A DNA stretch of 64,000 nucleotides from Nitrospirota bacterium (lineage in GTDB: Bacteria > Nitrospirota > JACRHJ01), in NCBI GenBank assembly GCA_021789495.1, contig JAJYJM010000007.1, forward strand, positions 10,230 to 74,229, in the 5' to 3' direction. The position numbers and the translations under genes were made by a program. Below the pieces are notes generated by a model. The model ran no database searches. It saw only the letters and a program-made list of their open reading frames with translations, and was not told where the DNA came from. Below are positions 1-64,000 of this stretch, one piece after another (the stretch's first letter is position 1; every line of letters starts with the position of its first letter).

Positions 1-156
1 TTCGCGGATAACCCCGATGCAGCGAGCAGGATGGGAGAAAACGGAGTCAAGGCTGTGATGGCAAGATACAACTGGGAGAAAGAAGAGGAGAAGCTGCTTG
101 CGCTTTACGGCAAAATCCTGGATTCAAAAACCCGGGGGAGGCGCTGTCATGCCTGA
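1..156 (+). CDS. 3' end of a glycosyltransferase (GT4-like C-terminus), partial at window start
   Basis: Frame-1 translation ...MGENGVKAVMARYNWEKEEEKLLALYGKIL... ends at TGA 154-156; resembles the C-terminal tail of GT1/GT4 enzymes. Confidence 0.5.
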   Translation, partial: FADNPDAASRMGENGVKAVMARYNWEKEEEKLLALYGKILDSKTRGRRCHA

Positions 157-1189
157 TATATCCCCTTTTGTCAGCATAATCCTGCCTTGCCGGAACGAAG
201 AAAAGTTCATCGCAGGGTGTCTTGATTCTATAATCTCATCAGATTATCCCAGGGAGAGGCTGGAGGCGCTCGTCGTAGACGGCATGAGCGAGGACGGCAC
301 AAGGGGAATCATCGCCCGTTACACCGAACACCACAAGTTCATCAGGATGCTGGAAAACAAAAAGAAAATAACGCCATGCGCATTCAACATTGGCATCAAA
401 AATGCCCGGGGGGATATTATAATCATAATGGGCGTACATGCGGTCTATTCAGAGGATTATATATCCAAGTGCGTGAAGTATCTCCGCGATTATAACGCGG
501 ACAACGTCGGGGGCGTTATGATTACAGCCCCAAGAGAAAACACTCTTAAGGGCAAGGCTATCGCGCAGGCCCTGTCGCATAGATTCGGGGTCGGAAATTC
601 AACATTCAGGACGGGGGTCAGGGAACCGGTATTCGTCGATACCGTATTCGGAGGGTGCTATAAAAAAGAGGTCTTCAAGCGAATAGGTCTTTTTAATGAG
701 CGGCTCGCCCGAAGCCAGGACATCGAGTTTAACATGAGGTTGAGCAAGTCCGGTGGACGGATATTACTCATGCCTGACGTTGTCTGCAGTTATTACGCAC
801 ATTCGGACTTCATGCCACTTCTGCGGCACAATTGGACAAACGGCGTTTGGGCTATGCTTCCTTTGGCGGACAGCCCGATAATGCCGGTTTCATGGCGGCA
901 CTTCGTCCCGTTGGCCTTTATATCGACCCTTATATGCTCCGCGCTCTTTTCCCTGTTCTTGCCGGTATTCGTGGATTTATTGTTATTTGTGTCGAGTTGT
1001 TACCTTCTGGCCGCATTTTATTTTTCATACAAGATTAGTCTGGACCGGAAAGACATGCGATTCCTCCTTATCGAGCCAATGGTATTCGCATCCCTGCACA
1101 TTTCTTACGGCCTTGGGTCGCTATGGGGAGCAATGCGGCTTTTAAGTTTGAAGCGGTTCTGGAAGGACCGCGTTTTCAAAAACTTGTAA
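149..1189 (+). CDS. GT2-family polyprenyl-phosphate glycosyltransferase with C-terminal TM helices (ArnC-like)
   Basis: ORF 98..1189 begins at a TTG. The first ATG at 149 gives MPDISPFVSIILPCRNEE... (GT2 N-terminal motif) with DGMSEDG. The C-terminal third is hydrophobic helices. The alternative start is 98. Confidence 0.8.
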   Translation: MPDISPFVSIILPCRNEEKFIAGCLDSIISSDYPRERLEALVVDGMSEDGTRGIIARYTEHHKFIRMLENKKKITPCAFNIGIKNARGDIIIIMGVHAVYSEDYISKCVKYLRDYNADNVGGVMITAPRENTLKGKAIAQALSHRFGVGNSTFRTGVREPVFVDTVFGGCYKKEVFKRIGLFNERLARSQDIEFNMRLSKSGGRILLMPDVVCSYYAHSDFMPLLRHNWTNGVWAMLPLADSPIMPVSWRHFVPLAFISTLICSALFSLFLPVFVDLLLFVSSCYLLAAFYFSYKISLDRKDMRFLLIEPMVFASLHISYGLGSLWGAMRLLSLKRFWKDRVFKNL

Positions 1190-1201
1190 TTATTCAATCC
1201 C

Positions 1202-2383
1202 ATGCATAAACCAATTTCCATAGCCAGGTATGAGACAACCTTCGCGCAGATGCTTGGCGTTTCACATGCCTTCTCGTTTTATAAAGGCCGGGTGGCGCTT
1301 TATGCAATCCTAAGGGCCATGGGCGTACGAGAAGGCGATATGGTAATATTCCCGGGGCTCACCTGTATAATGGTGCCCAATGCCGCGATTTACATGGGCG
1401 CAAAACCTGTTTACGTGGATATAGAGCCTGGAAGCTTCAATATCGACCCGCTCAAGCTCGAAGGTCTCATCAGGAGCATGAGCGCTGCGGAAATAAAACG
1501 CATTAAGGCTATAGTCGCGCAGCATACCTTCGGGATACCAGTGGACATGAATGCTATAAACGATATTGCCAAGAAATACGATATACCGTTGGTGGAAGAC
1601 TGCGCTCACTCGCTTGGCTCACGTTATAATAGACAGCTTACGGGACGGATTGGCATCGCATCATTTTTTTCATCGCAATGGTCGAAACCGTATTCCACCG
1701 GATTAGGCGGCATGGCAGTGACTGACGACCCTTTAATCGGTAAAAAACTTGAGGCAATCCAGATGGACTTTCAGACTCCGGGTACGCTCGAAAACGTGAT
1801 TTTATCATTTCAGATGAGCCTGCACAGACGCCTTTTTTCGCCAAAATTATATTGGAAATCGATGATGGCGCTCCGTAAACTTTCTGCCGCCGGACTTTTC
1901 ATAGGCTCATCGTCAAGAGATGAGCACAAGAGCATGAAACCTCGCGGATATGAAAAAACAATGGGCGAAAACCAGGCGGAGGCCGGGCTCGCCGCGCTTG
2001 CATCCATAACGGAGGATATCGCGCACAGGAGACGGATGGCAGAATTTTACGAATCAGAAATAGGGAGCCGTAATGCCACGGTAAAGATTGCAGAGGGCAT
2101 GGAACCGGTTTTCCTCAGGTACCCTGTGATCGTGAATAATAAAGACTTTGTCCTACGGGAGGCCAAGCGGAGAAGCGCCGAGGTCGGCAGTTGGTTTGAA
2201 TCAGTACTGCATCCGGAGACCAGGAACCTTGAAAAGGCAGGATACATCAAAGGCTCGTGCCCCGCGGGCGAAGAGGTGGCGCGAACGGTGGTAAACCTTC
2301 CGACCCATCCGCGCGTAACTATTCAGGACGCAGAAAAGTCAATATCGATAGTGCGGCCTTTTGTAAAAAAACTTATGCCATGA
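1202..2383 (+). CDS. DegT/DnrJ/EryC1/StrS-family PLP aminotransferase (ArnB-like sugar aminotransferase)
   Basis: 393-aa ORF with an ATG start; its similarity pattern matches the DegT aminotransferase family. Confidence 0.8.
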   Translation: MHKPISIARYETTFAQMLGVSHAFSFYKGRVALYAILRAMGVREGDMVIFPGLTCIMVPNAAIYMGAKPVYVDIEPGSFNIDPLKLEGLIRSMSAAEIKRIKAIVAQHTFGIPVDMNAINDIAKKYDIPLVEDCAHSLGSRYNRQLTGRIGIASFFSSQWSKPYSTGLGGMAVTDDPLIGKKLEAIQMDFQTPGTLENVILSFQMSLHRRLFSPKLYWKSMMALRKLSAAGLFIGSSSRDEHKSMKPRGYEKTMGENQAEAGLAALASITEDIAHRRRMAEFYESEIGSRNATVKIAEGMEPVFLRYPVIVNNKDFVLREAKRRSAEVGSWFESVLHPETRNLEKAGYIKGSCPAGEEVARTVVNLPTHPRVTIQDAEKSISIVRPFVKKLMP

Positions 2384-2407
2384 AAATCCGGGCTGTCCAA
2401 TTTACTG

Positions 2408-2785
2408 TCAGTTACCCTTTTTCATCTTTTCCCGCCGTTCTTTCCACTTAACGACGAGCTTATCAAAACTCTGCCTCTGCTCAGGGCGGAGTACTGACCT
2501 TATCTTGGCCTGCGCATCGGTCAATATCGACTCAATCTTTGGCTGGTCTTCCAGCCGCATCGCGCGCATCTGGTTATGGGCGTCGTTGACGATTACCTCC
2601 ACCTGGGCCCGCTGGCCGGCATCCAGGTCAAGCTTGCGGCTAAGTTTCCTGACAACCTCTTCCCTGGAAGGCGGCCTTCCCCAGGGCCTGCACTGCCGCA
2701 TCACCGCGGTGCTTATTATTCCTCCGGCTATAGCGCCAAGGATGAATATAAAGATAATACCCAGGACTGCTTTCCACCTTTTCAT
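2408..2785 (-). CDS. Membrane-anchored Spy/CpxP-family (LTXXQ) periplasmic protein
   Basis: Internal ATG at 2785 gives MKRWKAVLGIIFIFILGAIAGG (TM) followed by two LxxxQR motifs. The ATGA junction overlaps the upstream anti-sigma stop. Confidence 0.7.
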   Translation of the reverse strand: MKRWKAVLGIIFIFILGAIAGGIISTAVMRQCRPWGRPPSREEVVRKLSRKLDLDAGQRAQVEVIVNDAHNQMRAMRLEDQPKIESILTDAQAKIRSVLRPEQRQSFDKLVVKWKERREKMKKGN

Positions 2786-3081
2786 CTTCTGTCTCCCATG
2801 AGGCTGCTCAAGTACATGGTCTGTTCGTAATTGGCCGTCAGGGCGGTGCGCATGTCGATAGTGGGCGTAAACAGATAGTACCACCCTCCCAGTATCATGA
2901 CCAACACCGTGAATACCGGCACAAGCCTCCATGTCCAGGTAAACCATACCGTCCTAGCCTCGCGCTCCGCCCGGAGTCTTGCCAGCACCCGCGTCTCCAG
3001 CCCTCTCTCGATGCCTGCCATATCAGGCTCCATCATCCGCGCCAGTTTAAAAAGCTCGTCGATTTTGTCCTTCACGTTCAT
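2782..3081 (-). CDS. Anti-sigma factor (single-pass membrane protein) of the adjacent ECF sigma
   Basis: 99-aa ORF with one TM segment, translationally coupled (ATGA overlap) to the ECF sigma gene upstream. Confidence 0.6.
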   Translation of the reverse strand: MNVKDKIDELFKLARMMEPDMAGIERGLETRVLARLRAEREARTVWFTWTWRLVPVFTVLVMILGGWYYLFTPTIDMRTALTANYEQTMYLSSLMGDRR

Positions 3082-3644
3082 ACCTCATCATTTACGCAAA
3101 GTATTTTTTTCAACGCCTTACGCGCCCGGAACGCCCTGACTTTTATATTTGACTCAGAAAGCCCGGTAATAACCGCAATTTCCTTCACAGGTCTTTCCTC
3201 AAGTTCCAGCAGGGTAATAACTACACGCTCCATAGGCTTCAGCTTTGCAAGGGCCTTGTCGAGCATCTCTTTTGCCTGCAAGGCCTCTAATTTCTTCCCT
3301 TCGTCCGCCGGCACGCTCAGGTTATATTCCACGTCCTCAATCGGCACGTCCCGGCTGACATTCTTTTTCTTTCGCAGGAAGTCGTAACATGCGCTTATAG
3401 CAACCTTTGTCAGCCAATGCTCGAAAGGCGCTTCCTTCCTGTATCCGCCCAGGTTCCGGTATATTTTTATAAAAATATCCTGGGATATATCGTCAAGCTC
3501 TCCTCTGTCTTTGGCATACCGGGAGGCAAGCCTCAGCACCTTTCGCTTATGCCTTCTGACAAGCTCACCGAAAGCCTCGTCCTCGCCGGACGTGGCCGAC
3601 TCCACAAGACTCTCGTCCGGCAGTTCTTCCAGGGAAATGTTCAT
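3078..3644 (-). CDS. ECF-family sigma-70 factor
   Basis: Region 2 (DISQDIFIKIYRNLGGY...FEHWL) and region 4 (VVITLLELEERPVKEIAVITGLSESNIKVRAFRARKAL) are present. Start is the ATG at 3644 (MNISLEEL). Confidence 0.9.
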   Translation of the reverse strand: MNISLEELPDESLVESATSGEDEAFGELVRRHKRKVLRLASRYAKDRGELDDISQDIFIKIYRNLGGYRKEAPFEHWLTKVAISACYDFLRKKKNVSRDVPIEDVEYNLSVPADEGKKLEALQAKEMLDKALAKLKPMERVVITLLELEERPVKEIAVITGLSESNIKVRAFRARKALKKILCVNDEV

Positions 3645-3660
3645 TCCACTATTATAACGC

Positions 3661-5013
3661 TTATCTCCCTGGATGACCGCCAAAACTATGCCCGCCTCCG
3701 CTGAAACCATGCCCGCCGCTAAAACCACCGCCAAACGACTTTGGCGCACTGAACGACCTTGCAGGCGCACTGAACGACCTCGGCGGTGCGCTGAACGACC
3801 TCGGCGGTGCGCTGAACGACCTCGGCGGTGCGCTGAACGACCTGCCCTGTCTGAACGTCCCGAATGTTCTGCTTTCTCTTATGGCTGGCCTGTTAAACGT
3901 CCTCCGGATATTGGGAGCGCCAAACCGACCTGTAATATTCTCCGGCCTTCTCCAAGGAATACTGCCCGAAACTCCCGGCCTGCTAAAGCTCCTGAAAGAC
4001 CTCGCGGGCACAGAACCATTGCGGAAACCCTGCGACGGCCTCAAATTCCTTCCAAATATCGGCGCGCCGGGCGTACCTGGACGGCTTATGCTCCTGTTAA
4101 ATATCCTCTCCGCGCTCCTGCCGTTAAAACGGCCCAACTGCCTGCCTTGCCTGAAGCCGGTGTTGCCCGTTATCCTCTGTCCGCGCAAAACCGCCCTTGA
4201 TACCGGAGCAAAGGAACTCGCCCCTATCGGCCTGAAGGCAGTCCGGACAAGAGGCTGCTTGGAGACCGGATCCAACGGGACAGCATGACTTGTGACCGGG
4301 TCGATAACGTGGCTGCTCACTTGTCTGTCTCCGCGCAACAGCCACCTGTGATACCTGTAGAACCGGAAATCGTCCCTGTCTATGAACGTGGAGCGGCTAT
4401 AGGTTACGAACGTAAAGTCGAAGTCCGAAAGGACATAGTAGCCGGGGAACCAGAACCCGCCGCACCAGAACGGGAACGGGTCCCAGAGATACAGGTATGC
4501 GAAATCCGGCGGCGGAGCATAGTATGTGACAATGGGAGGGCCTTCATCGTAGTAGTAATTGTTTATCACCGCAGGCTCCGTATAGGCCTCATCGCCGGCA
4601 TATTGCTCCCCCGTTCCAGCCTGTGTAATCTCGATGCCTATGTTGCTGTTCAACGCGGCAAAGGCCTGATCCGCGTCCTCCTTGTTCATTGGAAGCTTCC
4701 CCGCATCGGCGGCGGCGTCAATAGCCGTCTGCAACTGGGCTATAATATCCGGAGTGACCGGGAAATTGGAGATCCAGCCGCTTTTCGGGGCTATGCCTAT
4801 GTTGGCAAGGGCGGTTTCGGCATCGATTTCCTTCTCCTGCGGGCCGATTTTGAGCGTTTGAACCAGCTCAATGGCGTAATCGCCTTCCCTTACAACCTGT
4901 TGGCCCACGGAAGGAACGTTTTTGGAGCCTGAGGTATAATTCGAAGCAACGGCCAGCGAGGGCGAAATGAGGAATAATGTGGCCGTAATTATTGATAAAA
5001 ACAGCCTTTTCAT
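3661..5013 (-). CDS. Secreted protein with signal peptide, an aromatic-rich core and a C-terminal RSFSAPP tandem-repeat / Gly-rich tail
   Basis: N-terminal MKRLFLSIITATLFLISPSLAVA. The C-terminus has RSFSAPP x5 then GGGFSGGHGF. It is immediately upstream of the ECF sigma on the same strand. Confidence 0.7.
   Translation of the reverse strand: MKRLFLSIITATLFLISPSLAVASNYTSGSKNVPSVGQQVVREGDYAIELVQTLKIGPQEKEIDAETALANIGIAPKSGWISNFPVTPDIIAQLQTAIDAAADAGKLPMNKEDADQAFAALNSNIGIEITQAGTGEQYAGDEAYTEPAVINNYYYDEGPPIVTYYAPPPDFAYLYLWDPFPFWCGGFWFPGYYVLSDFDFTFVTYSRSTFIDRDDFRFYRYHRWLLRGDRQVSSHVIDPVTSHAVPLDPVSKQPLVRTAFRPIGASSFAPVSRAVLRGQRITGNTGFRQGRQLGRFNGRSAERIFNRSISRPGTPGAPIFGRNLRPSQGFRNGSVPARSFRSFSRPGVSGSIPWRRPENITGRFGAPNIRRTFNRPAIRESRTFGTFRQGRSFSAPPRSFSAPPRSFSAPPRSFSAPARSFSAPKSFGGGFSGGHGFSGGGHSFGGHPGR
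3745..3860. repeat. 21-bp tandem repeat (about 5 units, GGTGCGCTGAACGACCTCGGC) inside the secreted-protein CDS
   Basis: Direct reading of near-perfect 21-nt units; they encode the heptad RSFSAPP on the minus strand. Confidence 0.9.
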
Positions 5014-5109
5014 AATTACCTCTTTTCTCCTCTTATTGAGGATATTTCTATTTCTTTTAACTATGTAGACGGTCAGGCGGGAGGTATGGTTACAGAAAAC
5101 AGAACGGGT

Positions 5110-6564
5110 TCAGGAGGGCGGGTTTAACGGTTTCCCCTTGAATAGCTGAAACTTGCCGTATTCATGGACCAGGCTCAGGCGTTCCTTAAGGTATTCCGGC
5201 AGCCTATCCCCTTTTTGAAAAACAAAGAAGTTGTCCGAGCCGGGTTGAAGGAATGCTTCGGCGGCTTTTAAATTCGGGACCAGTATTGCCTTGCCGCCCG
5301 AATAGAATCCGGCGGAATACGGTTTGTTGAAAAGATACACAAGCTTACTGTTCGGGCTGGGGCGGTTGTGGTAATACGCCTCCACTTCATCCTTCTGACA
5401 TTTAAACGCCTGAAGCGGTCTTCCAAAAACCACTATCGCAGTAAAACAAATCGGAAGCAGCAGGCCGGCAGAGAGCATCAGACGTCTTACACGCTTGTCG
5501 TCATGGTCTTTGCTTATTATTTCCCCAAGCAGGAGCGAAAAAGCGGGGATTCCAGGCAGGACATATGTCCAGATAATGTTGCCCGCGAGCGTAAAAAATA
5601 TCATCGGAGTCAACGCCCAGAGGAGCAGATAAGAACCCCATCCGTCATTTGCGATGCCGGAAGCTCTCGTTTTGTCTTTTAAAAGCGCCCTTATGAAAAT
5701 TACGCCCCAGGGAAGCGTCGCGGCCAGCCAGTAAAGCCATATGGCGCCCCTGAAAGTGGGATGGGCATAACCGTATTTGTCGCCGTGCCAGTTGCTGTCC
5801 ACGAACCGCAGGATATGCTCCCCTATGAGAAAATACTTAAGGAAGCCAGGCGAGTATATTTCCGCGGCGATATACCAGGGGACGGCGATGGCAAGCATCA
5901 AGATACTGCCCTTGATCCACGGAATGCCGCCCCAGGTCTCCCTCACCTTTTTCTTCCATATTACCCATATCCCTATCGGGAACATCGTCAGGACGACCGC
6001 CACAGGCCCCTTTGCCAGAAGACCGATGCCAAGGGCTATGAAAAAAACATATGCCCAAACCTGCTTTTTATCCGTGCCGGAGACAGCGTTCCAAAATGCC
6101 GCCATCGCCAGGGTCGTCGAAAACACAAGCGACGGATCCGTCATCACTCCGCCGCTGATGATAAAGAAAACAGGGGTAGTCCAAAGCACTATCGATGAGG
6201 TGAGGGCGCAATCCCTCCCGCCCCTCTTCACGGCAAGCGCATAAACCACCCAGAACATCCCAAGAGAATACAGAAAGGACGGCAGTCTCACCGCGAATTC
6301 GTTTATTCCGAAAAGCAGCATTGTTACTGCGGAAGACCATGTCGAAAGAGGCGGCTTCGCCCAGAACGGCACGCCGTAATGATACTGCGGCATGACCCAT
6401 ATCCCGGTTTCAACCATCTTCCGGGCTATCTCGGCATAGCGGGATTCCGTATCGTCGAACAGCGGGTAAAAACCCATTGTTATCAATCTGATAACTATTG
6501 CAATAATTAATATTGCCGTCAGCAGCCCGGCCCGGTTGCCGAGTATTTTTTTCATTAAACGCAT
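5110..6564 (-). CDS. ArnT/PMT-family (GT83/GT39) polytopic membrane glycosyltransferase
   Basis: 484-aa multi-TM protein with the N-terminal ...FDDTESRYAEIARKMVETGIW... motif typical of ArnT-like 4-amino-L-arabinose/mannose transferases. Confidence 0.8.
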   Translation of the reverse strand: MRLMKKILGNRAGLLTAILIIAIVIRLITMGFYPLFDDTESRYAEIARKMVETGIWVMPQYHYGVPFWAKPPLSTWSSAVTMLLFGINEFAVRLPSFLYSLGMFWVVYALAVKRGGRDCALTSSIVLWTTPVFFIISGGVMTDPSLVFSTTLAMAAFWNAVSGTDKKQVWAYVFFIALGIGLLAKGPVAVVLTMFPIGIWVIWKKKVRETWGGIPWIKGSILMLAIAVPWYIAAEIYSPGFLKYFLIGEHILRFVDSNWHGDKYGYAHPTFRGAIWLYWLAATLPWGVIFIRALLKDKTRASGIANDGWGSYLLLWALTPMIFFTLAGNIIWTYVLPGIPAFSLLLGEIISKDHDDKRVRRLMLSAGLLLPICFTAIVVFGRPLQAFKCQKDEVEAYYHNRPSPNSKLVYLFNKPYSAGFYSGGKAILVPNLKAAEAFLQPGSDNFFVFQKGDRLPEYLKERLSLVHEYGKFQLFKGKPLNPPS

Positions 6565-6718
6565 GGCGTCATTCTACACTGATTCAAGGCGCGCTTCAAT
6601 AATAAAAGCGCCCCGAAATAACTTAAAAAACATGCCTCCGCCGCCCTGTCCCCGGATACGCAAAAACCGCCTCAGGCGCCATAAAGAGCCCTGTAATCCG
6701 CCCGGCGATAAAAACCTG

Positions 6719-6746
6719 TTGCCACAATCCCGTGTTGTGTTAAAAT
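6719..6746 (+). promoter_or_regulatory. Candidate sigma-70 promoter (TTGCCA-16-TAAAAT) for the NYN-hisS operon
   Basis: Hexamers read directly, about 45 nt upstream of the ATG at 6789. Confidence 0.4.
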
Positions 6747-6788
6747 ACCTTCCTGATTTCTCCAATTTAACGATTAAAGGGTAAAATT

Positions 6789-7652
6789 ATGTCGTCTTTT
6801 GCAAAGGTGGGCGTATTCGTAGATAACGAAAACATTCGGCGTAACGGCGGGTTCGGAATGAGATACGACATCCTCAGGAACTTCGCCTGCCGGGGAAACG
6901 CGGAACCTATCCGCCTGAACGCATACGTGTCCTTCGACAGGCGCCGCGCCGAGAAGGACGGCGACTACAGGATAAACATAAACAAATTCTTTTCATCTAT
7001 CCGGGACACGGGCTTCAAGGTCATCGAAAAGGAAGTGAAGTGGTTTACGAATGAAGACGGCACCGAGTTCGGGAAGGCTAACGCAGACCTCGACATGGCC
7101 GTGGACGCGCTCCTTCAGTCCGAGAACCTTGAGAGGGTTATCATGGCCACCGGCGACGGCGACTTCGTGCAGGTCGTCCGGGCGCTCCAGAACAAGGGCT
7201 GCAGGGTGGAGGTAATCGCCTTCGATAACGTCTCCCAGGAGCTCAGGCGCGAGTGCGACATGTTCGTATCAGGATATTTGATTCCGGATCTCCTGCCGGT
7301 AAAAGACCGGCGCGACCCGGCACGAGTCGGTTCAGGCGGAAGACCAGGCTGGGGCGAGGTAGGCTCAAGGGTGCGGGGGACGTGCTATTTCTACAAGCAG
7401 GACGACAGCTTCGGATTTATGAAATTCCAGAAGAAGATAGGAGAGATATGCATCGTGGACAGCCGCGAAAAGGAGTCTCCCTACAACACGATTTATTTTA
7501 ATAAAGCGGCCCTGCAGAACAATTTCGACCTCTCCGAGCTGCCCAGCCGCAACTACGTCTTCGAGTTCACGATTAAAGAGAAGTCAATCCGGGGCGAGAC
7601 GAAACCCGTAGCCGACGAGATAGACCTGCTGTACAAATACAGCAATATATAA
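6789..7652 (+). CDS. NYN (LabA-like PIN-fold) domain protein fused to a C-terminal cold-shock-like domain
   Basis: N-terminal VGVFVDNENI...MATGDGDF (NYN signature). The C-terminal GTCYFYKQDDSFGFMKF...IVDS resembles the CSD RNP motifs. Confidence 0.7.
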   Translation: MSSFAKVGVFVDNENIRRNGGFGMRYDILRNFACRGNAEPIRLNAYVSFDRRRAEKDGDYRININKFFSSIRDTGFKVIEKEVKWFTNEDGTEFGKANADLDMAVDALLQSENLERVIMATGDGDFVQVVRALQNKGCRVEVIAFDNVSQELRRECDMFVSGYLIPDLLPVKDRRDPARVGSGGRPGWGEVGSRVRGTCYFYKQDDSFGFMKFQKKIGEICIVDSREKESPYNTIYFNKAALQNNFDLSELPSRNYVFEFTIKEKSIRGETKPVADEIDLLYKYSNI

Positions 7653-7656
7653 AACT

Positions 7657-8958
7657 ATGCTTACTCAGGCCATAAAAGGCGTTAAGGACGTACTCCCGGA
7701 GGACTCAGTCAAGTGGCGGCATCTTGAGGGTGTTGTCCGGAAGCTGTTCTCCGACTACGGGTTCTCGGAAATCCGCACGCCGATAATCGAGCATACAATC
7801 CTCTTCGCCCGGAGCATCGGCGCAACGTCCGACATCGTCGAGAAGGAGATGTACGCCTTCAAGGACCAGGGCGGAGACGAAATCACCCTGCGCCCCGAAG
7901 GCACGGCTGGCGTCGTGCGGGCGTATGTAGAGCATAAGCTCTTCGCCTCCCGGTCCGTTACTAAGGTATATTACATGGGGCCGATGTTCCGGCGGGAGCG
8001 TCCGCAGGCGGGGCGGCTTCGGCAATTCCATCAAATAGGTGTCGAAGCCCTCGGAGTATCAGAGCCTGGGATTGACGTGGACATCCTGGCGGCGCTTGTC
8101 GAGCTCTTCAGCCGACTGAAGGTGCAGGGCGTGGAGTTGCATATCAATTCCCTGGGATGCAGGGATTGCCGGGCGGCGTATAAAATCGCGCTTAAGAACT
8201 TCCTGACGGGGAAAATAGATTCACTCTGCCCTGATTGCCAGAGGCGGGTCGAGACCAATCCCCTGCGTGCGCTGGACTGCAAATCGGAGCATTGCGAGGC
8301 CGCCACAGCCGATGCGCCGATGATGTTGGAATACCTTGACAGCGATTGCCGGGCGCATTTCGAAAGCGTGAAGCAGGGCCTCGACGACCTTGGGATAAGG
8401 TATGTCATAAATCCCAGGATGGTTCGCGGACTCGATTACTACACCCGCACGACCTTCGAGATGATAGCCGTGGACAAGAAAGGCGCGCAGAACGCCGTCG
8501 CCGCAGGCGGGAGATACGACAGCCTCGTGGAAGAGATCGGCGGTCCGCCCACTCCGGGGATAGGTTTCGCCATTGGAGTCGAACGCCTGCTGCTTATGCT
8601 CCCGGAGGCGGGAGACAGCGCGCCGCTGCCGAAGGTATATATTGCGGCAATCGGCGGCGAAGCGGCAAGATTCGGGCAGAAACTCGCGGACGCCCTCAGG
8701 AAGTGCGGAATCTCCGCGGAGCGAGATTACTCGCCCGGAGGACTGAGAAACCAGATGAAAAAGGCCGACCGCTCCGGTGCGGCATACACTGTAATCATCG
8801 GCGAGGACGAGATGACAAAGGGCGCGGCCATCCTCCGCGACATGAAGACGAGAGAGCAGTCGGAAGTGAAACTCGACGAAATGGTGGAAGAAATAAAAAA
8901 ACGTGTCGCGGCCTTTTCCACGGACGCAAACAACGAGCACGGGACACGGTTCTTATGA
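7657..8958 (+). CDS. hisS: Histidine--tRNA ligase
   Basis: 433 aa with class II aaRS HisRS motifs (…ITLRPEGTAGVVRAY…, GGRYD). Confidence 0.95.
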   Translation: MLTQAIKGVKDVLPEDSVKWRHLEGVVRKLFSDYGFSEIRTPIIEHTILFARSIGATSDIVEKEMYAFKDQGGDEITLRPEGTAGVVRAYVEHKLFASRSVTKVYYMGPMFRRERPQAGRLRQFHQIGVEALGVSEPGIDVDILAALVELFSRLKVQGVELHINSLGCRDCRAAYKIALKNFLTGKIDSLCPDCQRRVETNPLRALDCKSEHCEAATADAPMMLEYLDSDCRAHFESVKQGLDDLGIRYVINPRMVRGLDYYTRTTFEMIAVDKKGAQNAVAAGGRYDSLVEEIGGPPTPGIGFAIGVERLLLMLPEAGDSAPLPKVYIAAIGGEAARFGQKLADALRKCGISAERDYSPGGLRNQMKKADRSGAAYTVIIGEDEMTKGAAILRDMKTREQSEVKLDEMVEEIKKRVAAFSTDANNEHGTRFL

Positions 8959-9461
8959 AAATTATCTGCATCTCGGACACCCACATCGAAAACGGCAATA
9001 AAAAACTTCCAGACGTCCTTATCCGCGCGCTGGAAGGCGCCGACCTTATCCTACATGCCGGGGACATAACCTCTTTGGACGTCATAGATGAACTGAAAGC
9101 CTATGCGCCCGTCGAGGCCGTGGCGGGGAACATGGATGGATTCGACGTCGCCGAAAAGCTCCCTGAGAAGACGATAATCCAGGCAGGTAATTTCCGTATC
9201 GGTCTTATTCACGGCGGAGGCAGCGTCCGGGATCTGGAAGAGCGGGTGGTCAGGAAGTTTAAAAACGACAACGTGGACTGCATCGTCTACGGGCATTCGC
9301 ACAGGGCGAATGTCGAGCGGCGGCCAGTCGACCGGCTTCAGGGAAAGAGCGTCCTGCTCGTGAATCCCGGAAGCCCCACGGACCGTGTTCATACGACGGA
9401 AAACTCATACGCCGTGATTACGGCTGACGAAGGACTCAACGCGGAGATAATAAAGATATAG
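8955..9461 (+). CDS. YfcE/MJ0936-family metallophosphoesterase
   Basis: MKIICISDTHIENG...HAGD...GNMD...GHSHR motifs; ATGA overlap with the hisS stop. Confidence 0.85.
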   Translation: MKIICISDTHIENGNKKLPDVLIRALEGADLILHAGDITSLDVIDELKAYAPVEAVAGNMDGFDVAEKLPEKTIIQAGNFRIGLIHGGGSVRDLEERVVRKFKNDNVDCIVYGHSHRANVERRPVDRLQGKSVLLVNPGSPTDRVHTTENSYAVITADEGLNAEIIKI

Positions 9462-9462
9462 C

Positions 9463-10014
9463 ATGGAACCGTACAAACTGCTCGAAAAATATTATTTCAC
9501 GAACTCCAGCACATACAGCTTCCTCGTAACGCACAGCAGGGCGGTTGCGGGCCTCGCGCTCAGGGCTGCGGAACGGGTAAAGCATTTGAACCCGGACTTG
9601 CAGTTCATAGAGGAGGCGGCGCTCCTGCACGACATCGCGATATTCAAGGTCAACGCGCCGAAAATCGGCTGCATCGGCCCGATGCTCTATGTCGAGCACG
9701 GCTACCTCGGACGCGAGCTGCTGGAGCAGGAAGGCTATCCCAGGCACGCGCTCGTCTGCGAGAGACACGTCGGTTGCGGATTATCTGCGGAGGACATACG
9801 GAAATACAGGCTCCCCCTGCCGGAGCGGGACATGATACCACTATCGCTGGAGGAAAAAATAATCTGCTGGGCGGACAAGTTTTTCTCCAAGGTCCCGCAC
9901 CGCCTGAAGGAAGAGAAACCGCTTGAGGCCGTCCGGGAAATGGTGTCGAACTACGGCGACGAACAACTAAAAAGGTTCGACGAGTGGCAGGCGATGTTCG
10001 GGCAGAAGTTATAG
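9463..10014 (+). CDS. HD/HDIG-domain phosphohydrolase
   Basis: 183-aa ORF with an ...LLHDIA... HD motif. Confidence 0.7.
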   Translation: MEPYKLLEKYYFTNSSTYSFLVTHSRAVAGLALRAAERVKHLNPDLQFIEEAALLHDIAIFKVNAPKIGCIGPMLYVEHGYLGRELLEQEGYPRHALVCERHVGCGLSAEDIRKYRLPLPERDMIPLSLEEKIICWADKFFSKVPHRLKEEKPLEAVREMVSNYGDEQLKRFDEWQAMFGQKL

Positions 10015-10033
10015 TGATAAAATGGATAGTATT

Positions 10034-10067
10034 AAAAAAAGCCCCCTTGTTCAGGGGGCTTTTGATT
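10034..10067. terminator. Bidirectional intrinsic terminator (AGCCCCC-loop-GGGGGCT flanked by A-run/T-run) between the convergent HD gene and rplQ
   Basis: Perfect 7-bp GC stem with A7 upstream and T-rich downstream. Confidence 0.8.
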
Positions 10068-10080
10068 TATCGGCTTTTAT

Positions 10081-10641
10081 TTATTCTTCCGGTTTCTTTT
10101 CTTCGGCGGGGGCCGGGGACTCGGCTTCGGCCTTTGCTTCCGCTTCGGCAGGAGCGGCGGCCTCAACCGGCGCGGCTTCTTCCTTCTTCTTCCTGCCGCG
10201 CTTCGGCTTCTCTGCGGCAACTTCTGCCGGGGCCGGGGCTGTCGCAACCGGAGCCGTTTCCTTTTTCGCCTTAGGCGCCGCGCCTTCCTTGTCAACAAGT
10301 TCTATTATCGCCATCGGCGCGGAATCTCCCAGGCGCACGCGGGACTTGATTACCCTCGTGTATCCGCCGTTACGCTCTGCGGAGCGGGGCGCAATCTCGC
10401 TGAATAGCTTCGCGACGACATCGCGGCTCTGGATGTAGGAGAACGCCATCCTTTTGGCGTTTAAGTCGCCCTTCTTGCCCAGGGTAATCATTTTGTCCGC
10501 GATGCCCCGGATTTCCTTGGCCTTCGCCTCGGTCGTCTCAATGTGCCCATGCTCCAAAAGCGAGGTCACGAGGTTCCTGAAAAGAGCCTTCCTATGGCTC
10601 GAATTCCTGCCGAACTGCCTTCCCGCAAGCCTGTGTCGCAT
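10081..10641 (-). CDS. rplQ: Ribosomal protein bL17 with an approximately 70-aa Ala/Pro/Glu/Lys-rich C-terminal tail
   Basis: N-terminal [24 protein letters not shown]... matches L17; the C-terminal tail is low-complexity AEAKAEA. Confidence 0.9.
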
Positions 10642-10659
10642 GAAATTATATCCTTCCCT

Positions 10660-11667
10660 TTATACGTTCTTCTGCAGCGACTTTTCGTACGCCTTGAGTT
10701 TTTCGTTGTCTATCTTCATCCCGAAGGAAAGCCCCATCTCCGTGAGGATTTCCTTTATTTCGTTTAGGGACTTCCTGCCGAAGTTCTTGGTCTTCAGCAT
10801 CTCGCCCTCGGACTTCTGAACCAAATCCGCGATGGTCTTTATGTTGGCATTCTTCAGGCAGTTAGCCGAGCGCACGGATAACTCAAGTTCGTTAACGCTC
10901 CTGAGGAGATTCTCGTTGAACTTGTCTTCGACTTCCTCCGCCTCGGTTTCTATAATCTCGCCCTCTTCCTCGAAGTTGATGAAGATGCCCAGATGATCTT
11001 TTAAAATTTTGGCAGCGTATGCGACCGCATCGTCCGGGCGGACGCTCCCGTCCGTAACAACTTCCATAATCAGTTTGTCGTAGTCGGTCTCCTGACCCAC
11101 GCGCGCGCTCTCCACCCAGTAGTTGACCTTCTGGATGGGAGAGTATATAGAGTCCACCGGGATAACGCCTATCGGCATATCAGGCTCTTTGTTTCTCTCG
11201 GAAGACACATAGCCGCGGCCCTTCTTCACGGTCATTTCTATCGTGAAGCGGGTGTCCTTGTCAAGCGTCGCTATCAGGAGGTCCGGGGTCAATATTTCGA
11301 TGTCCGCGTCCGTATCAATATGGGAGCCGTAGACCGCGCCGGGACCTTCAACGTCTATCGTGATGGTCTTCGGCTTGTCGATATGCATCTTGAAGCGGAG
11401 CTTCTTTATATTTAATATTATGTCCGTGACGTCTTCGACAACCCCCGGCACGGAAGAGAACTCGTGCAGGACGTTTTCTATCCTTATGGAGGTAACGGCG
11501 GCGCCTTCCAGCGAAGAGAGCAACACCCTGCGGAGCGAATTTCCGATGGTGGTGCCGAAACCACGCTCGAAGGGTTCCGCGCTGAACTTGCCGTAGGTAT
11601 TCGTCAGCGAATCCGCCTCGAACTCCAGCTTTTTGGGGATCTGGAATCCCTTTAGCTTCATTGTCAT
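10660..11667 (-). CDS. rpoA: DNA-directed RNA polymerase alpha subunit
   Basis: 335 aa with a conserved alpha N-terminal domain and C-terminal domain. Confidence 0.95.
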
Positions 11668-11742
11668 TAACCTCTCCTTGTCGGTTTCTTTAAAACTCTT
11701 AAAAGGGGGCCTGGAGCCTTATTGCCCCTGGCCTTTCCTTCT

Positions 11743-12369
11743 TTATTTCGAGTAAAGCTCGACTATGAGGTTCTCATTTATAGGCAATGCGATGTCCTCT
11801 CTCGAAGGCGCGGACAGGACTTTCCCTTTCAGGTTCTGTTTGTCCAGTTCCAGCCAGGCCGGCAGCCCTTTCCTATCCATAGCCGCCGACAGTTCCTGGA
11901 ACCTGAGCGACGCCTTGCTCTTATCGTTCAGGGCGATTTCGTCCCCTGTTTTCACGATATAGGAGGGTATGTTGACCATCCTGCCGTTGACCAGGAAGTG
12001 CCCGTGGGATACCAGCGCCCTCGCTTCTTTCCGGGATGCGCCAAGACCCAGTCTGAATATGACGTTATCGAGCCTGCGTTCAAGGAGCTGGAGCAGGTTT
12101 TCGCCCGTAACGCCCCTCATGCGGGCAGCCTTGAGATAATAGCCTCTGAACTGCTGTTCGAGGACGCCGTAAATCCGGCGAACTTTCTGCTTCTCGCGGA
12201 GCTGCACGCCGTAGTCCGATATCTTGGCCCGGCCCTGCCCGTGCTGTCCGGGTGCATAAGTCCTTCGCTCCACCGAGCATTTCTCGGTAAAGCAACGGTC
12301 GCCTTTCAAAAATAGCTTGATGGTCTCCCTCCTGCACTGCCTGCAGACAGGACCCGTATATCTCGCCAA
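11743..12369 (-). CDS. rpsD: Ribosomal protein uS4
   Basis: [15 protein letters not shown]... N-terminal zinc motif. Confidence 0.95.
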
Positions 12370-12418
12370 AATTTCCCTCCTGTGCGGGAGGACATGCAGG
12401 TCCTCCCTTACAATTTTT

Positions 12419-12446
12419 GTAGGGGCCGCCCCATGTGTCGGCCCTT
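12419..12446. repeat. Hairpin repeat family 2 copy (reverse orientation) in the rpsK-rpsD spacer
   Basis: GTAGGGGCCGCCCCATGTGTCGGCCC is approximately the reverse complement of the 12893 and 46376 copies. Confidence 0.6.
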
Positions 12447-12455
12447 AAATTTATG

Positions 12456-12848
12456 TTAAACCCTTCGCCTTTTAGGCGGTCGGCACCCGTTGTGCGGTAT
12501 GGGAGTAACGTCCCGTATCGCCGAAATATCCAGCCCTGCGGATTGAAGCGCCCTTATAGCTGATTCCCTCCCGGCGCCCGGCCCCTTCACCCAGACCTCA
12601 ACGCTCCTCATGCCCTGATCCATCGCCTTTTTCCCGGCGTTTTCAGAGGCCATCTGTGCGGCGAACGGAGTGCTCTTTCTGGAACCTTTGAAACCCTGGT
12701 TGCCGGCACTCGACCAGCATACTACGTTGCCGTTCTGGTCTGTTATGGATACTATTGTGTTGTTGAAGGATGCGAAGATATGCGCCACCCCTGTTGGGAT
12801 GTTCTTCTTATCCTTCTTCGGGCCGACTCTTTTGGTAGGTCCAGCCAT
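12456..12848 (-). CDS. rpsK: Ribosomal protein uS11
   Basis: 130-aa S11 match. Confidence 0.95.
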
Positions 12849-12892
12849 TTTACCTCCTATAATTGCTACCGATGTAAAACGGGGTCAAAACC

Positions 12893-12918
12893 GGGCCGAC
12901 ACGCGGTTCGGCCCCTAC
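12893..12918. repeat. Hairpin repeat family 2 copy (GGGCCGACACGCGGTTCGGCCCCTAC) in the rpsM-rpsK spacer
   Basis: Near-identical to 46376..46401. Confidence 0.7.
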
Positions 12919-12953
12919 TTTAAACATGTACAAATCTCGAACAGACTTTTTTA

Positions 12954-13331
12954 TTACTTCACGGCCTTTTTCTTGCCGGCGACGGTGCGTTTCGGCCCCT
13001 TGCGGGTGCGCGCGTTCGTCTTGGTCCTCTGGCCGCGGACAGGCATTCCGCGCCTGTGACGAAGGCCCCTGTAGCAGCCGATGTCCATAAGCCTTTTGAT
13101 GGCCATGGTGCGGTCCCTGCGAAGGTCGCCCTCAACCTTGAACGATCTGTCGATTACTTCCCTTAAGCGGTTCACCTCCGCCTCAGTAAGGTCCTTGACC
13201 CTCGTATCAGGGCTTACCCCCGCCTCTGCCAGGATTTTATGAGATGAGGCGCGTCCTATCCCGAAGATATAGGTAAGGCCTATCTCAATCCTTTTTTCTC
13301 TTGGCAGGTCAACGCCTGCAATCCTTGCCAA
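12954..13331 (-). CDS. rpsM: Ribosomal protein uS13
   Basis: [14 protein letters not shown]... Confidence 0.95.
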
Positions 13332-13353
13332 TGCACCCTCCTTGGGCCGGTTG

Positions 13354-13467
13354 TTAACCCTGCCGCTGTTTGTGTCTCGGGTTCACGCAAATGACCCGGA
13401 CTGTGCCTTTTCTTTTTATGATCTTGCATTTGTCGCAGATCTTTTTTACCGACGAACGGACTTTCAT
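13354..13467 (-). CDS. rpmJ: Ribosomal protein bL36 (37 aa; not in the supplied ORF track)
   Basis: Manual translation gives [37 protein letters not shown], the Zn-ribbon form of L36. Confidence 0.9.
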
Positions 13468-13560
13468 GGTTGAAACCTCTTATTTTAACCTGTGCGGGCA
13501 AACGACCTGTTGCGTAATATGCACCCGCTTTGATTGCCCAGGCCCCTCTGTCCAGCCCCT

Positions 13561-13779
13561 TTATTTAAACCTGTATGTTATCCTGCCCCTGGTCAAGTCG
13601 TAGGGGGAAAGCTCGACTGTAACCCTGTCGCCCGGAAGTATCTTGATGAAGTGCATCCTCATTTTCCCGGAAATATGAGCGAGCACAACATGTCCGTTGT
13701 CGAGCTCCACCCGGAACATCGCGTTCGGCAGGGTCTCGAGTATCTTGCCCTGCACCTCAATCGCGTCTTCCTTGGCCAT
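13561..13779 (-). CDS. infA: Translation initiation factor IF-1
   Basis: 72-aa S1-like fold, [15 protein letters not shown]... Confidence 0.95.
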
Positions 13780-13913
13780 TAGGTTCCTTTATTTTTCGGT
13801 CATTATGGCGCGGCCTCCAAGCATATTCTGGCCACCTGTCATTTTACGTCGCGGTCAATATTGCCGGCTCGTTCTCCGGCACGCAAGTACCTGCTTACAC
13901 CGAAACCGAGGAC

Positions 13914-14660
13914 TTATGCCGCCGTTAATATTACCGGCCCGCTTTCAGTAACCGCAATCGTATGCTCGAAATGGGCCGATGGCATTCGGTCTACCGTGAC
14001 GGCGGTCCAGCCGTCTTTCATAATGACCGTGCCGGATTTTCCCATGTTTATCATCGGCTCGATGGCAATCGTCATTCCCGCCTTAAGCCTTGGCCCCTGC
14101 CCCGGAGGGCCAAAATTCGGAACCTGCGGTTCCTCGTGCAGACTCCTGCCGATGCCGTGCCCGACAAACTCCCGGACTACCGAATACCCGAAGGACTCGC
14201 TGTATACCTGCACGGCGTTGGATATGTCCGAGACGCGATTGCCCGTAACGGCCTTTTCTATGCCCCTGTAAAGCGACGCTTCCGTCACTTCCAGGAGTTT
14301 CTTCAGCTCAGGCGATATATCGCCGACCGGGACAGTTATTGCGGCATCTCCGTAAAACCCGTCGACCACCGCGCCGAGATCCAATCCGATTATCTCGCCT
14401 TCCTTCAGAACCCTGCCGGAAGGTATCCCGTGCACCACAACTTCGTTAATAGATGCGCAAAGACTTTTGGGATAACCGAGGTAACCTTTAAACGCCGGTT
14501 TCCCGCCGTGTTTTATTATATATTCCTCGGCTGCCGCATCCAGGCTCTCGGTGGTTATGCCGGGCTTTATGGCCTCTCGAAGCCTCGCAAGCGCCCCGGC
14601 GACAATTCTGCACGCCGCCCGGATCCTCTCCACATCTTCCGACGACTTCAGGATTATCAC
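13914..14660 (-). CDS. map: Methionine aminopeptidase type I
   Basis: 248 aa with MetAP metal-ligand motifs. Confidence 0.9.
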   Translation of the reverse strand: MIILKSSEDVERIRAACRIVAGALARLREAIKPGITTESLDAAAEEYIIKHGGKPAFKGYLGYPKSLCASINEVVVHGIPSGRVLKEGEIIGLDLGAVVDGFYGDAAITVPVGDISPELKKLLEVTEASLYRGIEKAVTGNRVSDISNAVQVYSESFGYSVVREFVGHGIGRSLHEEPQVPNFGPPGQGPRLKAGMTIAIEPMINMGKSGTVIMKDGWTAVTVDRMPSAHFEHTIAVTESGPVILTAA

Positions 14661-14662
14661 TT

Positions 14663-15307
14663 CTATCCTTCGAGGGCCTTTACCATCCTGCTCAGGATGA
14701 CCTTCATGTCTCCGACACCGTCGATCGTCGCCAGCATGCCTTTGTTCTTATAATAACCGATAAGCGGCGCGGTAGAGGCCATATATACCTTCAGACGGTT
14801 CTTTATGGCTTCTTCCTTGTCGTCGTCCCTCTGGTAGAGTTCGCCGCCGCAGGAATCGCATACGCCTTCCTTCTTAGAGGGTTTGAACATGACATGGTAA
14901 CCCGCCTGGCAACTGCGGCATGTCCTGCGCCCGCCAAGCCTCTTTACAAGCTCGGAATCAGGCACTTCTATCGAAAGCACCTTGTCTATCGGCGTCTTCA
15001 TCTCGGCAAGGGCCTTGTCGAGCGCCTCCGCCTGTGGAACAGTCCTGGGAAAGCCGTCCAGTATATAGCCTTTTTTGCAATCGCTTTCCTTTAGGCGCTC
15101 CTTTACTATCCCGACCACTACAGAATCCGGGACGAGCTCGCCTTTATCCATATATTTCTTTGCCTCAAGACCAAGCGGCGTTTTATCCGCCAGGTTCTTT
15201 CGGAGGATGTCGCCGGTCGATATCTGGGGTATCCCGTATTTCTGAACCAAATCCTTCGCCTGAGTGCCTTTCCCGGCCCCCGGAGGGCCAAGCAATATAA
15301 TTCTCAT
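14663..15307 (-). CDS. adk: Adenylate kinase (Zn-lid form)
   Basis: MRIILLGPPGAGKGTQA... P-loop, and a CxxC...CxxC lid. Confidence 0.95.
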   Translation of the reverse strand: MRIILLGPPGAGKGTQAKDLVQKYGIPQISTGDILRKNLADKTPLGLEAKKYMDKGELVPDSVVVGIVKERLKESDCKKGYILDGFPRTVPQAEALDKALAEMKTPIDKVLSIEVPDSELVKRLGGRRTCRSCQAGYHVMFKPSKKEGVCDSCGGELYQRDDDKEEAIKNRLKVYMASTAPLIGYYKNKGMLATIDGVGDMKVILSRMVKALEG

Positions 15308-15314
15308 AATGGCT

Positions 15315-16609
<1,295 letters not shown>

Positions 16610-16613
<4 letters not shown>

Positions 16614-17056
16614 AGCTGTATTACCTCTGCGCGTCCGCCGACAGCTTCAATCTTCTGGACGGCGCTTTTGGAAAACTTATGAGCCTGCACCGTCACAGCC
16701 CTTTTCAGTTCGCCAAGGCCCAGCACCTTTATGCCGTCGCCAAGCTTCTTTATGACGCCCTGGTCGAAAAGGGCTTCCGGGCTTACCACGTCCACGCCTT
16801 CGAGCTTCGCTATGTCGCGGAGATTGACAAGGGCGTATTCCTTGCGGAAAATGTTGGTAAATCCGCGTTTCGGTATCCTTCTTATAAGCGGCATCTGTCC
16901 GCCCTCAAAACCGGGACCTTTCGCGCCGCCCGCACGGGACTTCTGTCCTTTTTCACCCCTGCATGCAGTCTGCCCGTGACCTGAACCGGGTCCCCTGCCT
17001 ACTCTTTTTCTGTTCTTCCTTGCCCCGGGATTAGGGGCCAGATCCTCTATCCTCAT
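16610..17056 (-). CDS. rplO: Ribosomal protein uL15
   Basis: 148 aa with a Gly/Arg-rich N-terminus. Confidence 0.95.
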
Positions 17057-17244
17057 CAGACCCCCTCCTCCACAATCTTTACCAGGTGCGATACTTTATT
17101 TACCATCCCGCGTATCTGCGGCGTATCCTGCCGTACGACCGTGCTGTTCATTTTTGTAAGTCCCAGACCGGCCAGGACTTTCCTGTGCTTTTCCGGATGA
17201 CCTATCGGGCTCCGCGTCAGTTTAACCTTTATATTTCCAGCCAT
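17056..17244 (-). CDS. rpmD: Ribosomal protein uL30
   Basis: Internal ATG gives MAGNIKVKLTRSPIG... Confidence 0.9.
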   Translation of the reverse strand: MAGNIKVKLTRSPIGHPEKHRKVLAGLGLTKMNSTVVRQDTPQIRGMVNKVSHLVKIVEEGV

Positions 17245-17265
17245 ATAATCTCCCACTCTCAAAAA

Positions 17266-17343
17266 CCTGGATTCCCGATTAAACCGTTCGGGAATAACGG
17301 ACACATTTTTCGGATTCCCGGCTGAATCATTCGGGAATGTCGA
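17266..17343. repeat. Two tandem degenerate copies of the dRS3-like palindromic element (ATTCCCG-N11/12-CGGGAAT) in the rpsE-rpmD spacer
   Basis: CCTGGATTCCCGATTAAACCGTTCGGGAATAACGG and CGGATTCCCGGCTGAATCATTCGGGAATGTCG. Confidence 0.7.
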
Positions 17344-17356
17344 AAAATGAACGCTG

Positions 17357-17366
17357 CCCCCCCCCC
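17357..17366. repeat. C10 homopolymer tract
   Basis: Ten consecutive C read directly, in the rpsE-rpmD spacer. Confidence 0.9.
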
Positions 17367-17434
17367 GGCCTATCTCCCATGAAACTCAGACCCATCTATC
17401 TTGCGCAATCGCCCTTATACAACTCCGGCCCTCT

Positions 17435-17935
17435 TTATGATGCTATCTCTTCCACAGCCTTGCCGCGAAGCCTGGCAACCTGCTCCAGGTTCCTTAGCTG
17501 CTTCAACCCCTCAAGAGTGGCCCTCGCCACATTGTGCGGATTGGAACTGCCGAGCGATTTTGACAATATATTGTGAACGCCCGCCACCTCAAGTATGGCC
17601 CTGACCGCTCCGCCCGCGATAAGCCCGGTACCTGGAGAAGCGGGTTTCAGGAGTACCTTTGCCGAACCGAAATGCCCCAGTGTCTCGTGCGGGATGGTCG
17701 TTTCCTTGAGCGCCATCTTAACCATGCTCTTTTTTGCGCGCTCGACCGCCTTCTGTATCGCAACAGGCACTTCGACGGCCTTCCCTTTGCCTATGCCGAC
17801 GCTGCCCTCGCCGTCGCCGACTACGACAAGCGCCGAAAAGGAGAACCTTCGCCCGCCTTTGACGACCTTGGCCACCCTGTTTATATGGATAACCTTGTCC
17901 TTGAAACTGGAGCCTTCGGCTTCGTACTTTTCCAA
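17435..17935 (-). CDS. rpsE: Ribosomal protein uS5
   Basis: 166 aa, ...[19 protein letters not shown]...; the ORF start is a TTG. Confidence 0.9.
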
Positions 17936-17946
17936 TTAATTCCTCC

Positions 17947-17981
17947 TGTCAAAAATCAGGCCAGCTTCCCCTCGCCGCGCC
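17947..17981. repeat. Degenerate duplicate of the rplR 3' end (direct repeat of 18029..18063)
   Basis: TGTCAAAAATCAGGCCAGCTTCCCCTCGCCGCGCC versus TGTCAAAAATTCAGACCGGCTTCTCTCGCCGCGTC. Confidence 0.7.
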
Positions 17982-18030
17982 TTTCGGCCATGTTCAGAAG
18001 CCGCCCTGCAACCGCCCTCTTGCCCCCTTG

Positions 18031-18399
18031 TCAAAAATTCAGACCGGCTTCTCTCGCCGCGTCGGCCAGGGCTTTAATCCTTCCGTGAAATATATATCCG
18101 CCCCTGTCGAAAATGACGTCTTTTACGCCCTTTTCAATGGCTTTTTTGGCTACTGCGGCTCCGACCTTCTTCGCCGCGTCTATATTGCCTTTGGACTTCA
18201 GGCCTTCCCTGACCTCTTTGTCGAGTGTGGACGAGGCGGTTATGGTAACGCCTTTTGCGTCGTCTATGACCTGGGCATAGATGTTAGAGGCGCTCCGGAA
18301 TACGTTCAGCCTGGGACGCAAGGCTGTTCCATGAACCTTTTTCCTGATCCTGTCCTGCCTTCTTTGCCTGCCGGCAAGCCTGTCGCTCGTGGAGCCCAT
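18031..18399 (-). CDS. rplR: Ribosomal protein uL18
   Basis: 122-aa L18 match. Confidence 0.95.
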
Positions 18400-18400
18400 G

Positions 18401-18937
18401 TTATTTACCCTTCTTCCCTTCCTTGTGGAGTATTGTCTCTTCGGCGTATTTTATGCCCTTGCCCTTGTAAGGCTCCGGCTTCCGAACCGCGCGGACGTTT
18501 GCGGCTACCTGCCCCAGGAGCTCCTTGTCGATGCTCGAAAGCTTTATGGTGGTCGCCTTGTCTACGGAAGCGGAAACGCCCTTGGGGAGTTCAAAGTTCA
18601 CGGGGTGAGAGAAGCCCATGTTGAGCACAAGGGCGCTGCCCTTCACTTCGGCTTTGTATCCCACGCCGTTTATTTCCAGAACCCTCTCAAAACCCTTTGT
18701 GACGCCGGAGACCATGTTGTTTATCAAGGTCCTGGTCAGCCCGTGGAGAGAGCGGTCTAACCTGTGGTCGGAAGCCCTTTCCACGATGATCAATTTCCCA
18801 TCATGCCGTATCGTCATCTTAGGGTTGAAATCCCTCACGAGTTCACCCTTCGGCCCCTTTACGCGCAGGTTGCTGCCGGAGAGCTTTACCTCAACGCCAG
18901 CCGGTATCTCCACGGGTTTTTTGCCTATCCTCGACAT
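18401..18937 (-). CDS. rplF: Ribosomal protein uL6
   Basis: 178-aa L6 match. Confidence 0.95.
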
Positions 18938-19027
18938 TTTATAACTCCCTCACCGGTTCCATCTATAATAAAGGTGATACGGCTTCTTCCCATTTACTTC
19001 GTTCAGGGCTTCGGCTCACTCGCTCAG

Positions 19028-19080
19028 AATGACAGCACGTTGTCGCATCCCCGCTTTGGCGGGAATGACGGGCGCAATGA
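19028..19080. repeat. Degenerate dRS3-like element in the rpsH-rplF spacer
   Basis: ...AGAATGACAGC...CCCCGCTTTGGCGGGAATGACGGGCGCAATGA shares the GCGGGAATGACGG arm and CGCAATG tail with the 41355 copy. Confidence 0.6.
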
Positions 19081-19145
19081 ATGTGCCTCTACTCTTACTT
19101 TAATCGGCTAATTTATTATACCTCACCCCGGCCCCATCGCCCGGA

Positions 19146-19544
19146 CTACCAGATGTAGCAGAGAATTTCGCCGCCGATATTCTTCTGCCGCGAGTCCCTG
19201 TCCACCATGACGCCTCTCGACGTGGATATGATTGCAACGCCAAGACCGCCCATCACACGGGGGATGTCATCGGCTCCCACATAGACACGGTTGCCGGGAC
19301 GGCTCACCCTCTTCAAGCCGTTTATGACCCTGATCTCGTCTGGGCTGTATTTCATATAGACCCGGACTATCCCCTGCTTGCGGTCCTTGAGAAGCTTGAA
19401 ATTCTTTATATATCCCTCTTCCTTCAGGACGCGGGCCAGTTCCAGTTTCAGGTTGGACGAAGGCACATCCACCTTCTCCTGTTTCGCCAGGTTGGCGTTT
19501 CTGATCCTGGTCAGCATATCAGCAATCGGGTCCGTCATTCCCAT
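19146..19544 (-). CDS. rpsH: Ribosomal protein uS8
   Basis: 132-aa S8 match. Confidence 0.95.
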   Translation of the reverse strand: MGMTDPIADMLTRIRNANLAKQEKVDVPSSNLKLELARVLKEEGYIKNFKLLKDRKQGIVRVYMKYSPDEIRVINGLKRVSRPGNRVYVGADDIPRVMGGLGVAIISTSRGVMVDRDSRQKNIGGEILCYIW

Positions 19545-19650
19545 CTTCCATTGCTCCTTTTTCGATATTTAATAAGACACCCGGAACTTGTCTTTCAGGC
19601 CGGAGGGCTTCCTTCATCTTCCGCCCCCGGTGCCGGCAGCCCGGAGGTCT

Positions 19651-19836
19651 TTACCAGCTCGCCTTTATCACTCCCGGTATCTCGCCCTTCAAGGAAAGCT
19701 CGCGGAAGCATATCCTGCACATTTCGAATTTCCGAAGGAAGCCCCTGGGCCTGCCGCAAATCTTGCAGCGGTTATATCCGCGGGTGGAGAACTTCGGCTC
19801 CCTTTTCTGCTTGGCTATGAGAGATTTCTTTGCCAA
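19651..19836 (-). CDS. rpsN: Ribosomal protein uS14 (type Z, zinc-binding, 61 aa)
   Basis: CKICGRPRG...CRICFRE motifs. Confidence 0.95.
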
Positions 19837-19846
19837 CTTCCTACCT

Positions 19847-19881
19847 CGCTATCAGTTTACGAAAGACATTCAAATGTGGCG
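19847..19881. repeat. Degenerate duplicate of the rplE 3' end (direct repeat of 19914..19949)
   Basis: CGCTATCAGTTTACGAAAGACATTCAAATGTGGCG versus CGCTATCAGTTTCTGAAAGGCATCCCGATATGGCGG. Confidence 0.6.
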
Positions 19882-19918
19882 ATATGTCCGCCTTTGCCGT
19901 GGCAACCCGCCCCCGCTA

Positions 19919-20461
19919 TCAGTTTCTGAAAGGCATCCCGATATGGCGGAGCAGCGCCTTGCCCTCCTCGTCCGTACTGGCGCTGGTTACGATGGAAATA
20001 TCCATCCCATGCACCATCTCTACCTTGTCGTAGTCTATCTCCGGAAATATGAACTGCTCCTTAAGGCCGAGGGTGTAGTTTCCCCTGCCGTCGAAGGCCT
20101 TTCCCGATACGCCCTTGAAATCGCGTATGCGTGGCAGGGCGACGTTCAAGAGTCTGTCGAGGAACTCCCACATGCGGTCCCGCCTGAGGGTTACGGAACA
20201 CCCGACAGACATCCCCTCGCGGAGCTTGAACGCGGCAATGGACTTCTTGGCCTTCTTCACTACGGCCTTCTGGCCAGTTATATCGCCAATCTCCTTCACC
20301 GCCCCATCCATAAGCTTCGGGTTCTGTATTGCCTCGCCCAGGCCCACGTTCACGACAACCTTCACAACCCTTGGGACCTGCATGACGTTCTCGAACCCGA
20401 ATTCCTTCATCAGGGCCGGCGTTATCTCTTTTTCGTATTTTTCCTTGAGCCTTGCCGCCAT
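19919..20461 (-). CDS. rplE: Ribosomal protein uL5
   Basis: Internal ATG gives [22 protein letters not shown]..., preceded by a GGAGG SD. Confidence 0.95.
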
Positions 20462-20480
20462 TTTATAAAAAACCTCCAGT

Positions 20481-20801
20481 TCAAACCTTGTCCATGGGGC
20501 TGCCGCACTTCTTGCAGACGCGAACCTTCTTCTCGCCCTCGAAGCTGTGGGAAACCCTGGTGTTTTTGCCGCACTTGGGACAAACGAGCATGACATTTGA
20601 AACATGAAGCGGGGCTTCCTTCTCTATTATCCCGCCCTGCCGGTTGGTCGAGGTCGGGCGGGTATGCCGCTTGACTATGTTCAGCTTCTCCACGAGCAGG
20701 CGGTCTTCCTTGGAGAGCACCCGGTATACCCTCCCCGTCTTGCCTTTTTCCTTGCCGGCGATGACCATCACCGTATCGTTTTTCTTTATATTTACGCCCA
20801 T
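20481..20801 (-). CDS. rplX: Ribosomal protein uL24 with a C-terminal CxxC...CxxC motif
   Basis: KOW N-terminus ([15 protein letters not shown]), and a C-terminal CPKCG...CKKCG. Confidence 0.9.
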
Positions 20802-20814
20802 CCTGATAGCCCCC

Positions 20815-21183
20815 TTATAGCACTTCCGGCGCCAGTGAAATTATCTTCATAAAGTTCTTCCAACGGAGCTCTCTTGCGACCGGACCGAATATGCGGGTGC
20901 CAATGGGCTCCCTCTGGTTATTTATCAAGACCGCAGCGTTCTTGTCGAACTTTATATACGAACCGTCGTTCCTTCTGACTTCCTTCGACGTCCTCACAAC
21001 GACCGCTTTCGCCACCTTACCCTTTTTGGCGGTGCCTTCGGGAATGGCCTCCTTTATGGAGACGATGATGATGTCCCCGACCGTGGCATAGTGCCTCCGG
21101 GTTCCGCCGATCACTTTTATGCACATTACCTTTTTGGCGCCGGAATTGTCCGCAACATCCAACATAGTCTGGACCTGGACCAT
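20815..21183 (-). CDS. rplN: Ribosomal protein uL14
   Basis: 122-aa L14 match. Confidence 0.95.
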
Positions 21184-21205
21184 GATTAACCTCTCCCTTC
21201 AGGCC

Positions 21206-21454
21206 TTATCCGGCCTTTTCTATTACCTCTACGACTTCAAATCGTTTATCCTTGGAAAGCGGCCTGGTCTCGGCCACCCTGACGGTATCGCCGATTGCGC
21301 ACTCGTTCTTTTCGTCATGGGCCTTCAAGCGGGCTACGCGGCTTACTATCTTTTTGTAGACCGGGTGCGGCACTCTCCTCGTGACCCTGACGACGACCGT
21401 CTTGTCCATCTTGTCGCTTACGACTTCTCCAACGAATGTCTTATTTTCGGCCAT
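21206..21454 (-). CDS. rpsQ: Ribosomal protein uS17
   Basis: 82-aa S17 match. Confidence 0.95.
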
Positions 21455-21504
21455 CAGCCTTATCCTCCGGGGATAATCCCCACTATCTTAATCCAGTATT
21501 TTAA

Positions 21505-21538
21505 ATCCCTGGATTCCCGCTTTCGCGGGAATGACGTC
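21505..21538. repeat. dRS3-like palindromic element (core ATTCCCGCTTTCGCGGGAAT) in the rpmC-rpsQ spacer
   Basis: CCCTGGATTCCCGCTTTCGCGGGAATGACGTC; the core at 21513..21532 is a perfect 8-bp inverted repeat with a 4-nt loop. Confidence 0.85.
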
Positions 21539-21562
21539 TTTATAAGCTTCGCGCCTCCGGGA

Positions 21563-21757
21563 TCAGCCCCCGATTTCCTTCTCTTTAAGAACGGTCTTTA
21601 TTCGCGCAATGTCCCTTTTTACGTCGCGTATGCGCATCGGGTTTTCTATGTCGCCCATAGCAAGCTGGAAACGCAGGTTGAACCGCTCCTTGTCCAGGTC
21701 GGAAAGCTTCGACTTAAGCTCCTCCGGCGAAAGGTCTTTTATTTCGGATGCCTTCAC
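21563..21757 (-). CDS. rpmC: Ribosomal protein uL29
   Basis: 64-aa L29 match. Confidence 0.95.
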
Positions 21758-22173
21758 AGCAGTCCTCCTTCCCTGGACACGAACCGGGTAGCGACCGGAA
21801 GCTTGTGCGCGGCGAGCCTGAGCGCCTCTCTCGCCACTTCTTCCGGCACGCCCGCCATTTCGTATATTATACGGCCAGGCTTCACGACGGATACCCAGTA
21901 TTCCGGAGCGCCTTTCCCCTTGCCCATCCTCGTCTCGGCGGGCTTTTTGGTTATGGGCTTGTCCGGGAATATCCGGATCCAGATCTTACCGCCCCTCTTT
22001 ACGTGGCGGGTCATGGCGATACGGGCGGCCTCTATCTGGGCGCTCGTCACCCAGCCAGGCTCGAGGGCCTTCAGGCCGAACTCGCCGAAGCTTATATCCC
22101 CGCCTCGCCAGGCCTTCCCGTTCATGGTGCCTTTCTGCTTCTTCCTGTATTTGACTTTCTTCGGCGCTAACAT
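21754..22173 (-). CDS. rplP: Ribosomal protein uL16
   Basis: 139-aa L16 match. Confidence 0.95.
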
Positions 22174-22255
22174 TTACAACTCCCGATTATGTCCGGTGAA
22201 AATCTCGTGTGTCAGCCATCTGCGAATTATGTTACACCCGGTGCCCACCGACCGG

Positions 22256-22897
22256 TTATACCGCCGCCGCTTCGCCCAGGATGTCGCCCTTGTATATCCA
22301 GACCTTGACGCCTATCTGTCCGTATGTCGTCTTGGCCTCGGCAAAACCGTAGTCTATGTCCGCCCTTATGGTATGAAGCGGCACTCTGCCCTCCCTGTAC
22401 CACTCGGAGCGGGCTATTTCGGCGCCCGCCAGTCGCCCGGCACATGCTATTTTTATCCCCTGCGCTCCGAACCGAAGCGAAGAGGTTACGGACTTTTTCA
22501 TCGCGCGACGGAAGGCGATCCTGCGTTCAAGCTGAAGGGCTATATTCTCCGCCACGAGCTGGGCATCCATCTCCGGCTTTCTTATTTCCATGATATTTAT
22601 ATAGACCTGCTTGCCGGTCTGGTCCTCAAGCTCTTTTTTGAGCTTGTCCACCTCGGCGCCTTTTTTGCCGATAATGATGCCGGGGCGTGCGGTGTGGATA
22701 TTGACTTTTATCCTGCTGCCCGCGCGCTCGACGTCTATCTTGCCGACCCCCGCGTGAAATAGCTTCGCCTTAACGACCTTGCGGAGCCTTAAGTCTTCGT
22801 GCAGGTACTCGCCATATTCCTTTCTGGCAAACCAGCGCGAACTCCAGGTCTTTATGACGCCAAGCCTGTAACCGACTGGATGGACTTTCTGGCCCAA
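22256..22897 (-). CDS. rpsC: Ribosomal protein uS3
   Basis: 213-aa S3 with a KH domain. Confidence 0.95.
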
Positions 22898-22926
22898 ACG
22901 CTCACCTCCGATTATTCTCTTTTGCC

Positions 22927-23259
22927 TTATTCATCGCCCAGCACCAGGGTAATATGGCTGGAACGCTTCCGTATGATGTTGGCCCTGCCCATTGCACGGG
23001 GCATAACCCTCTTCAAGACCGGTCCCTGGTCCACGAATGCCGCTTTCACTTTGAGCCTGTCCACGTCCGATACATTTTTCTGTTCCGCATTGGCTATGGC
23101 GGATTTCAGCAGTTTCTCGACTACGCGGGACGCATGCTGGGGCATGAACTTAAGCATATTCATGGCCTCACCGACCTTCCTGCCCCGTATGACGTCAATT
23201 ACAAGCCGCGCCTTTCTTGGCGTGACTCTTATAAACTTTGCCTTTGCAGTGGCTTCCAT
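22927..23259 (-). CDS. rplV: Ribosomal protein uL22
   Basis: 110-aa L22 match. Confidence 0.95.
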
Positions 23260-23274
23260 CGGAATCCGACCCCT

Positions 23275-23577
23275 TTAACCTTGTTTTGCCGTCCCCGGCC
23301 CCGTCGTTGTTTTCTTCTCGGTCCCGCCGTGGCCCTTGAACTGCCTCGTGGGCGCAAATTCGCCCAGTTTATGGCCAATCATATTCTCGGTGACATAAAC
23401 CGGGATAAATTTTTTCCCGTTATGCACGGCCAGCGTATGGCCTATGAACTCCGGAACGACCATGCTGCTCCTGGACCAGGTCTTAAAGATTTTCTTTTCC
23501 CCGGCCTCGTTCATCTTTGCTACCTTAGTCAGCAGGCTTTCCTGGACGTAAGGCCCCTTGTTTACCGATCTTGGCAC
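23275..23577 (-). CDS. rpsS: Ribosomal protein uS19
   Basis: 100-aa S19 match. Confidence 0.95.
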
Positions 23578-23607
23578 AGCGCTCCTCCTGAAAAATCAGC
23601 CCTTAAA

Positions 23608-24426
23608 CTACTTCCTCTTCTTGACGATAAACTTGTCCGCATTCCTGCTCTTCCTGGTCTTGACGCCTTCCGGCTTGCCCCAGGGCGAGCATGGCGGCCT
23701 TCCGCCGGACGACCGGCCTTCTCCGCCGCCGAGGGGATGGTCTACCGGGTTCATCGCGACGCCCCTGACCTTCGGTCTCTTGCCGAGCCAACGGGAACGT
23801 CCGGCCTTGCCCAGGGAGATGTTCTCGTGGTCGATGTTGCTGACCTGTCCGATGGACGCCTTGCAGTCCATAAGAACCATCCGCACCTCGCCGGACGGGA
23901 GCCGAAGCTGAGCGTATTTGCCTTCCTTGGCCATGAGCTGAGCATACGAACCCGCGCTCTTTACCATCTGTCCGCCGCCGCCGACTCTCATCTCAACGTT
24001 ATGAACCTGAGTCCCAAAAGGGATGTTGCGAAGCGGCAGGCAGTTGCCCGGAAGTATGTCCGCCTCCGGCCCCGACATTACATTGTCGCCTGCCTTAAGC
24101 CCCACAGGCGCAATTATATAGCGCTTTTCACCGTCCGCATAATGCAAAAGCGCAATCCTGGAACTCCTGTTCGGGTCGTACTCTATACTCGCCACCTTTG
24201 CGGGTATCCCGTCCTTATCCCGCTTGAAGTCGATTATCCTGTAGGCCCGCTTGGAGCCGCCGCCGCGCCTGCGGACCGTTATCCTGCCGTAGGAGTTCCT
24301 GCCCGCGCTCTTGGAATAGACCTTTACAAGGCCCTTTTCAGGCTCTTTTTTGGTGATGTCCTCGAAGGTGTCCACGGTCTGGAAACGCCTTGCCGGAGAG
24401 GTCGGTTTATATGATTTTATAGCCAT
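23608..24426 (-). CDS. rplB: Ribosomal protein uL2
   Basis: 272-aa L2 match. Confidence 0.95.
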
Positions 24427-24501
24427 TTAACGTATGCCCCCAAAGCCTGTTCCACGCCCAAAACACTATAGCGCCGCCGGCGCCGCTCCCACTTTGCCCG
24501 C

Positions 24502-24795
24502 TTATTTCACGCCTTCGAGGTACTCGACGGTCTGGCCTTCCTTCAGCGTGATAACCGCCTTTTTCCAGTCCGAACGCACGCCCTGGCGCGCTCCCAGACG
24601 CTTTCTTTTACCCTTGAAAACCATGGTGCGCACTTCGTCCACCTTCACCTTGAAGACGGCTTCGACCGCGTTCTTTATCTCTATTTTGTTTGCATCGGGA
24701 GAAACCTGAAGCACTATCTTGTTCTGGCTCTCCTTCAGCTTTGAACCCTTTTCTGTAATCAGGGGTTTCTTTATAATTTCGTAGATGCCTTTCAT
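24502..24795 (-). CDS. rplW: Ribosomal protein uL23
   Basis: Internal ATG gives MKGIYEIIKKPLITEK...; ATGA overlap with the rplD stop. Confidence 0.9.
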   Translation of the reverse strand: MKGIYEIIKKPLITEKGSKLKESQNKIVLQVSPDANKIEIKNAVEAVFKVKVDEVRTMVFKGKRKRLGARQGVRSDWKKAVITLKEGQTVEYLEGVK

Positions 24796-25415
24796 GAAAG
24801 CGCCTCCTGGAGCTTCTCCAACGACTCCCTGTCCGAAAGCAGATTCTTGTATTTCAGGAGGTCGTAGATATTTATATTCTCCACGCGGCATACCTTCACG
24901 CTTGGGATATTCCGCGCCGCAAGATATATGTTTCTGTCCGTGCCGGCAGTTAAAACAAGCGTCGTCCCGGTAAGGCCCAGCGAGGAAAAGAGCGCGGCTG
25001 CGACCTTGGTTTTGGGCTCCCCGACCGCCAGTTTGTCCATGACGAAAAGCTCTCCGTCCGCAACCTTGGCTGACAACACCGCCGCAAGCGCCGCCCTTGA
25101 CGCCTTTTTGGGCATGGCGTAGGAATAATCCCTCGGATGCGGCCCGAATATTATGCCGCCATGCCTCCAAAGCCCCGACCTCGAAGACCCCGCGCGGGCA
25201 CGGCCCGTCCCTTTCTGCCGGTAGGGCTTTACACCACCACCGCTGACGAAATGGCGCGTCTTCGTCTCCGACGTGCCCTGACGGGCATTCGCCCTCTGCA
25301 TCAGGAAAGCTTCATGCACGAGGCCCGGATTAACCTTTACCCCGAAAACATCGTCTGAAAGGTTAATGTTTCCCGTCTTCTGTTTTCTTGAATCTATTAT
25401 ATCTACCGACGGCAT
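24792..25415 (-). CDS. rplD: Ribosomal protein uL4
   Basis: 207-aa L4 match. Confidence 0.95.
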   Translation of the reverse strand: MPSVDIIDSRKQKTGNINLSDDVFGVKVNPGLVHEAFLMQRANARQGTSETKTRHFVSGGGVKPYRQKGTGRARAGSSRSGLWRHGGIIFGPHPRDYSYAMPKKASRAALAAVLSAKVADGELFVMDKLAVGEPKTKVAAALFSSLGLTGTTLVLTAGTDRNIYLAARNIPSVKVCRVENINIYDLLKYKNLLSDRESLEKLQEALS

Positions 25416-25483
25416 CCTTGTATCTCCCTGGAGCTGCTTTTATTTTTTAGCTTCACGAACAGGCCAACGCCAAAAGTCACTGG

Positions 25484-25510
25484 GTTCCAGCCTTCGCGGG
25501 AATGACGGGG
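25484..25510. repeat. Degenerate half-copy of the dRS3-like element in the rplC-rplD spacer
   Basis: ...CCAGCCTTCGCGGGAATGACGGGG carries the GCGGGAATGACGG arm. Confidence 0.5.
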
Positions 25511-25543
25511 TTTATAAATCAGGCCCGCCCCCATTCCGGCCCC

Positions 25544-26161
25544 TTATATTTTGTTAACGATAACTATCCCGCCGGGCGAACCCGGTACTGCGCCTTTGAC
25601 CAGCAGGATATTATCCTGTGCCTTTATATCGACCACTTCCAGGCCGCGGGTGGTAACACTCCCGTTGCCCATATGGCCGGGAAGCCTCTTGTTCTTCCAG
25701 ACCCTGGACGGCCATGCCGATGACCCTATGCCTCCCGGTTCCCTGTGGAACATCGAGCCGTGGGTCGCGCGCCCGCCCTTGAAGTGGTGGCGCACGATGA
25801 CGCCCTGGAAGCCCTTGCCCCTTGACGTACCCATTACGGATACCTTGTCGCCCCTTGCGAATATTTCCACGGTCACTTTTGAACCCGGCTCCATATCGGA
25901 TGTGTCGCCATGAAATTCCCGGAGGTGCCTGTAGGACGCAGTGCCCGCCTTCTTGAAATGACCTGTCATGGGCTTGTTTGCCTTGCTCTCCCTTATCTCA
26001 AGGAAACCTATCTGCACTGCATCGTAGCCGTCCGACGGGACCGTCTTTTTCTGGACTACCGCGCACGGCCCGGCCTCTATTACCGTAACAGGCGTAACGC
26101 GTCCATCGTCCGTGAATATCTGGGTCATCCCCAGCTTCTTTCCTATTATGCCGCTTATCAT
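25544..26161 (-). CDS. rplC: Ribosomal protein uL3
   Basis: 205-aa L3 match. Confidence 0.95.
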
Positions 26162-26463
26162 AACTTTATCTCCACATCAACGCCGGCGGAAAGATCCAGT
26201 TTCATAAGCGCGTCAACGGTTTGCGGCGTAGGGTCCAGGATGTCGATAAGGCGCTTGTGTGTTCTTATCTCAAACTGCTCGCGTGATTTTTTGTCCACAT
26301 GGGGAGACCTGAGCACGGTGTACCTGTTTATTTTCGTGGGCAACGGCACCGGGCCGGACACCCGCGCGCCGGTTCTCTTCGCCGTATCCACTATCTCGGT
26401 AACCGACTGGTCAAGCAGCCTGTGGTCGTAGGCGTTCAGCCTTATCCTTATTTTCTGTGCCAC
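26158..26463 (-). CDS. rpsJ: Ribosomal protein uS10
   Basis: 101-aa S10 match. Confidence 0.95.
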
Positions 26464-26470
26464 GTCAACC

Positions 26471-27670
26471 TCACTCTATTATATCCGCGACGACGCCGGC
26501 GCCGACGGTTCTGCCGCCTTCGCGTATGGCGAAACGGAGTTCCTTCTCGCACGCTATCGGCGTGATAAGATCCACTTCCATCGAAACATTATCGCCCGGC
26601 ATCACCATCTCCACTCCATCGGGAAGCTTCACGACTCCCGTCACGTCCGTCGTCCGGAAGTAGAACTGAGGACGATACCCGTTGAAGAAAGGAGTGTGCC
26701 TGCCGCCCTCTTCCTTCGTCAGGATATACGCCTCCGCCTTGAACTTCGTGTGCGGCGTGATCGACTTGGGCTTCGCGAGAACCATACCGCGCTCAACCTC
26801 TTCCTTCTTCGTGCCGCGAAGAAGAACCCCAATGTTGTCGCCCGCCTGGCCCTGGTCGAGAAGCTTCCGGAACATCTCCACGCCCGTAACGATCGTCTTC
26901 TGCGTGTCCCGTATGCCGACTATCTCGACCTCGTCGCCGACCTTCACAATGCCGCGCTCAACCCTGCCCGTTACGACAGTGCCGCGTCCCGAAATCGTGA
27001 ACACGTCCTCCACAGGCATCAAAAACGGCTTATCTATCGCGCGCTCCGGCGTCGGAATGTAGCTGTCAACCGCGTCCATCAGATCCCAGATGCACTTATA
27101 CTCAGCCGCGGCAGGGTCCGTGGACGCAGACTCAAGAGCCTTCAGCGCGCTCCCCTTCACGATGGGTATGTCGTCGCCCGGAAACTCATACTTGCTTAAG
27201 AGCTCCCTAAGCTCAAGCTCCACAAGCTCGAGTAACTCAGGGTCGTCCACCATGTCAACCTTGTTCATGAACACCACTATATATGGAACGCCGACCTGAC
27301 GCGCAAGAAGTATGTGCTCCCGCGTCTGCGGCATCGGACCGTCCGCAGCAGAAACAACCAGTATCGCGCCGTCCATCTGCGCCGCGCCCGTTATCATGTT
27401 CTTCACGTAGTCCGCATGGCCGGGGCAGTCGACGTGAGCATAGTGACGGTTCCCCGTCTCATACTCCACGTGAGCAGTCGCTATCGTTATGCCGCGCTCA
27501 CGCTCCTCAGGAGCCTTGTCTATCTGGTCGAATGCCGTAAACTTCGCCTGACCCTTCGTCGCAAGCGTCTTCGTTATCGCCGCCGTCAACGTCGTCTTAC
27601 CGTGATCTACATGACCTATCGTCCCAACATTGACATGCGGCTTCTTCCTCTCAAACTTCTCCTTTGCCAT
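26471..27670 (-). CDS. tuf: Elongation factor Tu (copy 1)
   Basis: 399 aa, [27 protein letters not shown]...; ATG start verified. Confidence 0.98.
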
Positions 27671-27708
27671 GATAAACCCTCCTCAATTGAACGGGATAAT
27701 TTCGCCTT

Positions 27709-29829
27709 TTACTCGCCCTTTACCTTGGCGATTATCTCGTCCGCAAGCCCCTTCGGGACCTCTTCGTAATGCGAAAACTGCATGGTATACGTAGCGCGGC
27801 CCTGGGTCGCGGAGCGAAGGTCGGTTGAGTAGCCGAACATCTGGGAAAGCGGTACGACTGACTTTATTACCTGCGCGTTGCCCCTGGGCTCCATGCCTTG
27901 GATCTTCCCACGCCTTGAGTTTAAATCGCCTATGACATCGCCCATATATTCTTCAGGCACGACGACCTCGACGGACATCACCGGCTCAAGCAGCACCGGC
28001 GAAGCCTTTGCGGCGCCAGCCTTGAAACCCATTGAACCGGCGATTTTGAAAGCCATTTCAGAGGAGTCAACTTCGTGATAGGAACCGTCAATTATGGTAA
28101 CTTTAATATCCACCATCGGATAGCCCGCAAGCACGCCGCCGTCCATGGCTTCCTTGGCGCCCTTTTCTACCGCCGGGATGTACTCCCTGGGAACAACGCC
28201 GCCGACAATCTTGTTTACAAACTCAAAACCCGTGCCGGGCTCGGTAGGCTCAAGATTGAGCCAGACATCTCCGTACTGGCCGCGTCCGCCGCTCTGCCGG
28301 ACGAACTTGCCCTGGGCCTCTACCTTCTTCCGGATGGTCTCGCGGTATGCGACCTGCGGCTTGCCCACGTTAGCATCAACTTTAAACTCACGAAGGAGCC
28401 TGTCTACTATTATTTCCAGATGGAGTTCGCCCATTCCGGAGATTATTGTCTGGCCTGTCTCCTCGTCGGTCTTTACCTTAAAGGACGGGTCTTCCTGCGC
28501 AAGCTTTGAAAGCGAGGTACCAAGCCGCTCCTGATCAACCTTCGTCTTGGGCTCTATGGCGACGGATATAACCGGTTCCGGGAATTCCATCGCCTCAAGG
28601 ATGATAGGATGGCTGGGATCGCAGAGGGTGTCGCCCGTGATGGTGTTTTTAAGCCCGACTGCCGCGGCGATGTCGCCCGCCATCACGACGTCTATGTCTT
28701 CGCGCTTGTTTGCGTGCATCTTGAGGATGCGTCCTACCCGCTCCTTGCTGTCCTTTGTCGCGTTATATATGTAGGAGCCGGCATTCATCGTGCCTGAGTA
28801 TACCCTGAAAAAGGTAAGCTGGCCTACGAACGGGTCCGTCATTATCTTGAACGCCAGGGCGGAGAAAGGCTCGCTGTCGTCCGCCTTGCGCGTAAGTTCC
28901 TCGTCCGTGCCGGGATGCGTCCCGACAACCGGGGGGACATCCAGAGGAGAAGGCAGGTAGTCCACAACTGCGTCGAGGAGTGGCTGGACGCCTTTGTTTT
29001 TAAAGGCCGTCCCACAGAGACACGGAGTTATTTTGAGTTGAATGGTGCCGGCGCGAAGCGCCGCCTTTATCTCTTCCTCGGATATGGTCTCGCCGCCCAG
29101 GTATTTTTCCATCAGGGCGTCGTCAACATCCGAAAGCGCCTCTATCATCTTCTCGTGATACTCCTGCGCCTGGGCCTTCATGTCCTCGGGAATTTCCGTC
29201 TCGTCGAACTTCGCGCCGAGAGTTTCATCCAGGAAAAGGATCGCTTTCATCCTGACCAGGTCAATTACGCCCTTGAAATTCTCCTCCCTGCCTATGGGCA
29301 GCTGGATTGCGACGGGCTTTGCCCCAAGACGGTCCATCATGGTCTGGACGGAGCGGTAGAAATCGGCGCCCGTCCTGTCCATCTTGTTCATAAAGGCAAT
29401 CCTGGGAACCTCGTATTTATCCGCCTGGCGCCATACCGTTTCGGACTGGGGCTCGACTCCGGCGACGGAATCGAAAACCGCCACTGCGCCGTCCAGAACC
29501 CTGAGCGAACGCTCGACCTCGATTGTGAAATCGACGTGGCCCGGCGTGTCTATTATATTGATGCGCTTCCCCTTCCAGAAGCATGTCGTCGCGGCGGATG
29601 TAATGGTGATGCCGCGTTCCTGTTCCTGAACCATCCAGTCCATCACGGCGGTGCCCTCATGCACTTCGCCTATTTTATAGGACACGCCGGTATAGTAGAG
29701 AATGCGCTCGGTCGTCGTGGTCTTGCCGGCGTCGATATGCGCCATTATACCGATGTTCCGGGTATCTTCGAGGGGATACTGCCTTTTCACTTTTGCCGCC
29801 CCAGTTGTCTTTTCAACCGCTTGTGCCAT
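27709..29829 (-). CDS. fusA: Elongation factor G
   Basis: 706-aa EF-G with GTPase motifs. Confidence 0.98.
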
Positions 29830-29839
29830 CTATTTATTT

Positions 29840-30310
29840 TTACCACCTGTAATGCGCAAAGGCCTTGTTGGCCTCGGCCATCTTGTGGGTATCCTCCTTC
29901 TTTCTTACAGCCGCCCCGGTGTTGTTCGCCGCGTCCAGAAGCTCCGCCGCAAGCCGCTCCCTCATTGTCTTCTCGCCCCTCTTGCGGGCGAAAGTTATAA
30001 GCCACCTTATACCAAGGGCCATCCTCCTGTTCGGGCGGATGTCCACCGGGACCTGGTAAGACGCGCCGCCGACCCTGCGGGACTTCACTTCGACCGCAGG
30101 CTTTACGTTATCGAGCGCGCTCTTGAAAGTCTTTAAGGGGTCGCCCCCGGTCTTGTCTTTTATGATGTCGAATGCGCCGTAGGTTATATGTTCCGCAACG
30201 CTTTTTTTGCCTTCCATCATAAGGCAGCTCATGAACTTGCCGACCAGCTTGTTATTGAATTTCGGGTCCGGGAGGATTTCCCTTTTTGCGACCTCTCTTC
30301 TTCTCGGCAT
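29840..30310 (-). CDS. rpsG: Ribosomal protein uS7
   Basis: [15 protein letters not shown]... Confidence 0.95.
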
Positions 30311-30321
30311 CTTTTCCCTCC

Positions 30322-30696
30322 TTAGGCCTTGGGCCGCTTGGCGCCGTACTTGGAACGGCCCTGCTTGCGGTCCGCCACGCCCGTCGTATCCAGGGTCCCG
30401 CGGATGATATGGTACCTGACTCCAGGGAGGTCCTTGACCCTGCCGCCCCTGATAAGAACTATCGAGTGCTCCTGGAGGTTATGTCCCACTCCGGGAATAT
30501 AGGTGGTGACTTCCATCTGGTTTGTAAGCCTCACCCTCGCCACCTTCCGAAGCGCCGAGTTCGGCTTCTTGGGCGTTGTAGTGTAAACCCTTACGCATAC
30601 GCCCCTTTTCTGAGGACAACTTTTCAGGGCAGGGCTTTTGCTCTTCATGGAGACTTTCTCCCTGCTGCTCCTCACTAACTGGTTAATTGTCGGCAC
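30322..30696 (-). CDS. rpsL: Ribosomal protein uS12
   Basis: The ORF track starts at a TTG (30702). The in-frame GTG at 30694-30696 gives the canonical (M)PTINQLVR N-terminus. Confidence 0.9.
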
Positions 30697-30784
30697 ACCC
30701 AACCTCCAGGAAACGTTCTCTCAAAAATACCCGTGCTTTTTTCGATAGTTAGCAAAATCAAAAACACTGGCGAAAAACTTGCGG

Positions 30785-30814
30785 ATTATATCTTAATCGA
30801 ACTCGCAATGTCAA
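30785..30814 (-). promoter_or_regulatory. Candidate sigma-70 promoter of the str operon (TTGACA-18-TATAAT on the minus strand)
   Basis: The reverse complement reads TTGACATTGCGAGTTCGATTAAGATATAAT, about 90 nt upstream of rpsL. Confidence 0.6.
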
Positions 30815-30828
30815 GCATTAATTATACA

Positions 30829-30868
30829 TGAAAAATAAAAAAGCAGGGGGCCGCCTTCCGGCCCCCGA
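30829..30868 (-). terminator. Intrinsic terminator downstream of rpoC (GGGGGCCG-loop-CGGCCCCC followed by a U-run on the minus strand)
   Basis: 8-bp GC stem; the A-rich tract on plus equals a T-run on the transcript. Confidence 0.75.
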
Positions 30869-30888
30869 TCCATAGTCCCTATCCCGCG

Positions 30889-33800
30889 TCAACTGGCCGC
30901 CAGGGCCTCCTTTTCCGGAAGCTCCATGTCCTTCGGTAGGGCGTAGGTGTCTCTGTAAGCGGCGGAACCTGTGCCTGCGGGGATAAGCCTGCCCATTATC
31001 ACGTTTTCCTTAAGGCCGAGGAGCTTATCGACGGAACCCGTGATGGCCGCCTCGGTCAGCACTCTCGTGGTCTCCTGGAACGAGGCCGCGGAGATGAAGC
31101 TGTCCGTGGACAGGGACGCCTTGGTTATGCCGAGGAGTATCGGCTTGCCGACTGCGGTCCTTGCCTTCCGGTATATCGCGGGTCTGCCGCCCTTGGCCTC
31201 TATCTTGGCGTTGACTTCCTCAATGACCTTCGGATCGATAAGCTCGCCAAGCATATACTCCGTATCGCCCGGATCCTCCACCTTCACCTGCTTCGCGACG
31301 AAATTGTTCTCGTCGATGAACGCAAATTTATCTACCTGCTCGCCCGGCAGGAAACGGGTATCGCCTGCGTCTTCCAGCTTCACCTTCCTCAGCATCTGAC
31401 GGACAATAACCTCGATGTGCTTGTCGTTAATAGACACGCCCTGGAGCCGGTAGACCTGCTGCACCTGGTCTACAAGGTATTTCTGGAGCTCTTTCGGGCC
31501 CATGATATCGAGGATGTCGTGCGGGTCAACAGAGCCGTCCATGAGAGGTTCGCCCGCGATAACCCAGTCGCCCTCATGGACGTTGACGTGCTTGCCCTTG
31601 GGTATGAGGTATTCCTTCTCGTCGCCCAAGGCGCCCTTGACGATTACCCGCCTCATGCCCTTGACGAATCCGCCGTATTCTACGGTACCGTCTATCTCGG
31701 AAATTACCGCCTGCTCCTTCGGGCGTCTGGCCTCGAAAAGCTCGGCCACGCGGGGCAGACCGCCTGTGATGTCCTTGGTCTTGGTGGTCTCTCTCGGTAT
31801 CTTCACCAGGATGTCGCCCGGGCTTACGGTATCGCCCTTTTCTACAAGTATGTGCGCTCCGGCGGGCAGGAGGTATCGCGCGACGGCGTTGGTGCCAGGT
31901 ATCTTGGCTGTCTTGCCGGTCTCGTCCTTGATGGATATGCGCGGCCTCATGTTGGCCGGATAGTCGATTATGACCTTGTGCGAGAGACCCGTCGTCTCGT
32001 CCACTTCCTCGCGCATCGTAGAGCCTTCGACGATGTCGCCCAGGGCTATCTTGCCGCCGACTTCAGTAAGTATCGGGGTGGAATACGGGTCCCAGTCGAC
32101 AAGTATCTGGCTCTCCTTTACCTTCTGCTTGTCGGTAACGTGCAGGTTCGCGCCGTATGTGATCATGTAGCGCTCTTTCTCGCGGCCCGACGAATCGCGT
32201 ATGGCTATCTTGCCGTTGCGGTTCATAACGATGATTGAGCCGTCTTCCTTCTTTATCGTATGGAGGTTTATATACTCCACTATGCCGGCGTTCTTGGCCG
32301 TCAGTTTGGTCTGCTCGACGACCTTCGACGCCGTTCCGCCGATATGGAACGTCCTCATGGTAAGCTGCGTTCCCGGCTCGCCTATCGACTGCGCCGCGAT
32401 TATGCCTACGGCCTCGCCGATGTCAACCAGATGGCCCCTGGCGAGGTCTCGCCCGTAGCACATCTTGCACACGCCGCGCCTCGTCTGGCATGTAAGCACC
32501 GAGCGTATCTTGACGTGGTCTATGCCCGCGTCCACTATCTTCCTTAGATTGTCCTCCGTAATCTCAGTATTTGCCGGAACGAGCTTCTCGCCGGTTACCG
32601 GGTCTATGATGTCTTCCGAATTGACCCTTCCAAGGAGCCTCTCGTCAAGCGGCTCGATTATCTCTCCGCCCTCGACGAGCGCGGACACCTGTATGCCGTC
32701 CACCGTGCCGCAGTCCACCTCGGTTATTATGACGTCCTGCGCGACGTCCACAAGCCTCCTGGTCAGGTAGCCGGAGTTTGCCGTCTTAAGCGCGGTATCG
32801 GCAAGACCCTTCCTGGCGCCGTGTGTGGAGATGAAGTATTCCAGCACCTTCAGGCCTTCGCGGAAGTTCGCCTGTATCGGCGCCTCGATAATCTCGCCGG
32901 AGGGCTTGGCCATGAGTCCCCTCATGCCGGCCAGCTGCCTTAGCTGCTGTGCGCTGCCCCTGGCGCCGGAATCCGCCATCATGAATATCGAGTTGAACGA
33001 CCGTTTCTGGTCCAGCGGAATGCCCTCGACCTCGTCGTCGATTCCAAGCTCGTTCATCATCTCGGATGCGATGGTCTCCGTAACGGACGCCCATATGTCG
33101 ATAACCTTGTTATATCGCTCGCCGTTCGTGATGAGGCCGTCCGCATACTGCTTCTGTATCTCCATGACCTGCTTTTCCGCCTGCGCGATAAGCTCCTGCT
33201 TGTTCGTGGGGATGTGCATGTCGTTCATGCAGATGGAGATGCCGGCCTCGTTCGCGTACTTGAAACCGATGTCCTTCAAGTTGTCCATAAGGGTAACGGT
33301 CGCCCTCGCGCCGGACTGGCGGTAAGAGGCGTCGATAAGCCGGGATATTTCCTTCTTGTTCATCTCCTTGTTCACGAGGTCGAAGGAAAGCCCTTCGGGC
33401 AGTATCTCGGAGATTATCACGCGGCCAACCGTCGTATCCACGAGCCTGCCGTCTATCCTTACCTTTATCTTCGCATGCTTCGCCACGACGCCGTGGTCGT
33501 AAGCTATCCGCACCTCCTCAGGGCCGGAGAACTTCATCCCCTCGCCGCGCGCGTTCGGGCGGACCTTACTTAAGTAGTAAACGCCGAGCACCATGTCCTG
33601 CGAGGGCACGGTAATCGGACGCCCGTTGGCCGGGGAAAGGATGTTGTTGACGGAAAGCATCAGAACTCTGGCCTCGACCTGGGCCTCTATTGAGAGCGGC
33701 ACGTGCACCGCCATCTGGTCGCCGTCGAAGTCCGCGTTGAAGGCGGTGCAGACGAGCGGGTGAAGCCTGATGGCCTTCCCGGAAACCAGCACGGGGTCGA

Positions 33801-35172
33801 ACGCCTGAATGCCCAGCCTGTGCAGGGTCGGGGCGCGGTTCAGCATTACCGGATGCTCCCGGATGACTTCTTCCAGGACGTCCCAGACCTCCGGCCTCTC
33901 GCGCTCGACCATCTTCTTCGCGCTCTTTATCGTGGTGCAGTAGCCTTTCTCTTCAAGACGGTTGAAGATAAAAGGCTTGAATAATTCAAGAGCCATCTTC
34001 TTCGGCAGGCCGCACTGGTTGAGCTTCAGTTCCGGGCCGACGACTATAACGGAACGACCGGAGTAGTCCACGCGCTTGCCAAGGAGGTTCTGGCGGAACC
34101 GGCCCTGCTTGCCTTTCAGCATGTCGGAGAGGGACTTAAGCGGCCTCTTGTTCGGGCCTCTAAGTATCCTGCCGCGCCTGCCGTTGTCGAAGAGCGCGTC
34201 AACCGCCTCCTGGAGCATCCTCTTCTCGTTTCTGATTATGACGCTCGGCGCTTTAAGTTCCTCAAGCCTCTTGAGGCGGTTGTTCCTGTTTATCACGCGC
34301 CTGTAGAGATCGTTTAAGTCGGATGTCGCAAACCTTCCGCCTTCAAGCGGGACAAGCGGCCTCAGTTCCGGCGGGATAACCGGGATAACGTCGAGTATCA
34401 TCCATTCAGGCTTGTTCCCGGATTTCCGGAACGCCTCGACGACCTTGAGACGCTTGGTCAGCTTTTTCTTGACGGCGGAGGAGTTCGCCATCTCTATTTT
34501 CACGTGCAGATCCTGCGCAAGCTCTTCAAGGTTTATGTGCCGGAGCAGCTCCCTTATCGCCTGCGCACCCATGTCCGCCTTGAAACGGCTCCCGTATTCC
34601 TGGAGGAGCTTCCTGTATTTCTCCTCGGTCAGGAGCTCCTTCTCGTTTAAGGGAGTGTCTCCGGGGTCGATTACGACATAGGATTCGAAATACAGCACCT
34701 TCTCGAGGTGCCGAAGCGTCATGTCGAGGAGGTTGCCTATCCTCGACGGGAGGCCCTTGAGGAACCAGATGTGCGCGACGGGAGAGGCAAGCTCTATATG
34801 GCCCATCCTCTCGCGGCGAACCTTGGACTGTATGACCTCGACGCCGCACTTGTCGCACACGACTCCCCTGTGCTTCATGCGCTTGTATTTACCGCAGTTG
34901 CACTCCCAGTCCTTCGTCGGGCCGAATATCTTCGCGCAGAAAAGGCCGTCCCTCTCCGGCTTGAAAGAGCGGTAGTTTATGGTCTCCGGCTTCTTTACCT
35001 CGCCGTGCGACCACGACCTTATCTTTTCTGGAGACGCGACCCGTATCTTTATCGCGTCGAATGTTACCGGTTCTCTCGGTTTGTCGAAAAGGCTGTATAT
35101 ATCGTCCAATTCATTACCTCCGATAGATGGAACCAACCATCTCTGTATCAAATCCGTCATTGCGAGGGCCAT
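30889..35172 (-). CDS. rpoC: DNA-directed RNA polymerase beta' subunit
   Basis: 1427 aa, ...[23 protein letters not shown]..., NADFDGD; start could alternatively be the ATG at 35160. Confidence 0.98.
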
Positions 35173-35240
35173 CTTTTGGCCCGCGGCAATCTCAGTTTTT
35201 TAAATCCGAGATTGCTTTGCAATGCTCGCAATGACAGCTA
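35150..35240. promoter_or_regulatory. Nested inverted repeats in the rpoB-rpoC spacer that overlap the rpoC start (GTCATTGCGAG ... CTCGCAATGAC, inner GGGCC-N7-GGCCC and CAATCTC/GAGATTG)
   Basis: 11-bp perfect inverted repeat arms at 35156-35166 and 35225-35235; the rpoC ATG lies inside the left arm. Confidence 0.6.
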
Positions 35241-35250
35241 ACCGGGTTTC

Positions 35251-38200
35251 TTACTCTTTCACTTCCTCAAGGAGCTCCACGTCGAGGCAAAGGCTCTGAA
35301 GTTCTTTTATGAGCACATTGAAAGACTCCGGCAGGCCGGGCTCAAGAGTGCTCTCGCCCTTGACGATGGCTTCGTATATCTTGGCGCGCCCGGAGACGTC
35401 GTCCGACTTGACCGTAAGGAATTCCTGGAGGGTGTATGCCGCGCCGTATGCCTGAAGCGCCCAGACCTCCATCTCTCCAAGCCTCTGTCCGCCGAACTGC
35501 GCCTTGCCTCCAAGCGGCTGCTGCGTGACGAGCGAGTACGGGCCGATCGAGCGGGCATGGAGCTTGTCATCGACCAGGTGGTGCAGCTTCAGCATGTACA
35601 TGTTGCCGACGGTTACCTTCCTGTCGAAAGGTTCGCCTGTCCTGCCGTCGTACAGCATAATCTGACCGGTCTTCGGGAGTTTTGCCTCGGCCAGCATGTT
35701 CCTTATCTGCGCCTCGGTGGCGCCGTCGAAGACGGGGGTGGATACCGCTATCCCAAGTGCCTTCGCGGCCCAGCCCAGGTGCGTTTCGAGTATCTGGCCG
35801 ACGTTCATTCTGGAAGGAACGCCAAGTGGATTCAGGACTATATCGACCGGCGTCCCGTCCGGAAGATACGGGAGGTCTTCTTCCGGCAGTATCCTCGATA
35901 CGACACCCTTGTTGCCGTGCCGTCCGGCCATCTTGTCGCCGACGGAGAGCTTCCTCTTCATCGCGATATAGACCTTGACGAGCTTTATGACGCCAGGCGG
36001 GAGTTCGTCTCCCTTTTTCAGCCGTCCAATCCTCTCGTCGAATATCGTCTCAAGGTAGCTCATCTGCTCCGCGGCGTATTCCTCAATCTCCGAGAGCCTG
36101 TCCGTCAGGGACTCGTCCTCGAAGGAGAGCATGGAGAGGTCGGCCTCGTCGAGCCTTTCGACGATGTCCTCGGTTATCTCCTTGCCCTTCGGGAGGATGG
36201 TCTTGCCGGATTCGTCCACTATCTTCGTGGATATTGCCTGGCCGAGCACCGCTTTCTTGAGTTTCTTGAGCTTCTCCTCCTGGATTATGCGAAACTCGTC
36301 CTGCTTGTCCCGCTCAAGGCGCTCGACCTCCTCGTCCTCGATGCTCTTGGCCCGTTCGTCCTTCTCCACGCCCTTGCGGGAGAATATCTTCACGTCCACG
36401 ATAGTGCCTTCGACTCCCGGCGGGACGGTAAGCGAGGCGTCGCGGACGTCTCCGGCCTTCTCGCCGAATATCGCGCGCAGAAGCCTTTCCTCAGGAGTAA
36501 GCTGCGTCTCGCCCTTCGGCGTAACCTTGCCGACCAGTATGTCCCCGGCCTTTACCTCGGCCCCTATCCTGATTATGCCGGACTCGTCGAGGTTCCTGAG
36601 CGCCTCTTCGCCGACATTCGGAATATCCCTGGTAATCTCCTCCTGTCCGAGCTTGGTATCGCGCGCCTCTATCTCGAACTCCTCGATGTGGATGGAGGTA
36701 TATCTGTCTTCCCGGACAAGTTTCTCTGAAATGAGTATCGCGTCTTCGTAGTTATAGCCGCCCCAGGGCATGAACGCCACCATGACGTTTTGGCCGAGGG
36801 CCAGCTCGCCTCCGTCGGTAGCCGGGCCGTCCGCCAGCACCTGCCCTTTTTTTACCTTCTGCCCGACGGCGACAATTGGCTTCTGGTTGATGCAGGTGTT
36901 CTGGTTGGAGCGGTAGAATTTAATCAGCGTATAGACGTCGAGCGGGGAGGGATTCGCCTGCGTCACTTCCTTTTCGCTCACGCGCACCACAATCCTGTTG
37001 GCGTCCACGCTCTCGATTGCGCCGCTTCTCTTCGCAAGCACTATGACGCCCGAGTCGCGCGCGGCAACCTGCTCCATGCCTGTCCCGACTATCGGGGCCT
37101 CGGCGTTCAGAAGCGGAACCGCCTGGCGCTGCATGTTTGAACCCATGAGGGCGCGGTTCGCGTCGTCGTTTTCGAGAAACGGTATGAGCGCCGTGGCCAC
37201 GGAGACGATCTGCTTGGGCGAGACGTCGAGGTACTGCACCTCCTCCGGCTCGACCATCTTGAACTCTCCGCCGACGCGCGCAGAGACGCTGTCCGCGGTA
37301 ATCCTACCCTTTGAGTCAACGGGCGTATTAGCCTGCGCTATGACATAGTTCTCGCCGTCCACGGCGGACAGAAACTCTATCTCGTCCGTCAGGCGGCCTT
37401 TTTGAACCTTCCTGTACGGCGCCTCTATGAATCCGAACTCGTTCACGCGGGCATATGTCGCAAGGGACGTGATAAGCCCGATGTTCGGGCCTTCCGGCGT
37501 CTCTATCGGGCATATCCTGCCGTAATGGGTCGGGTGAACGTCTCTCACCTCGAAGCCCGCGCGCTCGCGCGTGAGGCCGCCGGGGCCGAGAGCCGAGAGC
37601 CTTCGTTTGTGCGTAATCTCCGCCAGGGGGTTCGTCTGGTCCATGAACTGGCTGAGCTGGCTGGAGCCGAAGAACTCCTTTATGGCCGCCGTAACGGGCT
37701 TTGCGTTTATAAGGTCGTGCGGCATGATGTTTTCCAGGTCCTGGAGGCTCATGCGCTCCTTGATGGTGCGCTCCATCCGGACAAGGCCGATGCGGAACTG
37801 GTTCTCAAGAAGCTCTCCGACGCTCCTTACACGCCTGTTCCCTAAGTGGTCTATATCGTCAACGTCGCCCTTGCCGGTCTTCAGGTCGATCAGATACCTG
37901 ATCGTCTCCAGTATATCTTCCTTCGTCAGCACCCTTTTGTCGATGTCCACGCCAAGCCCAAGCTTCTTGTTCATCTTGAGCCTTCCGACGGGGGAGAGAT
38001 CGTAGCGCTTGTCGTTAAAGAACATGTTCTCGAAAAGGCTTCTGGCCATGTCGAGCGTCGGCGGCTCTCCCGGGCGGAGCCTCCTGTATATTTCTATCAT
38101 CGCCTCTTCGGGCGTCCCCAGCTTGTCCAGGAGGAGCGTATCCCGAAGCGACGGTATGAAGCGTATGCCGTCTATGAAGAGGAGCTCGAAATACGGGTCG

Positions 38201-39222
38201 TCTTTCGTCCCCGTCTTCGCCTTGAGGAGCTTCTGGATCGTCTCTTCCTTCAGTTCCTCGTTGCCCTCGACTATGACCTCGCCGGTCTCGGAATCCACTA
38301 TGTCTCTGATGGCTATCCTGCCGGCCATCTCCTCCAGCGATATGGGTATCTCGCTTACGTTCATGGATTCGAGCTTCTTTATCGCGGCCTTGGTAATCTT
38401 GTTGCCTTTCCTGACGACGACTTCCTTGCCGTCAATAGTTATATCGCTAACCGCCTTCCATCCGGCCAGTATCTCGGCGTCTATTTTGCGCACGAAGCCG
38501 TTCTTGACAGCGCGCACCTTCTCGACCGGGTAGTAGTAACGGAGTAGTTCCTCGTTTGAATAACCAAGGGCCTTAAGGAGTATCGTCGCCGGGATCTTCC
38601 TTCTGCGGTCTATCCTGACATGCAGCAGGTCCTTGATGTCGAACTCGAAATCCAGCCAGGAACCCCGGTAGGGGATTATCCTGGCGGAGTAAAGTATCTT
38701 GCCGGAGGAGTGCGTCTTGCCCTTGTCGTGTGTGAAGAACGCGCCGGGGGAGCGGTGAAGCTGGCTTACGACCACCCTCTCCGTCCCGTTTATGATGAAC
38801 GTGCCGTTCTCCGTCATAAGCGGGAGCTCTCCCAGGTATATATCCGCGCCCTCCTCCTTGGCGTATTTCAGACGCCTGGTGCCGGTTTCCTCGTCCTTTT
38901 CCCAGGCGGCCAGGCGAACCTTTATCTTGAGAGGCGCCGCGAAGGTCGTGCCCCTCTGGAGGCACTCCCTCACCGAAAACTTCGGGTCGCCAATCGAATA
39001 CTCCACAAATTCTATCGTGAACGTCTCGTTGAAATCTGCTATGGGGAAGATGGAATTGAAAGCAGCCTGAAGCCCGATATTTTTCCTCTCTGCCGGAGGC
39101 GTGTCCTGCTGAAGGAAGCGGTAATACGAACTTTTCTGAATGTCGATAAGGTCGGGGATGTCCATTATCGCGGGTATTTTCGCGAAGTCCCTTCTCTCTT
39201 CCCGCATCTTGGGATAGGCCAT
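35251..39222 (-). CDS. rpoB: DNA-directed RNA polymerase beta subunit
   Basis: 1323-aa RpoB match. Confidence 0.98.
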
Positions 39223-39289
39223 CTGCTCTCCTTGATTTTTAAGCTGTGCCCCTCATTTTAAGGGCTGTTTTTACTCATACCATTTAAGA

Positions 39290-39320
39290 CGCAAAAAGCC
39301 GCCGGCCCTCCGGCCCCGTG
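39290..39320 (-). terminator. Weak GC hairpin plus T5 between rplL and rpoB (possible attenuator)
   Basis: The minus strand reads GCCGG-AGGG-CCGGC GGC TTTTT; the stem is short and the position is typical of a partial terminator. Confidence 0.35.
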
Positions 39321-39353
39321 ACAGGGCGGAGGACCGACAGCCGAAATCCGCGT

Positions 39354-39737
39354 CTACTTTACCTCTACTTTGGCGCCCTGCTCTTCCAACTTCGCCTTTA
39401 TCGTATCAGCCTCTTCCTTCGAGACGCCGCCTTTTACTTCCTTCGGGGCGCCGTCCACCAGGTCCTTCGCCTCCTTGAGGCCAAGCCCGGTCAGCTCGCG
39501 CACGACCTTGATTACCTGGATTTTCTTGTCGCCCGCCGAGGCGAGGATAACGTCGAAGGCCGTTTTCTCCTCCGCGGCAGCCGGGGCCGCTCCGCCCGCC
39601 GGGGCGGCGGCAACCGCTACCGGGGCCGCGGCTGTTACGCCGTAACGCTCCTCGAACTCCTTGATGAATTCGCTCATCTGGAGTATCGTCATGTCGTCGA
39701 TAAACGAGAATACCTGGTCTTTTGTAACGTCAGCCAT
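39354..39737 (-). CDS. rplL: Ribosomal protein bL12
   Basis: 127 aa with an Ala-rich hinge. Confidence 0.95.
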
Positions 39738-39805
39738 TTTTATCTCTCCTGTATCAGACTTGGAAATTTAATTGTATCTGCCCGATTTCATCGGGCGTTT
39801 TCAAT

Positions 39806-40321
39806 TTACGCCTTCTGCTCCTTCAGCGCCGCCAGCGCATAGCCGAGCCTTGCAATAGTCGCGTTCAAGAGCCTTGCCATCTTTGAAGCCGGCGCCTGGA
39901 ATCCCGCGGCCATCTGCGAAAGAAGCTGTTCCCTGGAGGGAAGAGCCGCTATCGCCTTGAGATCCTTTTCGTTCGCAAGGATTCCTTCGATTACGCCGAT
40001 TTTTACCTTCAGTTTCCCGTTCTTCTTCGCAAATTCCGTGACGGCCTTTGCCGGCGCGACCGGATCTCCGAAACCGAGCACAAGGCCGGTCGGCCCCTGC
40101 ATGTAGTCGTTAAGCTTCTGCGCGGAAGTGCCCGCAGCCGCGCGTATCGCCAGGGTGTTTTTCACGACCCTGTACTCGAGCCGGCTTTTGCGAAGCTCGT
40201 TTCTGAGATCCGTAATCTCGGCCACGGTAAGGCCTTTGTACTCCGTTACTATTGCGGCCTTTGCGGCTTCAAACTTGCCGTGAAGCTCGTCTATCAGCTC
40301 CTGCTTTTCGTTCTTGTTCAA
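39806..40321 (-). CDS. rplJ: Ribosomal protein uL10
   Basis: 171-aa L10 match. Confidence 0.95.
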   Translation of the reverse strand: MNKNEKQELIDELHGKFEAAKAAIVTEYKGLTVAEITDLRNELRKSRLEYRVVKNTLAIRAAAGTSAQKLNDYMQGPTGLVLGFGDPVAPAKAVTEFAKKNGKLKVKIGVIEGILANEKDLKAIAALPSREQLLSQMAAGFQAPASKMARLLNATIARLGYALAALKEQKA

Positions 40322-40421
40322 CCTGTAAACCCCCTTTCCAAGTCGTCGACAGGGGAATCTTTTATTTTACCCTCTCGTCTCGGCGGGACGGCCGGTCGGC
40401 CAATTAAGGGATCGGGACAAA

Positions 40422-40460
40422 ACCTTAATTCCTGGATTCCCGCTTTCGCGGGAATGACGG
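40422..40460. repeat. dRS3-like palindromic element in the rplA-rplJ spacer
   Basis: CCTTAATTCCTGGATTCCCGCTTTCGCGGGAATGACGG; perfect core at 40436..40455. Confidence 0.85.
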
Positions 40461-40543
40461 TCTGTGGTTTACTCTCCCCTGCCCCTCCTGCTGTCTTCGA
40501 CTCCTTAGTAAATACCGCCCCCGAAAGCGGGGCGGAAATTTGA

Positions 40544-41242
40544 TTATCCCATCGCCTCCGTGGCAACGGCGACGTCGATCTTTATGCCGGGCCCCATCGT
40601 CGAGGACACTACAATCTTTTTCATGTAGCGGCCTTTGGATGTGGCGGGTTTCGCCTTCATAAGCGCCTCAAGCACCACGGTCGCGTTCTCGGCAAGCTTG
40701 TCCGCCGCGAACGAAACCTTCCCGACCGGGACATGCACGATGCCGGCCTTCTCGACCCTGTATTCCACCTTCCCGGCCTTTATCTCACGCACCGCCTTGC
40801 CTATGTCCATCGAGACCGTGCCGACCTTCGGGTTCGGCATGAGTCCCCTGGGGCCCAGGAGCTTGCCGAGCTTGCCGACGGAGCCCATCATGTCAGGCGT
40901 GGCCACGACCCTGTCGAAGTCCATCCACCCTCCCTGGACTTTAGCTATCATGTCGTCGGCACCGGCGAAGTCCGCGCCTGCCTCTGTCGCCTCTCTTTCC
41001 TTTTCGCCCTTCGCAAAGGCCAGCACCCTCACCGTCCTGCCCGTCCCGTTTGGAAGGCCCACGGAGCCTCTGACCATCTGGTCGGAGCGTTTCGGGTCTA
41101 CTCCAAGCACCACGGCAAGGTCAACGGACTCGTCGAATTTCACAAACGCGCATTCCTTGACAAGCGCCATAGCTTCCTCAAGGGTATAATGCTTCGACTT
41201 GTCAACCTTCACACGGCTTGCGTTCAGCTTCTTTTGTTTCAT
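40544..41242 (-). CDS. rplA: Ribosomal protein uL1
   Basis: 232-aa L1 match. Confidence 0.95.
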
Positions 41243-41354
41243 GCATGTCTCCTTAATGAACCGCGGCGTATCCGGCTTGCGAATTATGCGCGTCCCCGCC
41301 CCGCGTTCTCCCGCCGGTTAAAGGCTTCTCCGGACGGCGGTTGTTTCCGGAGAA

Positions 41355-41400
41355 CCAAATTCCTGGATACCCGCCTTCGCGGGAATGACGGACGCAATGG
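41355..41400. repeat. dRS3-like palindromic element (variant core ATACCCGCCTTCGCGGGAAT) in the rplK-rplA spacer
   Basis: CCAAATTCCTGGATACCCGCCTTCGCGGGAATGACGGACGCAATGG. Confidence 0.8.
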
Positions 41401-41432
41401 ATTGCGCCGCCGCATTACACTTTCCCCGCCCT

Positions 41433-41861
41433 CTACGCCGTAACTTCTATGCCCATGCTGCGGGCGGTGCCTTTGATTATGTTTATCGCGCCGTCAATGT
41501 CGACGGCGTTCAAATCCGGGAGCTTCGTCTGGGCAATCTCCCGCACCTGGGCCTCCGTAACCTTCCCGACCTTGTCCTTGTTCGGGACGCCGGAGCCTTT
41601 GACAATTCCCGCGGCCTTCTTTATAAGCTCGGAGGCGGGCGGCGTCTTCAGAACGAACGTGAACGTCCTGTCGCTGTAGATGGTTATCACCACCGGGACG
41701 ACCTGGCCGGCCATCTCCTGCGTCTGGGCGTTATATGCCTTGCAGAACTCCATAATGTTCACGCCGTGCTGGCCGAGGGCCGGGCCGACCGGCGGCGCGG
41801 GATTCGCCTTCCCCGCCGGTATCTGGAGCTTTACGTATCCGGTTATCTCTTTTTTGGGCAT
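41433..41861 (-). CDS. rplK: Ribosomal protein uL11
   Basis: 142-aa L11 match. Confidence 0.95.
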
Positions 41862-41971
41862 TTTAGGACTCCTTTATCATAAATAAATACTATTTATCTA
41901 TTTTAATACGGCCCCCGCCGGCGGAAGCGTGTCCTTTTAAATTTGCAGGACGCCGCGGGGATACCGGGATT

Positions 41972-42502
41972 TTACGCCTTCTCCACCTGAAGGAAGTCAA
42001 GCTCCACGGGAGTCGCGCGCCCGAAGATGGAGACCATGACCTTGAGTTTCCCCTGGTCCAGGTTGACCTCCTCCACCGTGCCCGTGAAGCTGATGAACGG
42101 GCCGTCCACAATCCTGACGGAATCGCCGTGGCTGTAGGCCGCCTCGCGTTTCGCCGGGGCCGCGCCTTCCTCCATCTGCGTGCGGATAAGCCCGACCTCT
42201 TCCTCAGTTATGGGGGACGGCTTCTGCTTGTCGCCCACGAAACCCGTCACCTTCGGGGTATCCTTCACGAGGTGCCAGGTGGCGTCATCGAGATCCATCT
42301 GGACCAGTATGTATCCGGGAAAGAATTTCCTTGTCGAGGTGCGCTTCTTCCCGTTTCTGAGTTCCACCACGTCCTCCGTCGGCACAAGTATCTGGCTTAT
42401 CCTGTCCTGGAAACCCAGCGACTTCGCGCGCTCCTCTATGCTCGACTTTACCTTGCCCTCGAAACCCGAGTAGGTATGAACCACATACCATTCCTTGGCC
42501 AT
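41972..42502 (-). CDS. nusG: Transcription termination/antitermination factor NusG
   Basis: 176 aa with NGN and KOW domains. Confidence 0.95.
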
Positions 42503-42599
42503 CTTATCTCCAGATTAATTTAGGCTCGAAAACCGTCTCGTACATCTCGCCGTCGGCGATACGGCATCCGGCCCTGTATTAAATCCCGCCCGCGGCCCC

Positions 42600-42788
42600 T
42601 CAGCCCATCACCAGGAGCGACATCAGCTTGGACAGCCCCAGGTCTACCACCCCAAGAAACAACGAGAGGAACACGACAGTCAGTATGACGACGATAGTCG
42701 AACTGATAATCTCGTTCCTCGGCGGAAAAACCACCTTGGAAAGCTCGTTCTTGGATTCCTTGATGAATTCTATCGCCTGGTTGAACAT
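42600..42788 (-). CDS. secE: Preprotein translocase subunit SecE
   Basis: The internal ATG at 42788 gives a 62-aa single-TM SecE. The longer ORF would overlap tRNA-Trp. Confidence 0.85.
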   Translation of the reverse strand: MFNQAIEFIKESKNELSKVVFPPRNEIISSTIVVILTVVFLSLFLGVVDLGLSKLMSLLVMG

Positions 42789-42839
42789 CTTTTTCCCCCG
42801 ACGTCCCCGGCGGCGTCTCGCGCGCCGCCTTTCTAAGAA

Positions 42840-42916
42840 TGGCAGGCCAGGAGGGATTCGAACCCCCAACACCCGGATTTGGAGTCCGGCGCTCTAACCG
42901 TTAGAGCTACTGGCCT
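42840..42916 (-). tRNA. tRNA-Trp (anticodon CCA)
   Basis: Cloverleaf folded by hand: acceptor AGGCCAG/CTGGCCT, anticodon loop CUCCAAA, T-loop TTCGAAT, and an encoded 3' CCA. Confidence 0.9.
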
Positions 42917-42947
42917 GTAGCTTCCCTTTGCTTACTTTTAAAACAGG

Positions 42948-43100
42948 CTAAGCCTTTGTTTCCTTGTGGACCGTATGGCTTCTGCAATGCTTGCAGTATT
43001 TTTTCAGCTCAAGCTTCTCCGTGGTGTTCTTCTTGTTCTTCATCGTGGAGTAGTTGCGCTGCTTGCAGGTCTGGCACGTAAGTAATATTATGTCACGCAT
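42948..43100 (-). CDS. rpmG: Ribosomal protein bL33 (50 aa; not in the ORF track)
   Basis: Manual translation gives [50 protein letters not shown]. Confidence 0.9.
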
Positions 43101-43110
43101 GATGTCCCCT

Positions 43111-44310
43111 TTACTCTATTATATCCGCGACGACGCCGGCGCCGACGGTTCTGCCGCCTTCGCGTATGGCGAAACGGAGTTCCTTCTCGCACGCTATCGG
43201 CGTGATAAGATCCACTTCCATCGAAACATTATCGCCCGGCATCACCATCTCCACTCCATCGGGAAGCTTCACGACTCCCGTCACGTCCGTCGTCCGGAAG
43301 TAGAACTGAGGACGATACCCGTTGAAGAAAGGAGTGTGCCTGCCGCCCTCTTCCTTCGTCAGGATATACGCCTCCGCCTTGAACTTCGTGTGCGGCGTGA
43401 TCGACTTGGGCTTCGCGAGAACCATACCGCGCTCAACCTCTTCCTTCTTCGTGCCGCGAAGAAGAACCCCAATGTTGTCGCCCGCCTGGCCCTGGTCGAG
43501 AAGCTTCCGGAACATCTCCACGCCCGTAACGATCGTCTTCTGCGTGTCCCGTATGCCGACTATCTCGACCTCGTCGCCGACCTTCACAATGCCGCGCTCA
43601 ACCCTGCCCGTTACGACAGTGCCGCGTCCCGAAATCGTGAACACGTCCTCCACAGGCATCAAAAACGGCTTATCTATCGCGCGCTCCGGCGTCGGAATGT
43701 AGCTGTCAACCGCGTCCATCAGATCCCAGATGCACTTATACTCAGCCGCGGCAGGGTCCGTGGACGCAGACTCAAGAGCCTTCAGCGCGCTCCCCTTCAC
43801 GATGGGTATGTCGTCGCCCGGAAACTCATACTTGCTTAAGAGCTCCCTAAGCTCAAGCTCCACAAGCTCGAGTAACTCAGGGTCGTCCACCATGTCAACC
43901 TTGTTCATGAACACCACTATATATGGAACGCCGACCTGACGCGCAAGAAGTATGTGCTCCCGCGTCTGCGGCATCGGACCGTCCGCAGCAGAAACAACCA
44001 GTATCGCGCCGTCCATCTGCGCCGCGCCCGTTATCATGTTCTTCACGTAGTCCGCATGGCCGGGGCAGTCGACGTGAGCATAGTGACGGTTCCCCGTCTC
44101 ATACTCCACGTGAGCAGTCGCTATCGTTATGCCGCGCTCACGCTCCTCAGGAGCCTTGTCTATCTGGTCGAATGCCGTAAACTTCGCCTGACCCTTCGTC
44201 GCAAGCGTCTTCGTTATCGCCGCCGTCAACGTCGTCTTACCGTGATCTACATGACCTATCGTCCCAACATTGACATGCGGCTTCTTCCTCTCAAACTTCT
44301 CCTTTGCCAT
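43111..44310 (-). CDS. tuf: Elongation factor Tu (copy 2; CDS identical to copy 1)
   Basis: The 399-aa product is identical to the 26471..27670 product. The flanks diverge exactly at the start and stop codons. Confidence 0.98.
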
Positions 44311-44411
44311 GCTCACCCCCTGAAAAGGAAATACACGAAGGTGCAAACCCTCCCCGCGTCCGGTTCAATGCCGTTTTCGCCGGAAGACTTTCCCCTCGCC
44401 TGACTGTTTCC

Positions 44412-44487
<76 letters not shown>

Positions 44488-44501
44488 CTGCTTTTCTTTC
44501 A

Positions 44502-45752
44502 CTACCTGCCCAAGTCTTCGCGCCACTCCCGCTCAAATTCCGGGAGGCTCACGCCCGCGGCATATTTCATGGCCCCGGATACGTCCTTGCCCTTGCCCAT
44601 GTCCTTCAAAAGCTGGGAGAGGCTGTATATCCCGTATGTATTTACGTAATACCTTACGGCAGAGAGCGATTCGGCGTATGCCTCCCTCGCCTTTGTCGCG
44701 TCAAGCTTCGCAAACGTCGAATCAAGGCTGCTTAGCGGCACGGGCGTAAAATCGCCAGACTTGCGCCGACTGGCCCAGTGTTCCTCGTACTGCGCTACCC
44801 CTTCGTCCAGCCAGGCAGGCACATGACCGCTTATCTCCGTGTGTATCACGGCATGAGTGTATTCGTGGTGAAGCACAGCCGAAAGCGCCGTCCTGTCTAT
44901 CATGCCGCCGCCCGCGGGTATCCTGATGTTGCCGTCGAAGATTCCGTCGGACCACGCCGGCGCGTGAGTTATATCGACAAACTGGCGCTTGGTATAGAGG
45001 ATGACGTTAACGGGCTCCTTCTGGTAGAAGTCGAGGTCGCTCCCGACATCCGACGCGACATCCTGAAGGATGTCAAGCACAAACTCGCCCAGTTTTCTGT
45101 CTTCCTCGCCGTCGTATTTTAAATTGAAGTTATAGGTTTCCCTCTTTGTGAAGGAGCCTTCAACTCCAAGCTCTTTACTGGCCTTCGCAAGCAGGCCCTG
45201 TATGACCTTGTCCTGCGGCTTGTCCTGGAGGGCCTGTTCCCACTCCGAGACGGCGTCCCTGAGTCGCCCCTGTTTATAATAAACCTCGCCCTTGAGCGTC
45301 CGGGCCTGCGCGCTGGAAGGCTTCAGGTAAAGCGCCTCGTCGAGATAACCCTGCGCGTCGTCCATCTGCTCCAGGCGATAGGAGCAGTATGCAAGCCCGA
45401 AATACGTCGAGAACTCCTTCTCCGGCTCGTCAAGGCGCGCCTTCCCGAAGTCCTCAAGCGCTTCCTTGAAATCTCCGGCGTTTAACCTCTTCCAGCCCCG
45501 CCCGTCGTATGCCTGGGCGAGGAGAGTTTTGTAGTCGTCGTCGAACGGGTCCTGGAATCCGGCGCCTTCAAGTATCTTTATCGCGCCGTCGAAGTCCCCG
45601 GCGTTAAGCGCCTGTATCGCCCGCCCCTTTGTCGTCCCGGCCTGCGCACTTATCACGGAATCGTCGGCGCGGCCATTCACGGCGAACGGCAGTATCGCAA
45701 AAAATACCGCAAGAGCCGCGAAAACAACTTTATATAGCGGAAGCCGGGTCAT
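44502..45752 (-). CDS. Secreted TPR-repeat protein with a C-terminal gluzincin (HExxH...E, Peptidase_MA-like) domain
   Basis: The internal ATG at 45752 gives a signal peptide MTRLPLYKVVFAALAVFFAIL, then TPR-like repeats, then HHEYTHAVIH...LDEGVAQYEE. The longer ORF N-terminus overlaps the tRNA genes. Confidence 0.8.
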   Translation of the reverse strand: MTRLPLYKVVFAALAVFFAILPFAVNGRADDSVISAQAGTTKGRAIQALNAGDFDGAIKILEGAGFQDPFDDDYKTLLAQAYDGRGWKRLNAGDFKEALEDFGKARLDEPEKEFSTYFGLAYCSYRLEQMDDAQGYLDEALYLKPSSAQARTLKGEVYYKQGRLRDAVSEWEQALQDKPQDKVIQGLLAKASKELGVEGSFTKRETYNFNLKYDGEEDRKLGEFVLDILQDVASDVGSDLDFYQKEPVNVILYTKRQFVDITHAPAWSDGIFDGNIRIPAGGGMIDRTALSAVLHHEYTHAVIHTEISGHVPAWLDEGVAQYEEHWASRRKSGDFTPVPLSSLDSTFAKLDATKAREAYAESLSAVRYYVNTYGIYSLSQLLKDMGKGKDVSGAMKYAAGVSLPEFEREWREDLGR

Positions 45753-45787
45753 CGAACCCCTCTTGCGCCCCCCGGCCCGCGGCGTTA

Positions 45788-45863
45788 TGGAGCGGGCGAC
45801 GGGGCTCGAACCCGCGACCCCCAGCTTGGAAGGCTGGCGCTCTACCAACTGAGCTACACCCGC
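45788..45863 (-). tRNA. tRNA-Gly (anticodon TCC)
   Basis: GCGGGTGTAGCTCAGTTGGTAGAGC...CUUCCAA loop...TTCGAGC...CGCCCGCTCCA. Confidence 0.9.
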
Positions 45864-45881
45864 AAGACTAATCAAATTAGA

Positions 45882-45968
45882 TGGTGGGGAGGGGAGGGTT
45901 CGAACCTCCGTAGGTGCAAGACCGGCAGATTTACAGTCTGCTGCCATTAACCGCTCGGCCACCTCCCC
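45882..45968 (-). tRNA. tRNA-Tyr (anticodon GTA) with a long variable arm
   Basis: GGGGAGGTGGCCGAGCGG...GACUGUAAAUC...long variable arm...TTCGAAC...CCTCCCCACCA. Confidence 0.9.
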
Positions 45969-46116
45969 GTTCAAGCCGCCTGCGGGGGAATCCATCGGGC
46001 GACATCTTATACATTATAGCCGAAATTTTGTCAACCCTTTATTTCTAAAGGATTTAAAAAGCGCCACGCGCAGGATTAAAACGCTGCCCGCCTCCCCCTG
46101 CCGCCCGCCGTAGAAC

Positions 46117-46192
46117 TGGAGCTGGCGAGAGGGGTCGAACCTCCGACCTGCTGATTACAAGTCAGCTGCTCTACCAACTGAGCTACGCCAGC
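46117..46192 (-). tRNA. tRNA-Thr (anticodon TGT)
   Basis: GCTGGCGTAGCTCAGTTGGTAGAGC...ACUUGUAAU loop...TTCGACC...CGCCAGCTCCA. Confidence 0.9.
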
Positions 46193-46329
46193 GCGCCTTT
46201 TTTCACAGAAGTTGTTTATTTTATAGGAAAATCAACGGCAAGTCAAGGAAAAAGAGAGAAGACGCGCAGGTTCATTTAAGCCTCGATTGCGATTCCGTAG
46301 GGGCTTAAGTTCTATGCGCCCGGCATTAC

Positions 46330-46357
46330 CCGTCATTCCCGCGAAAGCGGGAACCCG
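46330..46357. repeat. dRS3-like palindromic element (opposite orientation) upstream of the tRNA operon
   Basis: CCCGTCATTCCCGCGAAAGCGGGAACCC. Confidence 0.8.
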
Positions 46358-46375
46358 GCGGTTTTATATATTAAA

Positions 46376-46401
46376 GGGCCGACACGCGGGTCGGCCCCTA
46401 C
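46376..46401. repeat. Hairpin repeat family 2 copy (GGGCCGACACGCGGGTCGGCCCCTAC)
   Basis: Near-identical to 12893..12918; sits 19 bp from the dRS3-like copy. Confidence 0.7.
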
Positions 46402-46518
46402 GAAAATCATCGGGACCCGTTCAGAGGCGTCCGGGGAATTTCGATATGATTTACTTATAACACCGGGCCGAACGCCAATAGTAAATCTAATCGGTCGGGG
46501 AAGTTCATTGTCAATAGC

Positions 46519-46544
46519 AATTCCCGATTGCATTCGGAAACCGC
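46519..46544. repeat. Possible degenerate dRS3-like copy (ATTCCCG-ATTGCATT-CGGAAA)
   Basis: Weak match to the split-palindrome variant seen at 17266. Confidence 0.3.
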
Positions 46545-46807
46545 CGATTCTTCAAGGTAAAATTAGTAAAAATCACAATTTTCCCCCGGCATCGAAAACG
46601 GGCCTCTGCGGGCTGGTTTCAGGGCAAAAACCGGGCGAGGGGAAAGGGTGATTTTTTATGGGGAAAAACGGGCTTCTCCTTGTTTGGCAAGGGGTTACAC
46701 GTTACATAAACAATCGCTTATTTGACGGAAGCGATTTTATAACCCGTTGGAAAATAAGGATTTTATTTTCAGAATTCCGCCGTTTTCGAGATTATATAAA
46801 CAAATTT

Positions 46808-48238
46808 TTATATTACTGCCGAAATTGCCCTCTGCCGCAGGACTTCATACAGCATAACTCCAGCCGCCACCGAGACATTCAGCGACGAGACCTTGCCGAA
46901 CATAGGCAGGGACACGAGCAAATCGCAGGAATTCCTGACAACGGGCCTTATCCCCGCGCCCTCGCCGCCCAGGACAAGGGCAATGGGCACGGTCAGGTCC
47001 GGCTTGCTATAAATCTCGGTCGCATCCCCGGAAAGCCCGACGATCCAGAACCCTTTTTCCTTCAGGAAATTCAGGTAGTTGGCAAGGTTCGGCACCTTCG
47101 CCACCGGCATATGCTCCAGTGCCCCCGCAGAAGCCTTCGCAACGGCGGAGGTCAGGTGCGCGGCCCTGTGCTCCGGGATTATCACCCCGTCCGCGCCCGC
47201 GCCCTCGGCAGTGCGGATTATAGCCCCAAGATTCTGCGGGTCTTCGACTCCGTCAAGCACTACCAGCAGGGGAGATTTCTCTTTCTTTACGGCACCTTCC
47301 GCGAGCCTGTACGGATCGGCATATTCCTTCGGCGGCACCGTCGCCACGACGCCCTGGTGCCGCACGCCGAAGGCCATTTTATCAAGCGCGGCCCTCGGCA
47401 CAACCCGCGTCTGGACGCCCTTTTCCCTTGCAATTGCAAGAAGTTGCTCAAACTGACTCCCGCCCTTGTCCTTGTCGATAAACAGGGTGTCAACCGGGCG
47501 GCTGCCAGAGCGCAGAAGCTCAATAACCGAATTAATTCCGGCAATTATACCTTCCTCGGCCTGCGGTGAGACAAAGGATTCGGCTGAGAACCTCTCCGGC
47601 GGCGCGGGCGCGAGATCGCCTCTGTTTTGGGACATCGGGGCCTGTTTTTCATACGCCGGGGCAGGCCTGAAGCGGCCAGAGGAGACGCTCCTCTCGCCGG
47701 TTCCTCTTCCACGCGCCGCATCCCTTCCGGGACGGAAATCACGCCTTCCGGGAGTCGGTTGTTCAGCCCTTGCACGCCTTGGATAATCTTCTCTTCCGGA
47801 AATTGGCCGGTCGCTTCTGCGCGGTCCTGCAAATTCTCCTTTACGGGGATATGACTCCCTGCCGACAGTGGGAAAATCTCGCGCGGCTTCCCCTCTGCGA
47901 TGAACAGCCGCTTCCCTTTTTCCGGGACCCGACTGTTCTCTTCTGTCCGGTCCCGGCCTTTTGCTTTTATGTTCCGGGATATCCGACCAGCGCGGGGTCG
48001 CTGAAGAACCTTCGCGTTTCTTGCCGGATTGAGACGAAGGGGAAAACCCTCCCTGCCTCATTGCGCGGGGCTGCCTTGGGCCCCCAGGCCCTCTTGAGCC
48101 TCCGGATGCGCCGCCTCCGGACTTTCCAGACCTTGTTCCGCCGCCGGAACTTCTACCTCCGCCGCCCTGAAAACTCCTACCCGGCCCTCTTCCGGAGCCG
48201 GCGGAGGAGCCGCCGCGGCTTACTCTTTTATCTGCCAT
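46808..48238 (-). CDS. rlmB: TrmH/SpoU-family 23S rRNA (Gm2251) methyltransferase RlmB with an approximately 230-aa Arg/Gly/Ser-rich N-terminal extension
   Basis: The C-terminal 245 aa match RlmB (…LDGVEDPQNLGAIIRTAEGAGADGVII…SLNVSVAAGVMLYE). The N-terminal RGG-box-like region is in frame. The true start might instead be the internal ATG (MSQNRGDL…). Confidence 0.75.
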   Translation of the reverse strand: MADKRVSRGGSSAGSGRGPGRSFQGGGGRSSGGGTRSGKSGGGASGGSRGPGGPRQPRAMRQGGFSPSSQSGKKREGSSATPRWSDIPEHKSKRPGPDRREQSGPGKREAAVHRRGEAARDFPTVGRESYPRKGEFAGPRRSDRPISGREDYPRRARAEQPTPGRRDFRPGRDAARGRGTGERSVSSGRFRPAPAYEKQAPMSQNRGDLAPAPPERFSAESFVSPQAEEGIIAGINSVIELLRSGSRPVDTLFIDKDKGGSQFEQLLAIAREKGVQTRVVPRAALDKMAFGVRHQGVVATVPPKEYADPYRLAEGAVKKEKSPLLVVLDGVEDPQNLGAIIRTAEGAGADGVIIPEHRAAHLTSAVAKASAGALEHMPVAKVPNLANYLNFLKEKGFWIVGLSGDATEIYSKPDLTVPIALVLGGEGAGIRPVVRNSCDLLVSLPMFGKVSSLNVSVAAGVMLYEVLRQRAISAVI

Positions 48239-49773
48239 TTTGTCCCTTCCGGGGAATCGAGAAGCTCTATCCCCATAACTGCCAGGAGATTCCGTATTTC
48301 GTCAGCCTTTTTCCAGTCTTTCGAGGAGCGCGCGGCGTTCCTGTCGGCTATGAATTTGTCGATAACGCCGGAGCCCAGGGCGCCGTCCGGGGCCAGTTCC
48401 ACGCCGAACGCGGAAAGGCCGTTCCTTATCCCGAGAAGCCTCTCGCCGTCGGCCTTTATATGTATTTTTGCATGGCTCCGCCCGAACCAGTCCTCCGGGT
48501 CTCTGCCGAAGAGGTTCAGGACTTTCGATGCCGCCGAAAGCGCGTCCCTCGCATGGGCAAGGGCGTCTTTTATGTGCGGGTCCGCCCTCATAAGCTCCGT
48601 ATCCGAGAGCGCCCTGTTTATATCCCGCACCATCTCGAACACGCTTCCGATGGCGGACGCGGTATTGAAGTCGTCGTCCATCGCCTCGTCGAATTTCCTT
48701 AAGAATTCGTCCCCGGCCTTTATCAGCGCGCCCGCCGCCGGGGATATTTCTTCTTTCGTATACGGGCCGGGCTTGTAATTTACGCCTACGGCGTTATTCA
48801 GGGCCTCCATCATGGTATAGAAGCGGTCGAGAGCGCTTCTGCCGTCCTGAAGGCTCTGGTCGGAGAAGTCGATAGGGTTCCTGTAATGCGTGGACAGCAG
48901 GAAGAACCTGATTACCTCAGGGTCGTATAAATCCAGTATCTCTTTTATCGTGAAGAAATTGCCAAGCGACTTGGACATCTTCTCGCGGTTCACGTTCACG
49001 AACCCGTTGTGCATCCAGTAGCGCACGAAGGGCTTTCCCGTCGCGCCTTCGGCCTGCGCTATTTCGTTTTCGTGATGCGGGAACTGCAGGTCCATGCCTC
49101 CGGCGTGGATGTCGAAGGTCTCGCCAAGGTGCATCATGGACATGGCGGAGCACTCGATATGCCAGCCTGGCCGTCCCTTGCCCCACGGGGAATCCCATGC
49201 GGGCTCACCGGGTTTGGACGCCTTCCAGAGGACGAAATCGAGCGGGTCGGTCTTCATCTCGTTTACGTCCACCCGCGCGCCGGAGAGCATGTCGTCGATG
49301 GTCTTCTTCGAGAGCTTTCCGTATCCCTGGAACTTCCTGACGGAGAAGAAGACGTCGCCGCCGGATTCGTATGCCAGCCCGCGGGCGACGAGTCTCTCCA
49401 CCAGGTCTATGATAGCCTGGATGTGTTCAGTGGCCTTCGGCTCGATGTCCGGCCTGTCAACTCCAAGCCTTTCCATGTCCTTTATGTATTCGTCCGTGTA
49501 TTTCTCGGCTATCTCCTTCCAGGTCATGTCGCTTTCATGCGCCCTCTTTATTATCTTGTCGTCCACGTCCGTGAAGTTCCGGGCGTATTTGACAATATAT
49601 CCCTTGCGCTGGAGGTATTTGCGGACGACGTCAAAGACGACGGCGCCCCTCGCATGGCCGAGGTGGCTGTGGTCGTAGACGGTCACGCCGCATGCGTACA
49701 TGCGGACTTCCTTGTCCGTCATCGGCACAAACTGCTCCTTGCGGGAGGAAAGCGTATTGAAGATTCTCAGCAT
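48220..49773 (-). CDS. cysS: Cysteine--tRNA ligase
   Basis: 517 aa with HLGH and KMSKS motifs; TAATG coupling with the cysE stop. Confidence 0.95.
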   Translation of the reverse strand: MLRIFNTLSSRKEQFVPMTDKEVRMYACGVTVYDHSHLGHARGAVVFDVVRKYLQRKGYIVKYARNFTDVDDKIIKRAHESDMTWKEIAEKYTDEYIKDMERLGVDRPDIEPKATEHIQAIIDLVERLVARGLAYESGGDVFFSVRKFQGYGKLSKKTIDDMLSGARVDVNEMKTDPLDFVLWKASKPGEPAWDSPWGKGRPGWHIECSAMSMMHLGETFDIHAGGMDLQFPHHENEIAQAEGATGKPFVRYWMHNGFVNVNREKMSKSLGNFFTIKEILDLYDPEVIRFFLLSTHYRNPIDFSDQSLQDGRSALDRFYTMMEALNNAVGVNYKPGPYTKEEISPAAGALIKAGDEFLRKFDEAMDDDFNTASAIGSVFEMVRDINRALSDTELMRADPHIKDALAHARDALSAASKVLNLFGRDPEDWFGRSHAKIHIKADGERLLGIRNGLSAFGVELAPDGALGSGVIDKFIADRNAARSSKDWKKADEIRNLLAVMGIELLDSPEGTKWQIKE

Positions 49774-50960
49774 TATTCTTCGCCGCCGGACGGCTGACCC
49801 TCAGGGCCGGCTTCGGATTTGACCGCCGCGAGAGGCGCGGAAGGCGCGGGCCTTTCAACCGGCAACCGGGCTGATATGCTCTCTCCTTCGCTATCGGGCG
49901 TCCGGTCGCCGCCGGTAGACCGGCCTCCGCCGCCGGCCACCACCTCGGCTATCTGTTCCTGCACCCTCGGCGCTTCTCCCGTCCTCCTTGGGCGGCGCCT
50001 GCGGCGGCTCTTTTTCTTGAAGGGCGCCGCCTGCGCATCCTGCCCGGCGGACTGAGGCCGGTCTATCGGCACCGTCTCCTGGGGGAGGGCTACGGCAGTA
50101 TCGCGCTTTTTCAAGGTCTGGGCCTTCATCCGCTCGACGCGCTCCATCCTCGCCATGCGGGCATGTCTCTCCTGCACCGTCTCGGCGGTTAAGTGTTCCA
50201 CTTCTTCCCTTATCCTCGAAAGGGCCTCAGGCTTTGGCGGCCTGAGCTGCCTTTTCTCGTGGCGCGGGGGCTTATCCTGCCTCTGTCTCTCCGGCCACGG
50301 CCTGTCCTTTTCAGCCGCCGGAGCCTCCTGAAGCCCAAGCTTCTGCTCAAGACGGCTTATACTCTTCTGCATCCTGACAAGGGCCTCGTTCAGCGGGTCG
50401 GGCATGTGGACGTGGTCGAGCATGGAGGCTTCCATCATCTTCTCGCCGTGAATCTTCACTACCCTCCCCGGAACTCCGACTACAGTGGAATGGGGCGGGA
50501 CGGACTTCAGCACGACGGCGTTCGCGCCTATTTTGACGTGGTCTCCAATGGTAATCGCGCCCAGAATCTTTGCGCCCGTGCCCACGACTACGTGATTCCC
50601 AAGCGTCGGGTGGCGCTTGCCGCGCTCCTTGCCCGTGCCGCCGAGGGTTACGCCCTGGAATATCACGACGTTCTCGCCTATCTCCGTCGTCTCGCCGATT
50701 ACGACGCCCATGCCGTGGTCTATGAAGAAGCTCTTGCCGATCTTCGCTGCGGGATGAATCTCGATGCCCGTAAAGAACCTTGTAGCCTGACTGAGCGCCC
50801 GCGCGAAAAACGGCATGCCCATCCTGTGCAGCCGGTGGGCGATTCTGTGCATGAGTATCGCGTGGAAGCCGGCGTAAGTAAAGATTACTTCAAGCCTGCT
50901 CGTGGCGGCAGGGTCCATCTCGAAGACGGCCCTGAAATCCGCCCTGACATTATCGAACAT
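49773..50960 (-). CDS. cysE: Serine O-acetyltransferase with an approximately 220-aa charged low-complexity C-terminal extension
   Basis: N-terminal 170 aa with hexapeptide-repeat SAT (…[20 protein letters not shown]…); the in-frame tail is rich in R/E/K/Q/P. Confidence 0.85.
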
Positions 50961-50971
50961 TTTTTCCTCTT

Positions 50972-51460
50972 TTATTCCGATTCCATCAGGGTGCAGACCG
51001 CAAGCGCGGCGATGCCCTCGCCCCTGCCTTCGGGCCCAAGGCCTTCGGTGGTGGTGGCCTTTATGTTCACCCTGTCGCCGGTTATTCCCAGGTCCTCCGC
51101 CAGGTGTACCCTCATGGCGGGTATATGCGGGGCCAGCTTCGGAGCCTGCGCGACGATTATGGAATCAACGTTGTTTACTTTAAAATGCTTTCCCGCGAGC
51201 AGCCCTGCGACATTGCGCAGAAGTTCCCTGCTCGAAATCCCCTTGTAGGCCGGGTCGGTATCCGGGAAATTCGCCCCGATGTCCGGAAGACCCGCGGCCC
51301 CCAGGAGCGCGTCCATTACGGCGTGGATAAGGACGTCCGCGTCCGAGTGGCCGAGAAGTCCCTTGCCGTACGGGATCTCGACGCCGCCCAGAATCAGTTT
51401 TCGCCCCTCCACGAGCCTGTGGACGTCATAGCCGTTGCCTATTCTGACCCCCGGCCTCAT
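50972..51460 (-). CDS. ispF: 2-C-methyl-D-erythritol 2,4-cyclodiphosphate synthase
   Basis: …GNGYDVHRL…GHSDADV… motifs. Confidence 0.95.
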
Positions 51461-52287
51461 TTTTCGCAGCCCGCCTTCCCCGCCGCCCTAACCTCCGCCC
51501 CGGCCAGCCCGGCAAGGATGGCCTCTGCCAGTACCATGTCCTCCGGGGTGGTAATCTTGATATTGGCGTACGAGCCTGCGACAACCCTGACGGAACCGCC
51601 GTACCTCTCCACCAGCGAGGCCTCGTCGGTCCCGTAAAAACCGTCCGCGTATGCCTTCCTGAAGGCTTCGGCAATTACCCTGTACGGAAACGCCTGGGGA
51701 GTCTGGATGTGCCAGAGAAACCGCCTGTCCAGCGTCCTACGGACTAGGCGGTCCGGGCCGACCTCCTTCAGGGTATCCTTCGCGGGGACGGCGAGGACTG
51801 CGCCGTCGCACCCGTCAAGGGCAATTATGAGGGCCGAAACCATCTCGCGGGTCACGAACGGGCGGACGCCGTCGTGAACCATGACCCAGTCGCCGGGAGG
51901 CTCCATGGCCATCAGCCCGTTCCTGACCGAGTCCTGCCGCTCCCTTCCGCCGGGGACTACCCGCCTTACCTTCCTGAGTCCCTGGCCGTCCACGCACATC
52001 TCAAGGCATTCCTCCAGTTCCGGTTCCGGGACAATCGGGATTACCTCGCAGACCTCCGGCATGTTCTCGAAGCGCCTGAGCGTATGCGCGAGGACGGGCA
52101 GGCCGTTCAAGAGCAGGAACTGTTTCTTTATTCTCCCGCCCATACGACTGCCGGAACCCGCCGCCGGGACAAGCACCGTAACCGACTTCGGCGCGGGCTT
52201 CGGCCTCCCTGCCCCCTTTGCCGCCGTCGCCCCGTCTGCTCCCTTTGTCCCAGGCGCCGGTCTGCCGGCATCAGCTCGCGTTGACAA
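51457..52287 (-). CDS. ispD: 2-C-methyl-D-erythritol 4-phosphate cytidylyltransferase
   Basis: …[14 protein letters not shown]…; about 35-aa N-terminal extension, start uncertain. Confidence 0.9.
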
Positions 52288-53302
52288 CCTGGTATTCCTC
52301 TTTCTCGGTCTCTTCCTTGAGCCTTGTGAATATCATCCGCCCCGCGGTCGTCTGGAGCACCGACGTGACCGCCACGTCAACGGTCTTGCCGATGTGCTTC
52401 CTGCCGTTCTCCACGACAATCATCGTGCCGTCGTCCAAGTATCCCACGCCCTGGCCGAATTCCTTGCCTTCCTTAAGAACGAACACCCTCATAAGCTCGC
52501 CCGGCAGGACGACAGGCTTCACGGCGTTTGAAAGCTCGTTGATGTTCAGAACCGTCACGCCCTGGAGCTCCGCCACCTTGTTCAGGTTGAAGTCGTTCGT
52601 TATAATCTTCGCGTTCTTGACCTTCGCAAGCGCCACGAGCTTGGCATCGACCTCCCGTATCTTCGGGAAATCCTCCTCCACCACCCGCACGTCAAGCCCC
52701 GCCGTCTTCTGGATGCGGTGCAGGATGTCCAGCCCCCTCCTGCCCCTGGCCCTCTTCAAGGGGTCCGAGGAGTCAGCGATGTGCTGAAGCTCGTGGAGGA
52801 TGAACTGCGGTATCATAAATACGCCTTCTATGAAGCCGGTCTCGCAGATGTCGGCGATCCTGCCGTCGATTATGACGCTGGTGTCGAGAATCTTGATGTT
52901 CCCGGCCTCAGCCGAGGCCTTGAAGAGACCCATGGTCTTTCTGAAATCGAACTCTATGCCCTTCCTGGCGCCGAAGGCAAGCCCGAAATAGGCGAAGACA
53001 GTATATATGAAGAACCTCGTTATCCCCCCGACGGTGGCCGAAAGGGGCAGATTCTTTATAGGCACGCAGACGAGCGCGGCGAGCATGATGCCGAGGGCGA
53101 GGCCGATGACGGCGCCTGTCAATGCCCTGACCGGCGCCCTCCTTACGGCAAGCTCAAGGACGATGGCCGCCATGCCGACGGCCAGACCTATCCCCGCGCC
53201 AAGGAAGGTATCGCCTCCCAGGTTCGTCATCTGAGAGAATATAAGCTGCCCCATTATCGCTGCGACAGCGAGAAAAACCACCCTTATTACACTGAACATC
53301 AA
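52271..53302 (-). CDS. YacL-like membrane protein with PIN and TRAM domains
   Basis: Four N-terminal TM helices, a PIN (…[12 protein letters not shown]…ITNDFNL…) and a C-terminal TRAM; in the conserved yacL-ispD-ispF position. Confidence 0.8.
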
Positions 53303-53312
53303 AAACCCCTTT

Positions 53313-54800
53313 TTATTCTCCAGGGCTTACCGGGAGCCACAGCTCCGAACCCTGCCTGTTTATAAGCAGAAGCACGGCGGCGTTCTTCTTCAGTTTCCCG
53401 ACCCGGGCATTATAATTCTTTACGTTCTTTATGGTACTTCTGTCTATCTCGGTTATAACGTCGCCTCTCTGGAGGCCGGATTCCTCAGCCACGCTCCCCG
53501 GCCTTACGGAGACGACCGCAACGCCGGTCGCGTCGGACGAAAGCCCAAGCTTGCTTATAAGTTCAGGCGTGAGGTCTTCGACGCTGACTCCTGAGAGAAC
53601 CGTGCTCTTGCCCGCTTCCTCCGGCTTGCCTGCCGCCGCCTCTTCCTTCTTGGGCAGTTCGCCGACGGTCACGGTAATGGTCTCTTTTTTCTTGTCCCGT
53701 ATAATACCGACTTTCACCTTGCTCCCGACGGCGGTCGATGCCGTAAGATTCCTCAGGTGTCCGGAATCCTCCACCTTCCGACCGTTGAATTCCTCGATTA
53801 CGTCGCCCGGCTTGAAGCCCGCCTTCCGGGCCGGGCTGCCCTTGACAACCTCCCCTACAAGCGCGCCTTCGCCCACCGGGACTCCGAACTGCTTTGCCAG
53901 TTCAGGCGTTACGTCCTGCACGGAGACGCCCAGGTAGCCCCTTATGACCTTGCCGGTCTTGATGAGGCTTTCCATGACCTGTTTGGCCATGTCGGACGGC
54001 ACGGCGAAACCTATGCCCTGGTAGCCGCCCGTGCGCGAGTAAATGGCGGTATTGATGCCGACCAGCTCACCCTTAACGTTCACGAGCGCCCCGCCGGAGT
54101 TGCCGGGGTTGATCGCGGCGTCCGTCTGGATGAAGTCCTCGTAGTCCTCGATACCGACGTTTGCGCGTCCGACGGCGGAGATTATCCCCATCGTCACGGA
54201 CTGCGTAAGGCCGAACGGCGAACCTACCGCCATGACCATCTCTCCCGGCCTCAGCTTGTCGGAATTGCCCCAGGTTATGGCAGGGAGGTCTTTCGCGGGG
54301 ATTTTAATCACGGCCACGTCGCTCCTGGAATCCGCGCCGACTACCTTGGCCTTGAACTCGCGCTTGTCCGCAAGGACGACCCTTATCTCGTTTGCGCCCG
54401 CGATTACATGATTGTTGGTGATGATATAGCCGTCCGAGGAGACGATTACGCCGGAACCCAGGCTCCGCTCCTTATACTTATATTCCCGCCCCTCAGGCTC
54501 GTTCGGCTCTCCGAAAAACTTCCTGAAGAACGGGTCCTCGAAGAACGGGTACATCGGGTTTTCTTCCTTGACTGTCTTGGTCGTGGAGATATTTACCACC
54601 GTGGGCGTAACCTGCGCGGCGACGTCCGCCAGGGCGTCCGACATCCGGACGAGGGCCGGAGACGCCTTGAAGGGCTTTTCCTTCTGCGCCCTGCTCAGGT
54701 TCATTATACCGAGACGCGACGAGACTATGAGGCCGGAAACTACGCCGACGGCAACCAGCACGACCACCCACACCCACGTCAACAGTTTTTTGCGGTTCAT
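53313..54800 (-). CDS. htrA: DegP/HtrA-family periplasmic serine protease with two PDZ domains
   Basis: Catalytic H, D, GNSGG motifs; N-terminal TM anchor. Confidence 0.9.
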
Positions 54801-54875
54801 TTTGGAATTACCTCCCGAATCGTTTCTACAAAATTATAACACCCGCTTACCCGGAAGTAAATAAGTTATTGAGTT

Positions 54876-55409
54876 TTACGGAGATTCCGCCCTCGGAGGC
54901 CGCACCCTGAACACCCCGCAGAGGTTCCTGTGACGCCCGTCCAGGTCGAGACCGTAGCCCACGAGGAAGTGGTCGTCCACCGGGAAACCGGTATAGTCCG
55001 GGTTTATTTCCGCTTTCCTTCCGGCGCGCTTGTCCAGGAGTGCGCAGACCTTCAACGTCTTCGGATTTTCGGCCATAAGCCTTTGAATAATAAAGTTTAA
55101 AGTCAGCCCGGTATCCACAATATCCTCCACTATCAGCACGTCTTTCCCCTTTATATCCGCCCTCGGCCAGCACTCCACCTTTACTTCTCCGGAACTCTCG
55201 GTGGAAGAGTAGCTCCTCACCTTCAGGAAATCCACCTCCACGGGCGCCGTAAGTTCCCGGATTAAATCGGAAAAGAAGATAAACGAGCCGTTCAGGACGC
55301 ACAAGGCGAGTATCCCCCGGCCGGCATAATCCCGGTTGATTTCCGCCCCCAGACGCCTCACGGCCTCCGAAATCTCACCGGGAGAAATCACCTCCGATAG
55401 CTCTTCCAT
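54876..55409 (-). CDS. hpt: Hypoxanthine-guanine phosphoribosyltransferase
   Basis: …VLIVEDIVDTGLTL… PRPP-binding motif. Confidence 0.9.
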   Translation of the reverse strand: MEELSEVISPGEISEAVRRLGAEINRDYAGRGILALCVLNGSFIFFSDLIRELTAPVEVDFLKVRSYSSTESSGEVKVECWPRADIKGKDVLIVEDIVDTGLTLNFIIQRLMAENPKTLKVCALLDKRAGRKAEINPDYTGFPVDDHFLVGYGLDLDGRHRNLCGVFRVRPPRAESP

Positions 55410-55518
55410 ACCTCAGCCTGCCGGGCCTCGATTTAAAGAATGGACGCGAACGTAGTCCTGTCCAAATAAATTACCACCATGATTTTCAAGAGTCAAGAAA
55501 AGCGAGATTTCCGGAGAG

Positions 55519-55755
55519 CTATTTCTTGTGGCAGCCGGTGCAGCGAGGGTCAGAGGACATCTGCTCCTTGACGCCGCCGGGGAACTTCTTCTGGAACGGC
55601 CCGTGGCACTTGGGGCAGTCCTTGAACCCAAGGGCTTGGTGCATCAGGACCATCTTCGGATTTTTGCTGTGGCAGGAGTTGCAGGCGACGGACGCCGACG
55701 GGAAAAACATGGCGGAAATGACCAGCGCGAAATATAAAATCCTGTTCCGACTCAT
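55519..55755 (-). CDS. Small periplasmic triheme c-type cytochrome (cytochrome c7-like)
   Basis: Signal peptide (internal ATG at 55755, MSRNRILYFALVISAMFFPSASVA), then CNSCH, CPKCH, CTGCH and a C-terminal ...CHKK. Confidence 0.75.
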   Translation of the reverse strand: MSRNRILYFALVISAMFFPSASVACNSCHSKNPKMVLMHQALGFKDCPKCHGPFQKKFPGGVKEQMSSDPRCTGCHKK

Positions 55756-55872
55756 ACGCGAATTACAGAAAGCCTCTATGTTTTTATAAGCTTCCTGCCC
55801 GCGTTTGTCAATCATAATTATTATGCTCTAATTTATTGACTTCCCCCCGCAAAAAAGTTATAAATCCCCACT

Positions 55873-56781
55873 ATGGAATTATTTCTGGAGCAGATAATCA
55901 ACGGCCTCACGGTGGGTGCGGTATACGCCCTCATCGCGCTCGGATACACGATGGTCTACGGCATCCTTGAGCTTATCAACTTCGCGCACGGCGAGATATA
56001 CATGCTTGGGGCATACCTGGGGATTATCCTGCTTGGCGTCCTTACAGCCACGGGCGTTACGGCGATGAGCCTCCCGCTCTCAATAATCATCACGATAATC
56101 GCCGCCGGAGTAATCTGCGCGGCATACGGCGCGACAATGGAGAAGATAGCATACCGCCCGCTCCGCAACGCCCCGCGACTGGCGCCGCTCATCTCCGCTA
56201 TGGGCATGTCGATATTCCTGCAGAACTACGTCATGCTCACGCAGGGCCCGAACGACAAGGTCTACCCGCAGACGATACCGGTTACCACGTTTACGTTCAT
56301 GGGCGCGGACGTAACGTATATACAGTTATTCATAATCGCCGCGTCCGTAATCCTCATGGCAGCCCTGCATTTCTTCATTATGAAGACGAAGATGGGCAAG
56401 GCCATGCGCGCGACGGCTCTCGACAAGAAGGCCGCCGGCCTGATGGGCATAAACATAGACTCGGTCATATCCGTGACGTTTATCCTCGGATCGTTCCTTG
56501 CGGCTGTGGCGGGGGTGATGGTGGGGATATACTACGGCGTCGTGAACTTCTACATAGGCTACCTCGCGGGCATGAAGGCGTTCACGGCGGCTGTCCTGGG
56601 CGGCATCGGGAACATACCCGGCGCGATGCTCGGCGGATTTGTCCTGGGAATCCTGGAAAGCCTCGGCGCGGGGTATCTCTGGCCGGAATACAAGGACGCG
56701 TTCGCGTTCCTGGTGCTGGTATTGATACTCATCATCCGCCCGCAGGGCCTGCTTGGCGAGCGGATGCCGGACAAGGTATAG
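55873..56781 (+). CDS. livH: Branched-chain amino acid ABC transporter permease (LivH family)
   Basis: 302-aa 8-TM LivH-like. Confidence 0.9.
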   Translation: MELFLEQIINGLTVGAVYALIALGYTMVYGILELINFAHGEIYMLGAYLGIILLGVLTATGVTAMSLPLSIIITIIAAGVICAAYGATMEKIAYRPLRNAPRLAPLISAMGMSIFLQNYVMLTQGPNDKVYPQTIPVTTFTFMGADVTYIQLFIIAASVILMAALHFFIMKTKMGKAMRATALDKKAAGLMGINIDSVISVTFILGSFLAAVAGVMVGIYYGVVNFYIGYLAGMKAFTAAVLGGIGNIPGAMLGGFVLGILESLGAGYLWPEYKDAFAFLVLVLILIIRPQGLLGERMPDKV

Positions 56782-56802
56782 AAGGCATGAACAGGAAAGT
56801 CG

Positions 56803-56830
56803 CTGGATTCCCGCTTTCGCGGGTACGACG
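56803..56830. repeat. dRS3-like palindromic element (variant core ATTCCCGCTTTCGCGGGTAC) in the livH-livM spacer
   Basis: GCTGGATTCCCGCTTTCGCGGGTACGACG. Confidence 0.8.
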
Positions 56831-56862
56831 AACTTTTTCCCCTCGCCCCTTGCGGGAGAGGG

Positions 56863-58044
56863 TTGGGAGAGGGGGATATTATTAAAAATCCCTATATCAA
56901 GTGCCTGCTCGCGGGAATATGGATCGGCCTGCTGACCATTCCGTTCGCGGGAATTGTCCGGGCCGCGTATATCGCGGGCGCGGTGGCGGGCGCGTCGGTC
57001 GCCGTTACGTTCCTTACGGGCCTTAGGCGCACAGGAGTTATAAAAATCCCGCCGCAGGGCGCGCTTATCGAACGTGTCGAGCGGCTGTATGTCCGAGGCC
57101 GGTCTACCGGCGGCCCGAAAAAAATCATCGCAATTGCAATACTCCTTGTTGCGCTCTCTGCGTTTCCGTTTATCGCAGACCGCTACGCGCTCGACCTGGC
57201 AAGCCAGACCGGGATATACATCGTCCTTGCGCTCGGGCTTAATATCGTCGTCGGGCAGACCGGGCTTCTCGTGCTCGGATACGTCGCGTTCTATGCCGTC
57301 GGGGCGTATACCTACGCCATCCTCTCCACAGGGCATCTTATAAACTTCTGGGCCGCGCTTCCCGTGGCCGCGTTCATGGCGGGGATATTCGGCCTTATAC
57401 TCGGCGCGCCGACCTTACGGCTCCGGGGAGATTACCTCGCCATCGTAACGCTCGGCTTCGGGGAGATTACCCGGATAGTCCTGAACAACTGGGACAAGCT
57501 TACAGGTGGCCCGAACGGAATCGCGGACATACCGAGGCCGCGCATAGGGTCGTTCGAGTTCACCCTCACATACTTCTATTACCTCGTCCTTGTATTCGTC
57601 GTGCTGACGGTGATATTCGCGGGCAGGCTGAACAACTCGCGCATCGGACGGGCCTGGATTGCCATACGCGAGGACGAGACGGCGGCGGAGGCGATGGGCG
57701 TGAACACGACATGGCTTAAGCTCCTGTCCTTCGCGCTCGGGGCGGCGCTCGCCGGGCTGGCGGGGGTATTCTACACGGCAAAGATGGGGTTCGTAAGCCC
57801 GGAGAGCTTCAATTTCCTGGAGTCCGTTATCATCCTCTGTATGGTCGTCTTGGGCGGGATGGGGAGCATCCCCGGCGTCATACTGGGCGCGGCAATACTC
57901 TACATCCTGCCGGAGGCGCTAAGGGAGTTCGCGCAGTTCAGGATGCTGATATTCGGCGGCTCGCTCGTCGCGCTTATGGTCTTCAGGCCGCAGGGAATTA
58001 TCGGGACTAAAAGAAGGGGCGTGGAGATGAGAGCCCTGAAATAA
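56863..58044 (+). CDS. livM: Branched-chain amino acid ABC transporter permease (LivM family)
   Basis: Multi-TM LivM-like; the ORF starts at a TTG immediately after the repeat; true start uncertain. Confidence 0.8.
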   Translation: MGEGDIIKNPYIKCLLAGIWIGLLTIPFAGIVRAAYIAGAVAGASVAVTFLTGLRRTGVIKIPPQGALIERVERLYVRGRSTGGPKKIIAIAILLVALSAFPFIADRYALDLASQTGIYIVLALGLNIVVGQTGLLVLGYVAFYAVGAYTYAILSTGHLINFWAALPVAAFMAGIFGLILGAPTLRLRGDYLAIVTLGFGEITRIVLNNWDKLTGGPNGIADIPRPRIGSFEFTLTYFYYLVLVFVVLTVIFAGRLNNSRIGRAWIAIREDETAAEAMGVNTTWLKLLSFALGAALAGLAGVFYTAKMGFVSPESFNFLESVIILCMVVLGGMGSIPGVILGAAILYILPEALREFAQFRMLIFGGSLVALMVFRPQGIIGTKRRGVEMRALK

Positions 58045-58050
58045 AAAATG

Positions 58051-58079
58051 TTGACCTTTCAAGAGACTTATCATATAAT
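58051..58079 (+). promoter_or_regulatory. Near-consensus sigma-70 promoter (TTGACC-17-TATAAT) at the edge of an AT-rich islet
   Basis: Read directly; it points into a roughly 225-nt region that ends at the 58274-58310 terminator. Confidence 0.55.
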
Positions 58080-58163
58080 ATTTACATCGTGGTCGATTTG
58101 GTTTTCTACCGTCAATAACGATAATTCGGAGGTATTATGAATTAGGAAGGACGAGAAATTTTA

Positions 58164-58253
58164 GTGCAATTTAGTAACGAATCTCTTGAGTTTTTACGTA
58201 TTGTATCGCATTTTCTTGTTGAAATTTTGTTCTTTAATTTGAAGCATTAAAAA
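58164..58253 (+). other. Hypothetical 29-codon GTG-initiated small ORF (VQFSNESLEFLRIVSHFLVEILFFNLKH) inside the promoter-to-terminator transcript; alternatively a non-coding sRNA
   Basis: AGGAAGG about 13 nt upstream of the GTG; hydrophobic peptide; no homolog recognised. Confidence 0.2.
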
Positions 58254-58273
58254 AATAATTTGAATCGGCAAAT

Positions 58274-58310
58274 AAAAACGACACCGGTTAAGGGGGTGTC
58301 GTTTTTATTT
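58274..58310. terminator. Bidirectional intrinsic terminator (ACGACACC-GGTTAAGG-GGTGTCGT with A5 upstream and T5ATTTT downstream)
   Basis: 8-bp stem; terminates the convergent relE/parE gene and the plus-strand small transcript. Confidence 0.8.
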
Positions 58311-58589
58311 TAGATTCCTTCTTCCGTGAATCACTCCGAGGATGACTACATTGGATTCTTCAATTTTATACATCAGCCGGTATTCTTTTACAAAAAGTTC
58401 CCGCACATCTTTATCCCCAAATTCCGGGACAACCCGGCCTCTTTCGGCAAAATTTCTTAAAGATCGACCGGCATCAATTATTTCCCGCACGAATGATGCG
58501 GCATAGAATTCAGAATCTTTCGTGATGTAGTCGGCTATATCTGTAAGGTCGGTAGCGGCTTCATGTGACCAGACTACCTTCCGAGCCAT
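58305..58589 (-). CDS. RelE/ParE-family type II toxin
   Basis: 94 aa, MARKVVWSHEAATDLTDIADYI...; ATG start verified; 16-nt overlap with the upstream antitoxin gene. Confidence 0.8.
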   Translation of the reverse strand: MARKVVWSHEAATDLTDIADYITKDSEFYAASFVREIIDAGRSLRNFAERGRVVPEFGDKDVRELFVKEYRLMYKIEESNVVILGVIHGRRNLK

Positions 58590-58771
58590 TTGGCCACCCT
58601 TTGCTCAACTTCATCCTGCGAATAGACTTTTCCCTCGCTCGCATCCTTCATGCCCCGTTCAAGCTTCTGTATAACAAAAAGGTGATACTGAATGTCTTCC
58701 AAGGTGCATTCATCAGGAAGATTCGTAAGGAGCTTGCTTACTTCCTCTTTTGCAGTCTGCATATTAACCAT
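58574..58771 (-). CDS. Putative antitoxin partner of the RelE/ParE toxin
   Basis: 65 aa from the ATG that follows a GGAGG SD (MVNMQTAKEEV…RVAKWLGR); the family is not firmly assigned. Confidence 0.55.
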   Translation of the reverse strand: MVNMQTAKEEVSKLLTNLPDECTLEDIQYHLFVIQKLERGMKDASEGKVYSQDEVEQRVAKWLGR

Positions 58772-58839
58772 ACCTCCATAAGAAACTACCACAAGTATAT
58801 CATGTTATATAACATTAAAAAAATCAACTGCATATTCCG

Positions 58840-59952
58840 CTATTCGTATTCCCGCCCTACACGTTTGCTGACGCCGCAAAGCACCTCGTATGAGATGGTT
58901 CCGAGGAGTTTTGCCACTTCTTCGGCGGTGATTTCCTCGTCGCCCTGACGCCCGATTATCACTGCTTCGTCAAGGACTTGCGCGCCGGGAACGCCGGTTA
59001 CGTCCACCATCGTCATGTCCATGCAAACCGTGCCGACAATTGGGCAGTGCTTTCCGCCGATGAGGACGGAGCCGCGATTGCTTAGTCCGCGACTCAGGCC
59101 GTCAGCGTAACCTATCGGTAACGTCGCGATAATACTCTCTTTTTCCGTGTAGAACGTCCGCCCGTAGCTTATCGGCGTGCCGGGGCCGACGGTTTTGATG
59201 TGCATTATCCTCGTCCTTACGCTCATCACGGGCTTTAAACGAACCAAATCCCTTGTGTTTTCGGATGGATAGCAGCCGTAAAGCATTATGCCTGGGCGCA
59301 CCATGTTGAAATGCGCGGCGGCGAAATCTATCACGGCGGCGCTCCCGGAGGCGTGCGAAACTGGAACTTCATGGCCCTCTTCTCTGAGGCGCTTCATTAC
59401 CGTCTTGAAACGCTCCACCTGCAATTCCGCGAAAGATTTATCTTTTTCTGCCACGTCGGAGAGGTGCGTCATAAGGCCCATGACCTTGATTCCCGGCATC
59501 TTCGAGATCGACAGGACAAAATCCACCGAGTCCTCCGGCGTAATCCCCACGCGGCCCATCCCGGTGTCGATCTTGACATGCACCGGCAGGATTTTCCCTG
59601 CATTTACAGCCGCTTGCGAGAACGCCTCCGCCTGGACGGTGGTATATACCGCAGGGGTCAGGTCATACTCGAGCAGCTCGTCCGCCTGGGTCTCGAACAC
59701 GCCGCCCAGGACAAGTATCTCATTGTTTATATTGGCTTTTCTGAGTTCCGCGCCCTCCTCGACCAGCGCGACGCCAAGCATGTCCACGCCTCCCTTGACA
59801 AGCGCCTTTGCGCACTGCACCGCGCCGTGTCCGTAGGCGTCCGCCTTCACGATTCCCAATATTTTCCGGCCACTTGCGCACCTTCGCACCTCGGAGAGGT
59901 TATGCGCCAGCGCGGATAAATCTATGTATGCGTATGTCGGACGACCCGTCAT
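58840..59952 (-). CDS. alr: Alanine racemase
   Basis: Internal ATG gives MTGRPTYAYIDLSAL…GIVKADAYGHG… (PLP lysine motif). Confidence 0.9.
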   Translation of the reverse strand: MTGRPTYAYIDLSALAHNLSEVRRCASGRKILGIVKADAYGHGAVQCAKALVKGGVDMLGVALVEEGAELRKANINNEILVLGGVFETQADELLEYDLTPAVYTTVQAEAFSQAAVNAGKILPVHVKIDTGMGRVGITPEDSVDFVLSISKMPGIKVMGLMTHLSDVAEKDKSFAELQVERFKTVMKRLREEGHEVPVSHASGSAAVIDFAAAHFNMVRPGIMLYGCYPSENTRDLVRLKPVMSVRTRIMHIKTVGPGTPISYGRTFYTEKESIIATLPIGYADGLSRGLSNRGSVLIGGKHCPIVGTVCMDMTMVDVTGVPGAQVLDEAVIIGRQGDEEITAEEVAKLLGTISYEVLCGVSKRVGREYE

Positions 59953-60056
59953 TTTTCCGTCTCCCTGCCCCCTGTAAACTGCCCCCAAACCTCGCTCCGG
60001 AACCCCCAAAAGCGTCCACGGCGAATCCGTAAAAGCCCCGATTCCAAAATCAGGTA

Positions 60057-60100
60057 CACATCCCTATTTTTTCATTTAGCGCGCCATTTTGAAAATAGAG
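60057..60100. repeat. Copy 1 of an approximately 45-bp direct repeat (upstream of alr)
   Basis: CACATCCCTATTTTTTCATTTAGCGCGCCATTTTGAAAATAG versus the 60498 copy CACATCCCATATTTCTCATTCAGCGGGCCTTGTTGAAAATCA. Confidence 0.7.
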
Positions 60101-60125
60101 ATGCGGCACAATTTTCTAAAATCTC

Positions 60126-60464
60126 TTACGTTGGGTGAGAGGCTCCGCCGGTCGGCACATTTAATGGAATAGGGCTCGGTTCGGTCTTGTCGTGCCCGGC
60201 GTCTTGATGAAGACAGCCGTCGTGCCCGCATTCACAGGAACTTCTCCGGAATAAATGACCGATAAATCGGATGCCTGCCCTGAAATTAATCCCCAACGCG
60301 AAAAACCCGCCGACTATCGCCGAAATACCAAAATTGGCAGGACATATTTGCTTGCCGCAAAACGGACACACCGAGGACATGGTGTAAATGGTGGATGTTG
60401 TGAACCAGTACCTCAGCGTGTTGTTCCGGTACAACTTATGCAGTTTTTGTTTTAAACCTTTCAT
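60126..60464 (-). CDS. Small hypothetical membrane protein with an N-terminal CPxCG zinc-ribbon-like motif (DUF2752-like?)
   Basis: The internal ATG gives MKGLKQKLHKLY…CPFCGKQ… plus hydrophobic segments; family assignment tentative. Confidence 0.35.
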   Translation of the reverse strand: MKGLKQKLHKLYRNNTLRYWFTTSTIYTMSSVCPFCGKQICPANFGISAIVGGFFALGINFRAGIRFIGHLFRRSSCECGHDGCLHQDAGHDKTEPSPIPLNVPTGGASHPT

Positions 60465-60497
60465 CTTATCCCTTTCCAAAAATCGATAAATCAGCGA

Positions 60498-60539
60498 CAC
60501 ATCCCATATTTCTCATTCAGCGGGCCTTGTTGAAAATCA
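60498..60539. repeat. Copy 2 of the approximately 45-bp direct repeat (upstream of the small CPxCG gene)
   Basis: See copy 1; the two copies are 441 bp apart. Confidence 0.7.
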
Positions 60540-60869
60540 CCGGTTGACACATCTTTTTATTTTTCCCGTCCTTTCATAGAAAACCGCTCCCACTCGCTCT
60601 ATGTGCTCCAGCAGGTCGGGATTGGATATACTCTCGAAAATCGACAGGTCTATATGATACGGCAGGAGCAGGTCGTCCAGCTCGTTGTCTATCCTGAGCA
60701 GGGTCTTATGCGTCAGAGCGGAACCGATGAGCGTCAGGTCTATGTCTGAGCCTCTCTTGAAATTGCCCTTCGCGCGCGAGCCGTAGAGGATTGCCTTCTC
60801 GACTTCCGGAAAGCGGGACAGGACGGCGCCTATCTTCTCTATCGTCTCATCCTTCAGGCCGAACCTCAT
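60537..60869 (-). CDS. Minimal nucleotidyltransferase (MNT, Pol-beta superfamily; HI0073-like)
   Basis: …ILYGSRAKGNFKRGSDIDLTLIG… (GS…DxD). Confidence 0.8.
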   Translation of the reverse strand: MRFGLKDETIEKIGAVLSRFPEVEKAILYGSRAKGNFKRGSDIDLTLIGSALTHKTLLRIDNELDDLLLPYHIDLSIFESISNPDLLEHIERVGAVFYERTGKIKRCVNR

Positions 60870-61285
60870 GCGGATTCTTCCTTTTCCTTCAGCGGCTCCA
60901 ATTTTTTTTGCAGCTTGACGAATTCATTATAATATACGGTCTTTATAGCAAGGGCTATTTCGTCCGCGGTTTCCTCGTTATAGGTGTGGGTGGTCAACGC
61001 CCTGCTTTTAATCATATCCATCCAGGCTTCGCCTTCTTCTATCAACCCTCGCCTGAACGCCAGACGGAATGCGTCCCGGCTGCCATAGATATTGGTTTCG
61101 CCCCGGGCTTCCAAAAAATCCTTGAGCGTATTCCACGCAAGCTCATAGTTATATTCAAACGCCTGAATCAGACCCTGTTCTTCGAGCTCGCTCAACTCGC
61201 CTTTTTCGATGAACTTGGCAAGCTGTTCCAGGGCCTTGGAGAAATTATTGAACCGATGTATCCAACGTATGTCCTTTGCGGTCAT
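60866..61285 (-). CDS. HI0074-family nucleotidyltransferase substrate-binding (HEPN-like) protein
   Basis: 139-aa helical protein, ATGA-coupled to the MNT gene; AAGGAG SD 8 nt upstream of the ATG. Confidence 0.7.
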   Translation of the reverse strand: MTAKDIRWIHRFNNFSKALEQLAKFIEKGELSELEEQGLIQAFEYNYELAWNTLKDFLEARGETNIYGSRDAFRLAFRRGLIEEGEAWMDMIKSRALTTHTYNEETADEIALAIKTVYYNEFVKLQKKLEPLKEKEESA

Positions 61286-61394
61286 TCGAGCAATCTCCTT
61301 TTATATTATCCGTAACGGACTTTAGATTCGGCCATTTAATTTACTACTTCCCTGCCGAATCCGCAACAAAATTCCGATTATCCCTTCAATTTTA

Positions 61395-61423
61395 TTGACT
61401 TTACAAGGCGTTCCACGTAGACT
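61395..61423 (+). promoter_or_regulatory. Candidate sigma-70 promoter (TTGACT-17-TAGACT) ending 7 nt before the ATG at 61431 (possible leaderless start)
   Basis: Hexamers read directly. Confidence 0.4.
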
Positions 61424-61430
61424 TCTCCGG

Positions 61431-62486
61431 ATGGGAAAAATTGGATTTACCACCACCGTCCCCGTGGAAGTTATCCTCGCCGCGGGGCTTACTCCGGCAG
61501 ACTTAAACAACATCTTCATAACCCGGGACGACCCAGGCGATGTCGTTGACCGCGCCGAGGCGCTCGGTTTCCCCCGGACGACCTGCGGCTGGATCAAGGG
61601 CATATACCTGTGCGCAAAGGAAGCGGGGATAAATAAAATAGTCTCCGTAACCCAGGGAGACTGCTCGAATACCCACGCCCTGATGGAGCTCTGGCAGGCG
61701 GACGGGATGAATATCATGCCGTTCGCATATCCTTACGACCGGGACAGGGACCTGCTTAAACTCCAGGTGCGAAAGCTCATGGACGCGCTTGGGACGAGCG
61801 AGGAGAAAACCAAGAAGGTCTTTCGCGGGCTTGTTCCGCTAAGAAAGAAACTTAAGCGCGTAGACGATATGACATGGAAGGACGGCAGGGTCACGGGCGC
61901 CGAGAACCACCTCTGGCTTGTGTCCGCGAGCGATTTCGACGGCGACAGGGAGAACTTCGAGGCGCGGCTGGACAGGTTCCTGGCGGAGGCCGAAAAGCGG
62001 GAAAGCCGGAGCCCGATGGGGCGCGACGCCCTCGGCGCGCCGAAAGAGAGCGGTTCGCCCAGGGGTCGAACCCTGCGAAAGCCGCCGTCTGTAAGGCTCG
62101 GATACATAGGCGTGCCGCCGATATTTTCAGACCTCTACGAAACGGTCGAGCGGGCAGGCGCGCGCGTGGTATTCAACGAGGTGCAGAGGCAGTTTTCCAT
62201 GCTGCACGATACGGGCGATTTATACGAGCAGTATGCCAGGTACACATACCCCTACGACGTCTTCGGACGCATCCGGGACATTGCCAGGCAGATAAAACTC
62301 CGGCGCATCGACGGCATAATACACTACTGCCAGAGCTTCTGTTTCCGGGCGATAGAAGACCTCATCATCAGGCGGGAACTGAAGCTCCCCGTGCTGACAA
62401 TCGAAGGCGACAGGCCGGGACCAGTGGACGCCAGGACGCGCATCCGGCTGGAAGGATTCGTCGAGATGCTTGGGGATATGAAATGA
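61431..62486 (+). CDS. 2-hydroxyacyl-CoA dehydratase-family protein (HgdB/HadC D-component-like)
   Basis: The ATG at 61431 gives MGKIGFTTTVPVEVILAAG…; C-terminal …YCQSFCFRAIEDLIIRRELKLPVLTIEGDRPGPVDARTRIRLEGFVEML; the TTG start at 61395 is the alternative. Confidence 0.7.
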   Translation: MGKIGFTTTVPVEVILAAGLTPADLNNIFITRDDPGDVVDRAEALGFPRTTCGWIKGIYLCAKEAGINKIVSVTQGDCSNTHALMELWQADGMNIMPFAYPYDRDRDLLKLQVRKLMDALGTSEEKTKKVFRGLVPLRKKLKRVDDMTWKDGRVTGAENHLWLVSASDFDGDRENFEARLDRFLAEAEKRESRSPMGRDALGAPKESGSPRGRTLRKPPSVRLGYIGVPPIFSDLYETVERAGARVVFNEVQRQFSMLHDTGDLYEQYARYTYPYDVFGRIRDIARQIKLRRIDGIIHYCQSFCFRAIEDLIIRRELKLPVLTIEGDRPGPVDARTRIRLEGFVEMLGDMK

Positions 62487-63244
62487 CTCGCGCGGGGATG
62501 GATCTGGGTTCCAGGCAGGTAAAGATCGTCCTGGCGAAGGGCGGCGAAATAGCGCTCAAAAAGAGCTTCGACACCGCCGCGTTTTACAAGGAATACGGAA
62601 GCATCAAAGGCGGCCTGCTGTCCGTGGAGTTTACGAGGCTTGGCCTTCCGGGCCGGTCGACCGGCGGCGTTACGCTGACGGTTACGGGCTACGGCAGAAA
62701 CGCCGTGAAGGTAACGGGCGCAAAGGTAATCTCCGAGGTGAAGGCGCACGCCGCAGGCGCGACATGGCAGACGGGTCTTAATGACTTCGTCCTGCTCGAC
62801 ATAGGCGGACAGGATACGAAGGTCGCAAAGGTGTCGGGCGGCAGGATGGAGGACTTTATAATGAACGACAAGTGCGCCGCATCGTCCGGGAGATACATCG
62901 AGAACATGGGAAGCGTGCTTCAGATGCCGATTGACGAAATGTCGCGCCACTTTGAGAACCCCGCGCAGCTCTCCGCCACCTGCGCGATATTCGGGGAAAG
63001 CGAGATAATCCAGAAGATGACCGAAGGGACGCCGCCGGGCGAGATTGCGGCTGGAGTGAACTTAAGCGTCGTAAAGCGCGTGCTCCCGATGCTGGCCCGG
63101 TTCCCGGACGGCCCGGTTGTCTTCGCGGGCGGTGTCGCGCAGAACGCTGCGGTGACATATTTCATAAAGGACAGGACTGGCCGGGAGGTGATTGTCGTCC
63201 CGGAGCCGGTATATAACGGGGCGATAGGATGCGCGTACTTGTAA
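62483..63244 (+). CDS. CoA-substrate-specific enzyme activase (HgdC/BadF/BcrAD-family ATPase)
   Basis: ATGA-coupled; MTRAGMDLGSRQVKIVLAKGG… (ASKHA fold) …DIGGQDTK…AGGVAQN. Confidence 0.8.
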   Translation: MTRAGMDLGSRQVKIVLAKGGEIALKKSFDTAAFYKEYGSIKGGLLSVEFTRLGLPGRSTGGVTLTVTGYGRNAVKVTGAKVISEVKAHAAGATWQTGLNDFVLLDIGGQDTKVAKVSGGRMEDFIMNDKCAASSGRYIENMGSVLQMPIDEMSRHFENPAQLSATCAIFGESEIIQKMTEGTPPGEIAAGVNLSVVKRVLPMLARFPDGPVVFAGGVAQNAAVTYFIKDRTGREVIVVPEPVYNGAIGCAYL

Positions 63245-64000
63245 TCAGCACGAACAGGGAGATGTCCCCGCAGCCGGTCGCGCCCGTCGGGGCGGCGTGG
63301 ATTGCCCAGGCGCTCTCCCAGGCGGGTTTCGAGGCTCGGCTCCTTGACCTTTCCTTCGAGAAAGACCCGCCCCGCCGTATATTGAATGAGCTTGCCGAAT
63401 TCAGTCCCGAAGGCATAGCGCTCTCCGTCCGGAACGCCGACAACGGAGACTTCCTCGGCCCCAGGAGCTTCCTGCCGGACGTAAGGGAAATCACCGGGAT
63501 TATAAAGGAGCACAGTTCCGCGCGCATGATAATCGGCGGCCCCGGAGTCAGCATAATGCCCTCGGAGATACTGAACTACCTTGGCCTTGACTGGGCCTGC
63601 ATGGGCGAGGGCGAGGAGGCGGTAGTCGCGTTTTTCGGGGCCAAGAGGCCGGAGGACGCCGAAGGTTTTCCGGGGATAGTGTCAAGGAAATCATCCCCGT
63701 CCGGCGCGGAGCGCAGGCAGTGGATAAAACCGGATACCGTGAAGCCGAAGCTGTACGGATGGGTGGACGTAAAGCGGTACCTGAAGTTCGAGCCTGTGCT
63801 CCCCGTGCAGGGCAAAAGAGGCTGCGCCAACAACTGCCTGTACTGCACTTACAACCGCATCGAGGGCCGCTCCTGGAGACCCAGGGATCCGTCCGTCGTG
63901 GCGGAGGAGATTTCCGAGCTTATCTCCCGCACGGGCGCACGGACGTTCGAGTTCGTGGACAGCATATTCAACCAGCCGGAAGGTTACATGGAGGCCCTGC
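63229..64000 (+). CDS. B12-binding-domain radical SAM protein (partial; runs off the window end; not in the ORF track)
   Basis: Manual translation is open to the window edge: MRVLVISTNREMSPQP…GKRGCANNCLYCTYNRIEG… (CxxxCxxC), preceded by a cobalamin-binding-like N-terminal domain. Confidence 0.7.
   Translation, partial: MRVLVISTNREMSPQPVAPVGAAWIAQALSQAGFEARLLDLSFEKDPPRRILNELAEFSPEGIALSVRNADNGDFLGPRSFLPDVREITGIIKEHSSARMIIGGPGVSIMPSEILNYLGLDWACMGEGEEAVVAFFGAKRPEDAEGFPGIVSRKSSPSGAERRQWIKPDTVKPKLYGWVDVKRYLKFEPVLPVQGKRGCANNCLYCTYNRIEGRSWRPRDPSVVAEEISELISRTGARTFEFVDSIFNQPEGYMEAL

Follow-up and report, generated by a model that had tools for sequence, protein, structure and literature searches.

In an uncultured Nitrospirota bacterium, the junctions between genes of the ribosomal-protein (r-protein) and RNA-polymerase operons are enlarged by what we take, with a probability of about 0.7, to be tolerated selfish hairpin repeats and small duplications, mobilised by an Ssn-type enzyme and near-neutral, not regulators. 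Under this reading the enlarged junctions would be non-essential DNA that has built up in the operons of one Nitrospirota lineage. The kind of repeat is already known; r-protein operons are an unusual place for it.

Within the 64-kb stretch of DNA that we analysed (the window), a preliminary description had reported five enlarged spacers, and both their coordinates and their sizes are correct: the spacers, all on the minus strand and named here with the upstream gene first, measure 190 (rpsE>rpmD), 208 (rpsH>rplF), 108 (rpmC>rpsQ), 128 (rplC>rplD) and 190 nt (rplK>rplA). NCBIfam equivalog models confirm the gene identities and span all ten flanking proteins end to end, and the gaps are therefore not mis-called gene ends. 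In the S10 and spc operons, the rpsE>rpmD spacer (17245-17434) compares with 9-13 nt in five relatives, rpsH>rplF (18938-19145) with 61-123 nt in relatives, rpmC>rpsQ (21455-21562) with 18-25 nt in relatives, and rplC>rplD (25416-25543) with 22-52 nt in close relatives and 97 nt in one more distant relative. The close relatives used for these junctions (L6 84-92% identical) were obtained through the protein database and exact-protein look-ups; a metagenome contig scan with L6 gave best relatives of at most 60% identity. Since the junctions are short in close relatives, the four S10/spc spacers are lineage-specific expansions. Across ~100-150 diverse bacterial loci the corresponding medians are 14, 26, 18 and 23 nt, in keeping with the earlier statement that such junctions normally span a few bp; at rpsE>rpmD the longest spacer among 124 other bacterial loci measures 92 nt, far short of 190 nt, and the window's length is matched in only 2-3% of loci at the other three.

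All five spacers contain the repeat that had been labelled dRS3-like, in varying quality (from exact to four mismatches, with 11-nt loops in rpsE>rpmD). The label is right at the sequence level, and the repeat is more than that: it matches the Neisseria Transformation Sequence (NTS), or Ssn-related motif (SRM), whose 28-nt consensus contains dRS3. In the window, this consensus (CGTCATTCCCGCGMAVGCGGGAATCYRG) has two exact matches, four within one mismatch and six within two, and a 27-mer allowing up to three mismatches finds six matches where shuffled sequence predicts 0.00. The published degenerate SRM pattern, HGTCWYN(0-2)YYVSBRHN(0-5)WNVSBRGN(0-2)RNCYNB, matches five times in the window, each time at an NTS copy. 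In an alignment of 13 copies, the consensus is 35 nt long and has the flank asymmetry by which NTS is defined: the conserved columns are the stem, a 5' GTCAT flank and a 3' CCAGG flank. The motif is an oriented hairpin element of ~35 nt (CCGTCATTCCCGCGAAAGCGGGAATCCAGGAATTT).

The copies in the S10/spc spacers all lie on the minus strand. The rpsE>rpmD spacer holds two mRNA-sense variants: variant a (CGACATTCCCG-11 nt loop-CGGGAATCCGA; 17310-17342; 7-bp stem, -12.7 kcal/mol) and, 43 nt downstream, variant b (CGTTATTCCCG-11 nt loop-CGGGAATCCAGG; 17266-17299; -12.0 kcal/mol), possibly a local duplicate of variant a; the two are too diverged to be detected as an array by Tandem Repeats Finder. A degenerate copy with four mismatches (CGTCATTCCCGCCAAAGCGGGGATGCGA; 19043-19070) sits in rpsH>rplF, an exact 28-nt copy (21509-21536; 8-bp stem, GAAA loop, -13.6 kcal/mol) in rpmC>rpsQ and a copy with two mismatches (25480-25507) in rplC>rplD. 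Elsewhere on the minus strand, there is a copy with one mismatch in rplK>rplA (41363-41390), which shares a ~22-nt 5' flank with the rpsH>rplF copy (family D3, 86% over 36 nt), and an exact copy (40432-40459) in the variable part of the leader-like rplA>rplJ spacer (40322-40543). A further minus-strand copy, with two mismatches (56803-56830), lies between two branched-chain amino-acid permease genes encoded on the plus strand, and so is antisense to their mRNA. The sole plus-strand copy in the window (46331-46358, one mismatch) lies in the 600-nt gap from a SpoU methylase gene to a tRNA cluster.

The expansions had been said to coincide with the repeats. This holds for four of the five spacers, but the repeat explains only part of the added length: the NTS core is 28-35 nt, and several r-protein junctions have grown by 90-180 bases, to which the NTS/dRS3-type hairpin repeat, other small palindromes and small local duplications contribute. 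In the NTS-bearing expansions, the remainder includes a G10 tract and G-rich boxes, palindromes of a second family and what may be duplications in decay. The G10 homopolymer, read directly from the sequence, lies inside rpsE>rpmD (17357-17366, minus strand; C10 on the plus strand). In rpsH>rplF, a second type of hairpin repeat starts immediately downstream of NTS (GTCATTCTGAGCG...; 19021-19033, minus strand), and its GTCATTCTGAGCG word is also present in the relative L170. G-rich boxes stand right after the stop codon in long spacers clade-wide, which might be a sign of function.

The rplK>rplA junction is a different case. Its 190-nt spacer (41243-41432, minus strand) holds a conserved hairpin and a GGCGGGAGA core, matches no Rfam family, and compares with 182, 185 and ~195 nt in three relatives; NTS is missing from this spacer in two of them. 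The length of this junction stems from a conserved leader-like structure, and the proposed expansion relative to related genomes, which stands for the four S10/spc junctions, fails here: two repeat-free relatives are equally long, the very outcome that the preliminary description had named as its refutation. What the junction does provide is one clean pair of filled and empty sites, since against relative L176, which reads CCGCCA|TCTC at the same site, the window has NTS as ~32 extra nt, cleanly inserted and without any duplication.

The five junctions first listed form an incomplete list, as at least seven more are expanded. NTS is lacking from six or seven of the expanded junctions, which makes a plain equation of expansion with repeat insertion an oversimplification, and four of these carry statistically supported decayed copies of the end of the upstream gene. 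In rplR>rpsE (95 nt, against 12-13 nt in relatives), positions 17949-17990 (minus strand) repeat, in decayed form, the final ~40 nt of rplR with the TGA stop (score 38, where the null reaches at most 26; z 9.8). The rplE>rpsZ spacer (82 nt, against 12-16 nt in relatives) similarly contains a decayed duplicate of the final 30 nt of rplE with its TGA stop (19852-19881, minus strand; z 6.5). In map>infA, which spans 134 nt here and 7-19 nt in close relatives, the decayed duplicate covers the final 28 nt of map with its stop (13844-13871, minus strand; z 4.9). Real and pseudo gene ends have a derived TGA stop in common, and most of the differences fall on the pseudo branch; the duplicates thus arose in situ. 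For the same two reasons we rejected import of functional 3' gene ends by homology-facilitated illegitimate recombination, under which the pseudo-copy would be what remained of the old end. Next to repeat insertion, a second and independent process thus enlarges junctions: small duplications of ~66-82 nt take in the terminal part of the upstream gene together with its stop codon, so that the gene stays intact and a pseudo-end decays behind it.

Palindromes of other families lengthen junctions further. Copies of the second palindrome family (GGGCCGACACnnGGGnCGGCCCC) lie in rpsK>rpsD (12422-12444, minus strand; spacer 86 nt against 34-41 nt), in rpsM>rpsK (12893-12915, plus strand) and at 46376-46398. 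The rpoB>rpoC spacer (35113-35250, minus strand) contains a head-to-head pair of GTCATTGCGAG hairpin elements and is 138 nt long, measured with the corrected rpoC start (TTG at 35112), against 37-39 nt in relatives. Such repeats call for caution in annotation: they yield spurious ORFs, for example an 82-aa extension of rpmD and a 21-codon extension of rpoC, and they also break up assemblies.

The NTS-free junctions, together with the in situ origin of their decayed gene ends, are what lends weight to a different order of events, in which the spacers grew first, through local duplications, indels and relaxed selection for compact operons, and NTS copies were later passengers. The sequence on both sides of the NTS in rpmC>rpsQ resembles the real 3' end of rpmC, and relative L171 is rich in long spacers without NTS, as this order would have it. 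Yet the NTS-bearing spacers, tested as gene-end duplicates with NTS removed, show no significant likeness to upstream ends (z 1.6 or lower), the rplK>rplA insertion is clean and involves no duplication, and the genomes compared do not separate the order of events. We regard growth before insertion as possible, and as clearly less probable than insertion and duplication acting side by side.

The location of NTS differs from relative to relative: it is found in rpsH>rplF in L166, in rplF>rplR and map>infA in L171, after rplQ in L170, and in rplK>rplA and rplA>rplJ in L177, and it is absent from the loci of L001, L167, L168, L169, L176 and L178. Among assemblies of relatives, GCA_027328825.1 carries NTS. 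In the clade, NTS would have reached intergenic spacers by repeated, independent insertions, in these operons always with its forward strand on the coding strand. Among ~165 loci, only this clade has NTS in the spc/S10 operons, which bears out the earlier remark that insertions into r-protein operons are uncommon; Neisseria gonorrhoeae, rich in NTS, has none inside its S10/spc cluster. NTS also occurs in Neisseria, Azospirillum, sphingomonads, Legionella (with one copy at the atpB>atpE junction), Francisella, Aeromonas and Photobacterium. With a metagenome-assembled genome (MAG) as the source and a repeat that does not differ from a Neisseria sequence, one might suspect mis-assembly, a chimeric join or Neisseria-type contamination. 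We consider such an artefact barely conceivable: the spacers recur verbatim in up to four independent assemblies (an NCBI MAG, two assemblies from ENA, and Logan assemblies built from separate runs), Nitrospirota genes adjoin them without a break on either side, and related MAGs have diverged copies at other junctions.

At the RNA level, where the preliminary description had raised a possible effect on mRNA processing or translational coupling, the NTS copies are predicted to fold as 8-bp hairpins of -9 to -20 kcal/mol (7 bp in variant a of rpsE>rpmD), and folding of the spacers, which the preliminary description had proposed as a check, leaves the Shine-Dalgarno sequence that each downstream gene keeps for itself unpaired. 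The 3' flank of NTS is CCAGGAATTT and no copy is followed by a U-run, so the hairpins lack the make-up of an intrinsic terminator (a G+C-rich stem and then a U-run); on the minus strand, our scan found no terminator-like site at any NTS copy. Both properties would account for the tolerance of the inserts: each downstream gene retains its own ribosome-binding signal, and a hairpin without a U-tract would not terminate transcription. It is very improbable that the hairpins act as internal terminators or attenuators, or that the inserts bring in internal promoters that split the operons. The stems are G+C-rich, TATAAT-like words occur in some inserts (for example GGTATAAT in rpsH>rplF) and there is one promoter-like match in the rpsC>rplP spacer, but promoter-like and terminator-like sites are as frequent as in shuffled sequence (13 against 11.3 +/- 3.7 and 27 against 20.7 +/- 5.4, respectively), and termination inside essential operons would be deleterious.

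Could the hairpins instead be functional RNA elements that tune r-protein stoichiometry, through r-protein autoregulation, RNase processing, barriers to 3' exonucleases or uncoupling of translation? They are stable, several are GNRA-capped, every copy in these operons is in the sense orientation and two NTS copies lie within conserved leader-like regions; moreover, in E. coli, REP hairpins lend stability to the mRNA segments that precede them. Set against this, the same 28-nt sequence recurs at junctions that are not related to one another, and also near tRNAs and between permease genes; it is missing at orthologous junctions of relatives that are 84-94% identical; its stem shows no compensatory variation; and whole spacers show no more structure than shuffled ones do (z -0.3 to -2.7). 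With Rfam at gathering thresholds only tRNAs pass and no family accounts for any spacer, the covariance models of r-protein autoregulatory leaders have no match in the spacers, and a permissive search (E up to 1) of 10000-26500 and 39200-42700 returned nothing relevant. A dedicated RNA function is therefore unlikely in our estimation. Judged from sequence, the inserts would rather be near-neutral, with at most mRNA-stabilising or processing side effects.

How the repeat moves is suggested by the system to which it belongs. The 28-nt NTS is the substrate of SsnA, a GIY-YIG single-strand DNA nuclease of Neisseria, which binds and cuts it as single-stranded DNA only; strand-specific binding and cleavage of single-stranded DNA are established for the Ssn enzymes of Neisseria and Wolbachia, and Ssn-related motifs, for which a consensus match tolerates one mismatch, have already been reported across phyla (Nat Commun 2025, PMC11893778). 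The ssn gene itself, a cd10448-type single-domain GIY-YIG gene, is usually flanked by the motif. In our hands the 94-aa SsnA of N. gonorrhoeae (MQPAVYILASQRNGTLYIGVTSDLVQRIYQHREHLIEGFTSRYNVTMPVWYELHPTMESAITREKQLKKWNRAWKLQLIEENNVSWRDLWFDII) was recovered within a dense NTS array and an Aeromonas homologue with NTS on both flanks, both genes with a consensus query, and the link between Ssn and NTS holds in general. Neither the ORFs of the 64-kb window (Pfam) nor ~170 kb of clade loci contain a GIY-YIG (ssn) gene, tblastn with N. gonorrhoeae SsnA, the Aeromonas homologue and the consensus returned nothing in the window or the clade loci, and no ssn lies nearby where plasmids of Sphingomonas, Francisella and Legionella carry NTS. 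That an Ssn-type enzyme mobilises the repeat in this Nitrospirota lineage is thus something we infer.

The window repeat shares with the NTS/Ssn system the 28-nt sequence, the hairpin, the flanks (5' CGTCAT, and C after the palindrome) and a multi-copy, intergenic distribution. It differs in its host, here a Nitrospirota MAG, and in its setting: the window copies are solitary and, inside r-protein and RNA-polymerase operons, all sense, whereas ssnA of N. gonorrhoeae is surrounded by an array in alternating orientation. Two copies match dRS3 (ATTCCC-N8-GGGAAT) exactly (21513-21532 and 40436-40455), while the others deviate by stem mismatches or a 13-nt spacing (two with N13). Unlike in NIME, there is no mosaic of repeat units between dRS3 pairs, the copies being solitary and on one strand in these operons; and dRS3 and NIME are repeats of pathogenic Neisseria, which the window taxon is not.

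NTS is thought to spread as REP elements do with the RAYT transposase. The REP/BIME elements of Enterobacteria and Pseudomonas, which may have side effects on mRNA stability, are likewise short oriented palindromes spread through intergenic and intra-operonic spacers, probably by a single-strand DNA mechanism, and the paired GTCATTGCGAG elements of rpoB>rpoC look like a REPIN doublet. They nevertheless form another sequence family, the candidate enzyme here is GIY-YIG and not Y1/HUH (no Y1, IS200/IS605-like or RAYT-like transposase gene is found among the window ORFs with Pfam), and NTS copies are singlets. Correia (CREE) elements and other MITEs are also small non-autonomous repeats found within operons, and the Correia element between rpsJ and rplC of N. 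gonorrhoeae indicates that r-protein operons can tolerate such inserts. Correia elements, however, run to ~100-155 bp, end in inverted repeats and show a TA duplication; in this genome, the NTS core is 28-35 nt long and has neither terminal inverted repeats nor a consistent short target duplication.

Within the r-protein and RNA-polymerase operons, every NTS copy is mRNA-sense (~9-10 independent sites, none antisense). Such strict orientation is not expected under pure neutrality, and could reflect either RNA-level selection or a mode of insertion that is specific to one strand. One bolder proposal, which we hold to be a long shot, would trace the sense orientation, the highly transcribed targets, the gene-end duplications and the G-rich boxes to one active process: an Ssn-type nuclease would act on the non-template (or lagging-template) strand where heavy transcription of an operon exposes it, repair of the break would insert hairpins and templated duplications, and the hairpins may later have been recruited to stabilise r-protein mRNA in segments or to uncouple these. 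If true, operon junctions would be remodelled by a mechanism tied to transcription.

Under the favoured reading of tolerated selfish repeats and small duplications, the findings add to the NTS/Ssn system, first described in 2025, a lineage of uncultured Nitrospirota in which the repeat is conserved to the base. The pairs of filled and empty junctions, the uniform orientation and the clean 32-nt insertion by a CCGCCA target offer clues to how these hairpins may move. The findings also show that the tightest operons of a bacterium, translational coupling included, have room for a dozen insertions and duplications over a divergence at which r-proteins are still ~90% identical.

Four ribosomal-protein operons (str, S10, spc and alpha) and the L11/L10/rpoBC cluster are encoded on the minus strand of the window. 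As the ten proteins beside the five junctions initially reported as enlarged are covered end to end by NCBIfam equivalog models, the gaps between them are real. The host is an uncultured Nitrospirota: MAG GCA_027340465.1 encodes an identical L6 protein on one of its contigs, as do ENA and Logan assemblies, and the closest species-level GTDB genome is a Nitrospirota MAG with 85% L6 identity. The spacers are no assembly artefact, since as many as four assemblies made independently contain them letter for letter. The two tuf genes are 99% identical over the 300 nt compared (26464–26763 versus 43104–43403) and have further identical stretches, consistent with gene conversion between the copies. 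Five in-register 21-nt tandem units (GGCGCACTGAACGACCTCGGC) at 3743–3847 lie within a 450-aa minus-strand ORF for which we found no Pfam match, and a ParE-family toxin gene with a small ORF upstream (58305–58792) likely forms a toxin-antitoxin pair.

We compared the spacers, written here as upstream>downstream gene in the mRNA direction, with those between the same genes annotated in about 165 loci of diverse bacteria, and with clade relatives retrieved via the protein database (77–92% L6 identity). All junctions considered are on the minus strand. The reported sizes of the four S10/spc spacers are correct: rpsE>rpmD (17245–17434) is 190 nt long (elsewhere median 14 and maximum 92, n = 124; relatives 9–13 nt), rpsH>rplF (18938–19145) 208 nt (median 26, with 3% reaching 208; relatives 61–123 nt), rpmC>rpsQ (21455–21562) 108 nt (median 18, with 3% reaching 108; relatives 18–25 nt) and rplC>rplD (25416–25543) 128 nt (median 23, with 2% reaching 128; relatives 22–52 nt, and 97 nt in L171, the relative with 77% L6 identity). 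Four of the five junctions are thus longer in the window than in relatives, the comparison that the preliminary description had called for. The fifth, rplK>rplA (41243–41432, 190 nt), had been misjudged: three relatives, with 94%, 92% and 81% L1 identity, have 182, 185 and about 195 nt there, respectively, and since two of them, L176 and L178, have equally long spacers without the repeat, this is not a repeat-caused expansion by the yardstick that the preliminary description itself had set. While the reported list is otherwise real, it overlooked at least seven further junctions that are enlarged as compared to the relatives.

The core of the repeat on the mRNA-sense strand is GTCATTCCCGCGAAAGCGGGAATCCAG. 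A full-text literature search with this string identified it as the Neisseria Transformation Sequence (NTS), the 28-mer CGTCATTCCCGCGMAVGCGGGAATCYRG, which includes the classic dRS3 palindrome (Nat Commun 2025, PMC11893778); at the sequence level, the earlier label ‘dRS3-like’ was apt. The same study reports that SsnA, a 94-aa GIY-YIG nuclease, binds and cleaves NTS solely as single-stranded DNA and on one strand only, and that NTS-like ‘Ssn-related motifs’ (SRMs) adjoin ssn homologues across phyla; it puts forward the possibility of NTS-ssnA-NTS being a present or past mobile unit, likened to REP/RAYT (PMC11893778). The window contains two exact NTS matches (21509–21536 and 40432–40459), four with at most one mismatch and six with at most two, as well as five matches to the published degenerate SRM pattern; the number of NTS matches expected by chance in shuffles is 0.00. 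A copy is present in each of the five spacers as claimed, although it is degenerate in rpsH>rplF, and rpsE>rpmD holds two variants, in which 7 bp of stem enclose a loop of 11 nt. The latter spacer also contains ten consecutive G on the mRNA strand (17357–17366), a potential slippage-prone tract. The longest rpmD ORF (17056–17304) is extended upstream by 20 codons that run into the NTS copy (MSVIPERFNRESRF...), which shows how such repeats give rise to false N-terminal extensions and to small ORFs.

When 13 copies of the window and its relatives were aligned, a 35-nt consensus emerged, CCGTCATTCCCGCGAAAGCGGGAATCCAGGAATTT, in which the stem is maintained with no compensatory changes among the copies; judged from the alignment, this is the look of young mobile-repeat copies rather than that of a selected RNA. 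Replicons with the same sequence include those of Neisseria, Azospirillum, sphingomonads, Legionella, Francisella, Aeromonas and Photobacterium. Our analysis confirmed the Ssn association outside the clade: in N. gonorrhoeae, alternating NTS copies are densely arrayed around the single small GIY-YIG gene (94 aa), and one Aeromonas homologue has NTS on both flanks. Searches of the 64-kb window and of the clade loci found no ssn gene. The repeat of the window genuinely belongs to the NTS/SRM family, with a host new to that family and an unusual place in the genome.

Seven NTS copies lie in the ribosomal-protein and RNA-polymerase operons of the window. The distribution across the clade is patchy: L166 has one copy (rpsH>rplF), L170 one after rplQ, L177 two (rplK>rplA and rplA>rplJ) and L171 two long-loop variants (rplF>rplR and map>infA), with none in the loci of L001, L167, L168, L169, L176 and L178. 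At rplK>rplA, comparison of the window with L176 reveals a clean insertion of about 32 nt: where L176 reads ...CATTGCGCCCGCCA followed directly by TCTCTGGAAAC, the window reads ...CATTGCGTCCGTCA, the insert TTCCCGCGAAGGCGGGTATCCAGGAATTTGGT and then TCTCCGGAAAC. The target site already resembled the NTS 5′ arm. About 22 nt of 5′ flank are common to this copy and the degenerate rpsH>rplF copy (41363–41402 and 19043–19082, respectively), and rplK>rplA is where this flank is native, since the NTS-free spacer of L176 also has it. Judging by this single case, one copy event seems to have taken its upstream flank along. Inside these operons, in the window and relatives alike, the forward strand of NTS is the coding strand at about 9–10 independent sites, and no antisense copies were found. 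Two window copies lie outside these operons, in antisense orientation relative to local transcription; as one of them keeps the same absolute strand, the window cannot separate a transcription-linked from a replication-linked bias.

The seven additional enlarged junctions contain no NTS. These are rplE>rpsZ (19837–19918, 82 nt; relatives 12–16 nt), rplR>rpsE (17936–18030, 95 nt; 12–13 nt), map>infA (13780–13913, 134 nt; close relatives 7–19 nt), infA>rpmJ (13468–13560, 93 nt; 12–48 nt), rpsM>rpsK (12849–12953, 105 nt; close relatives 31–53 nt), rpsK>rpsD (12370–12455, 86 nt; 34–41 nt) and rpoB>rpoC (35113–35250, 138 nt; 37–39 nt), the last counted from the rpoC start corrected to the TTG at 35112 that relatives use; the longest rpoC ORF is over-extended by ~20 codons. 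The rpoB>rpoC spacer carries two head-to-head GTCATTGCGAG... hairpin elements, different from NTS and similar to a REPIN doublet. Copies of a second palindrome family, GGGCCGACACnnGGGnCGGCCCC(TAC), face both ways: two lie in alpha-operon junctions (12422–12444, minus, in rpsK>rpsD; 12893–12915, plus, in rpsM>rpsK), a third is 20 nt from an NTS copy in the window (46376–46398) and one is in L171 (17279–17302).

Directly upstream of the ancestral Shine-Dalgarno segment, four spacers hold a decayed copy of the end of the upstream gene (its last 14–40 nt, with the stop codon): rplR>rpsE (17949–17990), rplE>rpsZ (19852–19881), map>infA (13844–13871) and infA>rpmJ (13480–13493). Such a copy is also found in the rplW>rplB spacer of L166, and gene-end copies at z ≥ 4 occur in 7/48 long clade spacers versus 3/517 in other bacteria; the same test on NTS-bearing spacers was not significant. 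Real and pseudo gene ends share a lineage-specific derived TGA stop, with most differences on the pseudo branch; these are therefore not imported DNA but duplications of roughly 66–82 nt that arose in situ and then decayed. At rplR, an imperfect direct repeat of 11 nt marks the two ends of the duplicated unit (TTCGACAGGGG and TTTGACAGGAG; read by eye). Duplications over gene 3′ ends spare both genes, which may be why these are the ones seen. Long spacers of the window, L001 and L166–L171 also carry a G-rich box after the stop codon (e.g. GGGGCnnGnGGGC): G content is 44% in the first ~25 nt of long clade spacers as compared with 29% for the remaining spacer sequence and 25% for other bacteria, and the GGG..GGG motif is present in 23/48 clade spacers versus 8/510. 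The box may partly be a relic of the ancestral Shine-Dalgarno.

RNA folding, another proposed check, predicts that NTS cores form 8-bp hairpins (−9 to −20 kcal/mol, several GAAA-capped), with the GGAGG-like Shine-Dalgarno in the last 10–20 nt of the spacers unpaired; as a whole, the spacers show no marked excess of structure over shuffled sequence (z −0.3 to −2.7). No U-run follows the NTS stems, and a consensus scan detected no terminator-like sites at NTS copies, nor were promoters or terminators in excess. Given the free Shine-Dalgarno and the lack of terminator-like features, it is most likely that transcription runs through the inserts and that independent initiation takes the place of tight translational coupling.

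In all four genomes compared there (the window and L176–L178), the rplK>rplA spacer has a conserved hairpin (CUCCGGA...UCCGGAG) with GGCGGGAGA after it; this resembles a leader or an autoregulatory structure. Upstream of rplJ (40322–40543) we found conserved AGUCGAAGACAGCAGGAGGGGC ... CCUUAAUUGGCC ... GUCCCGCCGAGACGA. Both leader-like structures are common to the window and L176–L178, down to 81% identity, match no Rfam model, and are candidates for the sites of L1 and L10 autoregulation in the clade. The rpsZ>rpsH spacer (19545–19650, about 100 nt) is long in 5/7 clade genomes (96–142 nt) with a conserved 3′ part (GTCTTATTAAATATCGAAAAAGGAGCAATGGAAG), which suggests a conserved element ahead of rpsH rather than a recent insertion.

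No NTS/dRS3 was found between rpsJ and rplF in the N. gonorrhoeae S10/spc/alpha cluster (NZ_CP119140.1): its 785-nt rpsJ>rplC gap (6420–7204 of the retrieved locus) contains a Correia element and DNA uptake sequences, and the locus has NTS pairs a few kilobases farther downstream. Legionella adelaidensis has an NTS-like copy in sense orientation in atpB>atpE (4000–4027 of the retrieved locus), and intra-operonic NTS is thus possible outside this clade. Both records, labelled ‘plasmid’, are actually chromosomal sequence. A dozen inserts within core translation operons is unusual. The best explanation appears to be an accumulation of tolerated selfish hairpin repeats and small duplications, not a regulatory system.

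Follow-up and report, generated by a model that had tools for sequence, protein, structure and literature searches.

Hairpin repeats between ribosomal-protein genes of an uncultured Nitrospirota bacterium probably belong to the Ssn-related NTS/dRS3 family

A repeated hairpin unit in intergenic spacers

Several spacers of this Nitrospirota locus contain a similar palindrome, which raises the question of whether the palindrome is a genuine repeat, to which family it belongs, and whether it is a spreading element or a conserved structure of the spacers. We analyzed the whole 64-kb stretch of DNA (the window), whose G+C content of about 55% is moderate, not high as had been assumed. The 28-nt oriented unit CGTCATTCCCGCGAAAGCGGGAATCCAG occurs in seven copies with 0–5 mismatches, whereas shuffled sequences yield 0.06 expected matches even at ≤8 mismatches; the predicted family of repeated palindromes is real. 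The pattern ATTCCCGC-N4-GCGGGAAT has two exact matches in the window and seven matches at ≤3 mismatches (0.72 expected). The core also fits, as originally noticed, the dRS3 pattern ATTCCC-N8-GGGAAT, with five matches at ≤1 mismatch (0.31 expected). An nhmmer profile built on the copies recovered the seven units with E-values from 1e-8 to 5e-12, after these the two units at 17266-17342, and nothing further in the window. In total, there are nine units at eight sites, and all nine are intergenic.

The unit is approximately 28–34 nt long and consists of an 8-bp stem (ATTCCCGC/GCGGGAAT) with a 4-nt loop, flanked by an unpaired CGTC head and an unpaired CCAG(GAATT) tail. Both flanks are conserved, and homology stops there. 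Since head and tail are asymmetric, the unit has an orientation. The predicted DNA hairpin has a folding energy of -9 kcal/mol (z -3.4).

Across the region, three assemblies obtained independently for this strain share 99.8-99.97% identity and differ by no indels, which excludes an assembly artefact as the origin of the element. Two weaker matches do look accidental. A 13-nt half-site at 14070-14082 is a chance match within conserved MetAP coding sequence (KAGMTI), and the copy proposed at 46519-46544, the unsupported one among the roughly ten sites of the original prediction, lacks both the CGTC head and the CCAG tail, forms a weak fold (z -1.55), was missed by the profile search and is probably a weak palindrome arisen by chance. 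These cases could suggest that the unit as such arose by chance or from a bias in coding or composition, but this has a practically negligible probability: for the nine units a chance origin is already refuted by the shuffles, five of the seven copies fit the published SRM search pattern given below (0.51 expected), and no unit lies within a gene.

Positions of the units

Two copies of the canonical NTS/SRM unit have no mismatches to CGTCATTCCCGCGAAAGCGGGAATCCAG. One is located at 21509-21536 (minus strand) between rpmC (L29) and rpsQ (S17), in the sense of the operon, and the other at 40432-40459 (minus strand) between rplA (L1) and rplJ (L10), in the variable central part of a spacer with outer blocks that relatives conserve. 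The spacer between rplK (L11) and rplA contains a unit with two mismatches, CGTCATTCCCGCGAAGGCGGGTATCCAG, at 41363-41390 (minus strand), and a second small palindrome, GGCGCAATCCATTGCGTC, adjoins its 5' end. A unit with three mismatches, CGTCATTCCCGCGAAGGCTGGAACCCAG, is found at 25480-25507 (minus strand) between rplC (L3) and rplD (L4), and a degenerate one with five mismatches, CGTCATTCCCGCCAAAGCGGGGATGCGA, at 19043-19070 (minus strand) between rpsH (S8) and rplF (L6).

Two further units, with two mismatches each, are antisense to transcription. The first, CGTCATTCCCGCGAAAGCGGGAACCCGG, is on the plus strand at 46331-46358, between a SpoU methylase gene and tRNA-Thr, both of which are on the minus strand; the opposite orientation predicted for this copy is thereby confirmed. 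The second, CGTCGTACCCGCGAAAGCGGGAATCCAG, is on the minus strand at 56803-56830, between two branched-chain amino-acid permease genes on the plus strand.

The remaining two units form a tandem pair in the spacer between rpsE (S5) and rpmD (L30) and not beside L15. They are long-loop variants on the minus strand: CGACATTCCCG-AATGATTCAGC-CGGGAATCCGA at 17310-17342 is the first of the pair and CGTTATTCCCG-AACGGTTTAAT-CGGGAATCCAG at 17267-17299 the second. Their heads are CGTT/CGAC and their tails CCAG/CCGA, and the long-loop pattern ATTCCCG-N11-CGGGAAT was found twice (0.01 expected), in agreement with the original reading of two tandem degenerate copies. A separate, GTAG-tagged repeat is also present in the window, at 12893-12918 and 46376-46401.

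Gain, decay and loss in related genomes

If the units were a conserved regulatory structure, they could be expected in the same spacers of relatives. We compared related metagenome-assembled genomes (MAGs) whose L5 proteins are 90-98% and L1 proteins 81-95% identical, and found a patchwork of presence, degeneration and absence of the copies. The L3/L4 spacer is 128 nt long here and 19-23 nt in five related MAGs, the unit being part of an insertion of about 103-106 nt found in this strain alone. The L29/S17 copy is shared with one relative (L211, at the same place); L212 and L213 are without it, and in L214 and L215 this spacer has only 19 nt. The S8/L6 unit has orthologous copies with further point changes in two relatives (L211 and L212) and is absent in L213-L215.

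At S5/L30, the pair is common to a different relative, a MAG that has it in the canonical CGTCATTCCCG...CGGGAATCCAGG form; L212 has CGTCATTCCCGAACGGTTTAATCGGGAATCCAGG at the place of the 17267-17299 unit, which is absent from the same spacer in L211, L213, L214 and L215. The L11/L1 and L1/L10 copies are degenerate in yet another relative. At L1/L10 the degenerate copy is that of L126, and L124, L128, L129 and L304 have none. At L11/L1, L124 and L304 keep the palindrome GGCGCAATCCATTGCGTC followed by CCGCCAT/CCGTCAT, without the 31-nt hairpin body.

In the more distant of these relatives (L5 90-92% identical), three of the four S10/spc junctions have spacers of 11-23 nt, the S8/L6 spacer is long (126-137 nt), and no element is present at any of the four junctions. 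As a negative control we used remote relatives obtained by scanning metagenomes with L6 (matches ≤60% identical), which are too distant for mapping insertions; in 806 kb of their sequence from the same operon there were no copies. In the mutated copies, lost base pairs are not restored by second changes, which is expected if copies decay and not if their structure is under selection. Since the spacers of relatives are patchy and the more distant relatives lack the element, comparison of these sequences identifies it as a dispersed repeat that is gained and lost, not a conserved regulatory structure, as the original prediction of a spreading element had it.

Relationship to known repeat families

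The unit agrees with a motif described in other bacteria. The NTS consensus CGTCATTCCCGCGMAVGCGGGAATCYRG, the published oriented form of dRS3 (PMC11893778), is matched exactly by two copies, and the SRM search pattern of the same work, which the five copies mentioned above fit, is HGTCWY N0-2 YYVSBRH N0-5 WNVSBRG N0-2 RNCYNB (PMC11893778). SRM-bearing genomes have many copies, mostly intergenic and far in excess of shuffled sequences (PMC11893778); the window alone has 7-9 units, all intergenic, against 0.06-0.5 expected. The repeats described here share with NTS/SRM the 28-nt consensus with its oriented CGTC and CCAG ends, the hairpin at its core, the occurrence across phyla and, within the window, the multiple intergenic copies (PMC11893778). 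The differences are that the host here is an uncultured Nitrospirota lineage, which is unmentioned in the main text of PMC11893778, that the copies here are inside ribosomal-protein operons while the published ones cluster round surface-protein genes, and that the subtype with an 11-nt loop is outside the published search pattern.

CGTC-1 REPs are defined by a CGTC tag, an 8-bp stem with A-T at the first two positions, a 4-nt loop and a short CCA tail (PMC3733652). The CGTC head, the 8-bp stem starting with AT, the 4-nt loop and the CCA tail are all present here, the two long-loop units at 17267-17342 departing in loop length. CGTC-1 REPs form mostly head-to-head dimers (PMC3733652), whereas here we observe single copies and one head-to-tail pair. 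The recognition of a dRS3-like palindrome outside Neisseria is thus supported, as the unit has the NTS consensus (PMC11893778) and fits the CGTC-1 REP (PMC3733652).

Judging by these sequence features, the repeats are probably copies of the Ssn-related motif, that is, of NTS (oriented dRS3) or CGTC-1 REP, a REP-like hairpin that would be recognised as single-stranded DNA by an Ssn nuclease. With the dRS3 of Neisseria, to which this organism is unrelated, they have the core ATTCCC-N8-GGGAAT in common. In Neisseria, dRS3 pairs bound 50-150-bp repeat units in NIME arrays, and dRS3 serves as a prophage integration site. One could therefore regard the copies mainly as integration or recombination targets, like dRS3 for filamentous prophages and mosaic elements; the dRS3 core agrees with this, and the spacers with copies are likewise mosaics of several small palindromes. 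We consider it highly improbable, however, as no prophage or transposase genes are next to any copy, the copies are solitary save one tandem pair, and the window contains no dRS3-bounded, NIME-like arrays (no repeat units between copies), no adjacent phage genes and no prophage junctions.

At least 120 genome stretches contain the exact 28-mer CGTCATTCCCGCGAAAGCGGGAATCCAG; among their sources are Proteobacteria, Dehalococcoidia, Planctomycetota, Nitrospirota, Thermodesulfobacteriota, Gemmatimonadota, Peribacteria and other groups, and 86 viral or proviral contigs have it as well. The hairpin family is already described and very widespread, and its occurrence here is ordinary; family, hairpin, wide distribution and protein partner have all been published, so that little is added, and what is new is the host lineage, uncultured Nitrospirota, for a known repeat. 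The strict Neisseria-type consensus is unchanged, by exact match, in uncultured Nitrospirota, in eight or more further phylum-level groups and in viral contigs, which underlines a strong sequence constraint and ready movement between lineages. The elements are tolerated in the most conserved and tightly packed operons of the cell, and the related MAGs provide matched filled and empty sites that could be used genome-wide for working out how the hairpin spreads.

Orientation and possible role at the RNA level

The six sites in ribosomal-protein operons hold seven units, every one in sense orientation, which hints that orientation may matter locally. Outside the window, the 120 loci of other genomes showed no orientation bias with respect to the coding strand (33 of 57) or GC skew (57 of 127), in a crude test where gene calls were rough and 74 matches fell "inside" over-long ORFs. 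The sense orientation in the operons, the sense-strand loop GAAA or GAAG on a G+C-rich 8-bp stem and the fact that rplA and rplJ are each preceded by a leader-like spacer with a copy could mean that the hairpins are kept as cis-regulatory or stabilising elements of RNA, namely processing sites, barriers to 3' exonucleases or attenuators.

We consider this unlikely, given that the same spacers patchily lack copies in the relatives compared above and that decaying copies show no compensatory changes. Besides, the two units at 46331-46358 and 56803-56830 are antisense to transcription, and the 28-mer is identical in sequence across phyla, which points to recognition of DNA by a protein and not to an RNA fold. 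The hairpin is followed by CCAGGAATT; a terminator scan called no unit on the gene strand and found no terminator-like tail or U-tract, and Rfam yielded no family at the gathering or a relaxed threshold and no L10-leader match. An RNA-hairpin role of the copies can only be inferred; SsnA, the characterised partner of the motif, targets single-stranded DNA rather than RNA. Under the preferred reading as NTS/SRM repeats, the copies in ribosomal-protein operons would simply be co-transcribed and carried passively, and they would be tolerated because a hairpin without a U-tract should not terminate transcription.

Possible modes of spread

The units resemble REP/RAYT (REPIN) and IS200/IS605 elements in their short hairpin with an unpaired tetranucleotide tag, in their probable recognition as single-stranded DNA and in an empty site that keeps the tag at one locus. 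They differ in that no tyrosine transposase is associated with them, their partner family being a GIY-YIG nuclease that is not known to have strand-transfer activity. It is very unlikely that the units are REPs mobilised by a RAYT, a tyrosine transposase of the IS200/IS605 type, as is the case for GTAG-tagged REPs and REPINs in gamma-proteobacteria. In accordance with such mobilisation are the hairpin-plus-tag anatomy, the occurrence of GTAG-tagged REPs in the window, owing to which a RAYT may exist in the genome, and the CGTCAT tag kept at the L11/L1 empty sites, as IS200/IS605 target logic predicts. But the tag is CGTC and not GTAG, the window contains no RAYT-like gene, the published gene association of the motif is Ssn (PMC11893778), and the survey that defined the CGTC REPs found no dedicated transposase for them, equating CGTC-1 with Neisseria dRS3 (PMC3733652).

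The earlier comparison with REP/MITE-like elements holds for a REP-like dispersed repeat, while MITE is a loose term for a unit whose homology extends over only about 28-34 nt. MITEs are recognised by the terminal inverted repeats of a parent transposon and by target-site duplication; comparison of the copies and of the relatives' spacers revealed no terminal inverted repeats and no consistent target duplication. The inserted segments at L3/L4 and L29/S17 (about 90-105 nt) are well over the motif length, and the copies resemble one another over the 28-34-nt unit and no further, the insert flanks being unique: neither the 33-nt nor the 47-nt flank of the L3/L4 insertion recurs in the accessible sequences.

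In the L11/L1 empty alleles, the CGTCAT head is joined directly to the downstream flank. The filled, decayed and empty ribosomal-operon spacers of related Nitrospirota MAGs might catch the repeat family moving, with the CGTC tag as the target or cleavage site left behind in an IS200/IS605-type "peel-and-paste" process, although we regard this as rather unlikely. If the L11/L1 pattern were general, the CGTC tag would be a left-behind target or cleavage site outside the mobile unit. This would be the first natural evidence for the mode of spread of Ssn-associated hairpins, and insertion into DNA exposed as a single strand would then account for the exclusive sense orientation of the units in highly transcribed operons.

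The Ssn nuclease as a putative partner

The gene associated with the motif, ssn, encodes a small single-domain GIY-YIG protein (cd10448) and is typically flanked by the motif (PMC11893778). Neisseria SsnA, the sole biochemically characterised partner of the motif, has single-stranded DNA as its substrate, not RNA, and binding with upstream cleavage of the CGTC-to-CCAG strand, in single-stranded DNA only, has been reported for Neisseria and a few homologues (PMC11893778). By analogy with Neisseria SsnA in vitro, the CGTC-to-CCAG strand of the units described here would fold into a hairpin when the DNA is single-stranded, and an assumed cognate Ssn encoded elsewhere in the genome would bind the hairpin and cut a few nucleotides upstream of it. 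The family may spread by an Ssn-linked process or by recombination, and may persist as near-neutral selfish or domesticated DNA.

A motif regular expression, phmmer with two seeds and a seed HMM detected no Ssn/GIY-YIG gene in the 64-kb window or in the fetched loci of close relatives; ssn is present in 81% of SRM-rich genomes, not in all (PMC11893778). In other genomes carrying the identical motif, small GIY-YIG ssn genes are flanked by it. Two genome stretches (L053 and L054) contain GIY-YIG ORFs of about 96 aa (PF01541) with the motif on both sides, and in a Nitrospiraceae chromosome (L216) the motif is located 9 nt downstream of a GIY-YIG ORF. Approximately seven more cases of a GIY-YIG ORF with the motif were found in viral contigs.

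Copies of the repeat and their positions

The original prediction described a dRS3-like palindromic repeat at about ten intergenic sites, and the motif is present in the window as described. ATTCCCGC-N4-GCGGGAAT has two exact matches, and seven with at most three mismatches versus 0.72 expected; the looser dRS3 pattern ATTCCC-N8-GGGAAT has five matches with at most one mismatch versus 0.31 expected. The extended form reads CCGTCATTCCCGCGAAAGCGGGAATCCAGG on the minus strand. When the 28-nt unit CGTCATTCCCGCGAAAGCGGGAATCCAG was moved along both strands, seven copies with 0-5 mismatches were identified, whereas shuffled sequence yielded 0.06 matches even when eight mismatches were allowed. A profile built from these copies recovered the same seven, followed by two units at 17266-17342, and no further unit in the window. 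The latter two, predicted as a tandem pair, are long-loop variants (ATTCCCG-N11-CGGGAAT; two found versus 0.01 expected) with recognizable heads and tails. Nine units of the predicted list were thus retained; the candidate at 46519-46544, which has neither head nor tail, folds weakly and was missed by the profile, was dropped. An exact 13-nt half-site, CGTCATTCCCGCC (14070-14082), lies in the methionine aminopeptidase gene and is a chance match, since on the other strand it codes for the conserved KAGMTI stretch, and relatives too have it as coding sequence. Three independent assemblies of the same strain agree in this region (99.8-99.97% identity, no indels), and therefore the copies are not assembly artefacts.

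On its minus strand the window (G+C about 55%) carries the str/S10/spc and L11/L10/rpoBC gene clusters; it also has five tRNAs and two tuf copies. The best matches of its ribosomal proteins are named Nitrospirota or Nitrospirae MAG, and identical proteins occur on MAG GCA_027340465.1. All nine units are intergenic, as predicted. Seven of them, at six ribosomal-operon sites, are sense to transcription: the tandem pair (17267-17299, 17310-17342) between the S5 and L30 genes, and single units between S8 and L6 (19043-19070), L29 and S17 (21509-21536), L3 and L4 (25480-25507), L1 and L10 (40432-40459), and L11 and L1 (41363-41390). The probability of such uniformity by chance is about 3%. Both units outside these operons are antisense, one between a SpoU methylase gene and tRNA-Thr (46331-46358), the other between two branched-chain amino-acid permease genes (56803-56830). 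As these two antisense copies exist and no orientation bias was seen across 120 loci of other genomes among the matches listed, we give little weight to the sense-only orientation in ribosomal operons. The surroundings of the copies do not support a role as dRS3-style targets for prophage or mosaic elements.

The repeat belongs to the NTS/SRM family

In Neisseria, about half of the dRS3 copies represent a longer motif with an orientation, the NTS (CGTCATTCCCGCGMAVGCGGGAATCYRG), and Ssn-related motifs (SRMs) occur in many bacteria, associated with and often flanking SsnA, a single-domain GIY-YIG nuclease of about 94 aa, which recognises the motif solely as single-stranded DNA and cleaves it a few nucleotides upstream (Chenal et al. 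2025, PMC11893778). The same sequences had been classed as CGTC-1 REPs, defined by a CGTC tag, an 8-bp stem beginning with AT, a 4-nt loop and a CCA tail; they were equated with dRS3, and no dedicated transposase was found (Di Nocera et al. 2013, PMC3733652).

The canonical copies of the window agree with the strict NTS consensus at every position; Neisseria dRS3 had been correctly named as the closest relative. Five of seven copies pass the published degenerate SRM pattern, compared with 0.51 in dinucleotide shuffles; this count, like those of the seven copies and the long-loop pair, excludes a chance palindrome for the nine units. As DNA, the unit has the expected hairpin (computed fold, -9 kcal/mol, z -3.4). 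Beyond the unit and a short GGAATT extension the copies share no homology, and their upstream flanks differ. The repeat belongs to a family already published and widely distributed (NTS/SRM, CGTC-1 REP). The uncultured Nitrospirota lineage is absent from the main texts of PMC11893778 and PMC3733652; what is new here is confined to this host lineage and to the filled and empty sites that can be matched among related MAGs.

Gain and loss among relatives

Ribosomal operons of relatives were fetched using the L1 and L5 proteins. Three genomes contributed two loci each: GCA_021784575.1 (L211, L5 98% identical to the window; L124, L1 94%), GCA_027351365.1 (L212, 97%; L304, 95%) and GCA_027328825.1 (L213, 96%; L126, 92%). 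Further loci were L214 and L215 (L5 92% and 90%), compared at the first four spacers below, and L128 and L129 (L1 84% and 81%), compared at L11/L1 and L1/L10.

The L3/L4 spacer is filled in the window only (128 nt); L211, L212, L213, L214 and L215 have no recognizable copy (21, 22, 23, 19 and 22 nt). The L29/S17 copy is shared with L211 and absent from L212, L213 and L214/L215 (19 nt), while the S8/L6 copy is shared with L211 and L212 and absent from L213, L214 and L215. The long-loop S5/L30 pair is found in L212, and not in L211, L213 or L214/L215 (60 and 11 nt). At L11/L1 and L1/L10 degenerate copies remain in L126, and none in L124, L304, L128 or L129. Between S3 and L16, L213 carries a copy and the window none. 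Point changes in orthologous copies break pairing without compensation, and no copies were found in 806 kb covering this operon in remote relatives. Given these patchy spacers, the uncompensated decay and the empty remote operons, the repeat is a dispersed element that is gained, decays and is lost, a pattern unlike that of a conserved regulatory structure; the prediction of a spreading element withstood this comparison of orthologous spacers. The main alternative, that the hairpins have an RNA-level role, is opposed by the same patchiness and uncompensated decay, by the antisense copies and by the failure to find an Rfam family.

The segments inserted at L3/L4 and L29/S17 have unique flanks and measure about 90-105 nt, so the 28-mer by itself is not the unit that moves.

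A third palindrome, GGGGCGCAATTCATTGCGCCC, lies directly against the CGTC head of the S8/L6 and L11/L1 units (window 19071-19082 and 41391-41408; L211 11407-11427, L212 7593-7613, L124 9841-9861, L304 1818-1838). In L124 and L304 it runs into CCGCCAT/CCGTCAT, to which the downstream flank is joined directly, the hairpin body being absent. This single case is suggestive: either an empty site has kept its target tag, or the hairpin body was precisely deleted.

Distribution and association with Ssn nucleases

The exact 28-mer, with two loop variants allowed, was found in at least 120 stretches in a scan of one genome per species; the matches listed include alpha-, beta- and gamma-proteobacteria, Dehalococcoidia, Planctomycetota, Nitrospirota, Thermodesulfobacteriota, Gemmatimonadota, Peribacteria and others. 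This cross-phylum constancy is one of sequence and not merely of structure, alongside turnover among relatives. Viral or proviral contigs (IMG/VR, L218-L297) likewise contain the exact 28-mer, in 86 stretches. These may be vehicles of spread between lineages, or host flanks of prophage calls.

The GIY-YIG Ssn family comprises at least 7,990 proteins at E<1e-10. Among motif-bearing loci, ORFs of 96-97 aa encode PF01541 GIY-YIG proteins, with the motif on both sides in L053 and L054, and about seven more Ssn-like ORFs adjoin it on viral contigs. A family member labelled Nitrospiraceae, on a 3.8-Mb chromosome (L216), has a motif copy 9 nt past its stop codon. As GIY-YIG ORFs adjoin the motif in all these settings, the published Ssn-motif pairing is reproduced with the exact 28-mer, including within the phylum Nitrospirota. 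The L216 homologue (region 9165-13699) overlaps the 3' end of an N6/N4 DNA methylase gene, and downstream of it come a nucleotidyltransferase pair and a gene for a ResIII helicase; owing to these neighbours, its setting is a restriction/defence-like island and not a motif-ssn-motif unit. No Ssn gene was found within the 64-kb window or in any fetched close-relative locus. Mobilization of the repeats as RAYT-associated REPs is argued against, since their tag differs and so does the associated gene.

The window repeat is identical to a family whose only characterised ligand is a nuclease specific for single-stranded DNA. A putative cognate Ssn of the host would recognise the CGTC-to-CCAG strand when single-stranded, possibly during replication, repair or DNA uptake. 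The operon copies would be co-transcribed passengers, presumably harmless since the hairpin has no U-tract.

Neighbouring palindromes and other features

A second palindromic repeat, GGGCCGACACGCGGKTCGGCCCCTAC, unrelated to the NTS-type unit, lies at 12893-12918 and 46376-46401, the latter copy 18 nt from the unit at 46331-46358, with a weaker copy at 12419-12444. Reverse-complemented, it begins with GTAG, which is the tag seen in RAYT-associated REPs. A fourth palindrome, CCCTCTCCCG-CAAG-GGGCGAGGGG (56839-56862), lies upstream of the unit at 56803-56830 at a distance of 9 nt; a similar one was noted in the L11/L1 spacers of L126 and L304, in L126 just upstream of the degenerate unit. In these spacers several hairpin families form mosaics that recall BIMEs and NIMEs.

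In the rplA-rplJ spacer (40322-40543), all relatives share the conserved blocks GAGTCGAAGACAGCWGGAGGGGC and CCTTAATTGGC...GGCCGTCCCGCCGAGAC, which resemble an L10-leader-type structure; an Rfam search of the spacer found no leader family even at a relaxed threshold. Its variable middle holds the NTS-type unit, and other insertions in relatives.

The tuf genes (26471-27670 and 43111-44346) are 99% identical over their first 300 nt (26464-26763 versus 43104-43403), which suggests gene conversion between them. Five head-to-tail copies of the 21-nt GGCGCACTGAACGACCTCGGC (3743-3847), within overlapping long minus-strand ORFs, would be a heptapeptide repeat if translated. Finally, two small overlapping minus-strand ORFs of 110 and 139 aa (60537-61285) resemble, judging by their sequences alone, a toxin-antitoxin pair of a nucleotidyltransferase (MNT) and a HEPN-type (HepT) protein.

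Follow-up and report, generated by a model that had tools for sequence, protein, structure and literature searches.

Several described systems stand close to the locus presented here. In the double-cubane class, represented by DCCP/DCCP-R of Carboxydothermus hydrogenoformans (6ENO, 7YYL) and by YjiM/YjiL, a lone PF06050 protein is paired with its own archerase; these proteins are 380-420 residues long and carry a motif of seven cysteines, six of which ligate an [8Fe-9S] cluster (PMC7317905). The 2-hydroxyacyl-CoA dehydratases, such as HadBC/HadI (3O3M) and HgdAB/HgdC, are heterodimers of two paralogs encoded with genes of a CoA-transferase, the supplier of the thioester in their dehydration of (R)-2-hydroxyacyl-CoAs, each subunit bearing a three-cysteine [4Fe-4S] pattern (PMC7317905), whereas class I benzoyl-CoA reductases (BzdNOPQ, 8S02; MbdONPQ, 9GAI) consist of four subunits, two different PF06050 proteins and two ATPases. 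PlsA/PlsR and Ger, likewise of the HAD superfamily, act on membrane lipids and have their activase domains either built in or adjacent (PMC12838417, PMC13159169); in PlsA/PlsR, two domains for activation are combined with two for reduction/dehydration (PMC12838417). Among radical SAM enzymes, the TIGR04072 family ("lipid biosynthesis B12-binding/radical SAM protein", rSAM_ladder_B12) combines an N-terminal B12-binding domain with a radical SAM core.

The locus lies at the 3′ end of a Nitrospirota window (the whole 64-kb stretch of DNA that was analysed), and about 25 kb of sequence around it were covered in addition. Genes A, B, C and ndk follow one another in this order and in one direction (Table 1), as read from the window and from contigs identical to it over its last 3000 nt; beyond the window these contigs supply the remainder of gene C, ndk, an HMGL-like/dCache gene and sdh/frd genes. 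The three domain assignments of the original prediction, a dehydratase-like protein, an activase and a B12 radical SAM enzyme, were borne out by matches to PF06050, PF01869/TIGR00241 and PF02310 with PF04055, respectively. Both junctions are present as predicted, the ATG of gene B overlapping the TGA of gene A (ATGA) and gene C overlapping gene B by 16 nt, and gene C, correctly seen to run off the window, is complete on the identical contigs. The predicted lack of an HgdA partner also held: no such gene and no benzoyl-CoA reductase or 2-hydroxyglutaryl-CoA dehydratase operon, which the original prediction had named as the finding that would speak against it, occurs in the window or the identical contigs. 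No second PF06050 gene was found in the readable ~9 kb upstream or 6-8 kb downstream, and CoA-transferase, ring-reduction and aromatic-degradation genes are absent near the locus in the window and identical contigs.

Table 1. Features of the A-B-C-ndk locus. Coordinates refer to the window unless marked L001; an L001 coordinate is the window coordinate minus 52482.
Feature	Coordinates	Strand	Description
Sigma-70-type promoter	61395-61423 (L001 8913-8941)	+	-35 TTGACT 61395-61400, 17-nt spacer, -10 TAGACT 61418-61423
Gene A	61431-62486	+	lone 351-aa PF06050 protein
Gene A C52	61584-61586		cysteine
Gene A C78	61662-61664		cysteine
Gene A C304	62340-62342		cysteine
Gene B	62483-63244	+	253-aa ATP-dependent electron-injecting activase ("archerase", HgdC/YjiL type)
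Gene B C131	62873-62875	+	predicted cluster-binding cysteine, aligns with YjiL cysteine
Gene B C167	62981-62983	+	predicted cluster-binding cysteine, aligns with YjiL cysteine
Gene C, in window	63229-64000	+	cobalamin-binding radical SAM; first 257 of 476 codons, rest beyond window
Gene C, full length	L001 10747-12177		476 aa
Gene C CxxxCxxC motif	63823-63846	+	CANNCLYC, residues 199-206 (C199-x3-C203-x2-C206)
ndk	L001 12247-12675		3′ of gene C
Terminator	L001 12702-12739		strong; 16-bp stem hairpin and T run, after ndk

The start of gene A was set at the ATG used by all homologs (N-terminus MGKIGFTTT...) in place of the TTG at 61395 given by the open reading frame listing (61395-62486). As the -10 box of the candidate promoter ends only 7 nt before this ATG, the mRNA would be leaderless, and no Shine-Dalgarno sequence was found on inspection of the sequence upstream of the ATG. 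The score of the promoter in a pattern scan (9/12) does not by itself exceed chance, with 4 sites found against 2.2 expected. In an alignment of seven Nitrospirota loci (A3), the -35 box (ATTGACTTTAC) is conserved, the -10 box keeps the form TAnnnT (TATAAT in L009, TATCAT in L010) and lies at a fixed distance of 6-7 nt from the ATG, while the bases between the boxes vary. Such conservation of the putative promoter supports the leaderless start that had been predicted. An Rfam scan for riboswitches or leader RNAs (e.g., cobalamin) upstream of A or C returned only five distant tRNAs. A horizontal transfer signature was rejected, GC content being uniform (0.56-0.63) over genes A, B and C, as was a role in anti-phage defence, PADLOC matching neither A nor B and returning for C a single, weak hit of a generic radical SAM type.

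The product of gene A is a protein of the 2-hydroxyacyl-CoA dehydratase/benzoyl-CoA reductase/double-cubane superfamily, PF06050 (HGD-D) being the sole domain found (131.6 bits, cut-off 28.4, residues 8-347). Exactly three cysteines, C52, C78 and C304, are invariant among 51 sequences (alignments A1 and A4), and the window's protein retains every one of the 72 invariant columns of the family; residues ~190-220 form a disordered insert specific to the lineage. Its AlphaFold2 model (pLDDT 90.4) gave Foldseek TM-scores of 0.69-0.75 against HadB/HadC, DCCP, BzdNO and MbdON at 12-20% identity, and the modelled fold stands no closer to any one solved superfamily member than to the others. Gene B scores 168.6 bits against TIGR00241 "acyl-CoA dehydratase activase" (cut-off 125.4) and 122 bits against PF01869, and shares 31% identity with E. 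coli YjiL. C131 (in NDKCAAS) and C167 (in ATCAIFGESE) correspond in the YjiL alignment to the cysteines of DKCAA and CxxFxESE, and the translation contains the ASKHA ATP-binding motifs DLGS and DIGGQD. A score above cut-off, two cysteines per monomer and ASKHA motifs together place gene B among the archerases of TIGR00241.

In having PF06050, the predicted three-cysteine pattern and an adjacent activator of the same kind, the pair resembles the 2-hydroxyacyl-CoA dehydratases, and by analogy with these its mechanism likely begins with ATP-driven electron injection and proceeds by ketyl-radical chemistry. It differs from HadBC and HgdAB in that gene A, which is shorter and 12-18% identical to their subunits, has no paralogous second subunit. 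With the class I benzoyl-CoA reductases it has the superfamily fold and ATP-dependent electron activation in common, but a single PF06050 protein and a single ATPase do not make up their four-subunit architecture, and no equivalog cut-off is approached: gene B matches the BzdQ, BcrA and BcrD models weakly (BzdQ 82.4 bits against 380, BcrA 80.7 against 578). A lipid ether enzyme of the PlsA/PlsR or Ger kind, which might have linked A-B to a "lipid" radical SAM enzyme, was rejected on the basis of architecture, compared by published description, gene A having a single reduction/dehydration domain, and of the non-lipid contexts described below.

The part of gene C inside the window matches PF02310 (B12-binding, 62.4 bits) and the start of PF04055, and the full-length protein matches both (61.3 and 66 bits). 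The best-scoring family is TIGR04072, at 339.7 bits over model positions 1-432 of 443, which is below the cut-off of 360. The five tested orthologs fall below it as well, gene C and its orthologs spanning 324-347 bits, so that they would form a sister clade. The domain architecture is that of TIGR04072; the neighbourhood is not a lipid cluster. In 21 of 26 loci the neighbours of the ortholog are a UbiE-like methyltransferase and a U32 protein together with a type III PKS or a KAS (FabF); the Nitrospirota orthologs adjoin a FabF-type ketoacyl synthase, whereas in the lineage of the window the neighbours are A-B and ndk. A ladderane/FAS-type lipid cluster, considered because of the TIGR04072 match, was rejected, since all scores lie below cut-off and no KAS, PKS, methyltransferase, U32, lipid or FAS genes occur in the window or adjoining contig. 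By analogy, gene C is probably a C-methyltransferase of the cobalamin radical SAM type, and the ortholog contexts point to a polyketide or fatty-acyl substrate. The window's copy retains every residue invariant in its family.

The original prediction regarded a lone HgdB-like subunit as atypical; it turned out to be the rule in this family. Gene A has more than 7,400 homologs, 52-56% identical, which are spread over the phyla Nitrospirota, Thermodesulfobacteriota, Bacillota, Armatimonadota and Planctomycetota; a genome-collection scan placed the family in at least 592 species-level genomes. In none of 74 loci from many phyla does a paralogous PF06050 partner stand beside gene A, while gene B lies directly 3′ of it in 45 and gene C in 4, and single-chain A-B fusions occur (e.g., P0242, P0248 and P0261). 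Bacillota pairs are often embedded in methylaspartate-pathway operons, and elsewhere gene A stands among genes for glutamate and mesaconate rather than for lipids. No functional study of A-B or of the gene C module was found in the literature; the exception is a figure legend in PMC4682846, in which A-B in methylaspartate clusters are drawn as "HgdBC". Judged by sequence, A-B is a widespread pair that fits neither the canonical dehydratases nor the double-cubane proteins.

The combination with gene C has a much narrower distribution. The original prediction took an activase/dehydratase pair next to a B12 radical SAM enzyme to be characteristic of anaerobic radical pathways, yet of 80 genomes with gene A, just the 4 closest Nitrospirota have gene C adjoining it, and neither A nor B occurs at any of the 26 loci whose gene C orthologs are at most 68% identical. 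The link is limited to one narrow Nitrospirota clade, in which A is at least 74% and C at least 81% identical. Within this clade, A-B-C-ndk adjacency and strand are kept in all eight distinct loci and B-C are coupled by overlap in four, several of these loci being metagenome-derived and possibly representing the same population. In a sister sub-clade, the B-C spacer holds a promoter for gene C (TTGCAA-17-TATAAT, 10/12), and a clean ~96-nt indel in the B-C region separates it from the sub-clade of the window (alignment A5). This indel is most simply read as a deletion that removed the promoter of gene C and created the 16-nt overlap. The predicted translational coupling thus stands as far as the overlaps are concerned, while its B-C part appears from the alignment to be recent. 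In a neighbour-joining tree of gene C, built without support values, the A-B-linked sequences form the most derived branch. The predicted three-gene radical pathway fares similarly: the genes are indeed packed together, but neighbourhood comparison points to two separate units that have merged. We therefore lean, by a modest measure, towards a recent merger of two independently conserved units over a dedicated three-part pathway. As A and C keep all residues invariant in their families, each would keep the function that it has where the other is absent.

The main competitor is a single pathway confined to this clade, in which A and B would dehydrate or reduce, by radical chemistry, the same lipid- or polyketide-like substrate on which C would act with a cobalamin-dependent radical methylation or rearrangement. 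The co-directional genes, their order retained in eight loci, the B-C coupling in four, the single conserved promoter before A and the strong terminator after ndk would all suit such a pathway, and PlsA/PlsR and Ger provide a superfamily precedent on lipids (PMC12838417, PMC13159169). Moreover, A-B and C would both be oxygen-sensitive Fe-S radical enzymes, which makes a functional link chemically plausible, and the loss of the gene C promoter forces co-expression, and could thus have been selected for. The narrow distribution of the link nevertheless argues against it, as do the near-consensus promoter that gene C has for itself in the sister sub-clade and the conservation, in both A and C, of all residues invariant in relatives that lack the other partner. 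Neither the glutamate and mesaconate company of A elsewhere nor the want of lipid, PKS, methyltransferase and U32 genes in the window and adjoining contig suggests a shared lipid substrate, and we consider this pathway unlikely.

It is intriguing to ask whether A and B convert a substrate at all, or serve as an ATP-driven supplier of electrons of very low potential that re-reduces C at its cob(II)alamin or its radical SAM cluster and, in Bacillota, would serve glutamate mutase; taken for both roles jointly, this is improbable. A cobalamin enzyme, either glutamate mutase GlmS/GlmE or gene C, adjoins A-B in two unrelated contexts amounting to 19 of the 74 loci, and ATP-dependent reductive activation of corrinoid proteins does exist in the RACE proteins mentioned in a passage of PMC7317905. 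But the remaining 55 loci have no cobalamin enzyme nearby, nine of the 74 contain mesaconase genes and no glutamate mutase, and the corrinoid activators known so far are of another protein family. In the methylaspartate operons MutL is already the reactivase of glutamate mutase, and the 72 invariant columns of gene A, with what is predicted to be a three-cysteine open-site cluster, are typical of substrate-binding subunits. The broader form of the idea, a general ATP-driven electron injector recruited by cobalamin radical enzymes, with the loss of the gene C promoter as a selected tightening of that association, is equally hard to credit; if it were true, the ATP-dependent reactivation of corrinoid or radical enzymes would have a third kind of system in A-B.

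Gene A might instead be a double-cubane-cluster protein of the DCCP/YjiM type acting with its reductase on small-molecule substrates. A-B does show the lone subunit with an archerase that marks this class, yjiM-yjiL have the same two-gene layout, the best matches among solved structures are DCCP 7YYL and 6ENO (E 7e-12), YjiM aligns with gene A at a probability of 96.8% (~23% identity), and NF040772 is the sole NCBIfam match. With 34.3 bits, however, that match falls far short of the cut-off of 350, and gene A has equivalents of only three of the seven motif cysteines (YjiM C78, C108 and C335), T7, N26 and V228 replacing YjiM C40, C59 and C247, so a single cubane would be expected in place of [8Fe-9S]. 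With a typical length of ~330 aa, the family is also 50-90 residues shorter than the DCCP class (PMC7317905), and the modelled fold is no nearer to DCCP than to HadB/HadC or BzdNO. The double-cubane assignment was rejected on the cysteine motif and the unreached NF040772 cut-off, and we regard it as a poor prospect. A beta subunit of a canonical dehydratase or benzoyl-CoA reductase with its alpha subunit elsewhere, or a decaying remnant, would agree with PF06050 as the only domain and with the source annotations of homologs ("HgdB/BcrC/BadD"), but is extremely improbable, given that a paralogous partner adjoins A in none of the 74 loci, that A is intact and well conserved between phyla, that it fuses with the activase and not with a second dehydratase subunit, and that CoA-transferase and ring-reduction genes are lacking nearby.

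Returning to the merger of two units, the locus would be a leaderless four-gene operon, A-B-C-ndk, and we hold this reading as a whole to be somewhat more probable than not. Unit 1 (A+B) would be an ATP-driven enzyme of two components with radical or low-potential redox chemistry. The analogy with HgdC and DCCP-R suggests for gene B a dimeric ATPase with a [4Fe-4S] cluster bridging the subunits via C131 and C167, which would take an electron from ferredoxin or flavodoxin and inject it into A upon ATP hydrolysis. Gene A, probably a homodimer with no need of a paralogous partner, would bind a single [4Fe-4S] cluster on C52, C78 and C304, leaving one iron free for a substrate oxygen, and would carry out a ketyl-radical dehydration or a reduction at very low potential. 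Its neighbourhoods elsewhere suggest that the substrate is no lipid but a small acid or a thioester akin to glutamate or C5-dicarboxylates. Unit 2 (C) would be the cobalamin radical SAM enzyme, probably a C-methyltransferase, of a methyltransferase/U32/PKS III-FabF cluster. The tree and alignment suggest an assembly in which C was at first linked to ndk, A-B then arrived upstream while the promoter of C was still present, and an indel of ~96 bp, most simply a deletion, finally cost the window's sub-clade that promoter and left the 16-nt overlap.

Within the superfamily of ATP-driven radical enzymes, the A-B family forms a large branch that is strongly conserved and occurs in strict anaerobes. 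As a short, lone, three-cysteine subunit with its activase, it sets itself apart from the architectures studied so far, namely the heterodimeric dehydratases, the four-subunit benzoyl-CoA reductases and the seven-cysteine double-cubane proteins, and its repeated placement in methylaspartate operons offers a testable handle in the cultivable Desulfitobacterium and Desulfosporosinus. The locus exemplifies how a small deletion can turn adjacent transcription units into a translationally coupled operon, and cautions against reading function from tight packing in one genome. The orthologs of gene C, in turn, point to an unstudied and apparently oxygen-independent PKS III/FabF-methyltransferase-U32-B12 radical SAM cluster in Geobacterales and Nitrospirota.

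Three ORFs at the end of the window encode a PF06050 dehydratase-like protein (A), an ATP-dependent activase or archerase (B) and a B12-binding radical SAM enzyme (C), and their coordinates, domains and overlaps agree in every detail with the coupled HgdB-like, activase and B12 radical SAM genes of the original prediction. The ATG of B overlaps the TGA of A, and C starts 16 nt before the stop codon of B. The ORF call for A begins at TTG 61395; ATG 61431 is the start in all homologs (MGKIGFTTT...). Residues ~190-220 of A comprise a low-complexity insert, SRSPMGRDALGAPKESGSPRGRTLRKPPS, which A shares only with its closest relative and which is predicted to be disordered (model pLDDT 52-67).

Features of the locus and its surroundings (window coordinates unless numbered by retrieved locus; L001 is the window locus, extended past the window end)
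Feature	Coordinates	Strand	Details
Promoter of A	ends 7 nt before ATG 61431	+	TTGACT-17-TAGACT; pattern scan and conservation
Three ORFs	61431-64000	+	ORF listing
Gene A	61431-62486	+	351 aa; PF06050 (HGD-D), 131.6 bits
Gene B	62483-63244	+	253 aa; TIGR00241 'acyl-CoA dehydratase activase', 168.6 bits (cut-off 125.4)
Gene C	from 63229	+	B12-binding domain, radical SAM motif CANNCLYC
Terminator-type hairpin	L001 12702-12739		16-bp stem and T run, after ndk
HMGL-like/dCache gene	L001 12781-14715		beyond window end; 644 aa
NTP_transf_2 and NTase_sub_bind	60537-61285	-	110 and 139 aa, small overlapping pair
Small overlapping ORFs	58305-58792	-	94 and 72 aa; by eye like a putative ParE/RelE-type toxin and antitoxin
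Five clustered tRNA genes	42843-46192	-	Rfam RF00005, 60-72 bits
C-ortholog cluster	L085 10001-16838		Citrifermentans bemidjiense, CP001124 1,193,202-1,204,611

The promoter pattern alone does not exceed chance (4 sites against 2.2 expected). Its -35 box, a TAnnnT -10 box (TATAAT in L009, TATCAT in L010) and a gap of 6-7 nt to the ATG are kept in seven Nitrospirota loci, while the spacer and the bases preceding the ATG vary. With no Shine-Dalgarno sequence before ATG 61431, this conservation upholds the proposal that the promoter would yield a leaderless mRNA, which is the best reading of the sequence for the gene A transcript. Rfam detected no leader RNA. The NTP_transf_2/NTase_sub_bind pair, directly 5' of the operon and divergent from it, looks like a MNT/HEPN-type toxin-antitoxin module.

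An exact-protein look-up with gene B retrieved four contigs, including the NCBI MAG contig DAHWRE010000042.1, three of the four being identical to the last 3000 nt of the window. In the identical contigs gene C is complete at 476 aa; ndk (209 bits to NF001908) begins 69 nt further on, and past the hairpin come the HMGL-like/dCache gene and sdh/frd genes. These take the place of the standard benzoyl-CoA reductase or hydroxyglutaryl-CoA dehydratase operon that the original prediction had named as evidence against itself; no second PF06050 gene, CoA-transferase or benzoyl-CoA reductase gene is present in the window and identical contigs. The HMGL-like protein, kept in L005-L007, resembles citramalate, homocitrate and isopropylmalate synthases (119 bits to nifV, far under the cut-off) and ends in a dCache/PDC sensor domain, a fusion unusual for a metabolic enzyme.

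A-B is widespread as an independent unit. Homolog searches recovered more than 7,400 A proteins, mostly of 325-345 aa, with identity still at 52-56% in Thermodesulfobacteriota, Bacillota, Armatimonadota and Planctomycetota, and a pattern scan with one genome per species found A in at least 592 genomes. Among the 74 loci with a called A ORF (from 80 retrieved), B lies directly 3' of A in 45 and a second dehydratase-like subunit in none, so that the lone HgdB-like subunit, once thought atypical, is the form found throughout. An exhaustive profile search also revealed single-chain fusions of A-type PF06050 and activase domains of ~590-640 aa (library proteins P0242, P0248, P0261, P0327, P0322), which lends independent support to a joint function of the two proteins; the longer forms P0301 (826 aa) and P0317 (968 aa) carry unannotated N-terminal extensions.

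Exactly three cysteines, C52, C78 and C304, are invariant in 51 A sequences. They match C78, C108 and C335 of YjiM, a predicted double-cubane protein of E. coli, whereas YjiM C40, C59 and C247, judged by the double-cubane cysteine motif (PMC7317905), are replaced by T7, N26 and V228. Gene A scores only 34 bits against the double-cubane family NF040772 (cut-off 350), and its confident AlphaFold2 model (pLDDT 90.4) is about equally near HadB, HadC, DCCP, BzdNO and MbdON (TM-scores 0.69-0.75, identity 12-20%). Together these comparisons place A on its own branch of the superfamily, one that combines the three-cysteine site known from dehydratase and reductase subunits with the layout of double-cubane proteins, a lone subunit plus archerase. 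B retains both archerase cluster cysteines (C131, C167) and is 31% identical to E. coli YjiL.

The neighbourhoods of A-B differ between lineages, and none of those seen is lipid-related. Desulfitobacteriaceae, Peptococcaceae and their relatives have the pair inside complete methylaspartate-pathway operons (L020, L026, L032, L041, L047, L051, L053, L057, L058, L065, L067, L078 and others, with A at ~8001 in most), ordered glmS-mutL-glmE-mal-A-B and continued by AtuA/DUF4387, class I fumarase/mesaconase subunits (fumA/fumB) or citE/citF. Their methylaspartate ammonia-lyase scores 605 bits (cut-off 286) and the fumarase alpha subunit 430 (276). Any methylaspartate-pathway gene occurs in 27 of the 74 loci and a glutamate racemase gene in 29; the methylaspartate clusters drawn by Kronen and Berg (PMC4682846) include 'MurI' and 'HgdBC', there without comment. 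Negativicutes carry a CofE-like gene 5' and a hydantoinase-like gene 3' of A-B. In Armatimonadota-type loci (L012, L013, L014, L019, L024, L044) a small QueE/glycyl-radical-activase-like radical SAM gene (top NCBIfam matches 58-60 bits, far under cut-offs) lies immediately 5' of A, touching or overlapping its start, and the 8 kb to either side of A lack an archerase gene. Judged by the operons, the substrate of A-B would be a glutamate- or C5-dicarboxylate-related small acid or thioester.

Gene C is part of another conserved unit. Complete, it scores 339.7 bits against TIGR04072, a lipid biosynthesis B12-binding/radical SAM family (cut-off 360), with BzaD second at 175; five orthologs, including that of C. 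bemidjiense, score 324-347, and since all six fall below the cut-off the group is a sister clade of TIGR04072. Nitrospirota and Geobacteraceae have orthologs of 52-68% identity. Among 26 loci with C orthologs at most 68% identical, a UbiE-like methyltransferase gene lies just 3' of C in 21, most of these also with a U32 protein, followed by a type III PKS (Geobacter-type loci, Geobacterales) or a FabF-type synthase (Nitrospirota; 499 bits to TIGR03150). Loci of the PKS III type carry a second B12 radical SAM gene, BchE/HpnR-like, on the opposite strand. The cluster in L085, likewise in L089, L093-L095 and L098-L113, runs B12 radical SAM, 284-aa unknown protein, UbiE-like methyltransferase, peptidase-U32 and type III PKS or FabF-type synthase; it resembles a pathway that would work without oxygen and yield a phenolic lipid or quinone carrying methyl or hydroxyl groups, and a literature search found no paper on it. 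A and B are absent from all 26 loci. A-B precedes C only where C is at least 81% identical to that of the window, with ndk following wherever the contig reaches, and the idea that activase/dehydratase pairs next to B12 radical SAM genes are characteristic is thus not borne out. Methyltransferase, U32, KAS and PKS homologs are all absent from the window and from the contig adjoining it.

The 16-nt B-C overlap is common to four loci, L001, L005, L008 and L090. Their sister sub-clade (L006, L007, L091, L097) has a ~66-nt B-C spacer, where the top promoter match is TTGCAA-17-TATAAT (10/12). Nucleotide alignment of the junction (A5) revealed a single clean indel of ~96 nt spanning the last codons and stop of B, the spacer and the first codons of C; because B orthologs elsewhere have longer C-termini, it is simpler to read the indel as a deletion within the window's sub-clade. 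A neighbour-joining tree of gene C, rooted on outgroups of 39% identity and lacking support values, nests successively the Geobacter-type clade (C, methyltransferase, U32, PKS III), the Nitrospirota group (C, methyltransferase, U32, KAS), L092 (C-ndk alone), A-B with C-ndk under its own promoter, and A-B-C-ndk with the overlap, which puts the trio at the most derived end. A gene for alanine racemase is located 5' of A in the window clade and also in L010, which lacks C; A-B therefore appears to occupy the older position, beside which C-ndk arrived. The tight B-C coupling either arose recently by accident or reflects recruitment at a late stage.

By analogy with studied relatives, a B dimer with a bridging [4Fe-4S] cluster would be reduced by ferredoxin or flavodoxin and, upon ATP hydrolysis, would transfer a single electron to the [4Fe-4S] cluster on the three cysteines of A. 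The free iron of this cluster would bind the substrate through a carbonyl or hydroxyl oxygen and so start ketyl-radical dehydration or a very-low-potential reduction. The most probable reaction of C, judged from cobalamin radical SAM enzymes in comparable neighbourhoods, is methylation of a molecule derived from a polyketide or fatty acyl chain, at a carbon that is either unactivated or aromatic. As both A and C of the window retain all residues invariant in relatives without the other partner, we lean towards their being functionally independent here. A genuine three-enzyme pathway seems unlikely, and a role of A-B as an electron supplier is highly improbable.

The window locus is thus real and uncharacterised, and it does not represent a recurring three-component system. 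Of greater interest are the two families themselves: A-B as a lone three-cysteine enzyme of anaerobes, testable in cultivable Bacillota, and the genes clustered with the orthologs of C, namely PKS III or FabF, methyltransferase, U32 and B12 radical SAM.
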